A stretch of 48,160 nucleotides of DNA from the NCBI GenBank assembly GCA_903876465.1, contig CAIRAF010000065.1, positions 1 to 48,160 on the forward strand, written 5' to 3'. Source of the stretch: an uncultured bacterium (lineage in GTDB: Bacteria; Patescibacteriota; Minisyncoccia; Phycocordibacterales; PALSA-1337). A program made the position numbers and the translations under genes. This document shows positions 1 to 48,160 of the stretch, one piece after another (the first letter of the stretch is position 1; the number at the start of each line of letters is the position of its first letter). The notes beneath the pieces were generated by a model. It saw nothing but the letters and a program-made list of their open reading frames with translations. It was not told the origin of the DNA and did no database searches.

Positions 1-67
1 GCACAGAAAAACGAAGCAGCCTCCAGTGATTTTTTAATTTTATCTTCTGCTGGCAATTTTTTATTTA

Positions 68-1006
68 TTATAAACAATGCTCCTTTTGCATAATCTTCTC
101 AATCAGTTCATGAATAATTCCAGGCTTAATATATTTTTCATAATCTGATATTAATATATTTTCTTGTGCACATAATTCTGTAAATAGATTCTTCTCTCCA
201 TGAATATTGAAACTTAGAATGGTATCTTTCACTGAGTCATTAAAGATATAAATAAATTCTGATAGAATCAAGAACCAATTGTAATTCGCTTTTCCAGATT
301 CGTATTCACGTATGTAGTATGATTTATTGAAATTTATTCTGTGTAAATATTCTGCATCTGGACATGTGTATGCTTTTAGCTCATTCATTATGAATCTCCA
401 AGCGAAGGATTGCGTGTCGAATCCATGGTTAGTTGGGTAACCACCTGTTGTTTCGAAAGCCTTCTTTGTAAACATGAAAGTAGAATACAACGAGCAGTAT
501 GCTTCTTTTTGGAATAATGCTTCAACTGGTATGATTTGGTCAACATAACCAAAAGTGTGTACGATTTCTATATTGTTAACATCATTACCTTTGAATTTCC
601 TTGATCTATGAATACCTACACCATCACATGCTTTTCCGTTATTTCTTTTTTCCAACATAAACGTAAGCATTTTTGATAATGCTTTGGTTCCGAGCATGTC
701 ATCACTATCGAGACAGAATATGATATCTGCTTTTGCATGCATCACTGCAGTATTTCTTGTTGCGCCACCACCCTTATTTTGTTCATGAAAAAAGATAGAT
801 ATTTTAGCATCACTTTTTGTCAGTGATTCTTGTGCAAGACGTTCCATAACCACTTTAGTTGTATCAGTCGATCCATCGTCGACCATTACGATCTCAAATG
901 TAAAACCAGCTTCCTTAAGTCCTTGGGTATAACAAGAATTAACCGCTTGCTCTAGGGTTTTTGAACAGTTATAACAGGGGATAATTATTGTTAGATCCGG
1001 TTTCAT
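68..1006 (-). CDS. Family 2 glycosyltransferase
   Basis: 312-aa ORF. GT2 N-terminal signature LTIIIPCYNCSKTLEQAVNSC...EIVMVDDGSTDTT and a DSDD (DxD) motif. Last visible gene of a tightly packed minus-strand glycan operon. Confidence 0.85.
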   Translation of the reverse strand: MKPDLTIIIPCYNCSKTLEQAVNSCYTQGLKEAGFTFEIVMVDDGSTDTTKVVMERLAQESLTKSDAKISIFFHEQNKGGGATRNTAVMHAKADIIFCLDSDDMLGTKALSKMLTFMLEKRNNGKACDGVGIHRSRKFKGNDVNNIEIVHTFGYVDQIIPVEALFQKEAYCSLYSTFMFTKKAFETTGGYPTNHGFDTQSFAWRFIMNELKAYTCPDAEYLHRINFNKSYYIREYESGKANYNWFLILSEFIYIFNDSVKDTILSFNIHGEKNLFTELCAQENILISDYEKYIKPGIIHELIEKIMQKEHCL

Positions 1007-1012
1007 AATTTT

Positions 1013-1684
1013 CTATATCGTCTTTTTGACAATACAAACAATTTGAGCCAGCGTATCTTCTTTTTTTGTCTGGTCGACGGCTTCATATCTCAAGACAAGT
1101 GATTCTAGGAATTTTGGAGCAATTTTTCGACGCTCGAGTCCACGATAATAGCGTACGAAATACTTCGAAATGAAGCCTGTGTTTTTGCGAGGTCCAAATC
1201 TAAACAGCCGACGGTCATAGTTATGATCTTGAAGGGCAATTTTCATTATATGACCACCTGGCAATGATTGTGCAAGATCCAGCACATTGATTGATATCGG
1301 TGACCAACTCTTTGTTTTTGATATAGTAAAAGTCGCTTTATGATCAGGATTGAATCTACTTGGAAATACACCTTGTTCATATAGATCTTCTTCAGGTACC
1401 ATGAAGAAAAGGTATCCACCAACTTTGACTAGTTTCCACCATTCTAGTATTGCTTTACGTGGTTCGTGCATATGTTCTAGACAATGTGAAGCATAGACGA
1501 AATCGAACTGCTCTTTTATGAATTGTGAAATAATATTTGCATCACCATCTTCCATATCGAATCTTTTAACGTTTGGTAAGACAGGATCTTCAGCCGGTCC
1601 AATATCAATACCTTTTCCTTTAAGGACTTCTCGTTCAAGTGAACCATCGGTCCATATTTTCCTTGATTTTGATGTTTCGTTCAT
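1013..1684 (-). CDS. Class I SAM-dependent methyltransferase
   Basis: 223-aa ORF. Methyltransferase-like motifs GIDIGPAED, FDFVYASHCLEHMHEP and LVKVGGYLFFMVPE. Only 6 nt from the downstream GT2. Confidence 0.75.
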   Translation of the reverse strand: MNETSKSRKIWTDGSLEREVLKGKGIDIGPAEDPVLPNVKRFDMEDGDANIISQFIKEQFDFVYASHCLEHMHEPRKAILEWWKLVKVGGYLFFMVPEEDLYEQGVFPSRFNPDHKATFTISKTKSWSPISINVLDLAQSLPGGHIMKIALQDHNYDRRLFRFGPRKNTGFISKYFVRYYRGLERRKIAPKFLESLVLRYEAVDQTKKEDTLAQIVCIVKKTI

Positions 1685-1693
1685 GGTTGTATA

Positions 1694-2356
1694 TTATAAT
1701 TTTTCAGTATATTTAAATATGGCAAAGCCTACGCTTTCGGGTCTTCCAAGTTCAGTCATTGTTAACCAGTGTTTGTCTTGCAAGATGACAGGTTTAACTT
1801 TTACTGTTTTTTCTGTATTCCAGTCATGTAAAGCAAGAATCATACCATCTTTAAAATAAGGTTTAAAAAAATTATATTGTTCTAGAGTTTGTCCACCATC
1901 CTCGGCACCATCAAGGAATATCATATATGTTTTGTTTTTTCCTTGGAGGTATTTTTCAAAGACATCAGGGCTTGAACTATAGATAAATTCTATAAAAGGA
2001 TATTGGGATTTTATGTATTTTTGGTAACGATTCTTTGCTTTGTTGTACAGAAATTGATCATTCTCTGTTGTGAATAATTTTCCTTTACCATTATCCTTCA
2101 AGGCTTTTGAGATAAAGAAGGTACTGCCACCACCAGTATATGTTCCGATTTCAAAACAATAATCTGGTTTTACCTCTCTCACTATTTCATACAATGCTTT
2201 TCTTTCAGCTTTGTACATCTGGCCTGGTAGAAAGAATGAGCCATCAAAAAACATCCTTTCTTTTTTTGACTGGAATGGTCGCTTAAATAAGATATATGTT
2301 AATTTATCAAAATTACTTAATTCCCAAAAATTATGTTTATATATTTCTTTATTCAT
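1694..2356 (-). CDS. SAM-dependent (O-)methyltransferase-like protein (Methyltransf_24-like)
   Basis: 220-aa ORF. CFEIGTYTGGGSTFF (motif I-like) and IFLDGAEDG (post-II-like). Overlaps the upstream gene by 8 nt. Confidence 0.6.
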   Translation of the reverse strand: MNKEIYKHNFWELSNFDKLTYILFKRPFQSKKERMFFDGSFFLPGQMYKAERKALYEIVREVKPDYCFEIGTYTGGGSTFFISKALKDNGKGKLFTTENDQFLYNKAKNRYQKYIKSQYPFIEFIYSSSPDVFEKYLQGKNKTYMIFLDGAEDGGQTLEQYNFFKPYFKDGMILALHDWNTEKTVKVKPVILQDKHWLTMTELGRPESVGFAIFKYTEKL

Positions 2357-3257
2357 GTTTTTCTTGAAAATATTTTATCTTAGCAATCCAATAATCCATA
2401 TGCATAGCGTCAAACTTTGCGGTCTTCAGAAGTTCATCATACTTTCTGGCAATATCTGATTCGCTAACATTTTTTAGGTCGTTCCATTCCTTAACAATCC
2501 AGAAGGGGAGGCCGGCTTTATGTAATGAAGATATTGTTACAGAATCTTGTACGACAGGGATTATGCCTAGATGGAAAGCCTCATAAGGTCTATGGGTGTC
2601 TATGGCATTTCCACGTGGAGATATGAGAAATTTATAACTAAGTAATAACTCTATGAATTTTGCTTGAGAGACACGTGCACGGACTGTTTCCATGAGTGGG
2701 TTACTGTCGCAAAATTTACGTAGAGGCACTCGTATAGGCATACATGTATCATTCGTGAATCTATAAAAGAATTTATCTTTTCTACCAGGATTTTTATAGT
2801 TTGTAGATGAAGCAGGAGTTAGATATGGTTTATCTGTGTGTTCGAAATTGTGGAAATTAGAAAGACCTACAGGTAATGGAGTGACCTTTTCGTGCTCCAC
2901 AGTTACGTTCTGAGCAAAACAATGAATGATATTATCGTCCAGGAGTGAAGTGTATCGTTTATCGAAAGTATAATCTCCATTATGAACAATCAAAATGTAA
3001 GGAGCAATGATGTTTGGATGTATTTCTTGTAAATATTGTAGTGCTTTACTTTGACTAACAAATACAACATCACCATGCGAGACTCCTCCTGGAAGAAAAG
3101 TTGTTGTTTCGTCATATATATGTTTTGCAAGAGCCCGAAAAGAGTCTCCTGTTACGATAGGATAACTTGTCGGACGACTATTTCCCTTAAGTTTCAATCC
3201 AAGACGACGAAGGCGCAGGATAATACCATTTTTCTTTTTAGTAATATATTTGATCAT
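2349..3257 (-). CDS. Putative exostosin-like (GT47-like) glycosyltransferase
   Basis: 302-aa ORF. C-terminal block KFLISPRGNAIDTHRPYEAFHLGIIPVV resembles the exostosin-family motif (xPxGxxxxxxRxxEAxxxGxIPV). Sits inside the glycan operon. Confidence 0.5.
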   Translation of the reverse strand: MIKYITKKKNGIILRLRRLGLKLKGNSRPTSYPIVTGDSFRALAKHIYDETTTFLPGGVSHGDVVFVSQSKALQYLQEIHPNIIAPYILIVHNGDYTFDKRYTSLLDDNIIHCFAQNVTVEHEKVTPLPVGLSNFHNFEHTDKPYLTPASSTNYKNPGRKDKFFYRFTNDTCMPIRVPLRKFCDSNPLMETVRARVSQAKFIELLLSYKFLISPRGNAIDTHRPYEAFHLGIIPVVQDSVTISSLHKAGLPFWIVKEWNDLKNVSESDIARKYDELLKTAKFDAMHMDYWIAKIKYFQEKHE

Positions 3258-4820
3258 TTAATTAGTTTTTACAGGTAATTTGAAAGTTCTCATAACCTGT
3301 TTAGTGAATGTCAGAATATCATGCGTGTCATCTTTGTCAAAAAAGCCTAGTACATAGTGGGTAATTATAAAAATCACACAAGAAATAATTATGGCCATGA
3401 TTACTAGGAAGAAGTTGGTTATAAATGGTTTTATTAACAAAACATCAAATATGAAAACTAGTGTTGAAGTTAGAAATAGTTGTGAGATTAGTTTGAAATA
3501 ATGAATCTTTCTAAAAGTCAGCTCTAGGTATTTTTTTTCAGTTTTGTATATGAGGAATAAGTATGGAACAAAAGCGAGTAGATATGACCACGCAGCACCC
3601 ATGATACCAAAATGAGGGAGTAGAATTACTAACAATAAGGCATTTATGCCTGCAGTAAATATCGAGGTAATTGTCAGTGCCTTCAATTTACCCATGCCAA
3701 GAAGGAAACTGTTAAGTGGAGAGGTGACCGCAATCACGAGATTTGTCAGAGCTAATATTATAAGTACTCCTGTAGCCTTATTTGCTAGGTCTGAATTTAT
3801 CCAGTATTGCAATATTGGATAGGCGAAAGCTATAAAAGTAATAGCTGTTGCTGTCGAAATTACAGTTATCAATCTCATCGATCTGGTATACAGATTTTTT
3901 GTCATATCTCTGTTACCGCCACCTTCAAAATAAGCCGTCATAGGGAATATCACAGAAGAAAGTGTGCCAGACAGCGTCGGTATTTTACTGGTTAGGCTTC
4001 CTGGTAGAGAGTAGTATGTCAGGTTCGATGGTCCAAGGAAAAGTGGAATGATCATGCGATCAAGATACGTAAGCGACGAACCAGCTAAATTATTTAGAAA
4101 AAGAGTCGTACCGAATTTATAACAATTTGCGGCTTCGGTCTTACTCCATCCATATGAGTTAATAAAAGCACTGGTTTCCTTATGTACTGTTGATTTAGCG
4201 TATTTTCTATATACAAAATAGAAAATAAGAGCGAGTATCGCTTGTAGTAGAAAGATGTCGTTGACTGGTCCATTTAGAAAAGCTATTGCCAGTATGCCTA
4301 ATTGTTGAATAGAAATGAAAACAATACCTATTTTTGATCCTATGTCGAAACGTTGATATGCAGTAGGAATTATCGTATGAATTGAATTGATACTATTGAT
4401 AAAGAAAATGATGCCTGCATATATAAAAGAGGGAATATATAGCTCATATGAGCCTGCGATTTCAGAGGGAAATGATTTAATTCCAATAAAAATAGAAGCT
4501 ATGATTAAAGTGGCGCCGATAACGCCAATACCTAGTAGTATAGTATTTGCTGTTTTGAATAATTTCTTTAGTCCCTCGATGTCGTCTCCTCCGTGTCGTT
4601 CAGATATGAATTTACTGATAGCTGTTGAGACGCCAAGATCAAGAAGTCCTACTAGACTGATGAGTGTGCTTATAAAGATATAGACGCCGTATTCTTTAAC
4701 CCCAAAATGTCGAACGATGATAGGGGTGATAAAGATGGCCAAAATTACAGGCCATGAAAAAGCAACAAGGCTGTACGAAATATTTTTAAATGTCGTCTGC
4801 TTTATGTTTGTAGCGATCAT
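3258..4820 (-). CDS. Polysaccharide/oligosaccharide flippase (Wzx-type, MOP superfamily)
   Basis: 520-aa ORF, hydrophobic throughout with many predicted TM helices. Abuts the GT gene (0-nt gap) and overlaps fcl by 1 nt. Confidence 0.75.
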   Translation of the reverse strand: MIATNIKQTTFKNISYSLVAFSWPVILAIFITPIIVRHFGVKEYGVYIFISTLISLVGLLDLGVSTAISKFISERHGGDDIEGLKKLFKTANTILLGIGVIGATLIIASIFIGIKSFPSEIAGSYELYIPSFIYAGIIFFINSINSIHTIIPTAYQRFDIGSKIGIVFISIQQLGILAIAFLNGPVNDIFLLQAILALIFYFVYRKYAKSTVHKETSAFINSYGWSKTEAANCYKFGTTLFLNNLAGSSLTYLDRMIIPLFLGPSNLTYYSLPGSLTSKIPTLSGTLSSVIFPMTAYFEGGGNRDMTKNLYTRSMRLITVISTATAITFIAFAYPILQYWINSDLANKATGVLIILALTNLVIAVTSPLNSFLLGMGKLKALTITSIFTAGINALLLVILLPHFGIMGAAWSYLLAFVPYLFLIYKTEKKYLELTFRKIHYFKLISQLFLTSTLVFIFDVLLIKPFITNFFLVIMAIIISCVIFIITHYVLGFFDKDDTHDILTFTKQVMRTFKLPVKTN

Positions 4821-5791
4821 TATTTATTCCTTATGTACCACTGAATTGTTCTTTTTAGTCCTTCATCAAAATTGATTTTTGCTTTAAACCCAAACTCTTT
4901 TTTAGCTCTAGATATGTCTAATTTTCTCCTCATTTGACCGTCTGGTTTGTCACTGTTCCACACAATAGTGCCTTTATAGTTTGTGATCTTAATAATTTTT
5001 TTAACTAGATCCTTTATTGATATTTCTATGCCAGTGCCAAGATTAACTGGTTCAGAACTATTGTATTTTTCTGTTGCTAGGATTATGCCTTCAGCTGCAT
5101 CTTCTGCATACAAAAATTCGCGTCTAGCTTTACCGGTACCCCAAACTTCGATTGATGGAAGTTTTTTCTCCTTAGCTTCAATAACTTTTTTAATAAGTGC
5201 TGGCACAACATGACTTGAGTTTGGATTAAAATTATCTCTTGGGCCATAGAGATTTACTGGAAGGAGATAGATTGCATTAAAGCCATATTCTTGTCTGTAT
5301 GCTTGAGCTTGTACGAGCATCATCTTCTTTGCGAGTCCGTATGGAGCGTTTGTCTCTTCTGGGTATCCCATCCAGATGTCAGATTCTTTGAATGGAACAG
5401 AAGGAGATTTTGGATATGCACAAATAGTACTGATTGCTACAAATTTTTCTATACCGGCTTTACGGGCTTCTTCCATGAGTTGTGTACCCATAATCAAATT
5501 GTCGTAGAACAATTTACCAGGATGTTCTTTATTGAATCCGATACCACCAACAGTTGCAGCAAGATGAATAACTATATCTATACCTCGAAGTACTTCCTTA
5601 CAATTTTCTAATTTTCTGAGATCAAGGTCTTTAGATCTTGGAATAATGATATTTTCTTTTTTGATGCCACGAGCAAGTAATTTATCTACGACAAATGAAC
5701 CAAGAAATCCTGCACCTCCTGTGACCAGTATCTTCTTGTTTTTTAGGTCAATTTGTCCAGTTACGCTCGTATTTAAAGCTTTTTTCTTCAT
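4820..5791 (-). CDS. fcl: GDP-L-fucose synthase-like NAD(P)-dependent epimerase/reductase
   Basis: 323-aa ORF. Rossmann motif [13 protein letters not shown] and catalytic YGLAKK (YxxxK). Context: gmd and a NUDIX gene lie immediately upstream. Confidence 0.75.
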
Positions 5792-5804
5792 AAGCCAGAT
5801 TATA

Positions 5805-6293
5805 CTATTTATTTTTTAAAGCTGATAGGGTCATATTAACTCTTTTTTGAATAAAAGGGTGGAAGGACTTACTGTTTATTGGAAACCACTTTTTATCGTC
5901 ATGTTGATTATCAAATGCTGTATGGAAGTTGTTTTCTTCGATTTCACAAACGAATAAAATAGCGACAGCATCATAGGAAACGCTTTTAAAAACAGAGTTT
6001 TCATGGATATCTCGTGTTAGACCAGCATATATTAGATTATCGGCATTTACAGACATACCTAGTTCTCGCTTTGCCTGTCTAATTGCACAGTCTATATATT
6101 CTTCTTCCTTGAAAAGCCTACCGCCAATCGTAAAGTACACTCCTTTTAAGGGCTCATTCATTCTCCTGAATAAGATAATCTTATCCCTCTTAGTATTGAT
6201 GAACATTATGTCAACAGTACAGATTGGCACATTATCCATAATGTCCTTATAAAGCTTATCTGGAATGAAGTTTTTATCTTCCATGCGTTTCAT
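5805..6293 (-). CDS. NUDIX hydrolase (GDP-mannose mannosyl hydrolase-like by context)
   Basis: 162-aa ORF. Nudix-box-like [23 protein letters not shown]. Lies between gmd and fcl, which places a NUDIX (gmm/wcaH-type) gene beside gmd and fcl as in colanic-acid-type clusters. Overlaps the gmd stop. Confidence 0.6.
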
Positions 6294-7329
6294 TTTTTAG
6301 GTCCGCGTCTATCATGCCTTTCACTAAGCCCTTAAATGATATTTTAGGTTTCCAGCCCAATTCCTTCTTTGCTTTGGAATAATCTCCAATTAGAGAATCT
6401 ACTTCTAGGGGACGATGATATTTCTTGTCGATTTCAATAATCACTTTTCCAGTCTTTTTATCTATGCCTTTTTCATTTAGACCTTTTCCTTTCCACTCCA
6501 ATTCTATACCCAAAACTTTGGCTGATTCATTGACGAATTCTCGCACGCTGTGAGCCTCATTGGTCGCTAGGATATAATCATCGGGTTTTGGGGCCTGCAT
6601 CATGAGCCACATACCTTCGACGTAATCTATTGTATGCCCCCAATCTCTTTTTGCTTCGAGATTTCCCAAGTATAATTTTTCTTGCTTACCAAGTTTTATC
6701 CTGACTAAACCTTCAGTAATTTTTTTTGTAACGAATGTTGAACCACGACGAGGACTTTCGTGATTGAAGAGAATACCGTTGCAGGCGAAAATACCATAGC
6801 TTTCTCGATAATTCTTGGTAATCCAATAAGCAAAGACTTTTCCGCAACCATATGGTGATCGTGGATAAAACGGTGTCTTTTCCGTTTGCGGGATTTCTTG
6901 AACCTTTCCAAACATTTCAGATGAAGATGCTTGGTAGAATTTTGTCTTAATTCCTGATTCTTTTATTGCATCAAGTATACGGAGTGTTCCTATGCCAGTT
7001 ATATCAGCAGTGTATTCAGGTATATTGAAACTGACTCCGACATGACTTTGAGCACCAAGATTGTAGATCTCGTCTGGTTTAATTTTTTCTATCAACCTAG
7101 AAATATTACTTGAATCAGATAGGTCACCGAAATGCAGGAACAATTTGAGGTTTTTTTGGTGTGGATCTTTGAGAATATGATCAATTCGGCCTGTATTAAA
7201 AGAAGAGCTTCTTCGAATTATTCCGTGGACTTCATATCCCTTTTTTATTAAAAATTCAGCCAGATAGGATCCGTCTTGGCCTGTTATACCTGTTATAAGG
7301 GCTTTCTTGGTCTTTTTCATGATTCCCAT
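6274..7329 (-). CDS. gmd: GDP-mannose 4,6-dehydratase
   Basis: 351-aa ORF. Classical N-terminus [43 protein letters not shown] and the [12 protein letters not shown] (YxxxK) motif. Confidence 0.9.
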
Positions 7330-7426
7330 ACTCTAGCATTATTGTTTCAAAATTTGAATGATGGTTGAGTATTTACCCCTAATTCAGTATGATGTATGAA
7401 TTATCTATTAATTCAGACACATTATT

Positions 7427-9739
7427 ATGTTCCTCAAATCTATTACCAGATTCTTTGCTCTCGCCCCACTGTTCCTTATCCCGTTCTTTCCACTCATAGT
7501 TGCGAATAATTTTTTCTTTCCATTTATCACTGGTAAAGCCTTCTATTTCCGTATTCTTGTTGAGATTGCTTTCCTTTCATGGGTCATACTTGCAGCTCTC
7601 GATGCAAAATACCGCCCAAAGTGGAATTCACTAACTATAGGTGTGACGGTTTTTACTCTTATAGCTCTTGTTGCTGATCTTCTTGGGGTCAATCCTATTC
7701 GCAGTCTCTGGTCAAACTTTGAGCGTATGGAGGGTTGGATAACTATAATTCATCTTTGGATGTTCTATATGGTCACTGTTCACACTTTTGGTGGACAGGG
7801 AATAGACTCAAGTAAAAGGATGTGGCGTCACTGGTTGAATACTTCATTGGTGGTTGCTTTCATTGTTGCTTGTTACGGTTTTGCACAATACATAGGAGTT
7901 TCTCATTGGTTCCAAGCTCATTTACCAGCAATTGCTGCTTGGTTCCACGCCAATTTTCCTATTCATCAAAGTGCGGATCGTGTAGATGCTTCTTTGGGTA
8001 ATGCGGAATATATGGCGGTCTATATGCTTATTAGTGCTGGTTTCGCTATTCACCTCCTTCTTGAATCAAAAGTTCGTCGTGGAGTTGTTGTTGCTCGTGA
8101 AGCAAGTGAAGGCGCTTTCAAATTGATTGTTGATATGTTCAGAGCGATTAATCTCTCAGTACTGGAATGGATATATGGAATATTAGCCGTAGCTTTCTCC
8201 TTCCTCATTTTTGAGACCGGAACTCGTGGAACTACTTTTGGCTTAATCGGAGCAATTATACTTGCACTTATACTGTATGTAATCTTCGCTCCTAAGGAAA
8301 ATAATAAGTCACGTATAGTTTCCGGCAGTGTTCTTATTGCTATCTTTATTTTAGCCGGCATCTTCTGGATCGAACGCGATTCAAAGTTTGTCCAAAATAG
8401 TCCAGCTTTGAGTCGTATTGCAAGTATATCGATGAATGACATTACCACCTCTGGACGTGCATATATTTGGCCTATGGCTATTACTGGCGCTATGCAACGT
8501 CCTGTCCTTGGTTGGGGTCAAGAGAACTTTAACTATATCTTCAACGCCAATTACAATCCGAAAATGTATGGTCAAGAACAATGGTTCGATCGTGCTCACA
8601 GCGTGTATCTTGATTGGTTAATTAATGCTGGTATCGTTGGACTTTTGGCCTATCTCGCACTATATGTACTGTTCCTCATGGCAGTTTGGAAATCAACTCT
8701 AACGATTCTAGAAAAGAGTGCTCTAACAGGACTTCTTGCGGGTTATGCCGCTCACAACTTCTTGGTATTCGATAATTTGGCAAGTTATGTTCTTTTCTTT
8801 GCTCTTCTTGGTTTTGCTGCTTCATTGAAAATGTCTAATAGTAGTAAGGAAATAAAGCCTGTACGAGAAATAACTTCTGACGTTGTTGAGTATGTTGTAG
8901 CGCCAGTAGCTATCATCACCCTTATCTTCGGCATTTATTGGTACAACGTTCGTCCAATTCAAGAAAACACAAGACTTATTAGCGCGCTTCAATCTTGTGG
9001 AGGTAATTCGACACCTGATGCTGATTTGTTTAATAATGCTTTGTCAGTCGGTGCTTATATTGGAGAACAAGAAGCTCGTGAACAGGTCTTGTCATGTGCA
9101 GGACAAGTTATCAACGCTCAACAACTTCCTGGTCCAACCAAGCAAGCTTTCTTTGATTTAGCTACAAATGCTATCAATGATCAGGTTTTACAAACTCCAA
9201 AAGATGCTCGTGTATATACTCTTGGTGGTTCATTCTTCGAGCAAATAGGTTCATTCAGTCAAGCTCTTCCTTTACTTGAAAAAGCTCACCTCCTATCACC
9301 AGCAAAACAGAGTACTGATTTGGCTCTTGGAAATGCATATATAAATCTTGGTAAATTTGATCAGGCTGTAACACTCCTGAAGAATGCATATCTCTCGGAG
9401 ACAACTGATAATGATGCAAAAGTTGAGTACATCGTTGCTCTTATTGTGTCTGGAAATGATGCACAGGCGCAGACGCTCTTCCCAAATGATCCAAACTTCA
9501 ATACAACTGAGGTGGCACAAGCTTATACCATTGCTAAGCAATACCAAAAAGCTATTGATATTTACCAAAGTCTTTTGGGTACAAGTACTGATAATGTTAA
9601 TCTTCAGACAAAAATTGCTCAAACACAGTATGCTGGCGGTCAAGTTTCAGCGGCTATTGCCACTCTTAAACTAATAGAGAAGAATCACCCTGAATATGCT
9701 GGTCAGATTGACGGAGCTATCAAGCAGATACAGAAGTAA
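7427..9739 (+). CDS. O-antigen ligase-like (Wzy_C-type) polytopic membrane protein with C-terminal TPR repeats
   Basis: 770-aa ORF. About 12 hydrophobic segments. Periplasmic-loop-type motif RPVLGWGQENF...DRAHSVYLDWLINAGIVGL. The C-terminal ~270 aa has TPR-like repeats (LALGNAYINLGKFDQAVTLLKNAY...). Confidence 0.75.
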   Translation: MFLKSITRFFALAPLFLIPFFPLIVANNFFFPFITGKAFYFRILVEIAFLSWVILAALDAKYRPKWNSLTIGVTVFTLIALVADLLGVNPIRSLWSNFERMEGWITIIHLWMFYMVTVHTFGGQGIDSSKRMWRHWLNTSLVVAFIVACYGFAQYIGVSHWFQAHLPAIAAWFHANFPIHQSADRVDASLGNAEYMAVYMLISAGFAIHLLLESKVRRGVVVAREASEGAFKLIVDMFRAINLSVLEWIYGILAVAFSFLIFETGTRGTTFGLIGAIILALILYVIFAPKENNKSRIVSGSVLIAIFILAGIFWIERDSKFVQNSPALSRIASISMNDITTSGRAYIWPMAITGAMQRPVLGWGQENFNYIFNANYNPKMYGQEQWFDRAHSVYLDWLINAGIVGLLAYLALYVLFLMAVWKSTLTILEKSALTGLLAGYAAHNFLVFDNLASYVLFFALLGFAASLKMSNSSKEIKPVREITSDVVEYVVAPVAIITLIFGIYWYNVRPIQENTRLISALQSCGGNSTPDADLFNNALSVGAYIGEQEAREQVLSCAGQVINAQQLPGPTKQAFFDLATNAINDQVLQTPKDARVYTLGGSFFEQIGSFSQALPLLEKAHLLSPAKQSTDLALGNAYINLGKFDQAVTLLKNAYLSETTDNDAKVEYIVALIVSGNDAQAQTLFPNDPNFNTTEVAQAYTIAKQYQKAIDIYQSLLGTSTDNVNLQTKIAQTQYAGGQVSAAIATLKLIEKNHPEYAGQIDGAIKQIQK

Positions 9740-9825
9740 GGTATTTGCGTGTCAAAAAGCAGTCGTGTTATGATTGTGCTGTGAGTACCCTAGGTGGGCA
9801 CTCTCCAATAAATGTCTCGCAAAGT

Positions 9826-9846
9826 GCTGCCCTCGGCAGCCTTTTG
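9826..9846 (+). terminator. Candidate intrinsic terminator (GC hairpin + T-run)
   Basis: gctgcc-ctc-ggcagc hairpin followed by cttttg, about 85 nt after the stop of the 7427-9739 gene. Short stem and tight loop. Confidence 0.35.
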
Positions 9847-9974
9847 CGTTATCGGGCGCGAGTACGTTATACTAGAACACAGATTGCACCAAATGACGGC
9901 GAGCGGCTGTACTCACATTATATTTAGACATATTATTTGGAGCTCACACCCGCTCGCCATCATTCGGTACAAAT

Positions 9975-11030
9975 ATGAAGATTCAAGAAAACATACCACT
10001 CGCCTCATACACGACATTCAAGATTGGCGGCCCAGCCCGTTTTTTTTGTATTGTCACAAGTGTTGACGAAGTTAAGTCAGCAGTTATTTTTGCTAAAGAA
10101 AATAGTGTGCCATTTTTCGTTCTTGGAGGGGGTTCAAATTTACTTGTTTCAGATACAGGATTTCCGGGTTTAGTGATTAAAGTTGAAATTAAGGGAATTG
10201 AAATTAAAGAAGTTGGAAATAATGAAAATGAAATTATTAGAGTTGGAGCAGGGGAAATGTGGGATGATTTGGTTGAATACACGGTGAAGAACGGTTGGAA
10301 TGGTTTGGAAAATCTATCGGCTATTCCGGGAACTGTTGGCGCTGCGCCTGTTCAGAATATTGGCGCATATGGCACTGAAGTGGGATATTTTATTTCTGTA
10401 GTTAATGTATTTGATACAAAAGAGATGAAGGAGGTCACTATGCTTCCAAGAGATTGCCATTTTGGTTACAGGAATAGTACTTTTAAACATGAAAAAGGAC
10501 GTTATGTTATTACGAGTGTTGATTTTAAATTAAATAAAGACGGCAAAGTTAGTATTGAATACAGAGATCTGAAAGAGTATTTCAGCAAAGTTTCCACCGA
10601 CAGAGGAAATGGAGAAGTGACTCCTTCACAAGTTCGTGAAGCTGTTATTGATATTCGTTGGAATAAATTACCTGATTGGAATAAATGGGGGACTGCCGGT
10701 TCATTTTTCAAAAACCCTGTTATCTCAAAAGAAAAATTTGATGAATTGAAAACAAAATACCCGGCACTTCCTGGTTTTCCTGAAATTTCAATTGGAGGCA
10801 AATCTGATGGTCAGATGAAAATTCCTCTTGGTTGGATACTTGATAATGTTTGCAAAGCCAAAGGTGTGACGAGTGGTGGTGTTGGTACTTATAAGAATCA
10901 GGCGCTCGTTATTGTTACTAAGTCAGGAGCTACTGCTAAAGAGGTTGTGGACTTTACTCAAGGATTAATGAAGCAGGTGAAGGAAGCGACAGGTATTACT
11001 GTTGAGGCTGAGGTTGAGTGGGTCAATTAG
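9975..11030 (+). CDS. murB: UDP-N-acetylenolpyruvoylglucosamine reductase (UDP-N-acetylmuramate dehydrogenase)
   Basis: 351-aa ORF. LASYTTFKIGGPARFF and FVLGGGSNLLVSD FAD-binding motifs. Typical MurB C-terminal region. Confidence 0.9.
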   Translation: MKIQENIPLASYTTFKIGGPARFFCIVTSVDEVKSAVIFAKENSVPFFVLGGGSNLLVSDTGFPGLVIKVEIKGIEIKEVGNNENEIIRVGAGEMWDDLVEYTVKNGWNGLENLSAIPGTVGAAPVQNIGAYGTEVGYFISVVNVFDTKEMKEVTMLPRDCHFGYRNSTFKHEKGRYVITSVDFKLNKDGKVSIEYRDLKEYFSKVSTDRGNGEVTPSQVREAVIDIRWNKLPDWNKWGTAGSFFKNPVISKEKFDELKTKYPALPGFPEISIGGKSDGQMKIPLGWILDNVCKAKGVTSGGVGTYKNQALVIVTKSGATAKEVVDFTQGLMKQVKEATGITVEAEVEWVN

Positions 11031-11142
11031 CAAATTGACCTACTGGGTCAATTAGGGTATGGTCCGCGAGAACGATTGGGAAAGTTGAAGTATTTCCAAA
11101 TTTGTTTGAGGGGGAGGGGAGACTTGTCTCTCAAAAGATGAT

Positions 11143-11198
11143 GGATGAAACAAAATCGTCCATGGCTTAAAATATGGATGGACGAAAAATTTCCGTCC
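11143..11198 (+). repeat. Two-hairpin ~55-nt element, copy A (upstream of secA)
   Basis: ggatga-aacaaaa-tcgtcc, then atggcttaaaatatggat, then ggacg-aaaaatttc-cgtcc. About 80% identical to copy B at 13900-13954. Confidence 0.55.
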
Positions 11199-11265
11199 AA
11201 GCGAATTTTGGAACATGTGCCCTGGGTCAGCCAACATTTTTTTAACGTTGACATTTCCACATACC

Positions 11266-11294
11266 CCCTTCGCTTCGGCGGCGCGGGTTTTTTT
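11266..11294 (+). terminator. Terminator-like hairpin with C(UUCG)G tetraloop and T7 run, just upstream of the secA start
   Basis: ccc-tt-cgc[ttcg]gcg-gcgc-ggg followed by ttttttt. The stem is imperfect. It ends about 33 nt before the secA ATG. Confidence 0.3.
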
Positions 11295-11326
11295 CTTACT
11301 CCAAATGTGTTAAAGTGCCTGTTACT

Positions 11327-13882
11327 ATGTCTATTTTCAGTAAAATATTCAGTAATACCCATACCGCTAGTACCAAGAAATTTGAGCCTATAGTAGGCCA
11401 GATCAATGCTTTGGAGCAGGCGACGCAGAAACTATCTGACGCAGAACTTAAAGACAAAACAGCTGGCTTCAAAGCTCGCCTAACTGGTAAAACTATTGAG
11501 GAAGAAAAGAAAATTCTTGATGAGATACTTCCTGAAGCATTTGCTTTGGTTCGTGAAGCTAGTCGACGCACCCTTGGCCAGCGTCATTTTGACGTACAGC
11601 TTATTGGTGGAATGGTCCTCAATTCTGGTGGTATTGCCGAGATGCGTACTGGTGAAGGAAAGACGCTTGTCGCCACACTCCCAGCTTACCTAAATGCGCT
11701 CACTGGTCGTGGTGTGCACGTTGTTACTGTGAATGATTATCTTTCACGACGTGATGCGGCATGGATGGGTCAAATCTATGATGCACTAGGACTCACTGTT
11801 GCCGTCATCAATCATGAGAGTTCATTCCAATATGACAAGACTCATGGCACCAAAGAAGAAGATGAGACTGAAGACAAACTCGGATCTTTCAAGGTTGTGC
11901 ATGAATTCTTGCGTCCTGTCACACGCCGTGAGGCTTACAATGCTGACATCACCTATGGTACGAACAATGAATTTGGTTTCGACTATCTCCGCGACAATCT
12001 CGAATACGATGCTGCCAAACTCCGCCAACGCGAGCCAAACTACGTTGTAGTGGATGAGATCGACTCTATTCTCATAGATGAAGCACGTACACCACTTATT
12101 ATTTCTGCACCAACTCGTGACGCTGAAAGTGTTTATAAACAATTTTCTTCACTTACTTCTTCATATAAAAAGGATGAGGATTATACTGTTGATGAAAAGA
12201 AAAAAGCCATTTCACTTCTAGCGCCTGGTATAGAGAAAGCCGAGAAATCTTTAGGAATAAACAATCTATATACTGATGCAGGTATCAAGTTTGTTCATCA
12301 TCTTGAGACTGCTGTTCGAGCCAAGGCTCTGTACCAGAAAGATGTTGACTATGTTGTAAAGAATAATGAAATCATCATTGTTGATACATTTACTGGTCGT
12401 CTCCAGCCAGGACGTCGTTGGTCAGAAGGTTTGCATCAGGCTATTGAAGCTAAGGAGGGTGTTGCTATTCAACAAGAGTCTCGCACTTATGCTTCTATCA
12501 CTTTCCAAAACTTTTTCCGCATGTACAAGAAACTTTCTGGTATGACAGGTACAGCCACTACTTCGAGCGAAGAATTTTATAAAGTTTACGGACTTAATGT
12601 CTATCAGGTACCTACAAATAAGGATGCTGTACGTCTAGACAAACAAGATCAGATTTTCCAGACAGAAGTTGGTAAATACAAAGCCATTGCTCGTACTGTC
12701 AAAGAACTCCATAGTAAAGGTCAGCCAGTTTTGATTGGTACAGTTTCTATTGAAAAGAATGAATTACTTTCACAGTTTTTGAAAGGTGAAGGTGTGCCTC
12801 ATGAGATGTTGAATGCCAAGAATCACGAACGTGAAGGTGAGATCATAGCTCAAGCAGGCAAGCCAGGGGCAGTTACTATCGCTACGAACATGGCGGGCCG
12901 TGGTGTTGATATCAAGCTCGGTGGTAATCCAAATACGCCGGAAACTTACGAACAGATCAAGAACGCTGGTGGTCTTTTCGTTCTTGGTACTGAACGTCAT
13001 GAAGCTCGTCGTATCGATGATCAGCTTCGAGGTCGCGCAGGACGTCAAGGTGACCCAGGTGCTACGCAATTCTTTGTTTCTATGGAGGATTCACTTATGC
13101 GTGTCTTTGCTAGTGACACCATGAAATCAATGATGGGCAAATTGGGTGTAAAAGAAGATGAACCTATTCAGCATGGAATTATCTCGAAATCTCTTGAAAG
13201 TGCCCAAAAGAAAATTGAAGGATTTAACTTTGATTCACGTAAGCACGTTCTTGAATTCGATGATGTTATCAATAGTCAGAGAACAAGTATTTATGGAAAG
13301 CGACGTAAGCTTCTCCTTGGTTCTGTCGATGATGTTGAAAAGGAGTTAAATGATATTGTTGGCGTCATTGTTGATCCAGAAGATAAGACAAAAGAAGTTA
13401 TTGAAAAGAAAATAGCTGAATTTGGTCGTGACGCTTTCTTAAATGCCGTTCGCATCGTTCTTTTGCAGACTATTGATATGTATTGGGTTGAGCACTTAGA
13501 GGTCATGGATTATACCCGTTCAAGTGTAAATCTCCGAGCTTATGGTCAGCGTGACCCATTGATTGAGTATAAGAAGGAGGGTCTACGACTTTTCCGTGAA
13601 ATGAATGAAGCGATTCGTGGTCAGTTTATTCGTATTTTGCCAAATATTGTGCCGGTTAATTCTGCACAAGGCGGTTCAAATAATGGAAGTGTTCAGATAA
13701 AGGGAATAAAGGATGCTGAATTCAAGGAAATCAAAGATAATGCTCAAATAATCGGCGCGGGTGATGGCTCAAGTAAAGGAAGTAATTCTGCAGTAAAGAG
13801 TGCTCCAGAAGTTGGTAGGAATGATCCATGTCCTTGTGGTTCAGGTAAGAAATATAAAAAGTGTCACGGGGTTGGGAAGTAG
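11327..13882 (+). CDS. secA: Preprotein translocase ATPase SecA
   Basis: Motifs [41 protein letters not shown] and [20 protein letters not shown], plus the C-terminal zinc motif [14 protein letters not shown]. Start placed at ATG 11327 (MSIFSKIF...) rather than the upstream GTG at 11315. Confidence 0.95.
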
Positions 13883-13899
13883 TATCCTGAATTTGAGTT

Positions 13900-13954
13900 G
13901 GACGAACTAAAATCGTCCATGGCTCAAAATAAGGGTGGACGAAAAAAGTTCGTC
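13900..13954 (+). repeat. Two-hairpin ~55-nt element, copy B (downstream of secA)
   Basis: ggacga-actaaaa-tcgtcc, then atggctcaaaataagggt, then (g)gacgaa-aaaag-ttcgtc. Starts 18 nt after the secA stop. Confidence 0.55.
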
Positions 13955-14000
13955 GATGTTATTTTGGAGGAAAGGTACCCGGGTCCATAAATATATTTTA

Positions 14001-14192
14001 ATGAAAAATAAGTCAGCTAATCCAGTTAAAGGAACTCTTTCTGTTGAGCATCTTCATCATTTTCGATGTGGTTCATGTGACAAATGGTGGTCCATTGGCG
14101 ATACATCAATAGTTTTACCAGGAAAGAATTCTGCAACAAATAAAGAGTGGTTTTGCCCGTGGTGTGGCAAGAAGAATGTTTTTGCAAAATAA
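14001..14192 (+). CDS. Small zinc-ribbon protein (two CxxC pairs)
   Basis: 63 aa from ATG 14001. FRCGSCDKWW ... FCPWCGKK form a Cys4 ribbon pattern. The start is uncertain because the ORF is open from 13935. The stop lies 1 nt before the next gene's ATG. Confidence 0.5.
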   Translation: MKNKSANPVKGTLSVEHLHHFRCGSCDKWWSIGDTSIVLPGKNSATNKEWFCPWCGKKNVFAK

Positions 14193-14193
14193 T

Positions 14194-14616
14194 ATGAGAA
14201 ATAGAGCTACGGCAATAATTATAAAAGATGAAAAAATTCTTCTTTTTAGAAGGATTAAGAAAGGTCTGGAGTATTTTATATTTCCAGGTGGTGGTGTGGA
14301 AGAAAATGAGACCACAGAAGAAGCGTTAAAGAGAGAGGTCGGAGAAGAGCTTAGTTTAGAGATTTCAAAATGGAAGCATCTTTTTGACATGGAAGTTAAT
14401 GTACCACCGGTATTTTTGGGACATGCTCATCAGAAGTATTTTTTGTACTTAATTGAAGAATACACTGGCACACCTGAAATTGGTGGACCAGAAAAAGAAG
14501 CGAATCGTGAGGATAATCAGTTTCATCTTGTCTGGATCCCGATAATCAATCTTAGCAAGATGGATAATTTATATCCGAAAGAGATAATCTCAAAGTTGAA
14601 TAAACATCACAAATAG
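14194..14616 (+). CDS. NUDIX hydrolase
   Basis: Canonical Nudix box FPGGGVEENETTEEALKREVGEELSL. Start set at ATG 14194 (MRNRATAIIIKDEKILL) to avoid overlapping the upstream ORF. Confidence 0.8.
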   Translation: MRNRATAIIIKDEKILLFRRIKKGLEYFIFPGGGVEENETTEEALKREVGEELSLEISKWKHLFDMEVNVPPVFLGHAHQKYFLYLIEEYTGTPEIGGPEKEANREDNQFHLVWIPIINLSKMDNLYPKEIISKLNKHHK

Positions 14617-14633
14617 CGTAGTATGGCAACACT

Positions 14634-15644
14634 ATGGCTTTTATCGATGAAATACAATTCCATGCCAAGGCTGGTAACGGTGGCGACGGTGTCGTCAGAT
14701 GGCGCCATGAGCGTGGCAAAGAGTTTTCTGGCGCAGCTGGAGGCAATGGAGGCGCTGGAGGAGATGTTTATGTTCGCGCTGTTCGCGACATCAATATTCT
14801 TGCACGTCACAAGGTAGTAAAAGAATTCAAGGCACGTAGCGGTGAAGCTGGCCAAAACTGGAGCCGTCAGGGCAAATTCGGTGAGGATTTCTATATTGAA
14901 TTGCCAATTGGCTCTGTTGTTAAAAACCTACAAACAGACCGTATAGTTGAACTTATTGAAGATGGTCAGGTTTCCAAGATACTCCACGGTGGTCGTGGCG
15001 GTGTTGGTAATGAGCACTTCAAAGCCTCAACGAACGTTACTCCAATGCAATCAACACCTGGAATGCCTGGTGAAGAGGCTGATTTCACTGTTGAACTAGA
15101 TCTTATTGCTGACGCTGGTCTTATTGGTCTGCCAAATGCAGGGAAGTCGAGCCTCCTCAACGCTATCACTCATGCCAATGCAAAGGTTGCTAGTTATGCC
15201 TTTACTACACTCGATCCTAACCTCGGCGCTCTCCCAGGTGGTTATATTCTCGCTGATATCCCAGGACTTATAGAAGGTGCATCAGAAGGTAAAGGCCTCG
15301 GTCATAAGTTTTTGAAGCATGTTAAGCGTACCAAGATCCTTTTGCACCTCATTTCACTAGAAAACACTGCTCTTGTTGGCACCTATAAGACCGTTAGAAA
15401 GGAATTGGAGAAGTTTGGTCACGGTCTATCAGATAAGAAAGAAATCATTATCCTCAGTAAAACTGACACCGTTACTGGCACACCTATTCAAATTAAGAAG
15501 AAAATTGCCGCAGCTCGTACAGCCCTCAAGAAATATAATAAGAATATCCTTGAAGTTTCGATACTTGACGATGCTTCACTCAAGAAGCTTACTGATCAAG
15601 TTACTGTTTTATTGCAAAAAGATAAAGTTGAGAAAGAAAATTAG
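14634..15644 (+). CDS. obg: GTPase Obg/CgtA
   Basis: Obg-fold N-terminus FIDEIQFHAKAGNGGDGVVRWRHE. G1 GLPNAGKSSL, G3 DIPGLIEGA, G4 SKTD. Confidence 0.95.
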   Translation: MAFIDEIQFHAKAGNGGDGVVRWRHERGKEFSGAAGGNGGAGGDVYVRAVRDINILARHKVVKEFKARSGEAGQNWSRQGKFGEDFYIELPIGSVVKNLQTDRIVELIEDGQVSKILHGGRGGVGNEHFKASTNVTPMQSTPGMPGEEADFTVELDLIADAGLIGLPNAGKSSLLNAITHANAKVASYAFTTLDPNLGALPGGYILADIPGLIEGASEGKGLGHKFLKHVKRTKILLHLISLENTALVGTYKTVRKELEKFGHGLSDKKEIIILSKTDTVTGTPIQIKKKIAAARTALKKYNKNILEVSILDDASLKKLTDQVTVLLQKDKVEKEN

Positions 15645-17110
15645 CCTAACTTCTTTACCAGAAGTTCTTTGATCACGGCTGGATTAGCAGCACCTTTTGT
15701 TGCTTTCATGGCCTGACCAATCAAAAATTGAAGGGAAGTGGTTTTTCCGGCCTTGTATTCTGCGATTACAGGCGCGTTATCAGCGATGACCTTATCAATA
15801 GCAGGCTCGAGAGAGGCAATGTCACTCTTTTGTATGAGCTCGTGCTTATCTGCAAGAGTCTTGGGTGAAGAGTTCTTTTCAGTTAAGAGTAATGTGAGAA
15901 GTTTTTTAGCTCCAGAGGATGAAATATCACCTTTACTGATCATTTCAATAAGTTCAGCAAAGTATTCAGGCTTGATTGTGTTTATTTGCTCAAGCCAATT
16001 TGTTCCTGCAACCAATCCTTTTTTTAATAGACCCGCATAATCAGTTAAAAGGTAATTAATCACCAACCGTACACTCTTCTCATCCTTTTTTGATAGCTTA
16101 CTAATAATAGTATCAAAATATTCTGTAAGCACTCCCTTATCATCATCAACAAACATTTCAGCCTCTTTATCGGTTGCTGCAAAATCCTTCTTAAATCGCT
16201 CACGACGTACCCAAGGCAATTCAACCAACTCCTTCGCAAGTGCATCTTTTGAAAATTCAGGAATTTCTGAAATCTTTAACTTCGGTATATCAGGTTCAGG
16301 GAAGTAGCGGTAGTCATGTGAACTTTCCTTCGATCTCTGTGAATATGTCTCTTCCGCTTTTTCATCCCAACCGCGGGTTTCCTGTTTTACTTTATCGCCA
16401 GCTTCGAGCAATTTGATTTGCCTCTTGATCTCGTAATCTATCGCACCTTCGACTGCACGGAATGAATTCAAATTCTTCACTTCAGTCTTAGTACCAAATT
16501 TCTTCGCAGCAGTGTTTTCTACTGAAGCAACAGAAATATTTGCTTCGACGCGCATTTCTCCTTTTTCCATATTTGCTTCACCTGCTCCCAAGTAGCGGAG
16601 AAGTAGTTGAAGTTCTTTTGCAAATGACGTTGCAGTTTTTCCGTCATGAATAGTTGGAGTGGTGACGAGCTCCATGAGAGGGACTCCAGAGCGATTGAAG
16701 TTCACCAAACTTTTTTCATGAGTGTCGTGAGTTGACTGAGCAGTATCTTCTTCGAGATGGATGCGTTCGAGTTTTATTCCTGCAAGGGTTCCACCAGAAA
16801 TGAGAGGGTAGGCGTACTGACTAATTTGGTAACCTTTCGGTATGTCAGGATAAAAATAATTTTTACGATCCCATTCAGTAAAGTCAGCAATTTTTCCGTC
16901 GACAGCAAGACCAATTTTTAAAACTGATTTGATTGCCTCGTGATTGAGAACAGGGAGAGTGCCAGGATGACCAAGACAGATCGAGCAGACATTTGCATTA
17001 GCTTTTTCTTCATCGGGATTATTCGCACAAGAACAAAACATTTTTGATTTTGTTTTGAGCTCCGCATGTATTTCTAGTCCGATCGTTGGTATGTATTCCA
17101 TAAAAGACAT
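15641..17110 (-). CDS. gatB: Asp-tRNA(Asn)/Glu-tRNA(Gln) amidotransferase subunit B
   Basis: 489-aa ORF. PTIGLEIHAELKTKSKMFCSC and CLGHPGTLPVLN. YqeY-like C-terminal tail. Confidence 0.95.
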   Translation of the reverse strand: MSFMEYIPTIGLEIHAELKTKSKMFCSCANNPDEEKANANVCSICLGHPGTLPVLNHEAIKSVLKIGLAVDGKIADFTEWDRKNYFYPDIPKGYQISQYAYPLISGGTLAGIKLERIHLEEDTAQSTHDTHEKSLVNFNRSGVPLMELVTTPTIHDGKTATSFAKELQLLLRYLGAGEANMEKGEMRVEANISVASVENTAAKKFGTKTEVKNLNSFRAVEGAIDYEIKRQIKLLEAGDKVKQETRGWDEKAEETYSQRSKESSHDYRYFPEPDIPKLKISEIPEFSKDALAKELVELPWVRRERFKKDFAATDKEAEMFVDDDKGVLTEYFDTIISKLSKKDEKSVRLVINYLLTDYAGLLKKGLVAGTNWLEQINTIKPEYFAELIEMISKGDISSSGAKKLLTLLLTEKNSSPKTLADKHELIQKSDIASLEPAIDKVIADNAPVIAEYKAGKTTSLQFLIGQAMKATKGAANPAVIKELLVKKLG

Positions 17111-17124
17111 AGTAACCTGAAATG

Positions 17125-17157
17125 AAAATAAATAAAAGCAGGAAGTTTTTTCCTGCT
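17125..17157 (-). terminator. Intrinsic terminator downstream of the 87-aa HTH gene
   Basis: Perfect 8-bp stem agcaggaa/ttcctgct with a 5-nt loop. On the minus strand it is followed by a T-rich run (tttatttatttt). Confidence 0.55.
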
Positions 17158-17206
17158 ATTTATCTCATCTCCAAACTTCTAACTCCTAGCTTCTAATTTC
17201 TTGTGA

Positions 17207-17470
17207 TTAATCTTCGTGCTTGACCATCAATTTTCGAGGACCTTTTGAAACCTTTTTCTGCGTAGGTCGCTTTTCTTTATTTGTCTCAATTTCTGTCAAG
17301 AGCTTTTCAATAGCTTCACGACGATATACACGATAGTTATTGAAGGGATGACGACTAGCCTCTAGCTTGCCATTATTGTCCCAGTTTCGAAGTGTTAATG
17401 CACTCACACCTAGTAATGATGAAGCCTCTTTAATTGTAAGTAATTTTTTATTGTTTGTTTCCATATGCAT
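17207..17470 (-). CDS. Small MerR/excisionase-type helix-turn-helix protein
   Basis: 87-aa ORF. LLTIKEASSLLGVSALTLRNWDNNGKLEASRHPFNNYRVYRREAIEKLL matches the HTH_17/MerR N-terminal pattern. Basic C-terminal tail. Confidence 0.7.
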   Translation of the reverse strand: MHMETNNKKLLTIKEASSLLGVSALTLRNWDNNGKLEASRHPFNNYRVYRREAIEKLLTEIETNKEKRPTQKKVSKGPRKLMVKHED

Positions 17471-17507
17471 ATATTATACATACTAAACCTTACTAAAGGT
17501 ATATACG

Positions 17508-17516
17508 TTATCCACA
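17508..17516 (+). promoter_or_regulatory. Perfect DnaA-box 9-mer TTATCCACA
   Basis: Exact match to the consensus DnaA box, in the 347-nt AT-rich divergent spacer. Confidence 0.3.
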
Positions 17517-17764
17517 ATGATTATTAATGTTTATAAATTATTACAATAGAGTTTTTAAGATCGTATCAGTTTTGTGAGCTGAATGTCATCTAAGTAATCA
17601 AATTTTTAAATAAATCAATTTACGAATTTGAGCCATTTAAATGAGCTAGGACAAGTTCGATTTTGTAATTGTAATAAGTACAAGGAAGTAGTTTTTTAGT
17701 GATTTTAGATGCATTTTGACGGGCATGTTTTTTCGTAATTTCTAATTAAAATTTAGGCTCTAGT

Positions 17765-17773
17765 TTATCCACA
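17765..17773 (+). promoter_or_regulatory. Perfect DnaA-box 9-mer TTATCCACA
   Basis: Second exact consensus box in the same spacer and orientation, 45 nt upstream of the ATG at 17818. Confidence 0.3.
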
Positions 17774-17803
17774 GTTTTCGAGCTTTAAAAACCACCTCGT
17801 CCG

Positions 17804-17809
17804 TATAAT
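17804..17809 (+). promoter_or_regulatory. Candidate -10 box (TATAAT) implying a leaderless or near-leaderless transcript
   Basis: tataat ends 8 nt before the ATG at 17818. No convincing -35 and no SD sequence seen. Confidence 0.3.
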
Positions 17810-17817
17810 GTTCCTGT

Positions 17818-18660
17818 ATGCAAAAGGACCAAATCATTATCAACGGAAAAGTCTTTCTCTCCACCCGCCGAGGTGCCGAGATAGCCGGATATTCTGCGGA
17901 TTATGTGGGACAACTTTGCAGGTCTGGAAAAATTGAATGTCGTAGAATTCGACGAGTTTGGTTCATCGAAAAGGATTCAATTTTGAGACACTCTGCCACC
18001 TATGCAAACGTAGCTACTAGAGCTAACGTAACTTCATTCAAACCTGAGGATTTTAAGCACTCAAGATCAAGCCTTATTTCGTCAGCATTTCCATTGCTAC
18101 TGACATCTCCACAAGGAGGCTCTGTTTCAAGTATGTCTGCTGGCATTTCTTATAACCAGCGTTCATATCAAAAAAGTACAAATTCATTCAGCACCGCAGT
18201 ATTTGCAGTGTTGTTGTTTATTGTTCTAGGTTTTTCTGTTGCCACACTATTCATGGGTCCTTTTGGACACACAAACTCTGGCACATCATCAAATCTCGTT
18301 GCTTCAGTGTCTGGCGCAGTAAATTCACTTGTTAACGATATCTTCGGTTTATTTAATCGTTCAAATACAAATTTAATTACAGATTTGAGTGTATCAGCAA
18401 ATAATTCTGATTCAGGAGCACCAACACAGGCTGGAATGGTAGTCGTGCCTTCACAAGGATCAACATCAAATAATACAAGACTTGCAAATGATATTACGAG
18501 CTCATTTTCAGATCCTGTCTCATTGAAGCAGTCTGTAGATGCAAATTCAGGAGTTATTACTCCAGTCTTCCGAACAGTGAAAGGAAAAGATTTCATGTAT
18601 GTGTTGGTACCGGTCAAAGCAGCGACTTCATCAGTAGCCACTTCTTCTCAAAATATATGA
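17818..18660 (+). CDS. Membrane-tethered helix-turn-helix protein (N-terminal HTH, one TM, S/T-rich extracytoplasmic C-terminus)
   Basis: 280-aa ORF. HTH-like FLSTRRGAEIAGYSADYVGQLCRSGKIECRRIRRVWFIEKDSI. TM segment FSTAVFAVLLFIVLGFSVATLFMG. Its stop overlaps the next start (ATGA at 18657-18660), consistent with translational coupling. Confidence 0.7.
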   Translation: MQKDQIIINGKVFLSTRRGAEIAGYSADYVGQLCRSGKIECRRIRRVWFIEKDSILRHSATYANVATRANVTSFKPEDFKHSRSSLISSAFPLLLTSPQGGSVSSMSAGISYNQRSYQKSTNSFSTAVFAVLLFIVLGFSVATLFMGPFGHTNSGTSSNLVASVSGAVNSLVNDIFGLFNRSNTNLITDLSVSANNSDSGAPTQAGMVVVPSQGSTSNNTRLANDITSSFSDPVSLKQSVDANSGVITPVFRTVKGKDFMYVLVPVKAATSSVATSSQNI

Positions 18661-19463
18661 AAATCTTGAAATCAAAAATGCAGGAATATTCAATCAGTGC
18701 GCTAGTTTTATCTTTTGTATTTGTGATTGTATTTGTATTTTGCACTTCATATCTCGTACCTTTTGCTTTGGCTCAGGTCATGTCGAGCAGTAATTTCAAA
18801 GTTCTAGATCAGAGTGTTAACTTTGCAGGAAATAATTCAAGTTCAACAAATTATCAGATGCAGGATACTGTTGGTGAAATTGCTACAGGTTTCTCATCAA
18901 GTACAAATTATTCGATTAGTGCTGGATATCAGCAGATGAATATCGTCGCAATTTCAGTTGTGCCTCCTACAAACGTCACCATGACTCCAAACTTGGGCGG
19001 TGTGACTGGCGGTACGTCCAATGGATCAACAACGTTTATCGTCACTACAGACGATACTGCTGGATATACTTCAACCATTCAAGCATCTACTTCACCTGCA
19101 CTTGTTAATACTTCATCAACAACAAATTCATTTGCTGATTATGTACCAGCTGGTTCAAATCCAGATTTTACTTTCGCATATGCAGCCACATCATCAGTCT
19201 TTGCTTGGTCAGTCCAAGGCACTGATGCTGATCAGAGATTCTTGAATAACGGTTCTGTTTGCAACAGTGGATCAACTAGTTCTATCACAACATGTTGGGA
19301 TGGACTTTCAACTGGTACAAAGACTGTTGCAGACAGAACTTCAAACAATCAACCATCTGGAACGCAATCAGTTTTGTATTTCCGTGCAGGTATCGGATCA
19401 TTACGTGTTCAACCAAATGGCTTGTATGTAGCTACGACCACTCTAACCGTCATTCCTCTCTAA
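18657..19463 (+). CDS. Secreted beta-rich protein, family member 1 (distant paralogue of 34371 and 35182)
   Basis: 268-aa ORF. N-terminal hydrophobic signal/anchor ending ..FALAQV. It shares with the two downstream paralogues the blocks V(T/V)M(T/S)PxLGG(V/I)TGGTxNG, GY(T/N)xTIQAS, a Cys pair (VCNSG...TCWDG) and LYF(R/Q)xGI...Y(V/I)(A/S)T(T/S)TLT at the C-terminus. Confidence 0.7.
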   Translation: MKILKSKMQEYSISALVLSFVFVIVFVFCTSYLVPFALAQVMSSSNFKVLDQSVNFAGNNSSSTNYQMQDTVGEIATGFSSSTNYSISAGYQQMNIVAISVVPPTNVTMTPNLGGVTGGTSNGSTTFIVTTDDTAGYTSTIQASTSPALVNTSSTTNSFADYVPAGSNPDFTFAYAATSSVFAWSVQGTDADQRFLNNGSVCNSGSTSSITTCWDGLSTGTKTVADRTSNNQPSGTQSVLYFRAGIGSLRVQPNGLYVATTTLTVIPL

Positions 19464-19470
19464 ATTATTT

Positions 19471-22400
19471 ATGAAGCATTTTATTTACATAACATTCATC
19501 CTCACAATCCTTACTGGAGGTGTTATGTACGTACATGCAGCCAGTACTTCTTTCACAACATCTCTCACAACTTACGCTTTTGATAATATTCCTCCAACAG
19601 TTCCAACAGGACTTACAGCCACTCCAATTTCTCAATCCCAAATTGATTTGAGTTGGTTACCTTCAACAGATAATAATCTTGTCGGAGGATATGTTGTTTA
19701 TCGTGACGATGGAGCAATTGCCACAACTTCAGGAACAACCTTTAGTGATACTTTGCTCTCAGCAAGTACAACTTACACATATTCAGTTCAAGCATTTGAT
19801 GGTTCATCAAATTATTCAGCAACTTCAACTTCAGTATCAACAACAACATTACCTGTACCAGTTGTAATCATTTCAACATCAACTCCACCAGTTTCGGGAG
19901 GTTCAACAAGTTCAGGTGGTTCAGCTTTTATCACTGATCTAACTGTTACTCCACACACAGTAGATAGTGTAATAAATTTCAATACTGCATCACCAGCACG
20001 CTCGACAGTATCTTGGGGATTAACTCCAGATCTCGAAGCAGGTTCTATAACAAGTATTTTCTATGACACTACACACGAGATCACGATCACCGGACTCACA
20101 GCAGACACACATTACTATGTTCGAATAAGTGTTGTTGGTGCACAAGGTGTTCAATCATCAGTCGATAGTCAATTCAACACTATCTCACTCAATCCAATAT
20201 CAATTTTGAACCCATCGAACTTTACAGCAACTCCAAAAGGTCTTGGTCAAAACGGTATCAATCTTTCATGGACAAATCCAATAGATCCACGTTTTGGGTC
20301 TGTACGTGTCGTTCGATCAACCACATTCTTCCCAAGAGACCAATATGACGGTGTGCCGGTGTATCAAGGCGCAGGACAAAATTTCTTTGATGCTTCAACT
20401 GTTCCAGGTACACGATATTATTATTCAATCTTTGCAGAAGCGACTGATGGATCTTTCTCTTCAGGAGTACTCGCACAGGCACGCATCGGTATTGTTGGAG
20501 AAATAATTCCAGCCAATAACAATCCATTTACACAAGCTCCACCAGCAAGTAACGTCAATCCTCTTATTGCAAACCTTACAATTTCAGATTTTGAATTTAT
20601 TCAGAATGGAAAATTCCTAACTCCTAATACAAACAATGTTATCTCAATTGATGGCACGAAGAATCTCACAATCAGACTTGCATATAACAAGGTTCCAGAA
20701 ATCTTAAAGACAATTGCTGTATCACTAACTGATCCAAAGGATTCTTCAAAGGCTTTCATCTTCTTGCTCCGTGCAAATGCAAACAAGTCATACTATGAAG
20801 CCAATGTCGGTTCACTCGGCGTGTCTGGAGATTTTCCACTTGCTATCAGTATTCTTGATTATCAGAATCAAAGTTTGAAACAAATTGCTGGAAGTCTTGT
20901 AGCAGCTGTAGGTGATATTGCGATTTCGAGTGATCAATTTGGTCAGCTTTCATTCTGGCTCATAATTATCTTACTCATCGTTCTGCTCGTTATCGTAGTT
21001 CGAATTCTTGCTAAGAAAAATAAAAAAGATAACTCAAAGGGAAGTGACAATGTCACCGTGGTAACTTCAGCAGTAATTGCGCTTGTTATTTTGAGTGGTG
21101 CGATGTTCTTTGGAATTCATCAAGCTTACGCTTTCAATCAACAGATTAACTATCAAGGAAAATTGGCTAATGCTTCAAATATTTCTGTTGCTAACGGCCA
21201 GTATCCTATTGTCTTTAAGTTGTATACAACATCAAGCACGACTACTCCTATTTGGACTGAAACTGATTTTGGCGCAAATCAACCAACAGTTTCTGGTGGA
21301 CTCTTTAGTATCATGCTCGGATCGACAACTCCATTTACTGGTGTTGATTTCAATCAGACTTTGTATCTCGGTGTAACTGTTGCAAGTGATACAGAAATGA
21401 CACCACGTAAAGTTATTGGCGCTGTGCCAGCTGCATTCCTTGCTGGAACCTCAACTATTGCACTTTCCGCAAATACTTTGCAGGGAATTACACCAGGGCA
21501 GTTCTTCCGTAATGATCAACAGAATGCTACTTCATCCGCTGCAACTTTCTTGTCTATTCTCCAAACAGGTGCTGGTAAAGTTGCTGAATTCTTTGCAAGT
21601 GCAGGACAGAGTGCTCTCGCTATTCTCTCAAATGGAAATGTCGGTGTAGGTTCATCAACACCAGTTGCCACACTTTCAGTTACAGGTACAAGTACTGCAG
21701 GAGTAAATCCTTTCATTGTTGCTTCTTCATCTGGAGCAACATTGCTCACTGTTCTTCAGAATGGAAATGTGGGAGTTGGTACTGCTAATCCAAAATTTCA
21801 ATTACATGTTCTTGAATCTGGCCAACCAAGTACTAACAATCCGATCGATGTAATGGCAGTGGAAGTTGGTTCGCCAAGTTCGGGTACAGCTACGGGATAT
21901 GGACCAGCGATTCTTTTTAAAGATATTGGTACAAATGTTACTAATATGGCTAGGATAGGAGCGGTATATGAACCGAATGGAACTAATAATCTCGGTGGTT
22001 TGATTTTTTCTACAAACAGCGATACTAATAACTCCCTTACTCTTCCTTCAGAGAAAATGCGTATAACCGCATTTGGCAACGTTGGAATCGGCACATCATC
22101 ACCTATAGCTTCACTAACTGTTGTTAGTTCGACTACCGCACAGATATCTTTCGTCGTCGCTTCTTCATCTGGTACTCAATTATTAACACTCTTCGGAAAT
22201 GGTAATTTTGGTCTCGGATCAACATCACTTTCAAACCTCTTTACAGTAGCCGGTAACGGATTCTTCAATGGAAATGTAACTGCAACAAATATTATTGCCA
22301 CCGGCACATTGAATGTTAGTGGTCAAACAACACTTGGTAACGCCACAATCACCAATGCATCAACAACCAACCTCGCTGTCACTGGTCTTGCAAACACAGT

Positions 22401-25400
22401 TTTGTCAGTTAATGCTCTTGGTCAAGTAGTTGCAACATCAACTGCTGGATTTGGAACAAACTACTTTAGTAATTCTGGAGCAACTACAACTAACAACTTT
22501 GCAAACCTTGCTTCAACTCTTGGTGTATTTGGAACAATTCAGGCTACAAGTACAACTGGTACAAGTACTTTTGCTGGTGCATCGATATTTACCGGTAACG
22601 TCGGTATCGGAACAACATCTCCAATGGGAGGGTTTGCTTTCCAAGGTTTCAACGCATCGACAAGTGCAACAACAAACTTTGCAGTATATGCAGGAAATGG
22701 ATACTCAAATGCTGGAACCAATGGTCCTGGAAGTAGTATCGCGTTTGTTACTGGAAGTGCAGGTAGTGGTTCAGTAGGATATGCCGGCGGAGATTTTAAT
22801 GTTACGACCGGTAGTGGTGTCTCAAGTAATGCTCCAGGACGTGGCGGTAACATTGCATTTAGTTTAGGAGCTGGTGGAATTGCCGGCCCGGCTGGTGGAG
22901 TCGGAGGAACGTTTGCAGTTGTTTCTGGTAATGGAGGTGCTTCATCTGCAACTCAACCAACTGGTGTTGGAGGAGCAGTTACTCTTACGGCAGGAAATGG
23001 TGGTGCACAAACTGGTTCAGGTTCTAGTGCTGCTGGCGGCGCATTAACGCTTACCGCAGGCAATGGTGGTAATACTACTCTTAATGGATCTCCATCAGGT
23101 ACAGGTGGAACAATTACTTTTACTGCTGGTAATGCAGGTACAGTTTCTTCATCCACATTAGCCGGTGGTAATGGCGGTAACATCATTTTAATTCCTGGTA
23201 CCGCTACTGCCACTGGCACACCTGGTTATGTCGGTATCGGTACAACATCACCATCTAATTTACTTACTGTTGCAGGTAACGGTTTCTTCAACGGCAATAT
23301 TACTGCTACAAACATTACTGCAACTGGAACTCTATCGGTTACTGGTCAGACAACACTTTCTGGTCAGACATTCCTTGTTAACGCTTCAACAACAAACTTT
23401 TCAGCTTCTGGTTTTGCTAACGTTACTGGAACAACCACAACAGGTGGTTTGAGTGTTGCTTCATTAAACGGAGTCCTCTTTGGTACAAACGGAGCAATTA
23501 CAGCTATTGCAACTTCATCACTCGGTATTCCTAACTTCTGGACTCTATCTGGCGCTACGACAACAAACACAGTAGCTAACGTCGCTTCAACTCTTGGTGT
23601 CTTCGGTTCAGTACAAGCAACTAGTACAACTGGAATTAATACATTTGCAGGAACAGTTGGCATCGGCACATCCTCACCTAGTTATCCATTTACTGTTGCA
23701 AGTCAGACAGTAACAACTGTTGTCACTGGCGGAACGAGCAATTTAAATATAGGATCTGATATTGAAGGAATAACACAAAGACAAATTTCAAGTAGTGCAA
23801 CCCAAAATTATATTACATTAAATCTTCTTGCTAGTTCACAAAATACTGTAGCTGGTGGACCAACTAATCAAACAACTTATGGTCTTTATAGTAAGGCCTT
23901 CAGTTCTAATCAGGCTTCGATAAGTAACAATACATATTATGGTGCTTATCTCGAAGCATCAGGAGCTAATGCTGGTGCAACAACTGTAACTGATTATGGT
24001 CTCTATGCAAATGCTATCAGTACTTCGACAAATGCTACGAACTACGCCGTCTATGCAAACGCTGCCAACGGAAGTCAAAACTACGGTATCTATTCTGCAG
24101 CAGGCACGAACTATTTTAATGGTAATGTCGGCATCGGTACAACATCCCCAAGTAATTTACTCACTGTCGCTGGCAACGGTTTCTTCAGCGGCAACATTAC
24201 AGCTACAAATATTACTGCAACTGGAACTCTATCGGTAACAGGTCAGACGACATTGGGAAATGCTTCGACAACCAATATCACAGTTTCAAATAATTTAAAT
24301 GTTACTTCTACCACTACAACAACAGGATTGAAGATAGCGTCACTCTCTGGAGTACTCTTCGGTACAAACGGAGTAATAACAGCAATAGCGACATCATCAC
24401 TCGGTATTCCTAACTACTGGACTCAGTCTGGTGCAACGACAACAAACACAGTGGCTAATGTCGCTTCAACTCTTGGTGTGTTTGGAACAATACAGGCGAC
24501 ATCAACTACAGGAACAAGTACTTTTGCAAGTTCCGCAATATTTAATGGAAGAGTTGGAATCGGAACAACAACACCAGCAGAAAGTTTGACTATATACAAA
24601 GGTACAACTAATGTCAGTACTTTGATTTCAGATAATGGAGTTTTATTTACAAGATCTTACGATGGATTAGCTTCAGCAGGAGTATATTATACTGGAAATA
24701 CGTTCATGACTTCAGACGGAGAAGTTATTCTATATCCAGGTAATCGTACAGCCGTGGATACTATAAATGATTCATCTGTTGGTAAGGCTGCAATCAGCGG
24801 AGCTGTAACTCTTGGTGGCGCGAATCTTCAGGTGATCGGTTCACTTGCAGTTGGCGGAACTTATGCTTCATTATTAACAACACCAGCAAATGGTGCAATC
24901 TTCCAGGGTACTGTCGGCGTTGGCACGTCATCACCATCTACCTCAAACGCTCTTGAGGTTGGCGGTAACGGATATTTTGCAGGGAATATCACTGGTGCAA
25001 ATTTGATTGCAACAAGTACTCTCACAGTCTCTGGTCAAACCACTCTCGCTAATGCTTCAACAACAAACTTGTCAGCTTCTGGTTTCCTCAAGGTCACCGG
25101 TCAAACCACTCTAGGCAATGCAACAATCACTAACGCTTCTACAACCAACCTCGCTATCACTGGTCTCAACAGTGCCATCTTGTCAGTAAATGCACTTGGT
25201 CAAGTTGTTGCAACAACTTCTGGATCTGGAACAAACTACTTCTCTAACTCTGGAGCAACGACAACACTTACTACTGGAACTAACCTTGTTGCCGCACTCT
25301 TCGCTGCTCCTTATTTCTTAGCAACTTCCACAACAGCGACTTCTAGTATTGCAGGAAACTTTAGTGTCACTGGTCCATCAATATTTGGTGGTCAGTTAAC

Positions 25401-28400
25401 AATAGGTAACGGTAATGTGAACACAGATTATGGCGTATCTATAACTAACCTAAATGCAGGATCAAGTGCTGCTGCTGATATTTCTTTTGTAAATAATTCT
25501 GGTGGGAATGCTTATGTTGGAGTTGGTTCAAGTGGAACAGCTGCGGCATATGCTTCACGTGCTTTCTTTGATACTTTCACAGGTTCAGGTACATCTATCC
25601 TATCTTCTGCATCTGGAGGAGATGTACGTTTCTATACAGCTGGTGCAGCTGCTGGAAATGAAAGAATGCGTATCGGTAATACAGGTAATGTTGGTATTGG
25701 TACGACGACAGCATCAAATTTACTTGAAGTCGCAGGTAACGGATATTTTGCTGGTAACCTCACTGCAGCAAATATCACAGCAACTGGAACACTTAATGTT
25801 ACAGGTAAAACAACTCTTGCCGCTGCTTCTACTACCGCATTGACTGTCGCCAATAATCTATTTGTAAATGGAAAAATAGGAATAAATGATCCAAACCCAG
25901 CACCATTTATTGACATAAATCAGAACGGTTCAAATCCAGGTCTAGTTATGCAGAGTACAGCACCATGTGGTACTTATGGCTCATACAACACTGGTAATGC
26001 ACGTTTTGAAGGCGGTACTGATAATGGAGGAAATATCCAATTTGAATCACAAAGAGGTACTGCTGGTTGTGCTCAAGCGGGAGCCATGTATTGGGATTGG
26101 GGTTGGGATAATGGAGGTGACTTTAATTTGAGACTTGCTATGTTTGATGATCATACTTTCCAGGTTTATGATAATGGAAGTGGTACAACGACAGTTTGGT
26201 CATTCCAGCAAAGAGGTGGAACAGTCTTCAATTATGCAACATCAACTATCTTTACTGGTGGTGGTAACGTTGGTATCGGTACGACGACACCTACAGCAAG
26301 TAACATTTTGACTGTCGCTGGTAACGAGTTTGTTAATGGAAACATTACAGCTACAAATATTACTGCAACCGGCACTCTTAATGTCACAGGTCAGACGACA
26401 CTTGGTAATGCAACAATCACTAACGCTTCTACAACCAACCTAGCTATCACTGGTCTCAACAGTACCATCTTGTCAGTAAATGCTCTTGGTCAAGTTGTAG
26501 CAACCACAACATCCGCTGGAACAAACTTCTTCAGTAACTCTGGAGCAACAACGACACTTTCTACCGGATCAAATCTTGTAGCCGCACTCTTTGCAGCACC
26601 ATACTTTATGGCGACATCGACTACAGCAACTTCAACATTTGCTGGAGCATTCGGAATTGGTTCATCAACACCTTCAGCAGCAAATATTCTTACTGTTGCT
26701 GGTAATGGATTCTTTACAGGTAACATTACAGGCGCAAACTTGATTGCAACAGGAAATCTCACCGTTTCTGGTAATTCAACACTTGCTACAACCTCTGCTA
26801 CAAGTCTTTCATCAACCGGTTCATTGACAGTTGGTCCTACAAATCTTACTGCAACAAATAATAGTTTTGCATTCGGTTATGCTCCTGGAACATCAGCTAT
26901 TACAGCAACTGGAACAGGTTCTTTAGCTTTTGGTCAAGCCGTATTTGCTGGGTCTAAAGCTTCAATAATAGCAAATAATACTGGTTCATTCGCAGGAGGT
27001 TTTGCTCTTGGTAATGGAGGTTCTCCAACAATATTATCTTCTGGAGCAGGCTCACTCGCATTTGGTAATACCGGATCAACAAGAAATATTACTTCAAGTG
27101 GAAGTGGCTCTATAGCTATGGGATTGACAACTTCAGGGAATCTTACGGCTACTGGTAATGCCTCAGTTGCTATTGGTCAAGATGTTAACGCTACTGCGAA
27201 CAATGCTTTTGCTCTAGGATCAAGCTTTACAAATGCTACTGCTTCAACTTTCCAAGTTGGTTTCTCAGCTACACCAATTCTTACAGTTACAAATACAAGT
27301 ATTGGTATTGGAACGACTTCACCATCAAATGCTTTGGAAGTCGCTGGTAACGGATATTTTACTGGTAATTTGACTGGTACAAATATTACTGCAACAGGTA
27401 CTCTTGCTGTTTTGGGTCAAACAACACTAGTAAACGCTTCAACTACAAACATTTCTGCAAGTGGTTTTGCGAATGTAACAGGAACTACAACAACCGGTGG
27501 TTTGAGTGTCGGTTCATTGAATGGATTACTTTTTGGAACTAGTGGGGCAGTCACCGCTACAACATCTATTAGTAATTCATATCTCGCCAATTCAACTATT
27601 TCTGGTATATCTCTTGGTCAAAACCTAGCTAATCTCACTGCTACAAACAGTACTCTCACATTCTCAGGTAGTTACAATGGTGGAACCGCTCAAACAGTTG
27701 GACTCAATCTTTCCAATACAAATACATGGAGTGCACTACAGACATTTAGTAATGGCATCATGTCTACAGCAAGTTCAACATTCACAAATATTACGATTGG
27801 ACAATCAACCACAACAAACGCTACTACAACTAGCCTCGCTATCACAGGTCTTTCAAATACAGTCCTCTCAGTAAATGCTCTTGGTCAAGTTGTAGCAACC
27901 ACAACATCCGCTGGAACAAACTTCTTCAGTAACTCTGGTGCAACAACAACACTTTCAACTGGATCAAATCTTGTTGCAGCTCTCTTTGCTGCTCCTTATT
28001 TTTTGGCAACTTCCACAACAGCGACTTCTAGCATTGCAGGAAACCTCACGGTTGATGGTGGTACATTTACTATTAACTCGATTGCCAATTTGGTGGGCAT
28101 TGGTACTGCCAATCCAACTGCAGCCTTTTCTGTTCAAGCAGGAACTAACACAATGCCATTCTTTGTTGCTTCTTCATCAGGCGCACAACTTCTCACTCTT
28201 CTTCAAAATGGAAACTTTGGTATTGGTACTTCAACACCAATAGCTTCATTTAGTTTCCAGGGAGTTGGACAATCAACTACGACATCTGCGAATTCATACT
28301 CGTTCGTTGTTAATGGTGGTAATGGTGTGAACGTTGCTGGTGCTGGAGGCAATGGAGGCGGCGTTCTCTTTAATACAGGTAACGGATTGACTGCTGGTAC

Positions 28401-31400
28401 TTCTGGAACTGGAGGTGACTTCGCGGTAAATACTGGTAACGGAGGCGGTGTTAACCGTGGTGGAAATATGACATTTACTCTCGGCAATGGTGGTGGTACT
28501 TCTAGTAATGGCGGAGCATTCTCTCTAACTGCAGGTAATGGTGGTGGAGCAGCAGGACCACCATCCGGTCCAGGTGGAGCAGTTACTATCACAGCTGGTA
28601 ATGGTGGTGCTCAAGGTGGAGGTAGTTCTGGTGCTCTAGCCGGAGTCCTCACTCTCAACGGTGGTAATGCCGGCAGTGTCACAAGTGGTGGAGTGAATGG
28701 TGGAAATATTATCCTTATGCCTGGTCTTGGTTCTGGAACAGGTCTTCGTGGCCTTGTCGGTATCGGTTCATCAACACCATCCGCCATGCTTTCTGTTCTT
28801 GCAGCCACCAACACCATTCCTTTTGTTGTTGCTTCTTCATCTGGCGCACAACTCCTCACTCTTCTTCAAAATGGAAACTTTGGTATTGGCACATCTTCAC
28901 CTTCAAATATGCTTGAAGTTGCAGGTAATGGATATTTTGCAGGAAATATCACAGCTACAAATATCACCGCAACCGGCACTCTTAATGTCACAGGTCAGAC
29001 GACACTTGGTAATGCAAATATCACAAACTCAACAACAACGAACGCTACAACAACCAACCTAGCTATCACTGGTCTTAACAGTGTAATCTTGTCAGTCAAT
29101 GCATTAGGTCAGGTTGTTGCAACAACTTCTGGATCAGGAACAAACTACTTCAGTAACTCTGGTGCCACAACGACACTTTCAACAGGATCAAATCTTGTAG
29201 CCGCACTCTTCGCTGCTCCTTATTTCTTGGCAACATCTTCTACGGCGACGAGTAATTTTGGAGGTAATGCCACTGTAGGTACAACAAGTTTAGTGTCTGC
29301 ATCAAATAATAGTTTTGCTTTGGGTGATATTTATTCAGCAAATGCTGGAAGTACATACTCTGTTGTTTCATCAGGAGGAGGTTCGTTTGCTGGTGGAGCA
29401 GTGCAGACACCAGCTGGAACTGCTACGTCAACTATACTTTCGTCTGGTCCCGGATCTTTTGCATTCGGTATTTCTGTTGGTGTTTCTGGTGGAACGAGCA
29501 AGATTACTTCTTCGGGGGCTGGTTCTGTAGCTTTAGGGTATTCAAGTGGCACTACTGCTGGAACCGGTTTGATTTCAGCATCTGGAAACGGATCATTTGC
29601 TGGTGGATATATGTCTAACACTGGTAGCGGAACCGCATCGACAACAGCATCTGGTATTGGTGCATTTGCGTGGGGAACTGGTGTCGGTGCATATCAGACG
29701 CTATCGACTGCCTTTGGTAGCGGTTATGTAAACAACACCGCAAATTCATTTATGGTTGGTTATTCAGCAATACCAACTCTTACAGTCAATAGTACATCAG
29801 TTGGTATCGGCACAACTTCACCTTCAAATACACTTTCAGTTGCTGGTAACAGTTTCATCAATGGAAATGAGACAGCAACAAATATCACCGCAACCGGCAC
29901 TCTCACTGTCTCTGGTCTAACAACGCTTGGTAACGCTTCAACCACATCATTTACTTCAACAGGTCCAACATTCTTGGCGACCGGTGGAGGAAATGTTGGA
30001 ATTGGAACAGCTGCTCCAGCTTATCCATTTTCAGTGCAAGGAAGTATTGTTGATGATTTGTCTTTTATGCAAAATACGAATGTTTCCGGATGGAGTACAA
30101 TGGTTTTGGCAAATAGTAATGCAACAATTAAGACGAGTTTTGGTATAGGTAATGCTTCTGCATCAACCTTTGCTAATACAGCTTTCTTTGATGTCTTTGC
30201 AGGTGGAGCTCCGTTTGTTCTCGCAACAAATGATACAGAACGTATGAGAATTGAAAATGGTGGCAATATAGATATAGGTACAACTTCATCATCAAACCTA
30301 CTCTCTGTTGGTGGTAATGGATTCTTTACCGGTAACCTTACAGCAGCGAACATGATTGCAACAGGAACTCTAATTGTTTCTGGCCAGACAACTCTTGGTA
30401 AAACAATAATGTCTAATTCAACTACAACTAATGCAACCACAACTAACCTCGCTATCACTGGTCTAAACAGTGTAATCTTGTCAGTTAATGCATTGGGTCA
30501 AGTAGTTGCAACGACTTCTGGATCCGGTACTAACTACTTCAGTAACTCTGGTGCCACAACAACACTTTCAACAGGATCAAATCTTGTAGCAGCTCTCTTC
30601 GCCGCTCCATATTTCACAGCAACATCAACTACTGCAACAAGTACTTTTGCTGGAAATGTTTTCGTAGGTCCTACAAACCCTAATTTCTATCCCGCTTCTC
30701 CTTTAGTAGTTACTACCAATACAAATAATTATGGTCAATTTGTTGTTCAAAATTTGAATAGTGGAAATAATGCCAGTGGAGACTTAATTGTTGGTGGAGA
30801 TAAAATGACTGACACTTCATATTACGGAGATCTTGGATGTAATAGTTCAACGTTCAATCAAGTAGGACAAACAATTTTGCCAGCATTTGATTGTTATCTT
30901 TATTCTTCAGATTCAAATCTTGATATTGGTACCGCTTCAACAACTGGTCCTTCAAACATCAATTTCTTTACAGGAGGAACGCTTGCAGCAAACAATCGTA
31001 TGACTATTTTGACCAACGGTAATGTTGGCATCGGTACAACTTCACCATCATCACTCAACCTTCTTACTGTCGCTGGAAACGGATTCTTCAATGGAAGTTT
31101 GACTGCTGGTACACTCAACGCAGCATCTACAACTGGTACAAGTACAATTGCCGGAAACTTGGTTGTTGGCCCATCATCTGGAACTACAGGCTTCATGATG
31201 GATGCAAATGGCAACGTCGGTATTGGTACATCTACACTTTCAAATATTCTCGAAGTCGCTGGTAATGGATATTTTGCCGGTAACCTCACTGGTGCAAATA
31301 TTACTGCAACTGGAACTTTGGCCGCAATTTCAAATATTGCTCTTGGTACTTCTACTTATAGTTTTGTTGATGGAATTGCAATGGACTATATACAAGCAGC

Positions 31401-34191
31401 AAGTGGTAATGGTCGTATCAGTGTGGGTCCTTCAGATAGCTTGAGTTTCTACAATGGAGGTCTTGGTAATACACGTCTAGGTTATTTCGATCCAAACGGA
31501 AACTTCTATTCAAATACAATCAATGCGACATCGACAACAGGTACAAGTACATTTGCAGGGAATTTGACTGTCGATGGCGGTACGCTTACTGTCAATTCAA
31601 TCAATAACACAGTTGGTATTAACACAACAAATTCAAATGCAACTCTTGGAATTAAGGGTTCATCTGGTACAAATCCATTTGTCATTGCTTCATCATCTGC
31701 AACAGTTGCATTCAATATGCTCACCCTCAACCAGGCTGGCGACTTTGGTATAGGTTCATCGTCACCAAGTGCAAACCTTTCAATCCAAGACAACTCTGGT
31801 CTCGCTGGAACAAATCCACTATTCATTATCGCATCTTCAACTTTGACTGGAACAGCTACAACAACACTTCTTTCACTCTTCGGTAACGGTAACTTCGCCC
31901 TTGGAACGACTTCACCATCAAACATCTTTACAGCAGTTGGTAACGGTTATTTCTCCGGTAACCTCACAGCAGCAAACATGATTGCAACGGGAACTATCAC
32001 GCAACTAGGTACAGGCACATCTACATTTGCAGGAGGTCTTAATGTCGATAGTGGAACATTTATTGTAAATCCAACAACAAATACTGTCGGTATAAATACA
32101 ACTAATTCTAACGTAACTCTCAATGTTAAAGGAACTGCCGGATTTAACCCATTTGTTATTGCTACTTCGTCAGCAACCGTAGCATTCAACATGCTTACAC
32201 TTAACCAAGCAGGAAGTTTTGGTATCGGCACATCAACACCTGCAGCTAAACTTTCAATTCAAGATAACTCAGGTTTAGCAGCAACAAATCCACTATTCGT
32301 TATCGCATCTTCAACTTTGACTGGAACAGCTACAACAACACTTCTCACACTCCTTGGTAACGGTAACTTCGCCCTTGGTTCAACCACTCCTTCAGGTATC
32401 TTTACGGCAGTCGGTAACGGATATTTCTCAGGTAGTTTGACTGCTGGTGCAATCACAGCTACAAGTACATTGACTGTTGTTGGTAATACCTCACTTCAAA
32501 ATGCTTCAACAACGAACCTTTCAGTTTCTGGATTCTTTAGACAAACCGGTACTTCTGGTACAAACCCATTTGTTATCGCTTCTTCATCAGCTACACAATT
32601 CAGCATGCTCGCTCTTCTTCAGAACGGATTCCTCGGTATAGGTTCATCAACTCCAGGTTCAAAGCTTTCTATCCAAGATAACTCTGGTGCTGCGACATCG
32701 ACTGGACTATTTACAATCGCATCATCAACTTCTGCGGGAGCTGCAACAACAACACTCTTCACAGTTACTGGTGGTGGTTATGTCGGAATTGGTACAACGA
32801 CACTCGTCTCAACATTCACAGTTGCTGGTTCAGCCTGTTTCGCTTCAACGACACAGGCCGGTGCAAAGACTGTTTGTGGTACAAGAACTGGTAACATTTA
32901 TTACGATACGGCAAACCCTGGTAACTACGACGTCGCCGAAAACTATCAGACATCTGATCCATCTATAAGTGCCGGTGACATCGTTTCTGCTGATCCATCA
33001 CGACCAAAGAATATTTTGCGAGCTACAACAGGTAGTCGTGTTCTCGGTGTTATTTCTACTCAACCTGGTGAACTTCTTGGTGGATCAAGTCCAGATATTC
33101 TCACAGCAACCATGAGACCAGTTGCTCTATCAGGACGTATTCCAGCAAAGGTTAGTACTGAAAATGGACCAATCGCTATTGGAGATTCAATTGCTTTGTC
33201 GAGTGTAGCAGGTATTGGTATGAAGGCTTCAGGTTCAGGTGAAAGAGTTGGTATCGCTCTTGAGTCATATTCAGGAAATGGTGTTGGTGTTATCGACATC
33301 TTTGCTAATCTCGGTCAGAATGTTGACCTCAATCAGTTCGCACTCGCAAGTTCAACAAATGCTTCAACAACAGTCATCGCTGATGAATTAACAGTAGCGC
33401 TTGCATCAATACAGTCATTGCAAGGTCAAACAAATAATTTGAATAATCAATTCACAGCATTCTCTTCATCTACTTCAAACTTTATTTCTTCAGTTTCCTC
33501 AACAACAGCGGCGGCTCTAGCTTCATCAACATCATTTGTTCAGACTATCGCTGATGCAGTTGTCAGTATCCTCAATGCAAGTGGTCAAGTTATAAATTCT
33601 GCAGGGAAGTGGACGGTTGGAGAAATTACAGCTCTCACTGGAACCTTCAATAAAGTTATAGCCGGTCGCGTCGAAACTCAGACCGCCGCAGTTTCGAATG
33701 GTATAGAAATGTCATCACCAAATGGACAACTCTGGTGTGTACGTATAGATAACACTGGTAACTTTGTTCGAACAACGGGATCATGTGATACATCTGCATC
33801 GACGACACCTGTAACTAATACACCTATAACTACAGGTCAAAGTAACACGGCTCCAGTAGTTACAAATAATCAGCCAACCTCAACAACCACTGTAACTTCA
33901 GCACCAGTCAATTCAACATCAACTGATAATACAAGTTCAAACACAACTAATCCAACAACCTCATCTTCGACATCTTCTACACCAGTAGTGACTTCAACTC
34001 CTGCTCCAGCACCAACAACCACAACGGCTCCAGATACTACAGTAACTCCAGCCTCAACAAGTCCAACTCCTACGACTTCAACGACACCAGCGCCAGTAGT
34101 TACTCCAGCTCCTGCTCCAACAGTAACGACAGCAGTAGCTCCAGATCCCACAACTTCAACCTCTGCAACGCCTCCAACAACATCACCGTGA
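19471..34191 (+). CDS. Giant (4,906 aa) mosaic cell-surface fibre/adhesin
   Basis: Uninterrupted 14.7-kb ORF ending TGA TGA.
- Signal peptide MKHFIYITFILTILTGGVMYVHA.
- Three FN3-like domains (e.g. PTGLTATPISQSQIDLSWLPS...YTYSVQAFD).
- Two-TM hairpin at about aa 490-554.
- About 15 copies of NVGIGT(T/S)SPxxLLxVAGNG(F/Y)FxGN(I/L)TAxNIxATGTL modules, of the kind seen in phage-tail-fibre-like proteins.
- Two Gly-rich LTAGNGG tracts.
- Two SxAxG YadA-head-like tracts.
- C-terminal globular module and an S/T/P tail. Confidence 0.9.
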   Translation: MKHFIYITFILTILTGGVMYVHAASTSFTTSLTTYAFDNIPPTVPTGLTATPISQSQIDLSWLPSTDNNLVGGYVVYRDDGAIATTSGTTFSDTLLSASTTYTYSVQAFDGSSNYSATSTSVSTTTLPVPVVIISTSTPPVSGGSTSSGGSAFITDLTVTPHTVDSVINFNTASPARSTVSWGLTPDLEAGSITSIFYDTTHEITITGLTADTHYYVRISVVGAQGVQSSVDSQFNTISLNPISILNPSNFTATPKGLGQNGINLSWTNPIDPRFGSVRVVRSTTFFPRDQYDGVPVYQGAGQNFFDASTVPGTRYYYSIFAEATDGSFSSGVLAQARIGIVGEIIPANNNPFTQAPPASNVNPLIANLTISDFEFIQNGKFLTPNTNNVISIDGTKNLTIRLAYNKVPEILKTIAVSLTDPKDSSKAFIFLLRANANKSYYEANVGSLGVSGDFPLAISILDYQNQSLKQIAGSLVAAVGDIAISSDQFGQLSFWLIIILLIVLLVIVVRILAKKNKKDNSKGSDNVTVVTSAVIALVILSGAMFFGIHQAYAFNQQINYQGKLANASNISVANGQYPIVFKLYTTSSTTTPIWTETDFGANQPTVSGGLFSIMLGSTTPFTGVDFNQTLYLGVTVASDTEMTPRKVIGAVPAAFLAGTSTIALSANTLQGITPGQFFRNDQQNATSSAATFLSILQTGAGKVAEFFASAGQSALAILSNGNVGVGSSTPVATLSVTGTSTAGVNPFIVASSSGATLLTVLQNGNVGVGTANPKFQLHVLESGQPSTNNPIDVMAVEVGSPSSGTATGYGPAILFKDIGTNVTNMARIGAVYEPNGTNNLGGLIFSTNSDTNNSLTLPSEKMRITAFGNVGIGTSSPIASLTVVSSTTAQISFVVASSSGTQLLTLFGNGNFGLGSTSLSNLFTVAGNGFFNGNVTATNIIATGTLNVSGQTTLGNATITNASTTNLAVTGLANTVLSVNALGQVVATSTAGFGTNYFSNSGATTTNNFANLASTLGVFGTIQATSTTGTSTFAGASIFTGNVGIGTTSPMGGFAFQGFNASTSATTNFAVYAGNGYSNAGTNGPGSSIAFVTGSAGSGSVGYAGGDFNVTTGSGVSSNAPGRGGNIAFSLGAGGIAGPAGGVGGTFAVVSGNGGASSATQPTGVGGAVTLTAGNGGAQTGSGSSAAGGALTLTAGNGGNTTLNGSPSGTGGTITFTAGNAGTVSSSTLAGGNGGNIILIPGTATATGTPGYVGIGTTSPSNLLTVAGNGFFNGNITATNITATGTLSVTGQTTLSGQTFLVNASTTNFSASGFANVTGTTTTGGLSVASLNGVLFGTNGAITAIATSSLGIPNFWTLSGATTTNTVANVASTLGVFGSVQATSTTGINTFAGTVGIGTSSPSYPFTVASQTVTTVVTGGTSNLNIGSDIEGITQRQISSSATQNYITLNLLASSQNTVAGGPTNQTTYGLYSKAFSSNQASISNNTYYGAYLEASGANAGATTVTDYGLYANAISTSTNATNYAVYANAANGSQNYGIYSAAGTNYFNGNVGIGTTSPSNLLTVAGNGFFSGNITATNITATGTLSVTGQTTLGNASTTNITVSNNLNVTSTTTTTGLKIASLSGVLFGTNGVITAIATSSLGIPNYWTQSGATTTNTVANVASTLGVFGTIQATSTTGTSTFASSAIFNGRVGIGTTTPAESLTIYKGTTNVSTLISDNGVLFTRSYDGLASAGVYYTGNTFMTSDGEVILYPGNRTAVDTINDSSVGKAAISGAVTLGGANLQVIGSLAVGGTYASLLTTPANGAIFQGTVGVGTSSPSTSNALEVGGNGYFAGNITGANLIATSTLTVSGQTTLANASTTNLSASGFLKVTGQTTLGNATITNASTTNLAITGLNSAILSVNALGQVVATTSGSGTNYFSNSGATTTLTTGTNLVAALFAAPYFLATSTTATSSIAGNFSVTGPSIFGGQLTIGNGNVNTDYGVSITNLNAGSSAAADISFVNNSGGNAYVGVGSSGTAAAYASRAFFDTFTGSGTSILSSASGGDVRFYTAGAAAGNERMRIGNTGNVGIGTTTASNLLEVAGNGYFAGNLTAANITATGTLNVTGKTTLAAASTTALTVANNLFVNGKIGINDPNPAPFIDINQNGSNPGLVMQSTAPCGTYGSYNTGNARFEGGTDNGGNIQFESQRGTAGCAQAGAMYWDWGWDNGGDFNLRLAMFDDHTFQVYDNGSGTTTVWSFQQRGGTVFNYATSTIFTGGGNVGIGTTTPTASNILTVAGNEFVNGNITATNITATGTLNVTGQTTLGNATITNASTTNLAITGLNSTILSVNALGQVVATTTSAGTNFFSNSGATTTLSTGSNLVAALFAAPYFMATSTTATSTFAGAFGIGSSTPSAANILTVAGNGFFTGNITGANLIATGNLTVSGNSTLATTSATSLSSTGSLTVGPTNLTATNNSFAFGYAPGTSAITATGTGSLAFGQAVFAGSKASIIANNTGSFAGGFALGNGGSPTILSSGAGSLAFGNTGSTRNITSSGSGSIAMGLTTSGNLTATGNASVAIGQDVNATANNAFALGSSFTNATASTFQVGFSATPILTVTNTSIGIGTTSPSNALEVAGNGYFTGNLTGTNITATGTLAVLGQTTLVNASTTNISASGFANVTGTTTTGGLSVGSLNGLLFGTSGAVTATTSISNSYLANSTISGISLGQNLANLTATNSTLTFSGSYNGGTAQTVGLNLSNTNTWSALQTFSNGIMSTASSTFTNITIGQSTTTNATTTSLAITGLSNTVLSVNALGQVVATTTSAGTNFFSNSGATTTLSTGSNLVAALFAAPYFLATSTTATSSIAGNLTVDGGTFTINSIANLVGIGTANPTAAFSVQAGTNTMPFFVASSSGAQLLTLLQNGNFGIGTSTPIASFSFQGVGQSTTTSANSYSFVVNGGNGVNVAGAGGNGGGVLFNTGNGLTAGTSGTGGDFAVNTGNGGGVNRGGNMTFTLGNGGGTSSNGGAFSLTAGNGGGAAGPPSGPGGAVTITAGNGGAQGGGSSGALAGVLTLNGGNAGSVTSGGVNGGNIILMPGLGSGTGLRGLVGIGSSTPSAMLSVLAATNTIPFVVASSSGAQLLTLLQNGNFGIGTSSPSNMLEVAGNGYFAGNITATNITATGTLNVTGQTTLGNANITNSTTTNATTTNLAITGLNSVILSVNALGQVVATTSGSGTNYFSNSGATTTLSTGSNLVAALFAAPYFLATSSTATSNFGGNATVGTTSLVSASNNSFALGDIYSANAGSTYSVVSSGGGSFAGGAVQTPAGTATSTILSSGPGSFAFGISVGVSGGTSKITSSGAGSVALGYSSGTTAGTGLISASGNGSFAGGYMSNTGSGTASTTASGIGAFAWGTGVGAYQTLSTAFGSGYVNNTANSFMVGYSAIPTLTVNSTSVGIGTTSPSNTLSVAGNSFINGNETATNITATGTLTVSGLTTLGNASTTSFTSTGPTFLATGGGNVGIGTAAPAYPFSVQGSIVDDLSFMQNTNVSGWSTMVLANSNATIKTSFGIGNASASTFANTAFFDVFAGGAPFVLATNDTERMRIENGGNIDIGTTSSSNLLSVGGNGFFTGNLTAANMIATGTLIVSGQTTLGKTIMSNSTTTNATTTNLAITGLNSVILSVNALGQVVATTSGSGTNYFSNSGATTTLSTGSNLVAALFAAPYFTATSTTATSTFAGNVFVGPTNPNFYPASPLVVTTNTNNYGQFVVQNLNSGNNASGDLIVGGDKMTDTSYYGDLGCNSSTFNQVGQTILPAFDCYLYSSDSNLDIGTASTTGPSNINFFTGGTLAANNRMTILTNGNVGIGTTSPSSLNLLTVAGNGFFNGSLTAGTLNAASTTGTSTIAGNLVVGPSSGTTGFMMDANGNVGIGTSTLSNILEVAGNGYFAGNLTGANITATGTLAAISNIALGTSTYSFVDGIAMDYIQAASGNGRISVGPSDSLSFYNGGLGNTRLGYFDPNGNFYSNTINATSTTGTSTFAGNLTVDGGTLTVNSINNTVGINTTNSNATLGIKGSSGTNPFVIASSSATVAFNMLTLNQAGDFGIGSSSPSANLSIQDNSGLAGTNPLFIIASSTLTGTATTTLLSLFGNGNFALGTTSPSNIFTAVGNGYFSGNLTAANMIATGTITQLGTGTSTFAGGLNVDSGTFIVNPTTNTVGINTTNSNVTLNVKGTAGFNPFVIATSSATVAFNMLTLNQAGSFGIGTSTPAAKLSIQDNSGLAATNPLFVIASSTLTGTATTTLLTLLGNGNFALGSTTPSGIFTAVGNGYFSGSLTAGAITATSTLTVVGNTSLQNASTTNLSVSGFFRQTGTSGTNPFVIASSSATQFSMLALLQNGFLGIGSSTPGSKLSIQDNSGAATSTGLFTIASSTSAGAATTTLFTVTGGGYVGIGTTTLVSTFTVAGSACFASTTQAGAKTVCGTRTGNIYYDTANPGNYDVAENYQTSDPSISAGDIVSADPSRPKNILRATTGSRVLGVISTQPGELLGGSSPDILTATMRPVALSGRIPAKVSTENGPIAIGDSIALSSVAGIGMKASGSGERVGIALESYSGNGVGVIDIFANLGQNVDLNQFALASSTNASTTVIADELTVALASIQSLQGQTNNLNNQFTAFSSSTSNFISSVSSTTAAALASSTSFVQTIADAVVSILNASGQVINSAGKWTVGEITALTGTFNKVIAGRVETQTAAVSNGIEMSSPNGQLWCVRIDNTGNFVRTTGSCDTSASTTPVTNTPITTGQSNTAPVVTNNQPTSTTTVTSAPVNSTSTDNTSSNTTNPTTSSSTSSTPVVTSTPAPAPTTTTAPDTTVTPASTSPTPTTSTTPAPVVTPAPAPTVTTAVAPDPTTSTSATPPTTSP
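22270..30660 (+). repeat. Dispersed intragenic repeat family (six copies of the ...ILSVNALGQVVAT...SNSGATTT... module plus flanking VAGNGFF modules)
   Basis: Core copies start near 22402, 25180, 26470, 27866, 29090 and 30478. Copies 3 and 4 share a 71-nt identical run (tcagtaaatgctcttggtcaagttgtagcaaccacaacatccgctggaacaaacttcttcagtaactctgg). Confidence 0.85.
23230..24560 (+). repeat. Direct duplication with ~897-nt period inside the giant gene
   Basis: 23230-23354 versus 24127-24251 are about 89% identical at DNA level by eye, including the identical run attactgcaactggaactctatcggt. The following GVLFGTNG..ITAIATSSLGIPN(F/Y)W.. blocks are also duplicated. Confidence 0.8.
31551..32810 (+). repeat. 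Tandem ~471-nt (157-aa) coding repeat, about 2.7 copies
   Basis: Units begin near 31551, 32022 and about 32490. Protein-level repeat: TFAG.L.VD.GT..VN...NTVGINTTNSN.TL..KG..G.NPFVIA.SSATVAFNMLTLNQAG.FGIG.S.P.A.LSIQDNSGLA.TNPLF.IASSTLTGTATTTLL.L.GNGNFALG.T.PS.IFTAVGNGYFSG.LTA. Confidence 0.8.
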
Positions 34192-34370
34192 TGAAATTGG
34201 AAGTAGTAGAGTGAGAAGTAGAACGATTAATTAAAATTAATAACAATTAATAAAAATATATGAGAAAAAATAAGGGGTATATAGATGTTTAACGTAAGGA
34301 ATAGGTGTGGTATTATTATCAGTAATTAAGTTTAAACAATTAGAAACGAGTTCGTATTTTATTAAAACGT

Positions 34371-35054
34371 ATGATTAAAAATATAACAAAAATAATCAGT
34401 AATGCAGGGCTAACAATGCTCGTTCTGGCCTTTGCATTTACTACGGTCGAACCAGCAGTTAGTTTTGGGGCACCAGTACAGAGTCAGTTCACTATCTCTC
34501 AAACAACAAATTCTGAAGTCTCATTTGTAACTTTAGCTTCTAATGTTGTGATGTCACCAACTCTTGGAGGTATCACTGGTGGTACAGCAAATGGTTTGAC
34601 ACAAGTTGCAGTTTTGTCCAACAATTCCACTGGTTACAACATGACCATCCAAGCAAGTTCGACAGGTGCTATGCAAGGTACAGCAAGTTCAACTAACTTT
34701 ATTCCAGTTTATTCGACTACTACTCCAGACTATAACTTCGTTACCCCGGCCAACAGTGCACGTTTCGGTTATACAGTGAATGCGAGTACGACGAGTGATG
34801 TAACAGCACTTTTCAAGTCCAATGGTTCGAATCTTTGTGGTGTGGGTGGTTCAACATCTGGTGGAGGTATACATTGTTGGATCGGTGCAACTTCAACAGC
34901 TGTACAAATCATAAATCGCGGGACTGCAACAGCGGGTACCGGTGCCACAACTACCTTGTATTTCCAAGTTGGTATAGCAGCTAACCCTCTCCCAGCAATA
35001 CCAAATGATACTTATGTTTCCACTTCAACATTGACAGCTACTGCCAATCCATAA
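34371..35054 (+). CDS. Secreted beta-rich protein, family member 2
   Basis: 227-aa ORF. Signal-like N-terminus ...LVLAFAFTTVEPAVSFGA. Close paralogue of 35182-35877 and distant paralogue of 18657-19463. Conserved Cys pair (LCGVGG...HCWIG). C-terminus YVSTSTLTATANP. Confidence 0.75.
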   Translation: MIKNITKIISNAGLTMLVLAFAFTTVEPAVSFGAPVQSQFTISQTTNSEVSFVTLASNVVMSPTLGGITGGTANGLTQVAVLSNNSTGYNMTIQASSTGAMQGTASSTNFIPVYSTTTPDYNFVTPANSARFGYTVNASTTSDVTALFKSNGSNLCGVGGSTSGGGIHCWIGATSTAVQIINRGTATAGTGATTTLYFQVGIAANPLPAIPNDTYVSTSTLTATANP

Positions 35055-35163
35055 TCTAGTGAAAAACTGTGGATAAGTAGAGTGAAAATTACATTAAAAA
35101 TTGAGCAGAATATGATACAATTTAAGCAATAAAGGACCAGTCAAAATAGATTAATATAGACCC

Positions 35164-35181
35164 AATAATAATAATAATAAT
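35164..35181 (+). repeat. (AAT)6 microsatellite abutting the start codon of 35182
   Basis: aataataataataataat lies immediately 5' of the ATG at 35182. Confidence 0.9.
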
Positions 35182-35877
35182 ATGTCAAAATTATTTATCA
35201 ACATAATCAGTCGTGCCAGTCTCAGTTTCCTTGTTCTTACGCTTGCATTTACTGCAGTAGAACCAGCAGTAAGTTTCGGGGCATCAGTACAGAGTCAGTT
35301 TACTATTTCTCAACAAGTTAGTGCCGAAGTTGCCTTTGCAACACTTGCATCTAACGTCAGTATGTCACCAACTCTTGGAGGTATCACTGGTGGTACAGCC
35401 AATGGACAGACCCAAGTAGTTGTTACTACCAACGATCTTCTTGGTTACAACATGACCATCCAAGCAAGTTCGACAGGTGCTATGCAAGGTACAGCAAGTA
35501 CAACTAACTTTATTCCAGTTTATTCAACTACTACTCCGGACTTTACCTTCGTTACACCAGCAAATACTGCTCGTTTTGGTTATACGGTCGGCGCAAGTAG
35601 TACAAGTGATGTAACACCACTTTTCAAGTCCAATGGCTCTAGTCTTTGTGGTGTAGGTGGTACTACAGCAAATAATACCAATACATATTCAGCTCTTAGA
35701 TGTTGGATCGGTGCAACTTCAACTGCAGTAACTATCATAAATCGTAACTTGCCAACACAAGCTCCTGGTGCTACAACTACATTGTATTTCCAAGTAGGTA
35801 TAGCGGCTAACCCTGTTCCAGCTATTCCAAACGATACATATATTGCAACTTCAACACTAACAGCTACAGCAAATTAA
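35182..35877 (+). CDS. Secreted beta-rich protein, family member 3 (tandem paralogue)
   Basis: 231-aa ORF, collinear with 34371-35054. Shares a 58-nt identical DNA run (tggttacaacatgaccatccaagcaagttcgacaggtgctatgcaaggtacagcaagt) and the same signal-like region ...LAFTAVEPAVSFGA. Confidence 0.75.
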   Translation: MSKLFINIISRASLSFLVLTLAFTAVEPAVSFGASVQSQFTISQQVSAEVAFATLASNVSMSPTLGGITGGTANGQTQVVVTTNDLLGYNMTIQASSTGAMQGTASTTNFIPVYSTTTPDFTFVTPANTARFGYTVGASSTSDVTPLFKSNGSSLCGVGGTTANNTNTYSALRCWIGATSTAVTIINRNLPTQAPGATTTLYFQVGIAANPVPAIPNDTYIATSTLTATAN

Positions 35878-35887
35878 TTAAACTACA

Positions 35888-36955
35888 ATGAGAAATAATA
35901 CCTCTTCGGAAACGACTTCTTTTAAGAAGAAAGCACTGATTTCAACTGGTATATTTCTTGGTGTTCTCAGTTTTTCCACTTTTGTTCTTGCCGCTACCCC
36001 TGTAGCGACCACAAAAACTGTCACAGCCCCAGTTTCTCAACCAGCTCCAAGTTTCCAGTTCGATCAGTTGCCAGACATGGTCAATTATCATGATTTCGTT
36101 GTCGGCCCAGGTAAAATAGAATTGCAAATAGCCCCAGGAAGTTCCCAGACAGTCGATCTTACCGTTGCCAATCGACTTGGTTCAGATAAAGTGTTTTCAA
36201 TTACAGAGGAAGATTTTATTGGTTCCAATGATCCAAATCAGTCAGTAGTTCTGCTTGGTAGTGATAGGGGTCCATATTCTCTCAAGGACGATATACACAT
36301 TCCTTCAACTAAGGTCACAATACCTTTTGGAAAAAAGGTTCATATACCAATAACGGTTTCTGTACCTACTGATGCACAGCCAGGTGGTCTGTACGGAAGT
36401 GTTCTGGTTAGTGTTGTTAGTGTTAATGGTTCTACTACAGCAGATGGTGTTGGTGCTACTAACCCAGTTATCACACGTATCGGTACACTCTTCTTTGTTC
36501 GAGTACCTGGCGCGGTTGTAGCGGACGGTTCATTATCAGGTTTTACTTTACCTCAAGGAAATATTATCTGGTCAAATTCCTTAACTCAGACAGATCCAAT
36601 TCTATTCAATATTCTTTTTAAGAATAAAGGTAGTGTTTACGTTGATCCTTCAGGTACTATATCGATTACAAATATTTGGGGTGCTCCTATTGCTTCGGTT
36701 GCAGTTGATCCTTGGTTTGCCATGCCTCAGTCACTTCGTTTCCGCCAGGTTCAATGGGTGACTACGTTTCTATTTGGAAGATATACCGCTCATGTCGTAA
36801 TCAATCCTGGATTTGGTACAAGTACAGATACAGCAGATCTTGTTTTTTGGGTTATCCCTTGGAAGATACTCCTCTTAGCATTTATTGGACTTGTTATAAT
36901 AATCGCAATACTTCGTTGGATAGTTACTCACATCTCATTTGTTTCAAAGAAATAG
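35888..36955 (+). CDS. Secreted protein with C-terminal TM anchor (DUF916/WxL-interacting-protein-like layout)
   Basis: 355-aa ORF. N-terminal signal (ALISTGIFLGVLSFSTFVLAATP). Ig-like body with PGSSQTVDLTVANR...VHIPITVSVPTDAQPGGLYGSVLVSV. C-terminal anchor WKILLLAFIGLVIIIAILRW followed by basic residues. Only 10 nt from the upstream gene. Confidence 0.65.
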   Translation: MRNNTSSETTSFKKKALISTGIFLGVLSFSTFVLAATPVATTKTVTAPVSQPAPSFQFDQLPDMVNYHDFVVGPGKIELQIAPGSSQTVDLTVANRLGSDKVFSITEEDFIGSNDPNQSVVLLGSDRGPYSLKDDIHIPSTKVTIPFGKKVHIPITVSVPTDAQPGGLYGSVLVSVVSVNGSTTADGVGATNPVITRIGTLFFVRVPGAVVADGSLSGFTLPQGNIIWSNSLTQTDPILFNILFKNKGSVYVDPSGTISITNIWGAPIASVAVDPWFAMPQSLRFRQVQWVTTFLFGRYTAHVVINPGFGTSTDTADLVFWVIPWKILLLAFIGLVIIIAILRWIVTHISFVSKK

Positions 36956-37013
36956 TATAATAGAGGGGAAGTATTAATAACTTTATTAATTAATAATATA
37001 GGTAAATTTATTT

Positions 37014-39389
37014 ATGGAGACATCACAACACAACACACGTTCGTTAGAGACATGGGCATTTCGTATTTTTGGAGCAACAGTATTTCTTAGTCCAATCATC
37101 TTTTTGCCAGTGAGTTATATACCACTTGAATTGATCAAGACATATCTCATTGTCCTCGGTGTTATGATTTCTCTTGGTTTGTACACCATCATTTTCTATA
37201 AAGAAAAAAGGATACCAGTACCCCCAAGAACTATCACGTATCCTACGATACTCGTTCTTATAGGTGCAATTATTTCTGCACTTGTATCAAGTTCATTTTC
37301 AAACTCTTTCTCTGGAATAGGTACTGAGTTATACACTGTCGGTTTTCTACTAGTACTGTTCGCGGGTTCATATGTATCGTATCTCATAGTCTCACGACGA
37401 CCAGAACGAGCTGTCATCTTGTATACTTATTTGGCTAGTTCATTCCTTGTTCTTGCTCTCATACAGATTGCTAGATTTATTTTAGGTGCTAAAGCGTTTA
37501 CACTCGGTGTTTTGCCTTCTCTGACTTCGACAATACTTGGTGGATGGTATGCACTTTCGGCTTATGCTTTTATTGTTCTTCTTATCATAATAATTGCACT
37601 TATATATTTGCCATTATCTAGTAGGATGAAAGCGATTTATAGTCTTGTTGGAGTACTGGCTTTTGTTGCCATGTTCTTCATCAATGATCCTCGTATTTGG
37701 ACAATATCTGCAATTGTATTTCTTGGCTACGCTCTTTACAGTACTTTTTCAAAGTCTCTCGATTCTCGTTCAATGTCAGCTTGGCTAAAGCGTATATCGT
37801 GGGTGCCTGTCATTGTCTTCATTGTTTCGGCTTTGTTTGTATGGAAAGGGGATTCAATTACAGCACCTGTAACAGCTAAGATCGGTGCTAGTTATTCAGA
37901 ATTACGTTTACCATGGCAAATGACTCTCGATATCGGTGCCAATGTCCTTGAAAATAATCCATTATTTGGTATTGGACCAAATAATTTTACTCAAAGTTAT
38001 CTTACATACAAACCACTCCTCATCAATACAAGTAGTGTCTGGAGTACGGAATTCTCTTCTGGTTCAGGATTTTTGACGACGATTTTTGCAACCGAAGGTT
38101 TTGCCGGTATAGCTACATGGATTTTATTCCTCATCCTTATAGGTGTTGGCGGTGTTAAAGTCTTTCGTCGTTTGCCAACAGATCAGGTTACTAGGTTCGT
38201 CACAGTTTCTTCATATCTAGCATTGGTATCAGGACTCATCTTACTTCTTGTCTCAGTACAGCCTCACGCTATCTTGTTTATAATATTTATTCTTCTGGGT
38301 ATATTCTTTGGTGTTGCGACAACACACAATCTGTTACCAAATTCAGATATAGTATTGAATAAAAATATCAAGAATATTATCTATCCTGCAATTATCGGTG
38401 TATTTGTCCTTGCAGGTATTCTTATTTACACAAAAAATGTGGTTGCTGTTATTGATTATACAAAAGGTGGCTCTGTTTTGAATTCAACGGGGAATGCTGT
38501 AGCCGCTGATAAATACCTGGCCAGCGCCCTCTCATTAAATAATAGTGATATCTTCTGGCGTGGCCGAGCACAGGTTAGTCTCCAAGCAATACAGAATGTT
38601 GCCAATTCCGTCGGTACTTCTACAGACCCAGTTATCATTGCAAATGCAACTTCATCTATAAATGCTCTTCTCGGCCAAGCTCGTAAATACGCTGAAAGTG
38701 CAATTGCGCATGATCCAACCAGTTATTACAACTACATCTCTCTTGCTCGAGTTCTTGACCTGGCAGTCAAATTCAATGTTCCAAATGCCTACAAAGACGC
38801 TCTTGCTAATTACACAGAAGCAGTCAAATACGATCCATATGACCCTGCACTTTATCTAGAAGTTGCACAAGTTCAGGCTTCTAATAATGATATGACTTCT
38901 GCTATTCAGACAATCAATACAGCTTTGCGACTTAAGATAAATTATAGTGATGCTTATGCGCTCCTATTGCAGATATATGTTGCTCAAAATGATACAAAGA
39001 ATGCTCTCGCAACTGCTGAAGCCTCAGTTCAAGTTGATCCAAATAATCCAGTTACACTCTATCAACTTGGTGTCTTGCTCTATACTACGAACGATTATGC
39101 GAATGCGATTACTGTTCTAGAGCGTGCAGTTAAATTGTCACCAAACTATGCAAATGCAGAGTACTTCCTAGGATTATCATATGCCCGCCAAAATAGGACG
39201 GCTGATGCTCTTGCTCAATTCCAAAACATAGAAAAGAGCAATCCAAATAATCAGGATGTAGCTTATATCATCAGTGCTCTCCAGGCCGGCGAATCACTCT
39301 TTGTACCACCTCAAGCGGCAAAAGTGGCTAATACTAGCGCTAAAATGCGTCCAGCAAGTCTTATTAAGTCGAAAGGCCCAATCCAGTAG
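37014..39389 (+). CDS. O-antigen ligase-like (Wzy_C-type) polytopic membrane protein with C-terminal TPR repeats (paralogue of 7427-9739)
   Basis: 791-aa ORF. Many TM segments. Loop motif NPLFGIGPNNF. C-terminal TPR-like repeats (YNYISLARVLD..., AEYFLGLSYARQNRTADALAQFQ...). Confidence 0.7.
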   Translation: METSQHNTRSLETWAFRIFGATVFLSPIIFLPVSYIPLELIKTYLIVLGVMISLGLYTIIFYKEKRIPVPPRTITYPTILVLIGAIISALVSSSFSNSFSGIGTELYTVGFLLVLFAGSYVSYLIVSRRPERAVILYTYLASSFLVLALIQIARFILGAKAFTLGVLPSLTSTILGGWYALSAYAFIVLLIIIIALIYLPLSSRMKAIYSLVGVLAFVAMFFINDPRIWTISAIVFLGYALYSTFSKSLDSRSMSAWLKRISWVPVIVFIVSALFVWKGDSITAPVTAKIGASYSELRLPWQMTLDIGANVLENNPLFGIGPNNFTQSYLTYKPLLINTSSVWSTEFSSGSGFLTTIFATEGFAGIATWILFLILIGVGGVKVFRRLPTDQVTRFVTVSSYLALVSGLILLLVSVQPHAILFIIFILLGIFFGVATTHNLLPNSDIVLNKNIKNIIYPAIIGVFVLAGILIYTKNVVAVIDYTKGGSVLNSTGNAVAADKYLASALSLNNSDIFWRGRAQVSLQAIQNVANSVGTSTDPVIIANATSSINALLGQARKYAESAIAHDPTSYYNYISLARVLDLAVKFNVPNAYKDALANYTEAVKYDPYDPALYLEVAQVQASNNDMTSAIQTINTALRLKINYSDAYALLLQIYVAQNDTKNALATAEASVQVDPNNPVTLYQLGVLLYTTNDYANAITVLERAVKLSPNYANAEYFLGLSYARQNRTADALAQFQNIEKSNPNNQDVAYIISALQAGESLFVPPQAAKVANTSAKMRPASLIKSKGPIQ

Positions 39390-39403
39390 GGTGCAATAGT
39401 CGC

Positions 39404-39432
39404 TTGTCCCGCAATAAAACTCGTGGTATATT
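39404..39432 (+). promoter_or_regulatory. Candidate sigma-70-type promoter for the RRM gene
   Basis: ttgtcc (-35), a 17-nt spacer, then tatatt (-10). About 60 nt upstream of the ATG at 39492. Confidence 0.4.
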
Positions 39433-39491
39433 ACTCGTGCGTATGTTTCTCGTCACAGCGCGTTAGTAATTAATGACGGAGTTAATACAAA

Positions 39492-39743
39492 ATGTCAAAG
39501 AGACTTTTCGTAGGCAGTATTGCCTGGGGTACAACCGATGCCACCCTGAAGAAGCACTTCGAACAGGCTGGTGAGGTAGAGTCAGCAGCAGTTATTATCG
39601 ACAAAATGTCAGGCCGATCAAAAGGTTTTGGCTTCGTCGAAATGGTTAACGATGCTGATGCAGCAACTGCCATCGATAAACTTAATGGTTCAGAACTCGA
39701 CGGTCGCAAGATTGTTGTTTCTGAGGCCCGCCCAAAGCAGTAA
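39492..39743 (+). CDS. RRM-type (RNP-1) RNA-binding protein
   Basis: 83-aa ORF. RNP-2 LFVGSI and RNP-1 KGFGFVEM motifs. Confidence 0.9.
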   Translation: MSKRLFVGSIAWGTTDATLKKHFEQAGEVESAAVIIDKMSGRSKGFGFVEMVNDADAATAIDKLNGSELDGRKIVVSEARPKQ

Positions 39744-39764
39744 TTCCCATTACACTTTTAAGCA

Positions 39765-39799
39765 AAAAATCCCCCAACTTAAAAAGAAGGGGGATTTTT
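39765..39799. terminator. Bidirectional intrinsic terminator
   Basis: aaaaatccccc ... gggggattttt: an 11-bp perfect stem with A/T flanks, between the convergent RRM (+) and LOG (-) genes. Confidence 0.75.
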
Positions 39800-39824
39800 G
39801 TTTACATCATTTTGGTTTTTATAA

Positions 39825-40526
39825 CTAATTAATATTTCTCCACCATTCACTAACTGGTGCTTTCTTGATGATAGCCACAGCATCGTCTATCGAATCAGTA
39901 ATATGGAAAAGAGAAAGGTCACGCTTTTCAATAGTTTGATATTTTTCAATCATTGTTTTTTCTATCATATCTTTGAATGGATTCCAAAAATCTGAATTGA
40001 AGAGTATGACTGGTACATGAGGAATTTTTCCTGTTTGAATAAGAGTAAGAACACTAAATAGTTCGTCAAAAGTACCAAAGCCACCTGGAAAATAAACGTA
40101 AGCTTCAGCGGCAAATGTCAGCATAGTTTTTCTTGAGAAAAAATATGCAAATTTCATTGATCGAGTGACATAAGGGTTAGTCGAGTGTTCGTGAGGCAGA
40201 CTGATATTGAGTCCAACTGAAACACCATTCGCTTCATAGGCACCTTTATTGGCAGCTTCCATGATACCAGGGCCGCCGCCAGTGATGACTGTGTATTTGA
40301 GCTCAGTCACAATACGTCCACCAAGCTCATAAGCTTTCTTGTAGTGTTCACTGTCTCTTCCAGCTAGTGATGAACCAAAAATTGTTACTGATTTTGGATA
40401 TTTTGAGAGAAAATCAAAACCATCAGCGAATTCTCTGTGAATGCGCTCGAGATGCGCTTCGACTTCTTTTTCGTGTATATCAGAACGAATAATTGGATTG
40501 TTGTTTTTATTTTTTTGTGAATTCAT
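39825..40526 (-). CDS. LOG-family (TIGR00730) nucleotide phosphoribohydrolase-like protein
   Basis: 233-aa ORF. GGGPGIMEAANKGA and PGGFGTFDELFSVLTLIQTGK motifs. Confidence 0.85.
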   Translation of the reverse strand: MNSQKNKNNNPIIRSDIHEKEVEAHLERIHREFADGFDFLSKYPKSVTIFGSSLAGRDSEHYKKAYELGGRIVTELKYTVITGGGPGIMEAANKGAYEANGVSVGLNISLPHEHSTNPYVTRSMKFAYFFSRKTMLTFAAEAYVYFPGGFGTFDELFSVLTLIQTGKIPHVPVILFNSDFWNPFKDMIEKTMIEKYQTIEKRDLSLFHITDSIDDAVAIIKKAPVSEWWRNIN

Positions 40527-40535
40527 TGAGAATAG

Positions 40536-41804
<1,269 letters not shown>

Positions 41805-41911
41805 TGTTGATGTCACACTTTAGTCAACTAAAGTGATAAAATGGGGTATATACTACTGTCAGTACTCTAGGTTACTTGTAGTTGAAAAACATATAATTTT
41901 AAATCTAAAAG

Positions 41912-42265
41912 ATGAAAACAAAAAACATTTTTAACCATAATTTAGATAATCAAGATTTCTTTAATTGGAATACTGCAGACGCTAATCGTTTAGTAAAAGC
42001 ACTTCTGATTTCTGCTAAAAACCCTGATACACTTAGAATTTTCATTGATGATCTACTGACAAAAAGTGAAATCAAACTATGTGTTACTCGTTTACATGCC
42101 GTTAATCTAATCATATTGGGCATGCCTTATACTTCCATCGTTCAATTAACTGGTTTAAGTTCAACTACTATAGCCCGGATTTCAAAACAAATATGTAATA
42201 AAAAGGGAGGTTATTACAATACGATACAAAAAATGTATCCTCATGGCATTCGTTACTTTGATTAA
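41912..42265 (+). CDS. TrpR-like YerC/YecD family protein
   Basis: 117-aa ORF. LLTKSEIKLCVTRLHAVNLIILGMPYTSIVQLTGLSSTTIARISK matches the YerC/TrpR-type HTH pattern. Confidence 0.7.
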   Translation: MKTKNIFNHNLDNQDFFNWNTADANRLVKALLISAKNPDTLRIFIDDLLTKSEIKLCVTRLHAVNLIILGMPYTSIVQLTGLSSTTIARISKQICNKKGGYYNTIQKMYPHGIRYFD

Positions 42266-42280
42266 AAGTTTCCTGGCTGC

Positions 42281-43276
42281 TTAAATCTCCTTAACCTTAT
42301 ATTCCTCCGGAGCTCTACTTAACCACCATTCTAGTTGATCCCGAGTCAGTAGACCCTCTTGTGCGCCCACAAACTGTGCTACAGACATAGGATTGACTGG
42401 GGCCCATATAAGGGCTTCGAGAGGGCTATGGCCCAGACACAGGGCAGTTACAAAGGTTGAAGCCCATGCGTCACCACAACCAGTACGTTCAAAAGCTGGT
42501 CTAGGATCAGGATACATCGGCACATGATAATAGTGATCTCCATCAAATAGATAAGCCCCATTTGTATTGTCGGTTATAGCAACCATTTTTGGTCCGTAGT
42601 CTGCAAGCGCTTTCAAAAGCGGCTTGATATCACGAGTCTTTGTTTTCAAAACGCGTTGCGCTTCTTCAACATTTAAAATAAGGAAATCTGTTCGCTTGTA
42701 GATGCGTGCCAATTTATCAAAACCCAATTCCATTTGAAATGTTCCAGGTTGAAAAGCTAACTTAACATTTGGATTTTTCTCAAGATAATCCGCTAGCTCC
42801 ATATGATAATTATAAGTAGTAGAAGCGAGGGAAGTTAAATAAATCCATTTTGGTGCAGGGAATACTGGTAAACGATAATCATAATCAGTATGTTTTACTA
42901 AAATTGTTCGATCGACATCATACCAAAGTACAAAATGATAGTTACTTGGTTTATTCGCATGAACTTTTATGTATTTTGTAACAACTCCATTTTTTTGCAA
43001 TTCTGCCAGGTCATCTTTACCTCCTTGATCAGCCCCTAAGTCAGAGACTAGTGCTGAGCGTAAACCTAGTCGTGCCGCACTAACGGCGGCGTTCGCAGCA
43101 TTACCAACAGCCTTAACCACTTTTACATATTCAAAAGGAATTTTATCTCCAAAGGGCATACAGATTTCACAATCATTTGTATTTACTTTGCAATTTACAT
43201 GAGCGTCCTTGAGACGTATGAATGCATCAGTAGTTGTATCACCTATGGCGAGTATATCAATTTGCTTTTGAAACAT
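42281..43276 (-). CDS. PfkB-family carbohydrate kinase
   Basis: 331-aa ORF. N-terminal ILAIGDTTTDAF and C-terminal TGCGDAWASTF (PfkB signature 2-like). Confidence 0.8.
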   Translation of the reverse strand: MFQKQIDILAIGDTTTDAFIRLKDAHVNCKVNTNDCEICMPFGDKIPFEYVKVVKAVGNAANAAVSAARLGLRSALVSDLGADQGGKDDLAELQKNGVVTKYIKVHANKPSNYHFVLWYDVDRTILVKHTDYDYRLPVFPAPKWIYLTSLASTTYNYHMELADYLEKNPNVKLAFQPGTFQMELGFDKLARIYKRTDFLILNVEEAQRVLKTKTRDIKPLLKALADYGPKMVAITDNTNGAYLFDGDHYYHVPMYPDPRPAFERTGCGDAWASTFVTALCLGHSPLEALIWAPVNPMSVAQFVGAQEGLLTRDQLEWWLSRAPEEYKVKEI

Positions 43277-43294
43277 GGTACAATTATATCATCT

Positions 43295-44158
43295 ATGACA
43301 TTACGTGAACATATCTTGGAAGCAAAAAACAAAGGAATCGCTGTTGGACATTTCAATATTTCCACTCTCGATGGTGTTTGGGCTGTGGCCGATGCAGCCA
43401 AAGGACTCAATGTTCCAGTTATTATTGGTGTTTCTGAAGGAGAGCGTGATTATGTCGGCGTAAAACAGGTGTCACTTATTGTAAAAAGCATTCGTGAAGA
43501 ACGTGGTCAGCCTATTTTCCTCAATGCCGATCATACTTATTCATTTGAAAGAGTTAAAGAAGCTATAGACGCTGGATTTGATGCTGTTATTTTTGATGGC
43601 GCACAGCTTACTTTTGAAGAAAATGTGAGGATTGCAAAGAAGTGCGTTGAATATGCCCGTGCTTCAGGACGAGATGTTTTGGTTGAAGGCGAGCTCGGTT
43701 TTATCGGTACTTCTTCAAAAGTTCTTGATGCTATACCAGATGGTGCAGTTGTCGGTGATGCTGCTATGACCAAACCTGAGGATGCACTTCGATTTGTAAC
43801 TGAAACAGGTGTAGATATGCTTGCTCCAGCTGTCGGCAATATCCACGGCGTTGTACGTGGAGGTGATCCAGCACTTAACACAAAGAGAGTTAAAGAGATT
43901 TCAGATATGGTCAAAATACCACTTGTTTTACATGGTGCTTCCGGTAATTCCGCAAGTGATATTGCAGAATCAGTCAAAAACGGTGTTGCAATAGTGCATG
44001 TCAATACTGAGCTACGTCTTGCATATCGTTCTGGGCTCGTGAAATCGCTGTCAGAGAATCCTGACGAGGTAGCGCCATATAAATTCCTCAAACCAGCCAA
44101 ATTATCCATGCAAAAGGTGGTAGAAGACAAACTTCGAATTGTGAATAACTTTCAGTAG
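43295..44158 (+). CDS. fba: Class II fructose/tagatose-bisphosphate aldolase
   Basis: Start set at ATG 43295 (MTLREHILEAKNKGIAVGHFNIS). Motifs NADHT, LVLHGASG and VHVNTELR. Confidence 0.8.
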   Translation: MTLREHILEAKNKGIAVGHFNISTLDGVWAVADAAKGLNVPVIIGVSEGERDYVGVKQVSLIVKSIREERGQPIFLNADHTYSFERVKEAIDAGFDAVIFDGAQLTFEENVRIAKKCVEYARASGRDVLVEGELGFIGTSSKVLDAIPDGAVVGDAAMTKPEDALRFVTETGVDMLAPAVGNIHGVVRGGDPALNTKRVKEISDMVKIPLVLHGASGNSASDIAESVKNGVAIVHVNTELRLAYRSGLVKSLSENPDEVAPYKFLKPAKLSMQKVVEDKLRIVNNFQ

Positions 44159-44191
44159 TGTGGGTTTTTTGCGTGTTATAATATATATACA

Positions 44192-44410
44192 ATGTCAGAC
44201 ATAGAATTCGAATCAGACAATATGAATTTTATTCGTCGGGGTACTACCGGACCTACTATGGGCGGAGGAGGTAAAAAAGGTATGTCAGGTTGGCTTTTGG
44301 CACATGGATTTGCTGGCTCAGAAAATACCGCGCAGATTATTTTAGTTAGCTTCGTTATTTTCAATTTCCTAGTTTCAATCGTTTTGCTTAAGTATTTTGA
44401 TGTTATTTAA
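44192..44410 (+). CDS. Small membrane protein (polar N-terminus, C-terminal TM)
   Basis: 72-aa ORF. TM segment AQIILVSFVIFNFLVSIVLL. tataat lies 9 nt upstream of the ATG. Confidence 0.45.
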   Translation: MSDIEFESDNMNFIRRGTTGPTMGGGGKKGMSGWLLAHGFAGSENTAQIILVSFVIFNFLVSIVLLKYFDVI

Positions 44411-44549
44411 TAATTAAAAAATATAATGAGTACAAAAAAAATTAAAGTTCAATTACCAATGTCAACGACTGTATTATTGTACGTAAGTGCCATTTCAAAT
44501 TTCATTGCAACTTACATTATTATTAAATCTTTTCTTTGGCAATAATTTT

Positions 44550-45143
44550 ATGTCTAAAAATAACAAAGGAGGTTTTACTCTTATTGAATTGATGGTCGTG
44601 ATTTCCATTATCGCTCTCCTGTCATCTGTTGTCTTGGCATCACTACAAAGTGCAAAAAAGAGGAGTAATGACGCTACGGTCAGACAAGAATTACTTCAAG
44701 TTCGCAGTTGGATGGAACTCCAAAGGGATACAAATGGATCATATGCAAACGCTTTTGGTGCCACAGCTCTAGGTTCCGCTGTACAGACTACCGATGGTGT
44801 AAATGGTGTCAATTATTTTGCCTTTGGGCCTACGTCTGGTGTTAGTGGTGGTGTAACTACAAATCTATGTAGTACAATCAATGATACACAATTAAAAAAT
44901 GTCTGTACTGATATTGTGAAAAATAGCGCTAATGCAACTATCCCTGTATTACTCATAGGCGGGCCACAGACGACATGGGCTACACATAATCAGTATTCTA
45001 TCCAAGCACAGGTTCCATCTACAGTTCAGTCAAACCAACTTTCCACTTGTCTAGGTAGTAGTAACAATACATCATCAAATAACGATGATCTCGGTTCCGG
45101 AAGTTATTTGTTTTCTGGCACTGGTTGTCTAGCCAATCCATAA
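44550..45143 (+). CDS. Type IV pilin-like protein (prepilin-type N-terminal cleavage/methylation domain)
   Basis: From ATG 44550: MSKNNKGG/FTLIELMVVISIIALLSSVVLASL, the class III signal (G|FTLIE). Cys residues in the C-terminal half. Confidence 0.85.
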   Translation: MSKNNKGGFTLIELMVVISIIALLSSVVLASLQSAKKRSNDATVRQELLQVRSWMELQRDTNGSYANAFGATALGSAVQTTDGVNGVNYFAFGPTSGVSGGVTTNLCSTINDTQLKNVCTDIVKNSANATIPVLLIGGPQTTWATHNQYSIQAQVPSTVQSNQLSTCLGSSNNTSSNNDDLGSGSYLFSGTGCLANP

Positions 45144-45237
45144 GATAACTATATAATATCTAGCCTGGAAGCTTTACTTATTTCTATGGCCGTGTATAAT
45201 GGTCGCTACATTCCTAACAGATATTTAATTGACTATT

Positions 45238-45924
45238 ATGCTCTCACTAACAGTAGAAAAACGCAAAATTGTGGGTAAATTGGACGAAGTACGTGATGCT
45301 GGCCTTATGCCTGCAGTCTTTTATGGTCCAAAAGAAGCTTCAACATCAGTCTCTGTTCCTCTTTCTGATTTTAAGAAAGTTTGGAAGAAAGCAGGAAAAT
45401 CATCAGTTATCATCTTGAAGGACGGCAATACTGAACACGAAGCACTTATTCATGAGGTAGACATTCATCCACTTTCAGGCGAGCCTCGTCATGCTGATTT
45501 TTATGTTATTGAAAAGGGTAAAAAAATCAGTGTTCACGTTCCGCTTATATACGTTGGTGTTTCTCCAGCAGTAAAGGATAAGGGTGGTATTATCGTTAAG
45601 GTTCATCGTGAAGTTGAAGTTGAGGCAGCTCCTCGCGATCTTCCACATGAGCTTACTATCGATATTTCAAAGCTTGTTGAATTTTCAGATGTTATACACG
45701 CAAAGGACATTGTTCTTCCAAAGGGTGTAGATCTCAAGATCAATCCAGAGGAAGTTGTCACTTCTGTTTCTGAACCACGTGAAGAGAAGGAAGAAGCTCC
45801 AACAGCAATTGATATGTCAGCCATCGAAGTCGAAACAAAGGGCAAGGAAGTTAAAGAAGGTGAAGAAGGCGCTGCTCCAGCAGGTGATACCAAGGATGCA
45901 AAGAAGGCTCCAGAAAAGAAATAA
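45238..45924 (+). CDS. rplY: 50S ribosomal protein L25 / general stress protein Ctc
   Basis: MLSLTVEKRKIVGK..VRDAGLMPAVFYG. Long form with a charged E/K-rich C-terminal tail. Start set at ATG 45238. Confidence 0.85.
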   Translation: MLSLTVEKRKIVGKLDEVRDAGLMPAVFYGPKEASTSVSVPLSDFKKVWKKAGKSSVIILKDGNTEHEALIHEVDIHPLSGEPRHADFYVIEKGKKISVHVPLIYVGVSPAVKDKGGIIVKVHREVEVEAAPRDLPHELTIDISKLVEFSDVIHAKDIVLPKGVDLKINPEEVVTSVSEPREEKEEAPTAIDMSAIEVETKGKEVKEGEEGAAPAGDTKDAKKAPEKK

Positions 45925-45944
45925 TTTACATAATAAAAGTCAAC

Positions 45945-45974
45945 CAAAAAAGCTCCAGAAATGGAGTTTTTTTG
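45945..45974 (+). terminator. Intrinsic terminator after rplY
   Basis: aaaaaagctcca-gaaa-tggagttttttt. Stem with a GAAA loop and a T-run. Confidence 0.6.
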
Positions 45975-45988
45975 CTATAATACTGCTA

Positions 45989-47359
45989 ATGAATCAACGA
46001 TATAGTAATTTTCTTATTGGTCTAATTGTTTTCTGCGTACCAGTCTTTGTACATGCCCAGACTTCTGCTACTCCACAATGTAATACGGCCGCTGAAAAAG
46101 CCGCGTGTCAGGTCCTTCTCCAGCAGACTTTGGACGAAGAAGCCCAAGCTCAACAACAACTTACTGCGGCTCAAGGGCAGAGCGCTTCATTATCTCAGGC
46201 TATTGCCGTCCTTACTGCAAAAATAAAAAAGGCTCAGCTTGATATAAAAGCAGAAAATCTATTAATTCAAACTCTTGGCAATGATATTCAGGATAAAACC
46301 AAACACATTGTTGATTTACAATCACATGTCGATAAAGGTAAACAAACACTAGGTGATCTTCTTAGAAAAACTCATGAAATAGACGCTTATTCATTACCTG
46401 AAGTATTATTATCTCAATCAACTGTGGCCGGATTCTTTAGTGATGTTGATGCTTTCGATTCTCTACAGCAAAGTCTCGAAAATACATTTACCATGTTACG
46501 AGCTGATGAAGCTTCAACGTCCGCAGAAAAAGATGCTTTGACTGCTCGTCAGAATAAAGAAATGGATGCTAAGTATGCCATCCAACAGCAGGAAAGTGCT
46601 ATTGCAGCTGATCAGAAACAACAAACCCAGCTTCTTTCTATTAGTAAGGGAAATGAGAAGGCTTACAATTCCCTCGTAGCGCAGAAGGCGGCTGCGGCTG
46701 GCCAAATTCGTGCAGCACTTTTTAACCTCGCTGGTGGTTCAAATCCTATTCCTTTCGGAACAGCACTTCAGTATGCACAATCTGCTTCCACTAAGACGGG
46801 TGTACCTCCAGCATTCTTGTTAGCTATCTTAAAGCAGGAGTCGAATCTCGGTGGCAATGTTGGGAAATGTTATCTTACTAATGCCAATACTGGGGCAGGT
46901 GTATATGTCACCAATGGTACGGTAGTTTCGAATGTTATGAAGCCTGGTCGTGATGTGCCAATATTCTTAAATATCACCAAATCTCTTGGGTTAGATCCAT
47001 ATCAGACAGTTGTTTCTTGTCAGTTGGGAGGCTTGGGCTGGGGTGGTGCTATGGGTCCAGCACAATTTATCCCATCAACATGGACATTGTTGAGTGATCG
47101 AGTCGGCACCGCTCTAGGTATATCTGATACTCCAAATCCATGGAATCCTGCACATGCAATCATGGCAGAAGCTCTGTTTATGGAAGATCTTGGGGCTAAT
47201 TCGTCAAGCTATACTGCTCAAAAGAATGCGGCTTGTAAGTATTATTCTGGACAAGCTTGCGGATATGTCAGTGGTGCGACGTCGTACGGTAACAGTGTTC
47301 TCAATCTTGCGTATTTCAATAGTAATAGTATTCAGTCGCAGATTGATCAGTTACAGTAG
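45989..47359 (+). CDS. Secreted coiled-coil protein with C-terminal lytic-transglycosylase-like (SLT) domain
   Basis: Start set at ATG 45989 (MNQRYSNFLIGLIVFCVPVFVHAQ signal). The N-terminal half is Q/A/L-rich and coiled-coil-like. The C-terminal half has LLAILKQESNLGG (catalytic Glu context) and GAMGPAQFIPSTW. Confidence 0.7.
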   Translation: MNQRYSNFLIGLIVFCVPVFVHAQTSATPQCNTAAEKAACQVLLQQTLDEEAQAQQQLTAAQGQSASLSQAIAVLTAKIKKAQLDIKAENLLIQTLGNDIQDKTKHIVDLQSHVDKGKQTLGDLLRKTHEIDAYSLPEVLLSQSTVAGFFSDVDAFDSLQQSLENTFTMLRADEASTSAEKDALTARQNKEMDAKYAIQQQESAIAADQKQQTQLLSISKGNEKAYNSLVAQKAAAAGQIRAALFNLAGGSNPIPFGTALQYAQSASTKTGVPPAFLLAILKQESNLGGNVGKCYLTNANTGAGVYVTNGTVVSNVMKPGRDVPIFLNITKSLGLDPYQTVVSCQLGGLGWGGAMGPAQFIPSTWTLLSDRVGTALGISDTPNPWNPAHAIMAEALFMEDLGANSSSYTAQKNAACKYYSGQACGYVSGATSYGNSVLNLAYFNSNSIQSQIDQLQ

Positions 47360-47569
47360 GGATACTTAGAGGGAAAGTAAGGGGGGGCAGTTTTTTGTGC
47401 AGTATCATTTGGAGGTCATTCGAAATATTGTTTTTGTCTAAATGCGAAACATGGTCTAATGTATACCTGGTTTAGCCCTGATTAGTAGATATATTTTCTA
47501 GATTCGCATTTAATTAAAATTGATTTTTGGGATGTGTCAGAAAACATCTAATATTTAATTATAAATTAA

Positions 47570-47872
47570 ATGCGTATCATTCAAAGAAAATATTTAAAAG
47601 CAACCGGTATTACTCGCCTAGTACCCAGCAGTGACCATTATTGGTCCAAACAGTTGAAAGTCACATCACCGCGCCTACAGATTTTGGATCTATTAAAGGA
47701 ATCAAATAAACCACTTTCTCTTAAAGATATTCATGAAAAATTACCTTTCATACATACAGCTACAGTATACAGAACACTTAATTCACTAATTAAAATGAAT
47801 ATCATCTGGAAAATTTATCCACATACAAGAAAACGAGCCTTATTTGAAATAAGACCTAAATCGTCAAAATAA
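47570..47872 (+). CDS. Fur-family-like winged-helix protein lacking the metal-binding/dimerisation domain
   Basis: 100-aa ORF. VTSPRLQILDLLKESNKPLSLKDIHEKLPFIHTATVYRTLNSLIKMNII matches the Fur N-terminal DNA-binding domain. The ORF stops right after it and overlaps the convergent rnj 3' end by 17 nt. Confidence 0.55.
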   Translation: MRIIQRKYLKATGITRLVPSSDHYWSKQLKVTSPRLQILDLLKESNKPLSLKDIHEKLPFIHTATVYRTLNSLIKMNIIWKIYPHTRKRALFEIRPKSSK

Positions 47873-48160
47873 CTGGAATAACCATCGGTCTCTTAGCCGT
47901 CTTCTGCAAAAGATATTTTTGCACAGCGTCAGTAATATTATCTTTAACGATATCAAGATTGAGCGGATTCATGCCTTTTGTCGAAGCATCTGCAGTCTCA
48001 CGTATGAGTAGGCGTACTTCATGAAGGAGCTCCTGTGATTCGCGTAGATAGACGAAACCACGTGAGATTATATCAGGTGACTTTTTAAGTTTACCAGTCT
48101 GTGCATTCATGATACCAAAGATGATAAAGATACCATCTTGAGCTAGCGCTTGACGATCAC
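47856..48160 (-). CDS. rnj: Ribonuclease J, C-terminal part (runs off the window)
   Basis: PDIISRGFVYLRESQELLHEV is the typical RNase J C-terminal region. The frame stays open upstream of the listed Met to the window edge (..DRQALAQDGIFIIFGIMNAQTGKL). Confidence 0.7.
   Translation of the reverse strand, partial: DRQALAQDGIFIIFGIMNAQTGKLKKSPDIISRGFVYLRESQELLHEVRLLIRETADASTKGMNPLNLDIVKDNITDAVQKYLLQKTAKRPMVIPVILTI

Follow-up and report, generated by a model that had tools for sequence, protein, structure and literature searches.

Gene content of the locus

The DNA analyzed here (the window) is a stretch of 48,160 nucleotides from an uncultured bacterium of the Patescibacteriota (CPR). A sequence-only reading had described seven tightly spaced co-directional genes in this window, and an ORF check placed all seven on the plus strand at the same coordinates, with gaps of 7, 179, 127, 10 and 58 nt. 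The ATGA overlap at 18657 noted in that reading follows from the ORF coordinates, but would vanish with the public gene call for g2, which starts seven codons later and encodes 261 aa. In order, the genes are g1 (17818-18660, 280 aa), encoding a membrane-tethered HTH protein; g2 (18657-19463, 268 aa), a putative PamT-like tip subunit; g3 (19471-34191, 4,906 aa), the giant ORF; g4 (34371-35054, 227 aa), a putative single-domain pilin, and its tandem duplicate g5 (35182-35877, 231 aa); g6 (35888-36955, 355 aa), a putative membrane-anchored chaperone; and g7 (37014-39389, 791 aa), a polytopic membrane/TPR protein. The topologies proposed for g1, g6, and g7 were upheld by hydropathy and domain searches.

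The g1 product combines a cytoplasmic HTH with one membrane helix, which hydropathy places at residues 121-150. The Pfam HTH_17 match of g1 has an E-value of 9e-4, below the cut-off, and its conserved C-terminal extracellular motif GVITPVFR..KG.DF.YVLVPV is shared with proteins of two related loci (L001 and L006). Of the 80 related loci, 50 have a gene of the g1 type, which is found directly 5' of the first pilin gene in 35 of the 61 loci with enough upstream sequence; the g1 product may serve the locus as a regulator or sensor. A small MerR/HTH_17-type regulator gene (17207..17470, minus strand; Pfam MerR E 5e-10, HTH_17 E 4.5e-8) is oriented divergently to the locus. Although not within 17818-39389, it recurs at the same position in relatives, as a gene of 80-82 aa in L001, L006, and L007 and as a 69-aa gene with weak MerR matches in L003.

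At the other end, g7 had been read as an O-antigen-ligase-like/TPR protein. The TPR repeats at its C-terminus stand, TPR families being the only ones among the best 25 of 29 domain matches, whereas no O-antigen ligase could be detected with Pfam: the membrane part searched alone gave no Wzy_C match, and g7 resembles the true Wzy_C/TPR protein of the window in the TPR part only. Eight of the 80 related loci have a gene of this type, in each case behind the giant gene; of the 10 loci with enough downstream sequence, only two have it. The assignment of g7 to the module is weak.

The small secreted proteins and the putative chaperone

The proposed paralogy of g2, g4, and g5 was borne out far beyond chance. 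In BLASTP, g4 and g5 share 73% identity (E 2e-110). The identity of g2 and g4 is 37% across 167 residues (E 2e-24), and the family profiles A3 and A4 align in hhalign with a probability of 100 (E 1.7e-48). The blocks M.P.LGG.TGGT.NG, GY..TIQAS and LYF..GI...Y..T.TLT and a Cys pair are invariant columns in the three-way alignment. In the g4 product, the signal peptide contains an invariant E-P, and the N-terminus of the mature protein bears a conserved strand, QSQFTISQTT (residues 35-50, nt 34473-34520), presumed to be the one donated. The Ig-like pilin domain carries the pair Cys156-Cys169. The AlphaFold2 model of g4 (pLDDT 88.9) gave the CFA/I subunit CfaB as best Foldseek match, at an E-value no better than 6e-4, followed by the TasA fiber, PapE, Pyrodictium cannulae, FimA/G/F, PapA, and the PapG pilin domain. 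Foldseek TM-scores in this analysis are modest (0.3-0.55). On these models, g4 and g5 are predicted to fold like donor-strand pilins, a reading earlier offered as an alternative and now the best fit. Among 207 homologues of g4, those with a source name are all Patescibacteria MAG proteins called hypothetical, and a Pfam domain was found in none of the 207; the Pfam check of small-protein family members likewise found no match to SCPU. One pilin gene is present in 73 of the 80 loci and two in four.

Behind its signal peptide, the g2 product carries an 'S-x-N-Y' hairpin module at residues ~36-100 (nt 18762-18956), followed by a pilin-type domain (~100-268); it is devoid of the pilin-type N-terminal strand motif. 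It matches the NCBIfam model NF058579 CPR_pilus_PamT with an E-value of 5e-12 and 45.7 bits, far under the model cut-off of 240. The same model is matched by 59 of 61 family members. This likeness is restricted to residues 36-100; the pilin domain, homologous to g4 and g5, is unmatched. In relatives of g2, LamG, fn3 or beta-helix adhesin domains precede the hairpin module, giving fusions of 444-2,187 aa. The g2-type gene, present in 74 of 80 related loci, is best read as encoding a tip subunit whose N-terminal module is common with "CPR-type pilus protein PamT".

The g6 product starts with a hydrophobic signal peptide, followed by two Ig-like domains, the first of the DUF916 type. Toward the C-terminus, a helix spans residues 315-353, with the membrane helix at ~325-348. 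A low-confidence loop (residues ~178-196) is followed by the conserved strand ITRIGTLFFVRV, a candidate complementing strand. The earlier comparison of the g6 layout with the DUF916/DUF3324 WxL-interacting proteins (WxLIP) held for DUF916, with a PF06030 match (E 1.1e-4) that recurs in 57 of 61 family members, and with a family profile match to Enterococcus EfmWxLIP1 (9i25_C, E 1.9e-9); no match to DUF3324 was found. In Foldseek, the AlphaFold2 model (pLDDT 86.6) was closest to WxLIP (9i1y/9i25, E 8e-12), followed by the chaperones CfaA (E 1e-9), CsuC, Caf1M, and DraB. The latter are the cognate chaperones of pilins matched by g4. By sequence comparison, g6 is a demonstrable homologue of the Enterococcus WxLIP/DUF916 proteins, relating it to a chaperone of Gram-positive gut bacteria, and on its model it is best read as a PapD/CfaA-like two-Ig-domain chaperone with a C-terminal membrane helix. 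Fusions of the g6-type and g2-type proteins occur in relatives, with membrane topology kept.

The giant reading frame and gene order in relatives

The 4,906-aa giant had been taken for one fiber protein. The ORF is confirmed, but it is a fusion of two units, F (19471..21129, plus strand) and G (21130..34191, plus strand, residues 554-4906), which are separate genes in many relatives. In F, residues 1-23 form a signal peptide, behind which come a short N-terminal strand (ASTSFTTSLTT) and fn3/Ig domains (fn3 E 3.9e-10, Pur_ac_phosph_N E 1.2e-4). Hydropathy places a membrane helix at residues 488-518, and a basic cytoplasmic loop follows it. A second signal peptide at residues 527-553 (...HQAYA|FNQQINYQGKL) precedes the fiber proper. 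L001 has F as a separate gene of 458 aa, L003 and L006 as part of a fusion; membrane topology is kept in such read-through fusions. Using a PSSM of the mature pilin N-terminus, the best window fell on the mature N-terminus in 58 of 67 F proteins (5.1 expected), whereas the g6-type (17 of 78), g2-type (13 of 72) and G (0 of 34) controls were near expectation. In the F of the window the strand is weaker (STSFTTSLTT), and the PSSM does not single it out in the 4,906-residue ORF. Because the mature N-terminus of its relatives bears the pilin strand motif, F (the first ~520 residues) is the likely pilus terminator and membrane anchor.

G has a conserved N-terminal domain (nt 21130-~21570) that starts with INYQGKL and is found in 43 of the 80 related loci with the mature N-terminus A|..N..INYQGKLTN. 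The next ~3,900 residues are made up of repeats rich in G, T, S and N (GNVGIGT...VAGNGFF.GN.TATNITATGTL), and after them comes a cleavage/autochaperone domain like that of phi29 gp12 (residues ~4470-4615, nt 32878-33315). A stretch rich in Q, N and S, a small domain with a Cys pair, and a tail rich in Thr and Pro complete the protein. The profile of the C-terminal domain matches the phi29 pre-neck appendage protein (6qz9_A 675-745, E 3.8e-6) as well as 3gqh and 3suc, and Pfam gave Peptidase_G2 IMC at E 0.042. A search for a pilin domain in G found none.

Across 80 species-representative genomes the gene neighborhood is strongly conserved, and the view of the locus as a cell-surface fiber/adhesin assembly locus of a CPR bacterium is supported. 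In the canonical arrangement, regulator, pilin, chaperone, tip, anchor and giant succeed one another (R-P-C-T-F-G); the locus in the window is a rearranged copy of it. The pilin gene lies directly 5' of the chaperone gene in 68 of 71 related loci. In 31 long loci, the pilin is present in all 31, the tip subunit in 29 and an ORF of 1,000 aa or more in 27.

A putative donor-strand pilus and its alternatives

The module had been called undescribed, which is outdated by a 2026 preprint on Pam, a chaperone-assisted donor-strand pilus of CPR bacteria co-localized with a tail-fiber-like protein, and by the PamT model that matches g2. The Pam system comprises membrane-anchored PapD-like chaperones, the tip PamT, and the fn3/TM anchor PamR, whose reported layout is that of F (doi 10.64898/2026.03.03.709456). 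By analogy with this description and through the PamT model, the locus may be regarded as a relative of the Pam pilus that is smaller and lacks annotation. Its pilins have a single domain each (~20 kDa mature), whereas PamA (55.3 kDa) and PamB (38.7 kDa) have two domains, and g4, g5, and g6 match none of the Pam-named NCBIfam models. Pam filaments have been seen by cryo-EM. Based on gene content, homologies, fold matches, synteny and the common strand motif, we consider it probable (roughly 0.68) that in this locus a monoderm CPR bacterium of the Paceibacteria type encodes a chaperone-assisted, usher-less pilus assembled by donor-strand exchange, together with a giant trimeric tail-fiber-like adhesin.

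It is unlikely, though worth weighing, that the proteins form a non-polymerizing WxL/Csc-type complex in which g6 docks the pilins and g2 on the envelope by strand complementation, with no filament, the pilins in the 'short WxL' role and g2 in the 'long WxL' role with adhesin domains. The closest relative of g6 in both sequence and structure is the Enterococcus WxLIP, and g2 relatives carry N-terminal adhesin domains. To our knowledge, no polymer has been reported for the WxL system, the home of the closest solved homologue of g6. The usual WxL cluster, one WxLIP joined by two WxL proteins of which one is short and one long, is mirrored by chaperone, pilin and tip, and a WxLIP strand completes the WxL beta-sandwich in a published AlphaFold2 prediction (PMC10599100). 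However, the small proteins are not members of the WxL-domain family: 69 pilin and tip family members contained neither a PF13731 match nor a W-x-L motif, and an LPxTG partner is absent as well. Moreover, g6 has no DUF3324 match, the best matches of g4 are polymerizing pilins with no WxL chain among the 50 matches listed, filaments are proven in the related Pam system, and a pilin N-terminal strand that is both conserved and shared with a membrane-anchored partner is hard to explain without strand exchange between subunits. A TasA/camelysin-like matrix fiber, in which the small proteins self-assemble without a dedicated chaperone and g6 is an unrelated surface protein, is very unlikely. TasA fibers of Bacillus, also a monoderm, assemble by strand donation, and the TasA fiber 8aur is Foldseek match number 5 for g4 (E 8.5e-3), but the TM-score is 0.29 and Peptidase_M73 was matched by none of the 69 family members. 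Furthermore, the adjacency of pilin and chaperone genes in 68 of 71 loci and the resemblance of g6 to pilus chaperones argue against it, and searches with all seven locus proteins yielded no match of the signal-peptidase or TapA type.

That the locus instead combines two independent side-by-side systems, a small pilus (pilins, chaperone and tip) and an unrelated giant fiber, with F anchoring G and not the pilus, seems rather improbable. F and G are always adjacent and often fused, G carries no pilin domain, and in one related context the pilin-chaperone pair lies ~8 kb from a giant gene with housekeeping genes between. Against this, most of the 80 loci keep tip, anchor and giant in a constant order behind pilin and chaperone, all co-directional, F bears a pilin-type N-terminal strand, and Pam consistently co-localizes with a tail-fiber-like protein (doi 10.64898/2026.03.03.709456). 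The tail-fiber-like repeats and the phi29-gp12-like autochaperone domain of the giant might also point to a prophage or phage-derived tail-fiber module, but this is hardly credible, with no PHROG match for g2, the giant, g4 or g6, flanks made up of the core chromosomal genes SecA, MurB, Obg, GatB, and TGT, and an Obg/GatB chromosomal context that recurs in distant relatives.

For the preferred donor-strand pilus with its giant adhesin, polymerization, polarity, anchoring and host attachment would, as we infer them, proceed as follows. The g1 product probably regulates the locus, perhaps along with the divergent MerR gene, and every component would be exported by Sec. The chaperone g6 would catch each newly exported subunit by inserting a beta-strand into its incomplete Ig fold, as suggested by the WxLIP homology and the fold match to CfaA/PapD-type chaperones. 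The g2 product, with a pilin domain and no pilin-type N-terminal strand, and with lectin or adhesin domains in relatives, would begin the fiber, and g4/g5 would polymerize into a thin filament as the QFTISQT strand of each ousts the chaperone strand in the preceding subunit. F, in which a pilin-type N-terminal strand precedes a membrane helix, would then tie the fiber end to the membrane, its role as terminator being suggested by the common strand motif and the PamR analogy. G would be a separate secreted fiber, with a conserved domain for attachment at the N-terminus, a shaft that is repetitive and variable, and at the C-terminus a phage-type autochaperone that is probably cleaved off after trimerization. 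The whole apparatus likely serves in contact with, and attachment to, the host cell.

Gene content and neighbourhood of the locus

Translation of the window gave seven open reading frames on the forward strand (17818-39389), exactly where the sequence-only reading had placed them and with the overlap and gaps it described. The protein types it had named were also seen in the translations, namely an HTH protein with a membrane helix (g1, 17818-18660), three small secreted proteins (g2, 18657-19463; g4, 34371-35054; g5, 35182-35877), a giant protein of 4,906 aa (g3, 19471-34191), a 355-aa protein bearing a signal at its N-terminus and a helix at its C-terminus (g6, 35888-36955) and a polytopic TPR protein (g7, 37014-39389). 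In the public gene calls, g2 begins with the second Met (18678 instead of 18657; 261 aa), which removes the ATGA overlap with g1. No Shine-Dalgarno-like sequence was seen 5' of the start codons, and promoter and terminator scans returned nothing exceeding shuffled expectation, with no terminator-like site between 34000 and 40000; the operon structure is therefore drawn only from spacing and synteny. The flanking genes are ordinary chromosomal ones, among them SecA, MurB, Obg, GatB, TGT and aldolase, and those homologues that have a named source belong to Patescibacteria/Paceibacteria MAGs. A small MerR/HTH_17 regulator gene (17207-17470, reverse strand) is divergent from the locus and may be a second regulator of the module. 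Three related loci (L001, L006 and L007) have a like gene of 80-82 aa between GatB and the module, and the equivalent position in a fourth (L003) is occupied by a 69-aa gene with weak MerR matches. A small RRM_1 RNA-binding protein gene (39492-39743, forward strand) lies 3' of g7, and such a gene is found 3' of the TPR protein in one relative too.

A scan for the g6 family in one genome per GTDB species, in which the matches were close relatives of g6 only, yielded 156 loci (at least 156 genomes), and 80 of these were kept for profile searches of synteny. Conservation of the neighbourhood, on which the sequence-only reading had staked its interpretation, was clear in the 80 related loci. A pilin gene (P) lies directly upstream of the g6-type chaperone gene (C) in 68 of the 71 loci with enough upstream sequence, and the 80 loci include a g2-type tip gene (T) in 74 cases, a putative anchor gene (F) in 68, a g1-type gene (R) in 50, the N-terminal domain of the giant fibre (G) in 43 and a g7-type gene (O) in only eight. 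Of the 31 loci of at least 18 kb, all have P, 29 have T and 27 have an ORF that reaches or exceeds 1,000 aa. R-P-C-T-F-G is the arrangement seen most often, and the window contains a rearranged copy of it, R-T-FG-P-P-C-O, with the pilin duplicated. Apart from R, P, C, T, F, G and O, the related loci showed no further conserved gene. Wherever the source names them, the module proteins are called hypothetical, save one g6 homologue labelled DUF916-containing. Many of the species-representative MAGs bearing the module are titled 'uncultured Candidatus Saccharibacteria' (L010, L014, L016 and some 35 more loci). Identity of their chaperones to g6 ranges from 39 to 59%, as it does in Paceibacteria-titled loci, and the titles should be taken with caution: they look generic, and the loci resemble the Paceibacteria ones.

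Pilin-like subunits, with a putative chaperone and tip protein

The candidate pilins g4 and g5 share 73% identity (E 2e-110), and the C-terminal 167 residues of g2 match g4 with 37% identity (E 2e-24). The motifs quoted in the sequence-only reading, as well as the Cys pair, proved to be invariant columns when g2, g4 and g5 were aligned. Both g4 and g5 (227 and 231 aa) consist of one domain after a short N-terminal strand, and the pilin genes of the 80 related loci are similar in size (228-253 aa, stop to stop, in the ORFs inspected). None of the 207 homologues of g4 carries a Pfam domain, and all those named by their source are called hypothetical. The AlphaFold2 model of g4, built with 66 sequences, reached a pLDDT of 88.9, and its Foldseek matches in the PDB were led by subunits of donor-strand-assembled fibres, with CfaB of CFA/I pili at E 6e-4; the list also contained TasA, PapE, Pyrodictium cannulae, FimA/G/F, PapA and the pilin domains of PapG and CupB6. 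TM-scores were modest (about 0.3-0.5) and the match list was coherent. As judged from the predicted fold of g4, the small proteins are pilin-like. The pilin pre-sequences (34371-34470 and 35182-35281) contain an invariant Glu-Pro (E27 and P28 in g4), located in a conserved FxxxEPAxSxGA just ahead of the mature N-terminus. A plain Sec signal peptide would not usually have this motif, which may be the mark of a dedicated site of processing.

The sequence-only reading had likened the small proteins to Firmicute WxL proteins, with TasA-like or pilin-like fibres as alternatives. No match to the WxL model PF13731 was obtained for g2, g4, g5 or 69 family members; the W-x-L motif is absent from all three proteins, PDB sequence searches gave no match, and no WxL chain was among the 50 fold matches listed for g4. 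An LPxTG motif, sought as the mark of a CscD-type small protein, is absent from all seven proteins of the locus. As for TasA, g4 has only a weak fold match to the TasA fibre 8aur (E 8.5e-3, TM 0.29), and none of the 69 family members matched Peptidase_M73 at E up to 1. Neither SCPU nor the Fimbrial models matched g2, g4, g5 or the 69 family members. Membership of the small proteins in the WxL, TasA/Peptidase_M73, SCPU and Fimbrial families is ruled out at the sequence level.

The layout proposed for g6, that of the DUF916/DUF3324 WxL-interacting proteins (WxLIP), was borne out for DUF916 at the family level, while DUF3324 gave no Pfam match. On its own, g6 scored 22.6 bits against PF06030 (DUF916/WxLIP_PGBD; gathering score 27.3), and 57 of 61 family members matched this model (best E 3.6e-7). 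A g6-family profile also retrieved WxLIP1 of Enterococcus faecium (9i25_C and 9i1y_A, E 1.9e-9). Two Ig-like domains and a C-terminal helix (residues 325-348) are seen in the g6 model (pLDDT 86.6), and its Foldseek alignment to 9i1y_A, of 279 columns, covers both domains, the second included. WxLIP headed the fold matches (E 8e-12), followed by the chaperones CfaA (1e-9), CsuC, Caf1M, DraB and CupB2; CfaA, CsuC, Caf1M and DraB fell between E 1e-9 and 1e-6, with RbmA interspersed among the chaperones. CfaB and CfaA, the best pilin match of g4 and the best chaperone match of g6, are partners in one known system. We conclude that g6 is homologous to WxLIP and is probably a pilus-type chaperone anchored in the membrane. 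An AlphaFold2 analysis predicts a WxLIP strand filling a gap in the WxL sandwich (PMC10599100), which, by analogy, is the logic of strand complementation between chaperone and subunit. The candidate complementing strand of g6 is the ITRIGTLFFVRV region.

The NCBIfam model NF058579, 'CPR-type pilus protein PamT', was matched by g2 at E 5e-12 and 45.7 bits, the equivalog cut-off being 240 bits, and by 59 of the 61 members of its family. The similarity is restricted to an N-terminal 'S-x-N-Y' module of about 60 residues (residues 36-100, E 1.2e-9), and the pilin domain of g2 alone did not match the PamT model. We read g2 as a candidate PamT-like tip subunit. A full-library profile search found the g2 family in 1,977 representative proteins at E up to 1e-3, and the best 150 matches in the representative library were all strong g2-type proteins. 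Many of these relatives are fusions in which an adhesin part is N-terminal to the g2-type module, including a LamG fusion of 468 aa, one with LamG and fn3 repeats of 1,205 aa and one with a beta-helix repeat protein of 2,187 aa; by analogy, they have the layout of the tip adhesins FimH and PapG. Two members of the g2-family alignment match the NCBIfam 'TafC family fimbrial protein' (E 1.9e-10), a match that may stem from the added (LamG-type) domain. TafC belongs to the haloarchaeal Tat-fimbriae, for which assembly by strand donation has been reported. Read-through fusions of chaperone and tip protein occur in P0344, P0334 and some 30 further representatives of 500-610 aa, and a fusion of this kind lies at 9857-11596 of the related locus L025. 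At the junction in P0344 and P0334, the signal peptide of the tip protein comes after the membrane helix of the chaperone, the same logic as in the fusion of anchor and fibre in g3.

Putative anchor and fibre in the giant protein

The first part of g3, residues 1 to about 520, has a signal peptide, fn3/Ig domains and a membrane helix (488-518), after which come a basic loop and another signal peptide, which looks cleavable (527-553; residues 1-553 are encoded by 19471-21129). This signal ends with HQAYA, and the fibre begins with FNQQINYQGKL. Anchor (F) and fibre (G) are separate genes in L001 (458 aa and at least 3,727 aa) and are fused in L003 and L006 as in the window. Given the internal membrane helix, the basic loop and the second signal peptide, one polypeptide would give rise both to an fn3 protein anchored in the membrane and to a fibre that is secreted. 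Residue 531 is encoded by an in-frame GTG, which could also be an internal start.

The pilins have a conserved mature N-terminus with the consensus ..DQFT(V/I)(S/T)Q(T)(I/V)T.E. An earlier, loose regular expression for the N-terminal strand of F was too strict (11-16 of 69), and we substituted a PSSM made from the 16-residue N-terminal segment of the pilins, which was slid over whole F proteins, with C, T and G as controls. The best window coincided with the mature N-terminus in 58 of 67 F proteins, where 5.1 were expected by position alone, and the controls remained near expectation (C, 17 of 78 with 8.1 expected; T, 13 of 72 with 10.2; G, 0 of 34 with 1.5). F thus combines a strand of pilin type with a stalk and a membrane helix, the arrangement proposed for PamR as terminator and anchor of Pam pili.

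G has a conserved N-terminal domain and a long, repetitive body rich in G/T/S/N. Near its C-terminus, a profile of the terminal domain family (A6) delimits a domain resembling the autochaperone of the phi29 pre-neck appendage gp12 (32878-33315, forward strand; residues about 4470-4615), with matches to 6qz9_A (675-745, E 3.8e-6), 3gqh (1.1e-4) and 3suc (3.7e-4). The alignment runs across the beginning of the autochaperone domain of gp12, which is where chain 3gqh starts, and D4487 (NPGNY/DVAENY) aligns with the first residue of that solved chain. If the giant is cleaved at D4487, a Q/N/S-rich stretch, a small Cys-pair domain and a Thr/Pro-rich tail would leave the mature fibre. The giant itself matched Pfam Peptidase_G2 at E 0.042 only, and searches with the P, T and C profiles found no pilin domain in it. 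G is like phage tail fibres and tailspikes of the phi29 gp12 and Peptidase_G2 type in its C-terminal autochaperone, its long repetitive shaft, its conserved N-terminal domain and its variable body. Unlike them, it is part of a chromosomal cellular gene, measures about 4,350 residues, has its own signal peptide and is fused here to a membrane-anchor protein, and the giant has no PHROG match. We reject a prophage or phage origin of the locus, because g2, the giant, g4 and g6 have no PHROG match and the context is core chromosomal.

A putative usher-less pilus and its relatives

On the observed gene content, homologies, folds, synteny and shared motif, we estimate a probability of about 0.68 that the locus encodes a chaperone-assisted, usher-less donor-strand pilus with a giant fibre, for which we infer polymerisation, polarity, anchoring and host attachment. 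In such a pilus, C would hold the exported subunits at the membrane, T would initiate the fibre, P subunits would join by strand exchange, and F would terminate the fibre and anchor it. G would be a trimeric phage-type fibre, with T or F as candidates for its docking.

The closest comparison is with the Pam pilus of Candidatus Mycosynbacter amalyticus, a Saccharimonadia parasite (Troman et al. 2026, doi 10.64898/2026.03.03.709456). Cryo-EM showed that Pam pili are built by donor-strand exchange from two-domain pilins, the major ones having a nine-strand N-terminal sandwich, a linker donor strand and a truncated Ig C-terminal domain; the chaperones PamC and PamD are PapD-like and retain a C-terminal TM helix, the tip pilin PamT has no donor strand, PamR is an fn3/TM anchor whose N-terminus bears a strand, and the operon has a tail-fibre-like gene co-localised with it (Troman et al. 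2026). Both systems are CPR-restricted, with Sec-exported, Ig-like pilins bearing Cys pairs, no usher and a tail-fibre-like neighbour. Donor-strand assembly, seen in the Pam filaments, may be common to both, as predicted here from the donor-strand pilin fold of g4 and the conserved N-terminal strand shared with F. In architecture and fold, g6 resembles a PapD/FimC-like chaperone with a C-terminal TM helix, and F resembles PamR in architecture, with fn3 hits, a TM helix and the pilin-type strand found in 58 of its 67 relatives; T has in common with PamT an N-terminal module of about 60 residues, scoring far under the model cut-off. In contrast to Pam, the pilins have a single domain (227 and 231 aa against two-domain proteins of 38.7 and 55.3 kDa), a single chaperone stands where Pam has two, the genes follow another order (R-P-C-T-F-G), ATP synthase genes are not nearby, and the lineage is Paceibacteria/Parcubacteria, which is absent from the preprint (Troman et al. 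2026). PamA-E and PamR (PDB 25PZ, 25QA) were not among the matches of our PDB sequence searches (g2, g4 and the profiles A3 and A4) and fold searches.

In the WxL/Csc clusters of Firmicutes, WxLIP comprises DUF916, DUF3324 and a TM helix (PDB 9i1y, 9i25; PMC10599100). The likeness here lies in g6, a true WxLIP homologue with two Ig domains and a C-terminal helix, and in the make-up of the cluster from an anchored protein, a small subunit and another subunit with N-terminal binding domains. The small proteins differ in having no WxL domain, W-x-L motifs or LPxTG partner and in sharing a conserved N-terminal strand with a membrane-anchored partner, and Pfam detects no DUF3324 in g6. WxL proteins are, to our knowledge, not known to polymerise. 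With class 5 CFA/I and archaic Csu pili the locus has in common its best fold matches outside WxLIP, which pair up (g4 with CfaB; g6 with CfaA, CsuC, Caf1M and DraB), and, as in chaperone-usher pili generally, the tip adhesin has a binding domain N-terminal to the pilin domain and an N-terminal extension is the putative donor strand. It differs from chaperone-usher pili in having no outer membrane and no usher (no family match to an outer-membrane usher in the locus or the scanned flanking genes), a membrane-anchored chaperone and an fn3/TM anchor, and sequence similarity is not detectable. In its putative working we liken the locus to Pam and to chaperone-usher pili without the usher. It departs from Pam in its pilin domains and falls short of the PamT equivalog cut-off.

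The view of g7 as an O-antigen ligase was not upheld. The whole protein gave no Wzy_C or O-antigen_lig match among the 25 of 29 families listed, which were all TPR-type, nor did its membrane part alone, which also lacks similarity to the genuine Wzy_C protein of the window (7427-9739). This Wzy_C and TPR protein adjoins a surface-glycan gene cluster (68-9739) with GT2, methyltransferases, a flippase-like protein, GDP-mannose dehydratase and epimerase. PamA is reported to be O-glycosylated (Troman et al. 2026). By extension, and speculatively, glycosylation of the Ser/Thr-rich pilins and of the fibre tail might fall to this cluster and not to g7.

A large part of bacterial diversity belongs to the CPR bacteria (Patescibacteria), of which Paceibacteria are the largest class. 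All cultivated CPR members known to us live attached to other cells, and we know of no described mode of attachment for Paceibacteria. Candidate roles of regulator, pilin, chaperone, tip, anchor and giant fibre can now be assigned to a conserved six-gene module. Pam-type pili would thereby extend past Saccharimonadia and Microgenomatia, in a stripped-down version with single-domain pilins. The modular tip family, which joins adhesin domain and pilin module, and the variable giant fibres are natural candidates for determinants of host specificity. The CPR chaperone is also linked to the WxLIP/DUF916 proteins of enterococci, lactobacilli and listeriae, which could change the view of WxL clusters; we did not find this link in the best-ranked literature on DUF916 and CPR, and neither WxL nor DUF916 is mentioned in the Pam preprint (Troman et al. 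2026). A wider idea, on balance doubtful, sees in the Paceibacteria module the minimal version of a single ancient chaperone-subunit pathway that has no usher and spans the monoderms, which would unite CPR Pam pili and Firmicutes WxL/Csc systems through a DUF916-type anchored chaperone and would also mount or co-deploy a giant tail-fibre-like adhesin as a CPR host-attachment organelle. If this is true, WxL clusters would be related to a true pilus system, perhaps as degenerate or short-fibre forms, and hundreds of uncultured Paceibacteria species would carry an unannotated pilus.

Follow-up and report, generated by a model that had tools for sequence, protein, structure and literature searches.

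A giant fused gene in a Paceibacteria-type Patescibacterium and its probable product, a surface fibre on the plan of phage tail fibres

The window, that is the whole stretch of 48,160 nucleotides that was analysed, carries one very long gene, the product of which is probably a Sec-exported cell-surface fibre about 0.2 µm in length that is laid out on the plan of phage tail fibres and of the mosaic adhesive trimer (MAT) fibres. We infer that this fibre is trimeric and adhesive, and the reading as a whole is given a probability of roughly 0.6. Most Patescibacteria have yet to be cultured. The locus is a concrete, conserved and testable candidate for the means by which such cells find and hold their hosts, and it occurs in 53 or more species-level genomes.

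The gene is one long modular gene and is really coding, as had been claimed in the earlier note. Its 4,906 codons contain no internal stop, for which the probability at 42% GC is about 1e-131, and base composition is uneven across the three codon positions (G 34/18/7%, T 19/25/44%). About 85% of the protein (about 4,200 residues) has no Pfam, NCBIfam or PHROG coverage. The whole protein matched a single FN3 domain in Pfam and nothing in NCBIfam or PHROGs, and a phmmer search of the whole protein against the PDB returned FN3 only, with profiles of the repeats required to reach the MAT fibres.

The fused gene and its joint

19471..34191, + strand, the whole fused open reading frame (ORF), ATG start, 4,906 aa
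19471..19539, + strand, N-terminal Sec signal peptide, aa 1-23 (..VHA, predicted cut before AS), read from sequence
19603..19830, + strand, FN3 domain 1, aa 45-120 (Pfam fn3 5.4e-8; PDB FN3 matches 1k85 and 8pn5)
19939..20490, + strand, two more FN3-like domains, aa ~157-236 and ~247-340 (HMM; relatives with PF00041 and PF16656)
20491..20955, + strand, juxtamembrane conserved domain, aa 341-495 (alignment conservation; no Pfam match)
20956..21012, + strand, membrane helix 1, aa 496-514 (hydropathy 3.37), the anchor of the ancestral FN3 protein
21013..21051, + strand, short basic loop KKNKKDNSKGSDN, aa 515-527, the fusion joint, presumed cytoplasmic
21052..21132, + strand, membrane helix 2, aa 528-554 (hydropathy 2.33), retained fibre signal peptide with signal-peptidase motif A552-Y-A554 before F555

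The N-terminal signal peptide recurs in the FN3 proteins that relatives encode on their own, which terminate just past helix 1 with a K/R tail, and the best conserved region of the FN3 protein is the juxtamembrane domain, where the invariant columns run from K413 to L502 (alignment A2). Three FN3 domains had been proposed; the first is secure, the second is sub-threshold (Pur_ac_phosph_N 1.4e-5, 26 bits against a cut-off of 30 bits; fn3 0.005) and the third was not detected by HMM (fn3 E 0.16). The two internal membrane helices had been missed.

The origin of this arrangement is apparent from related loci. A fibre gene lies directly 3' of an FN3 gene in 53 Paceibacterota/Parcubacteria genomes, the two being fused in about 14 of the 53 and separate in the remainder, where they overlap or are 0-5 nt apart. 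At the split loci the fibre ORF starts with Met and a signal peptide ending in A-x-A, followed by (A)(I/F)NxxINYQGKL, and the A-x-A directly before this motif is retained at all seven fused junctions examined (7/7), as in the split ones. The reading frame is continuous across the joint in a further fragment (P0039). In the closest relative (L001) the same fused gene is disrupted by a 20-nt duplication that causes a frameshift, thus genes of this kind can decay. Sequence comparison resolves the ORF into an in-frame fusion of a predicted membrane-anchored FN3 protein (aa 1-527) and a fibre protein that keeps its own putative signal peptide as helix 2, such that FN3 is not a module of the fibre, as had been supposed, but the neighbouring gene fused in frame. 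As an observation in its own right, the gene is a clean case of a fusion that retains an internal signal peptide.

In the proposed working of the protein, signal peptide 1 would export the FN3 ectodomain, helix 1 would stop transfer and helix 2 would restart export of the remaining ~4,350 residues. Signal peptidase would then probably cleave after A554, and the cut would restore the two proteins of the ancestral arrangement, one a base in the membrane and the other a fibre released from it. The fibre N-domain may dock on this base or on the small secreted proteins encoded nearby. The site between A554 and F555 is one of two predicted cleavage sites in the protein, the other being between Y4486 and D4487.

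It is possible, if somewhat improbable, that the fusion is never cut, with helices 1 and 2 forming a hairpin and the FN3 ectodomain and fibre remaining one covalently membrane-anchored polypeptide, the anchoring being the point under selection. The fusion has been fixed in about a quarter of the related genomes with differing joint sequences, which suggests that it is tolerated or useful, and the fibre shows neither a sortase motif nor a lipobox nor a C-terminal helix that could anchor it otherwise. However, the A-x-A site kept at all of the fused junctions examined is what continued cleavage would predict, and in most genomes the fibre is a separate secreted protein. Export followed by cleavage is the reading that is carried forward.

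The proposed fibre, its shaft and its probable C-terminal chaperone

21133..21570, + strand, conserved N-terminal domain of the fibre (FNQQINYQGKL...), aa 555-~700, a proposed docking or base domain
21571..32850, + strand, repetitive fibre shaft, aa ~700-4460 (repeats; profile matches to MAT fibres)
22594..23223, + strand, Gly-rich tract 1, aa 1042-1251 (by eye, ~8 units, each of 19-23 aa)
26848..27270, + strand, S-x-A-x-G head-like tract 1, aa ~2460-2600 (YadA_head E 0.045, 14.6 bits against a 25-bit cut-off)
28210..28749, + strand, Gly-rich tract 2, aa 2914-3093, a paralogue of tract 1
29308..29775, + strand, S-x-A-x-G head-like tract 2, aa ~3280-3435 (no Pfam match)
32911..33345, + strand, phi29-gp12-type intramolecular chaperone domain, aa ~4481-4625 (AF2, Foldseek, motif)
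32929-32931, + strand, D codon of the predicted self-cleavage site between Y4486 and D4487 (motif alignment to the start of 3gqh)
33373..33579, + strand, long helix C-terminal to the chaperone domain, aa 4635-4703 (modelled by AF2 with moderate confidence as two helices, 201-250 and 253-269 in model numbering)
33688..33789, + strand, small two-Cys beta mini-domain, aa ~4740-4773 (..LWCVRIDNTGNFVRTTGSCD) (AF2 pLDDT 87-91)
33790..34188, + strand, P/T/S-rich low-complexity tail, aa 4774-4906 (P 15%, S/T/N 54%)

The fibre N-domain, which comes directly after helix 2, spans about 150 aa and is strongly conserved, with 36 invariant columns among 15 sequences. A profile of this domain found nothing in Pfam or in the PDB (the best hit, ribosomal L3 at E 1.2, is taken as chance), no relative of it occurs in the 2.9 million viral contigs of IMG/VR, and its NYQG motif is absent from the supplements of the MAT fibre paper.

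The shaft holds 15 stalk modules, counted by the anchor AGNG(F/Y)F, together with nine 'B' modules, knob inserts and 18-29 capping-loop motifs, and the count of about 15 modules given previously is confirmed, as are the RMRI/RMTI variants (EKMRI, ERMRI twice and NRMTI). There are 20-23 G-x-V-G-I-G-T sites and 13 GQTTL-type sites in the protein. The capping-loop motif, V-G-I-G/N-small-x-x-P-x-x-x-L, bounds segments of beta-helix and is found in the fibre (aa 555-4486) 18 times in its strict and 29 times in its loose form, against 0.018 in shuffles. When profiles of the stalk modules were searched against the PDB, MAT fibres were the only matches (8ond 4e-8; 8ol4 7.5e-5 and 1.9e-4; 8ojn 1e-3). 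At the level of sequence, MAT-type capping-loop segments are present in the shaft and MAT fibres are its only relatives with solved structures. The likeness to tail-fibre modules was well judged, but not the idea that the modules come from different protein classes: capping-loop segments, S-x-A-x-G tracts and a C-terminal chaperone all co-occur in one class, the phage-tail-fibre-like trimeric fibres, which include the MAT fibres of Bdellovibrio.

Two Gly-rich tracts are present as described, with LTAGNGG occurring three times across them. By eye the unit of tract 1 is GG-x-h-x-h-x-x-G-N-G-G plus a loop, 19-23 aa in all. The tracts have no family match in Pfam or NCBIfam, and a relationship to PE_PGRS proteins was rejected, there being no PE domain and the units differing from GGAGGx. 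Both tracts match one single tract in the closest relative, and the length of the shaft has been approximately doubled via duplication of internal blocks. The two S-x-A-x-G tracts are likewise where they had been reported; their resemblance to a YadA head reaches a sub-threshold score in one tract only. A YadA-type autotransporter was rejected on this score together with the lack of a C-terminal beta-barrel match when the whole protein was compared with Pfam. Structure prediction by domain, which had been suggested as a check, was informative at the C-terminus (pLDDT above 90) but not within the shaft, where an AF2 monomer of aa 2392-2913 (522 aa) reached only 56.6, with a low-confidence beta-ladder in the S-x-A-x-G tract, and Foldseek with this model gave nothing below E 1.

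A globular C-terminus had been anticipated and is present, its nature as a candidate autochaperone having been missed. The best PDB folds for the AF2 model of this domain are 3gqh_A (6.2e-5, TM 0.58 on target) and 3suc (6.9e-5), the C-terminal fragment of phi29 gp12 and premature gp12, and the best viral fold in BFVD is a 'preneck appendage protein' (E 9e-12). In a profile alignment the DlAEnY of the family falls on residues 1-4 (DFAE) of 3gqh, which here correspond to D4487-V-A-E4490, and the D, A and E of this D-x-A-E motif are invariant in 30/30 homologues. Pfam Peptidase_G2 (PF11962) matches 4/37 homologues (best 3.5e-5) but gives no match to the copy of the domain in this ORF up to an E of 10, and the family profile meets 3gqh at an E of only 0.0066, thus the assignment rests mainly on the fold plus the motif. 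On these models the fibre ends in a chaperone fold of the phi29-gp12 type with an invariant D-x-A-E. Relatives have YadA_head, Collar, Peptidase_S74 or Peptidase_G2 domains, with some having an S74-type motif at the same place instead of the gp12-type domain. The chaperone would register three chains that would then zip into a trimeric beta-helical fibre, and it would probably cleave itself off at the site before D4487, leaving a finished fibre some 160-235 nm long, about the width of a cell of this kind.

About 280 aa follow the chaperone, comprising the helix, the two-Cys mini-domain (C-x5-G-x3-C in the consensus of alignment A1) and the P/T-rich tail, and the proposed model does not account for them. 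One possibility is that the C-terminus is not discarded but acts as an anchor or a sorting signal. A single-sequence scan of viral contigs found one phage fibre with this chaperone domain, and in that protein the domain is the end of the protein, with no extension.

This extension is also among the points that would fit a different view, an unlikely one, in which the protein is a single-chain beta-solenoid adhesin or a wall- or S-layer-associated protein with a tip- or cement-like C-terminal domain in place of a trimerising chaperone. The beta-ladders were seen in a monomer model, the best folds, none of them significant, are single-chain beta-helix adhesins, and Foldseek also finds the gp12 chaperone fold in phage decoration proteins. 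Yet every relative by sequence that has a solved structure is an intertwined trimer (PMC10769870), the D-x-A-E, aligned with the first residues of the gp12 C-terminal fragment, does not vary, and the S74 chaperones, Collar and YadA_head of relatives are all from trimeric proteins. A trimeric fibre is retained as the preferred reading.

Length and setting of the locus

17818..19463, + strand, two conserved upstream partner genes (280-aa and 268-aa proteins; homologues at related loci)
34371..36955, + strand, three downstream partner genes, two paralogues of the 268-aa protein and one 355-aa protein

It is very doubtful that the length of the ORF is an assembly artefact, be it a chimera or the expansion or collapse of repeats, or that the fusion is a single-base sequencing error. 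An exact-sequence look-up found the identical protein on no other record, and the closest relative is only half as long. But that relative is collinear with the ORF at both ends, repeats occupy only aa ~680-4460, with both termini unique, and the repeat copies share just 60-88% of their DNA over at most 300 nt; the paralogous blocks have a dS of 0.7-1.3 and a dN/dS of 0.09-0.39. The repeats are thus old and under purifying selection at the level of protein, and not of the type that short-read assemblers collapse or invent, which argues against repeat collapse or recent duplication. Independent assemblies contain giant relatives, with fibres of 3,400-4,534 aa and fused ORFs of >4,023 aa and 3,649 aa, and the joint is read through in the further fragment mentioned above and at other fused loci. 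With blocks this diverged and long relatives elsewhere, repeat collapse was rejected.

The locus is on the chromosome of a Paceibacteria-type Patescibacterium (CPR), outside any phage, and this tiny CPR member is probably symbiotic. Genes near the ORF include those for SecA, Obg, GatB, MurB, TGT, an aldolase and L25, and no phage structural family is among the Pfam matches of the other ORFs in the window. That the gene is a tail-fibre gene of a phage or prophage, or a recent phage-derived insertion, is barely credible and was rejected: capping-loop modules and a gp12-type chaperone are typical of phage fibres, but the fibre protein has no match in PHROGs, its neighbours are housekeeping and surface genes, the locus is syntenic in 53 Paceibacteria-type genomes, Sec signal peptides and membrane helices are present in the protein, and its conserved N-domain is without relatives in the viral contigs searched.

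The partner genes are also conserved. Homologues of both upstream genes occur at 56-57/58 related loci, and an ORF of 250-296 aa is immediately 5' of the FN3 gene at most of the 53 loci. The upstream 280-aa protein has a weak HTH_17 match, and the 268-aa protein is small with an N-terminus that resembles a signal peptide. Downstream, the 227-aa and 231-aa proteins are its paralogues, and the 355-aa protein has a weak WxLIP/DUF916 match and hydrophobic segments at both its N- and C-terminus, by eye a signal peptide and a membrane anchor. Promoter-like sites occurred no more often than shuffled sequence would give, and a scan found no terminator-like site 3' of the ORF.

The fibre could plausibly let the cell take hold of other cells. 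It would bind another cell or a surface, with the most plausible target being the host of an episymbiont. A wider reading, tentative and on balance not expected to hold in full, is that the locus encodes a conserved surface organelle of Paceibacteria-type CPR bacteria for host recognition, composed of a membrane base and a trimeric fibre of up to ~0.2 µm with a self-cleaving phage-type chaperone and reshuffled modules. The base would comprise the FN3 protein, the small secreted partners and the DUF916-like protein, internal duplication and the swapping of chaperone or tip would reshuffle the modules of the fibre, and in this genome base and fibre would be made as one polyprotein that is split by signal peptidase. 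If true, such an organelle would be a cellular counterpart of the receptor-binding fibres of phage, and a host-recognition device of episymbionts.

Comparison with known systems

No account of this Paceibacteria fibre family emerged from literature searches, and the nearest systems each share only part of its plan. The gp12 of phi29 (PF11962; 3gqh, 3suc) provides the best fold for aa ~4481-4625, and there too the domain is at the end of a fibrous protein, with the DFAE that starts its C-terminal fragment aligning with D-x-A-E. Models of mature gp12* stop at residue 691 (PMC6542822). Sequence identity is, however, only 16-18%, Pfam misses the window's copy, a Tyr precedes the predicted cut here, 280 residues follow a domain that ends the protein in the one phage example examined, and the rest of gp12 matches no part of this protein. 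The S74 phage fibres and spikes (T5 pb1, K1F endosialidase) are alike by analogy in having a trimeric beta-helical fibre with a self-removing C-terminal chaperone, and in relatives of the protein an S74 domain (PF13884) occupies the corresponding position, whereas the protein itself has no S74 domain or SDxxxK and is cellular and Sec-exported. The finding would place a phi29-gp12-type autochaperone, interchangeable with S74, in giant cellular proteins.

Trimeric autotransporter adhesins (YadA, AtaA) are also long surface fibres, the S-x-A-x-G tracts resemble their head repeats and one relative has a true YadA_head match, but here that match is sub-threshold, there is no C-terminal beta-barrel anchor, and export and orientation differ, with the N-terminus at the membrane. 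In the epibiotic Absconditicoccaceae, a role in host contact has been proposed for giant surface proteins that have FN3 together with signal peptides or membrane helices (PMC13059738), which is alike in all of these respects; unlike the present protein, their adhesion domains are FN3, integrin and concanavalin-like, and the excerpted text of that account reports no phage-fibre-like shaft or self-cleaving chaperone.

The closest likeness in sequence is to the MAT fibres of Bdellovibrio bacteriovorus, trimeric surface fibres that are tied to the handling of prey, in which a signal peptide is followed by a conserved beta-rich N-domain of ~130 aa, the homotrimer is intertwined over the whole fibre, and subgroups are told apart by a C-terminal S74 chaperone (S74) or a tip domain of some other kind (NS74) (Caulton et al. 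2024; PMC10769870). In common with Bd2133 and Bd3182 (PDB 8ond, 8ol4, 8ojn), the protein has beta-helix shaft segments bounded by V-G-I-G/N-x-x-x-P-x-x-x-L capping loops, mosaic swappable modules and a probable C-terminal chaperone, as do many members, and the order of signal peptide and then conserved N-domain may be a further likeness. It differs in that the ORF is ~4-5 times longer (MATs being ~1,000 aa), in the fusion to an FN3 membrane protein, in the ~280-aa extension after the chaperone and in the chaperone itself, which is of the phi29-gp12 type; with no PF13884 match and no SDxxxK it is outside the S74 subgroup, and with another chaperone fold at that place it is at most 'NS74-like'. 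It also comes from a Patescibacterium, and such cells are not known to have an outer membrane. Phage-like MAT fibres would thereby be extended from a Gram-negative predator to CPR bacteria, and in both cases the maker of the fibre would be a bacterium living on other bacteria.

An open frame of two fused genes

The single giant ORF described in the earlier note is really present, running on the forward strand (19471-34191) from an ATG through 4,906 codons up to its stop. At 42% GC the probability of that many open codons by chance is ~1e-131, and base composition differs strongly among the three codon positions. The motif counts reported for it were also reproduced.

Motifs in the giant ORF
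Stalk modules: 15
G-x-V-G-I-G-T sites: 20-23
xRM(R/T)I sites: 4
LTAGNGG: in two Gly-rich tracts
S-x-A-x-G tracts: 2

Self-comparison of the protein places its repetitive portion at aa ~680-4460, with unique N- and C-terminal ends. The repeat copies share 60-88% DNA identity and the paralogous blocks have a dS of 0.7-1.3 with dN/dS of 0.09-0.39, thus the duplications are old and the reading frame has evolved under purifying selection, which argues against a collapse or expansion of repeats during assembly, or a non-coding frame.

The FN3 segment had been taken for a module of the fibre, a view that has to be given up, as in relatives a stand-alone FN3 gene adjoins the fibre gene. A query of aa 1-720 recovered mainly stand-alone proteins of 510-600 aa that terminate just past a single membrane helix and basic tail. 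Across 53 species-level genomes the fibre gene always lies directly after the FN3 gene, the two forming a single ORF in ~14 of them and separate ORFs, overlapping or 0-5 nt apart, in the remainder. Separate fibre ORFs begin with Met and a typical Sec signal peptide ending A-x-A, then (A)(I/F)NxxINYQGKL, and in the window the corresponding elements are found in frame.

Elements at the joint of the window's giant protein
aa 496-514: helix 1
Between helices 1 and 2: loop KKNKKDNSKGSDN
aa 528-549: helix 2
After helix 2: A552-Y-A554, then F555-NQQINYQGKL

As the start of the split-form fibre matches this joint, helix 2 is the signal peptide of the fibre retained, together with its cleavage motif, in the fusion, and the FN3 part is a partner protein.

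The closest relative locus (L001, ENA ERZ27272026 k141_274255) matches the window in gene order between MurB and the TPR protein and carries the same fused gene, in which a 20-nt tandem duplication changes the frame and leaves one ORF of 576 aa and another of 2,402 aa. The duplication, GCTGATGGACAGTATCCAA(A/T) in two copies, is at L001:11690-11730, just after the fibre signal peptide and orthologous to window position ~21190; the 576-aa product is recorded on 4 contigs, not all from a single source. The frameshift could mark a pseudogene, act as an on/off switch or offer a way to return to two genes. In another fragment, P0039, the joint is intact and read through. A more distant relative (L003, JGI 3300037155) has two additional genes (277 and 286 aa) separating its FN3 gene from its fibre gene (>2,901 aa), and immediately before the FN3 gene comes one for a 638-aa protein (L003:8079-9995) that has PT-HINT/intein-like matches.

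The fibre shaft

From aa 350 to the C-terminus the giant protein has no match in Pfam, NCBIfam or PHROGs. When the 15 stalk modules are used as a profile, the only PDB matches are the mosaic adhesive trimer (MAT) fibres of Bdellovibrio (8ond/Bd2133, 8ol4, 8ojn, 8oml), and a profile of the region preceding the C-terminal domain likewise matches MAT fibres only. The element shared with the MAT fibres is their described 'capping loop' (PMC10769870), of which the giant protein has 18 copies by a strict and 29 by a loose pattern, against 0.018 in shuffles. On the surface of the predator the MAT fibres form intertwined trimers, and one of these fibres binds prey glycans (PMC10769870). The labels 'PGRS-like' and 'YadA-like' proposed earlier do not hold, the Gly-rich tracts matching no family and YadA_head scoring 14.6 bits against a 25-bit cut-off, with no autotransporter anchor. 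AF2 monomer modelling of aa 2392-2913 gave a structure of too low quality for use.

An exhaustive search with aa 2265-3134 against 1.84 billion representatives gave 585 relatives at E <1e-3, 174 at E <1e-10 and 11 at E <1e-30, including proteins of 4,534, 4,289, 4,285, 4,169 and 3,671 aa. Compared with orthologues the ends of the giant protein are conserved and collinear, whilst the middle is a non-collinear mosaic in which seven window blocks match one L001 block and both Gly-rich tracts match a single L001 tract; the gene has therefore roughly doubled in length via internal block duplication. One module, LANSTISGISLGQNLANLTATNSTLTFSGSYNGGTAQTVGLNLSNTNTWSALQTF (27580-27750, aa ~2705-2760), to which no family could be assigned, is nearly unchanged in many fragments from this search.

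The shaft (21571-32850) has only 0.8-4% charged residues and 36-44% Ser/Thr/Asn. Glycosyltransferase, methyltransferase, flippase-like and sugar-nucleotide genes occupy 68-7329, and the shaft may possibly be heavily glycosylated.

The gp12-type C-terminal domain and the cassette behind it

A query of aa 4435-4773 found 36 homologues, mainly in CPR bins, some also having Bact_surface_Ig-like, Collar, YadA_head, Peptidase_S74 or Peptidase_G2 domains. Run on the homologue alignment, AF2 confidently predicted a beta domain at aa ~4484-4619 (pLDDT >90), behind which it placed a long helix and a beta mini-domain, small but also confident. The best solved folds for the beta domain are the C-terminal fragment of gp12, the phi29 pre-neck appendage protein (3gqh, E 6e-5), and premature gp12 (3suc), followed by phage decoration proteins, and the best viral predicted fold is a 'preneck appendage protein' (E 9e-12). 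When the family profile is aligned to the 3gqh fragment, D-l-A-E-n-Y falls on the residues that open the fragment (DFAE...). In the original structural work on gp12 the protein is reported to cleave itself at 691|692, right in front of the Asp of this motif. Residue 691 is the last in models of mature gp12* (PMC6542822). The giant protein has this motif as D4487-V-A-E4490, and D, A and E do not vary in any of the 30 homologues covering the motif. Giant relatives carry either a gp12-type domain or an S74-type SDxRxK motif in the same place, always 300-450 aa from the C-terminal end.

Features of the C-terminal region and its phage comparator
33373-34188 (aa 4635-4906): cassette after the chaperone, with long helix, two-Cys beta mini-domain and 133-aa P/T/S-rich tail
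L059:1821-8384: 2,187-aa phage fibre/spike protein whose C-terminus is exactly the gp12-type chaperone domain (..ALYADLAENYTAD..GRVPCKV..)

The L059 protein (phage contig IMGVR_UViG_3300017788_002919) is the one phage protein found with the gp12-type domain, and serves as the phage comparator for the cellular domain; the gene after it encodes a collagen-like repeat protein. As it has no cassette, the helix, the two-Cys mini-domain (C-x5-G-x3-C in the family consensus) and the P/T-rich tail look specific to the cellular proteins, where they might act as a sorting or anchoring signal. One relative with an S74 chaperone ends alike, with ..GITLYDKITGQPYCVVISNGQLTPTPGVCP and then a P/T-rich tail.

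Genomic setting and a proposed working

The window is bacterial chromosome, with SecA, NUDIX, Obg, GatB, MurB and polysaccharide genes upstream of the giant ORF and TGT, aldolase, L25, a pilin-like protein and a transglycosylase downstream; no tRNA genes occur in it and the fibre protein matches no PHROG family. As relatives come from bins of Paceibacterota, Parcubacteria, Zambryskibacteria and Taylorbacteria, the organism belongs to the Patescibacteria (CPR) and is of Paceibacteria type.

Genes around the giant ORF
7427-9739: 770-aa membrane protein, O-antigen-ligase (Wzy_C) domain, C-terminal TPR repeats; ~10 kb upstream of the fibre locus
17207-17470 (-): small 87-aa protein, transcribed away from the fibre operon
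18657-19463, 34371-35054, 35182-35877: 268-, 227- and 231-aa paralogues, signal-peptide-like N-termini, no family
35888-36955: 355-aa protein, hydrophobic segments at both termini
37014-39389: 791-aa membrane protein, C-terminal TPR repeats; directly downstream of the fibre locus, syntenic in L001
44487-45143: type IV pilin-like protein with N_methyl motif, ~10 kb downstream of the fibre gene
45755-47359: 534-aa protein with lytic transglycosylase domain, ~10 kb downstream; overlaps the L25 gene by ~170 nt as listed, the true start probably being later

The neighbourhood resembles a single conserved operon for a surface structure. The upstream proteins of 280 and 268 aa have homologues in 56-57 of 58 related loci, and the 355-aa DUF916/WxLIP-like membrane protein, whose peptidoglycan-binding match is weak (E 1e-4, below cut-off), is present in 31 of 58. 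The paralogues share 37-41% and 73-75% identity, and together with the 355-aa gene resemble the WxL/Csc cell-surface-complex loci of Firmicutes. Counterparts of the 87-aa protein (83-89 aa long), at the equivalent position in L001, L003 and a further related locus, L005, match MerR/HTH_17. The 87-aa protein is a candidate regulator of the locus.

In the working that we propose, Sec would export both extracellular parts and a cut would follow A554, after which the highly conserved fibre N-domain (36 invariant columns; no relative in PDB, Pfam or viral contigs) may dock either on the partner anchored in the membrane or on the small secreted proteins encoded nearby. The C-terminal chaperone would register the trimer and be released by self-cleavage at Y4486|D4487, with adhesion as the probable function.

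Among the MAT fibres, Bd3182 (922 aa) measures about 550 Å, and 370 aa of Bd2133 span 142-150 Å (PMC10769870). At these ratios of length to residue number, 3,930 residues would make a fibre of roughly 160-235 nm. This is about the width of one CPR cell. Giant surface proteins have been proposed in patescibacterial epibionts (PMC13059738), and analogy with these and with the MATs makes attachment to a host or other surface the most plausible function of the fibre.

A literature search of incomplete coverage found no description of this Paceibacteria fibre family. The phage-tail-fibre-like trimeric adhesin completed by a self-cleaving chaperone is already known; what is new is the lineage (CPR) and size of the fibre, the use in cellular giant fibres of a gp12-type chaperone interchangeable with S74, the cassette after it, the conserved operon, and the fusion in which an internal signal peptide joins the fibre to its FN3 partner.

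Follow-up and report, generated by a model that had tools for sequence, protein, structure and literature searches.

An export signal in the middle of a giant fused protein of an ultrasmall Patescibacteria bacterium still looks like a working cleavage site

The giant open reading frame (ORF) described here lies in a stretch of 48,160 nucleotides of DNA from an uncultured member of the Patescibacteriota, referred to as the window. Comparison with related loci shows that the ORF is an in-frame fusion of an FN3 anchor gene with the neighbouring giant fibre gene. The same comparison shows that the second hydrophobic segment at the junction (TM2) is orthologous to the real N-terminal signal peptide found in loci where the two genes are separate (split loci), and that the signal peptidase motif has been retained in the fused proteins. 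In this ultrasmall Patescibacteria bacterium the fibre export signal, now in the interior of the protein, still has the look of a functional cleavage site. Cleavage into an anchor and a free fibre is the best-supported reading of the fused protein and probably takes place.

Table 1. Features of the fused ORF and its upstream neighbour (window coordinates; arrows mark predicted cuts; KD, Kyte-Doolittle)
Feature	Position	Strand	Remarks
Conserved upstream partner gene	18657..19463	+	268-aa secreted protein
Fused anchor-fibre ORF	19471..34191	+	4,906 aa
N-terminal signal peptide of the anchor part	19471..19539	+	aa 1-23, VHA↓A, MKHFIYITFILTILTGGVMYVHA↓AS; KD peak, equivalents in relatives
Extracellular stalk, four FN3/Ig-like beta-sandwich domains	19540..20946	+	Pfam fn3, AlphaFold2 model, PDB FN3 matches
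TM1, stop-transfer anchor	20947..21009	+	aa 493-513, LSFWLIIILLIVLLVIVVRIL, 19-residue KD mean 3.37
Basic cytoplasmic loop	21010..21051	+	aa 514-527, AKKNKKDNSKGSDN, net charge +3
Internal signal-peptide-like segment (TM2)	21052..21132	+	h-region aa 528-549 VTVVTSAVIALVILSGAMFFGI, c-region HQAYA aa 550-554
Conserved fibre head, Ig-like beta-sandwich	21133..21450	+	FNQQINYQGKL ... RKVIGAVPAA
Fibre shaft (variable, repetitive), C-terminal globular region, S/T/P-rich tail	21451..34191	+	

Hydrophobic segments were located by a KD scan of the translated region 19471-34191 (Table 1). An earlier, sequence-only reading had described a first transmembrane segment (TM1), a basic loop, TM2, an AYA↓F site and the sequence FNQQINYQGKL, in a hairpin region bounded by Q492 (20944) and the codon of F555 (21133-21135), and both the translation and the KD scan agree with that description. 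The loop carries a charge of +4 across the 12 residues ending at K523, and it matches the basic anchor tail together with the n-region of the fibre signal peptide. The predicted signal peptidase I cut falls after A554, between nt 21132 and 21133, and the residues across it are ...MFFGIHQAYAFNQQINYQGK. The fibre part after the site, estimated earlier at roughly 4,350 aa, counts 4,352 aa and opens F555-NQQINYQGKL with the conserved "INYQGKL" head. No additional transmembrane segment was found in the fibre shaft and C-terminal part by the KD scan. The public gene call for the ORF is 4,888 aa long and begins at M19. Relatives keep an N-terminus of the form MK-hydrophobic-AxA, which supports the ATG at 19471 as the start, and the publicly annotated start codon probably strips the ORF of its signal peptide.

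The four stalk domains span aa 46-125, 154-236, 249-338 and 374-479. The Pfam fn3 family (PF00041) matches aa 45-120 with 33.4 bits against a gathering score of 25, and FN3 domains from the PDB match aa 38-127 (E 1.8e-10). An AlphaFold2 model of aa 24-554 (mean pLDDT 83) contains four beta-sandwich domains followed by two helices, aa 487-520 and 527-553, that form a hairpin, and the fibre head was modelled as a beta-sandwich directly after the AxA site, with pLDDT 85-93 across its first ~98 residues. Searches with the whole protein gave no match in NCBIfam or PHROGs, and fn3 only in Pfam; a PDB sequence search returned FN3 domains only for the whole protein and no match for the head. Foldseek comparison of the head model with the PDB found only generic Ig/FN3-like sandwiches (best E 2.3e-3), and the head is for this reason given no specific family assignment. 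Peptidase_S74 (PF13884), which is found at the end of many relatives of the window fibre, had no match in the window protein in the Pfam search; a weak hint of Peptidase_G2 (E=0.077) was seen in the window fibre.

The suggestion that an anchor and a fibre had become fused, perhaps with cleavage at the AxA site retained, led to a search for orthologous two-gene loci, and these were found. Among 50 related loci from 101 genomes of the family, 24 hold two genes and the other 26 are fused in frame as in the window. In the split architecture the anchor ends with TM1 and a basic tail, and the fibre starts with the series M-basic-hydrophobic-AxA. An anchor homologue lies immediately upstream of the fibre gene, overlapping or abutting it, in 18 of the 24 split loci; the anchor of these 18 ends in TM1, a basic tail and a stop, and in most of them the fibre ATG overlaps the anchor stop by 1-14 nt or follows it with a gap of 0-4 nt. 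The anchor tails in split genes are variable and 8-20 residues long, and at one locus a single in-frame stop is the sole difference from a fusion (..ESIN-stop-MKYYSSNKK..). The TM-loop-hydrophobic-AxA-INYQGKL junction is kept in 25 further genomes of the family and in 16 of the best 150 representatives drawn from 1.84 billion proteins, which shows that it is not a product of chance. The head sequence shows 55-73% identity across the best 29 related loci, and a search with it returned 16,388 representatives at E<=1e-3. In 131 of the best 150 of these the INYQGKL motif is found no further than 80 residues from the start, which makes the sequence behind the site normally a mature N-terminus, as the sequence-only reading had suggested.

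Of the 101 genomes, 47 have the anchor domain and 53 the head; both are present, in single copy, in 46, and seven genomes have a head without this anchor. Anchor and head are adjacent or fused in 44 of the 50 loci. When 44 anchor and head pairs were placed on a maximum-likelihood tree, 6 changes between the fused and the split state were needed. Well-supported branches force at least 2 of these changes, and the outlying genera have the split form. The fused state thus arose or reverted two times at the minimum, and the best tree gives six such events.

Retention of the signal peptidase motif is seen at the residues before the predicted cut. Position -1 is Ala in all fused proteins (26/26) and in all 50 loci overall, and position -3 is A, T or V in 26/26 fused proteins and small in 49 of the 50 loci. 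Position -2 is variable and bulky, with a small residue in 2 of the 26 fused proteins and in 3 of the 50 loci. Pairwise identity among the fused copies is 1.00 at -1, 0.55 at -3, 0.17 at -2 and 0.15 in the h-region, and the split copies have the same profile. The rule used to choose the sites accepted, in a span of 9 residues, only those with a small residue at both -1 and -3, which somewhat inflates the apparent conservation of these two positions, yet most sites share their offset from INYQGK. Conservation of the -1 Ala could also partly reflect the adjoining conserved head.

The h- and c-regions together have a median length of 23 residues in fused and 25 in split loci (p=0.08), and the median net charge before the h-region is +4 and +3, respectively. 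Within the 26 fused loci, TM2 has a median length of 17 against 20.5 for TM1, and a mean KD of 2.3 against 3.1 (Wilcoxon p=6e-5). In the window alone, the TM2 h-region is less hydrophobic than TM1 but no shorter (22 aa, KD 2.33 versus 22 aa, KD 3.13), and 22 residues is the upper end for a cleavable signal. The window site is also one residue off that of most relatives (AYA↓F versus AxA↓A(I/F)N). The window segment resembles the usual type I (Sec) signal peptides from Gram-positive-like bacteria in that its n-region is basic, its h-region falls in the range of ~17-22 residues, a helix-breaking S/P stands at -5, and a bulky -2 lies between small residues at -3 and -1; unlike them, it sits 527 residues into the chain, behind another transmembrane helix. 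The segment starts at residue ~514 of 4,906, not at the chain N-terminus, and its orthologue is N-terminal in the 24 split loci. The genome encodes two type I signal peptidases of the Peptidase_S26 family, on contigs C98 and C88, which score 148 and 113 bits against a Pfam cut-off of 22.9.

The fusion might be real and TM2 nevertheless left uncut, as a permanent hairpin through which the fibre would stay covalently attached to stalk and membrane, with the AxA a leftover or masked. The perfect -1/-3 pattern of the 26 fused copies, whose h-regions have drifted to 15% identity, argues against this, as do the many fused h-regions of just 10-17 residues, which are short for a stable span, and the repeated interconversion of fused and split forms, which is easiest if the mature products are identical. 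The 22-residue h-region of the window and the continuous helix to residue 553 in the AlphaFold2 model would fit an uncut segment, and a covalent tether would explain how the fibre is retained without another anchor in a cell without an outer membrane. Furthermore, the AxA after the transmembrane helix of RsiV can stay uncut until a conformational change takes place (PMC5014341). Weighing these points, we regard a permanent hairpin as rather unlikely.

It is far less likely still that ribosomes initiate internally, in the loop or at a GTG at 21058, and so make a separate fibre, in which case the proteins would be fused in appearance only. The in-frame GTG has a purine-rich GGAAG 14 nt upstream, and the loop contains an in-frame ATG in 4 of the 26 fused loci. 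However, the window loop has no ATG, GTG or TTG, and the sequence-only reading was right that no in-frame ATG exists at the junction and that a start at the GTG (V530) would remove the whole basic n-region. The loops of the other 22 fused loci have no in-frame start giving a fibre with a basic n-region, for which reason internal initiation was rejected as a general mechanism, and ribosomes translating the anchor would read on into the fibre anyway. The single frame might also stem from a base or a stop lost during sequencing or assembly of the metagenome-assembled genome, the organism truly having two genes. This is hardly credible and was rejected on comparative grounds. One stop codon, or a frame difference of one base, can be all that separates split from fused forms, and the genome bin comprises 111 contigs and has 5% contamination. 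But 25 other genomes from independent assemblies are fused, among them the closest relatives (L004, L007 and L008, 59% identity over the N-terminal anchor part); representative P0002, which is 84% identical, has the same junction; and the window loop has followed the evolution of a loop, in which no trace of a start codon is left. A sortase- or exosortase-type sorting signal at TM1 and the basic tail was also considered and rejected, because no conserved LPXTG/PEP/PGF-like motif precedes TM1 in the 50 aligned loci.

Cleavage of TM2, the reading preferred here, can be placed in the following scheme. The ORF is a natural fusion, in frame, of two adjacent genes that were translationally coupled. 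The first encodes an FN3/Ig stalk with a signal peptide, predicted to be held in the membrane by one C-terminal transmembrane helix with a short basic tail, and the second a giant secreted fibre with an Ig-like head directly behind a Sec-type signal peptide. In the fused protein, export of the stalk would be begun by the N-terminal signal peptide and halted by TM1, the basic loop would remain cytoplasmic, and TM2, the former signal peptide, would restart translocation, with the 4,352-aa fibre now as cargo. Cleavage by type I signal peptidase would then most likely follow, after AYA(554). The predicted products, made in a constant 1:1 ratio and equivalent to the two ancestral ones, are the stalk (aa 24-554), anchored by its hairpin, and the free fibre with FNQQINYQGK at its start. 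The sequence, the two-helix hairpin model and the positive-inside loop all point to a topology with both large domains outside. The fibre is presumably retained on the cell by its conserved head docked on the stalk, as synteny and co-occurrence suggest, and its variable distal part would point outward and presumably acts as an adhesin; the seven genomes with a head but not this anchor count against docking. The wider proposal, that Paceibacterota have repeatedly made a two-gene surface module into a polyprotein split by signal peptidase during export, and that the stalk is the docking partner of the INYQGKL head, can be offered only tentatively.

Internal signal peptides for polyprotein cleavage are textbook knowledge in enveloped viruses, where signal peptidase processes flavivirus prM-E, alphavirus, and bunyavirus Gn-Gc glycoprotein precursors. 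In bacteria, the cytochrome b/c1 precursor FbcH of Bradyrhizobium is a polyprotein cut by signal peptidase at an internal signal, and to our knowledge only a handful of natural bacterial polyproteins of this kind are known. The window shares with them a stop-transfer transmembrane helix, a short cytoplasmic loop and an internal signal with an AxA-type site, and the expected outcome, in which one chain gives rise to two products, membrane-bound or exported, at a constant stoichiometry. It differs in that cleavage is predicted, that the products would be a cell-surface stalk and a giant fibre, and that the pair is encoded by separate genes in about half of the relatives, making the polyprotein state evolutionarily labile.

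Cleavage by type I signal peptidase after a transmembrane segment that is not N-terminal has been described at site-1 of RsiV from Bacillus subtilis (PMC5014341). RsiV and the window protein both have an AxA-type site just outside a transmembrane segment away from the chain N-terminus, the cut in the window being a predicted one. RsiV, however, has a single N-in transmembrane helix and a signalling role, with cleavage gated by lysozyme binding (PMC5014341), whereas the window segment forms the second half of a hairpin and originated as a true signal peptide.

The mosaic adhesive trimer (MAT) fibres of Bdellovibrio bacteriovorus are likewise long surface fibres with a conserved beta-rich domain right after the signal peptide and variable distal parts, and their N-terminal domain presumably binds an as yet unidentified cell-surface element (Caulton et al. 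2024, PMC10769870). The beta-rich domain is ~130 aa long in MAT, and in the window a ~98-aa beta-sandwich directly follows the AxA site; no structure of the MAT domain was found in the PDB. At their C-terminus MAT fibres carry a Peptidase_S74 chaperone (the S74 subgroup) or another tip domain, whereas the window protein has no S74 match, and the window differs further in its monoderm-like CPR host and in the dedicated FN3 anchor encoded beside the fibre or fused to it. The conserved FN3 stalk is tied to a head family of >16,000 representative clusters and is a specific candidate for the part that keeps such fibres attached to the cell. If the wider proposal is true, the stalk would fill for the widespread INYQGKL head the role of the surface partner presumed for the equivalent N-terminal domain of MAT.

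Sister species with split and fused forms of one locus amount to a natural experiment: the two forms should yield the same products, and the fused form thereby predicts cleavage at A554-F555. For annotation, giant ORFs of this kind should be read as anchor plus fibre, and annotators should not treat the fusion as a frameshift to be repaired.

The small secreted proteins encoded nearby were considered as WxL/Csc-type proteins, an identity that Pfam does not support, the only hint being a sub-threshold WxLIP_PGBD match in 35888-36955. The product of the upstream partner gene is paralogous to those of 34371-35054 and 35182-35877. A full-length homologue of it (~215-268 aa aligned) was found by tblastn directly upstream of the anchor in 21 of loci L053-L088, with shorter tblastn matches in other loci.

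Across the full 4,906 aa of the fused ORF, hydropathy reveals only three strong hydrophobic segments: an N-terminal signal peptide, TM1 and a second segment. TM1 is joined to the second segment by the loop AKKNKKDNSKGSDN, and HQAYA|FNQQINYQGKL follows directly after the latter. A single FN3 domain was recognised by Pfam at aa 45-120, and AlphaFold2 modelled aa 24-554 as four beta-sandwich domains and, after these, a hairpin of two helices (mean pLDDT 83). The ~98 residues past the AYA site are predicted to form a confident beta-sandwich (pLDDT 85-93), for which no specific relative was found when the model was compared with the PDB. The coordinates and sequence strings that the sequence-only reading had given for the junction all proved correct on checking, as did its statements that no in-frame ATG exists there and that an in-frame GTG is present at 21058 (V530). 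The host genome amounts to 827 kb in 111 contigs, and the window is the entire contig C65.

The public gene call for the ORF (protein representative P0152) has 4,888 aa and therefore starts at M19 (nt 19525), whereby the signal peptide is lost. The ATG at 19471 sits 8 nt past the preceding stop, and is the better start because relatives keep an MK-hydrophobic-AxA N-terminus.

Features of the fused ORF and of the neighbouring genes
Feature	Position	Strand	Remarks
Fused ORF	19471-34191	+	4,906 aa
N-terminal signal peptide			MKHFIYITFILTILTGGVMYVHA, then cut, then AS (hydropathy)
TM1	aa 493-513		19-residue KD mean 3.37
Second hydrophobic segment	aa 528-549		KD 2.33
280-aa protein	17818-18660		upstream of cluster; weak HTH_17 N-terminus, one TM helix, S/T-rich external part
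Secreted protein, ~268 aa	18657-19463		directly upstream of anchor; paralogous to two tandem genes past fibre
Tandem paralogues of the ~268-aa secreted protein	34371-35054, 35182-35877		after fibre
355-aa protein	35888-36955		signal peptide, C-terminal TM helix

A search with the 116-aa head of the fibre as query covered 101 genomes from the family. The head was present in 53 of them, almost always as a single copy; 50 loci were retrieved, and the frame upstream of the head was read in each. Stalk, TM1, basic loop, hydrophobic segment, AxA and head lie in one frame, as in the window, in 26 of the 50. The remaining 24 are split: a stop lies 33-63 codons upstream, and the fibre begins with an ordinary M-basic-hydrophobic-AxA signal peptide. 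In 18 of these the fibre gene is immediately preceded by a homologue of the N-terminal part of the window ORF, which occupies a different frame except in locus L012. In those loci the upstream gene terminates with TM1, a basic tail and a stop, and in most of them the fibre ATG overlaps the anchor stop by 1-14 nt or comes 0-4 nt after it. Such overlap or abutment is a hallmark of translational coupling, and a one-base change suffices for fusion. L012 (=L054, ~1390-1400) is a single mutation short of the fused state, its anchor and fibre genes sharing a frame with a lone stop and the ATG directly after (..NESIN, stop, MKYYSSNKK..). These two-gene versions support the earlier proposal that an FN3 anchor gene had been joined to a fibre gene, and demonstrate that the window ORF is a fusion of two genes.

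An unbiased view was obtained by searching for the head family among 1.84 billion protein representatives, which gave 16,388 members at E<=1e-3. The motif lies inside the first 80 residues in 131 of the best 150 representatives, and 150-600 residues in for 16, all of which have a TM-loop-hydrophobic-AxA junction before it. The closest of the 16, P0002 (84% identity), shares this junction, which there ends in AHA|FNQQINYQGKL.

A maximum likelihood tree of 44 concatenated stalk and head sequences needs six changes between the fused and split states, at least two of them forced by well-supported branches. Since the outlying genera are split, the ancestral state was probably the split one, from which fusion would have arisen repeatedly.

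Some loci deviate from this layout. In L030 (G072:C15:16951-20232), from a genome of the same genus, ~2.5 kb separate the head from the anchor domain upstream of it, so adjacency of the pair is not absolute; the open frame between them ends ..IDEVRIYNRALSAAEVKALYQYGQSTVKH before its stop, an ending which we take to resemble a LamG/concanavalin-like domain. The stalk of the fused locus L019 (G024:C5, 8-1257) is matched by query aa 65-353 in frame +1 but by aa 360-480 in frame 0, which suggests that the stalk sequence is frameshifted or contains a sequencing error. The cytoplasmic loop has grown to 33-77 low-complexity or charged residues in the fused loci L002, L024, L034 and L040, and consists of four basic residues only in other fused relatives.

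What is now the second hydrophobic segment was formerly the signal peptide of the fibre and, as read from the sequence, it appears to keep the features of a cleavable signal. Position -1 is Ala and -3 is A, T or V in all 26 fused copies, and -2 is bulky or charged, being small in 2 only. Pairwise identity among them is 1.00 at -1, 0.55 at -3, 0.17 at -2 and 0.15 in the h-region, with the same profile in split copies, although choosing sites by rule (-1 and -3 both small, in a span of nine positions) adds some bias to this conservation. Most chosen sites have the same offset from INYQGK; that of the window is displaced by one residue. The predicted signal-peptidase I signature is intact in fused copies. 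Fused and split copies agree in the distance between the last basic residue and the site (median 23 versus 25, p=0.08) and in the charge that precedes it (+4 versus +3). In fused copies the second segment falls short of TM1 in length (median 17 versus 20.5 residues) and is much less hydrophobic (mean KD 2.3 versus 3.1; Wilcoxon p=6e-5); with 10-15 residues, several cores are short to be permanent membrane spans. Two signal peptidases of the Peptidase_S26 family are encoded in the genome.

A permanent hairpin with the second segment uncleaved would tether the fibre neatly and fits the long h-region of the window copy (22 residues), but leaves the strict conservation of -1 and -3 against a drifting h-region unexplained, and we consider it possible but rather unlikely. 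Production of the fibre by internal initiation is highly improbable, as start codons are missing in most fused loci: 22 of the 26 fused loops, the window's included, lack an in-frame start from which a fibre with its own basic n-region could be made separately, so that the fibre must be exported by the internal segment. Some fused loops have four residues only (KKKK, RKKR). Even less credible is an assembly error, given 25 independent fused assemblies with the nearest relatives among them.

Cleavage at the internal site is the best-supported mechanism, and is a predicted one. The stalk would be exported by its N-terminal signal until TM1 halts transfer, and the basic loop would remain inside by the positive-inside rule. 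The internal signal would restart translocation for the 4,352-aa fibre, and a signal peptidase cut after A554 would release the fibre and leave the stalk anchored by the hairpin. These predicted products are those of the split relatives, but in a strict 1:1 ratio, and the repeated switching between states would be easiest to understand if both are functionally equivalent. Classical cases of a polyprotein cut at internal signals are those of enveloped viruses and the Bradyrhizobium cytochrome b/c1 precursor. In bacteria, signal peptidase acts at non-N-terminal TM segments, as in RsiV (PMC5014341).

The last domain of the stalk was found in 47 of the 101 genomes, 46 of which also have the head, with one genome having the stalk only and seven the head only; these are plain counts from related, non-independent genomes. 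The two parts thus form a stable partnership, encoded together or apart. Among the 29 best related loci the head shows 55-73% identity, and fibre lengths of the relatives vary widely. Judging by synteny, co-occurrence and this conservation pattern, the stalk, which is conserved, is the probable docking site of the conserved head, and the variable, repeat-rich remainder would project outward.

The fibre falls into a large class of surface proteins that resemble tail fibres and carry no annotation, being publicly named "hypothetical protein"; many of its relatives end in Peptidase_S74 (PF13884). All 21 mosaic adhesive trimer (MAT) fibres of Bdellovibrio bacteriovorus carry a beta-rich, conserved domain, ~130 aa long, right after the signal peptide, which the authors presume to bind some surface element as yet unidentified (PMC10769870). 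The window fibre matches the MATs in architecture but lacks the S74 domain, and it is not assigned to them. Its C-terminal globular region (32608-33570) gave no Peptidase_S74 match; a weak match to Peptidase_G2 (IMC autoproteolytic domain) was seen there (E=0.077, 12.8 bits versus a cut-off of 25).

The anchor/fibre pair lies within a conserved cluster. Of the named loci L053-L088, 21 have a full-length homologue of the ~268-aa secreted protein. The gene for the 355-aa protein, downstream of the fibre in the window, is found upstream of the ~268-aa secreted protein gene in relatives, and its product has a sub-threshold WxLIP_PGBD match (22.6 versus 27.3 bits). The layout recalls what we take to be the arrangement of Csc/WxL surface clusters of Firmicutes; Pfam gave no support for a Csc/WxL identity of the small secreted proteins. 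Homologues of the 280-aa protein were detected by tblastn at many related loci, full-length in L053 and partial, mostly the C-terminal ~60 residues, in ~35 more.
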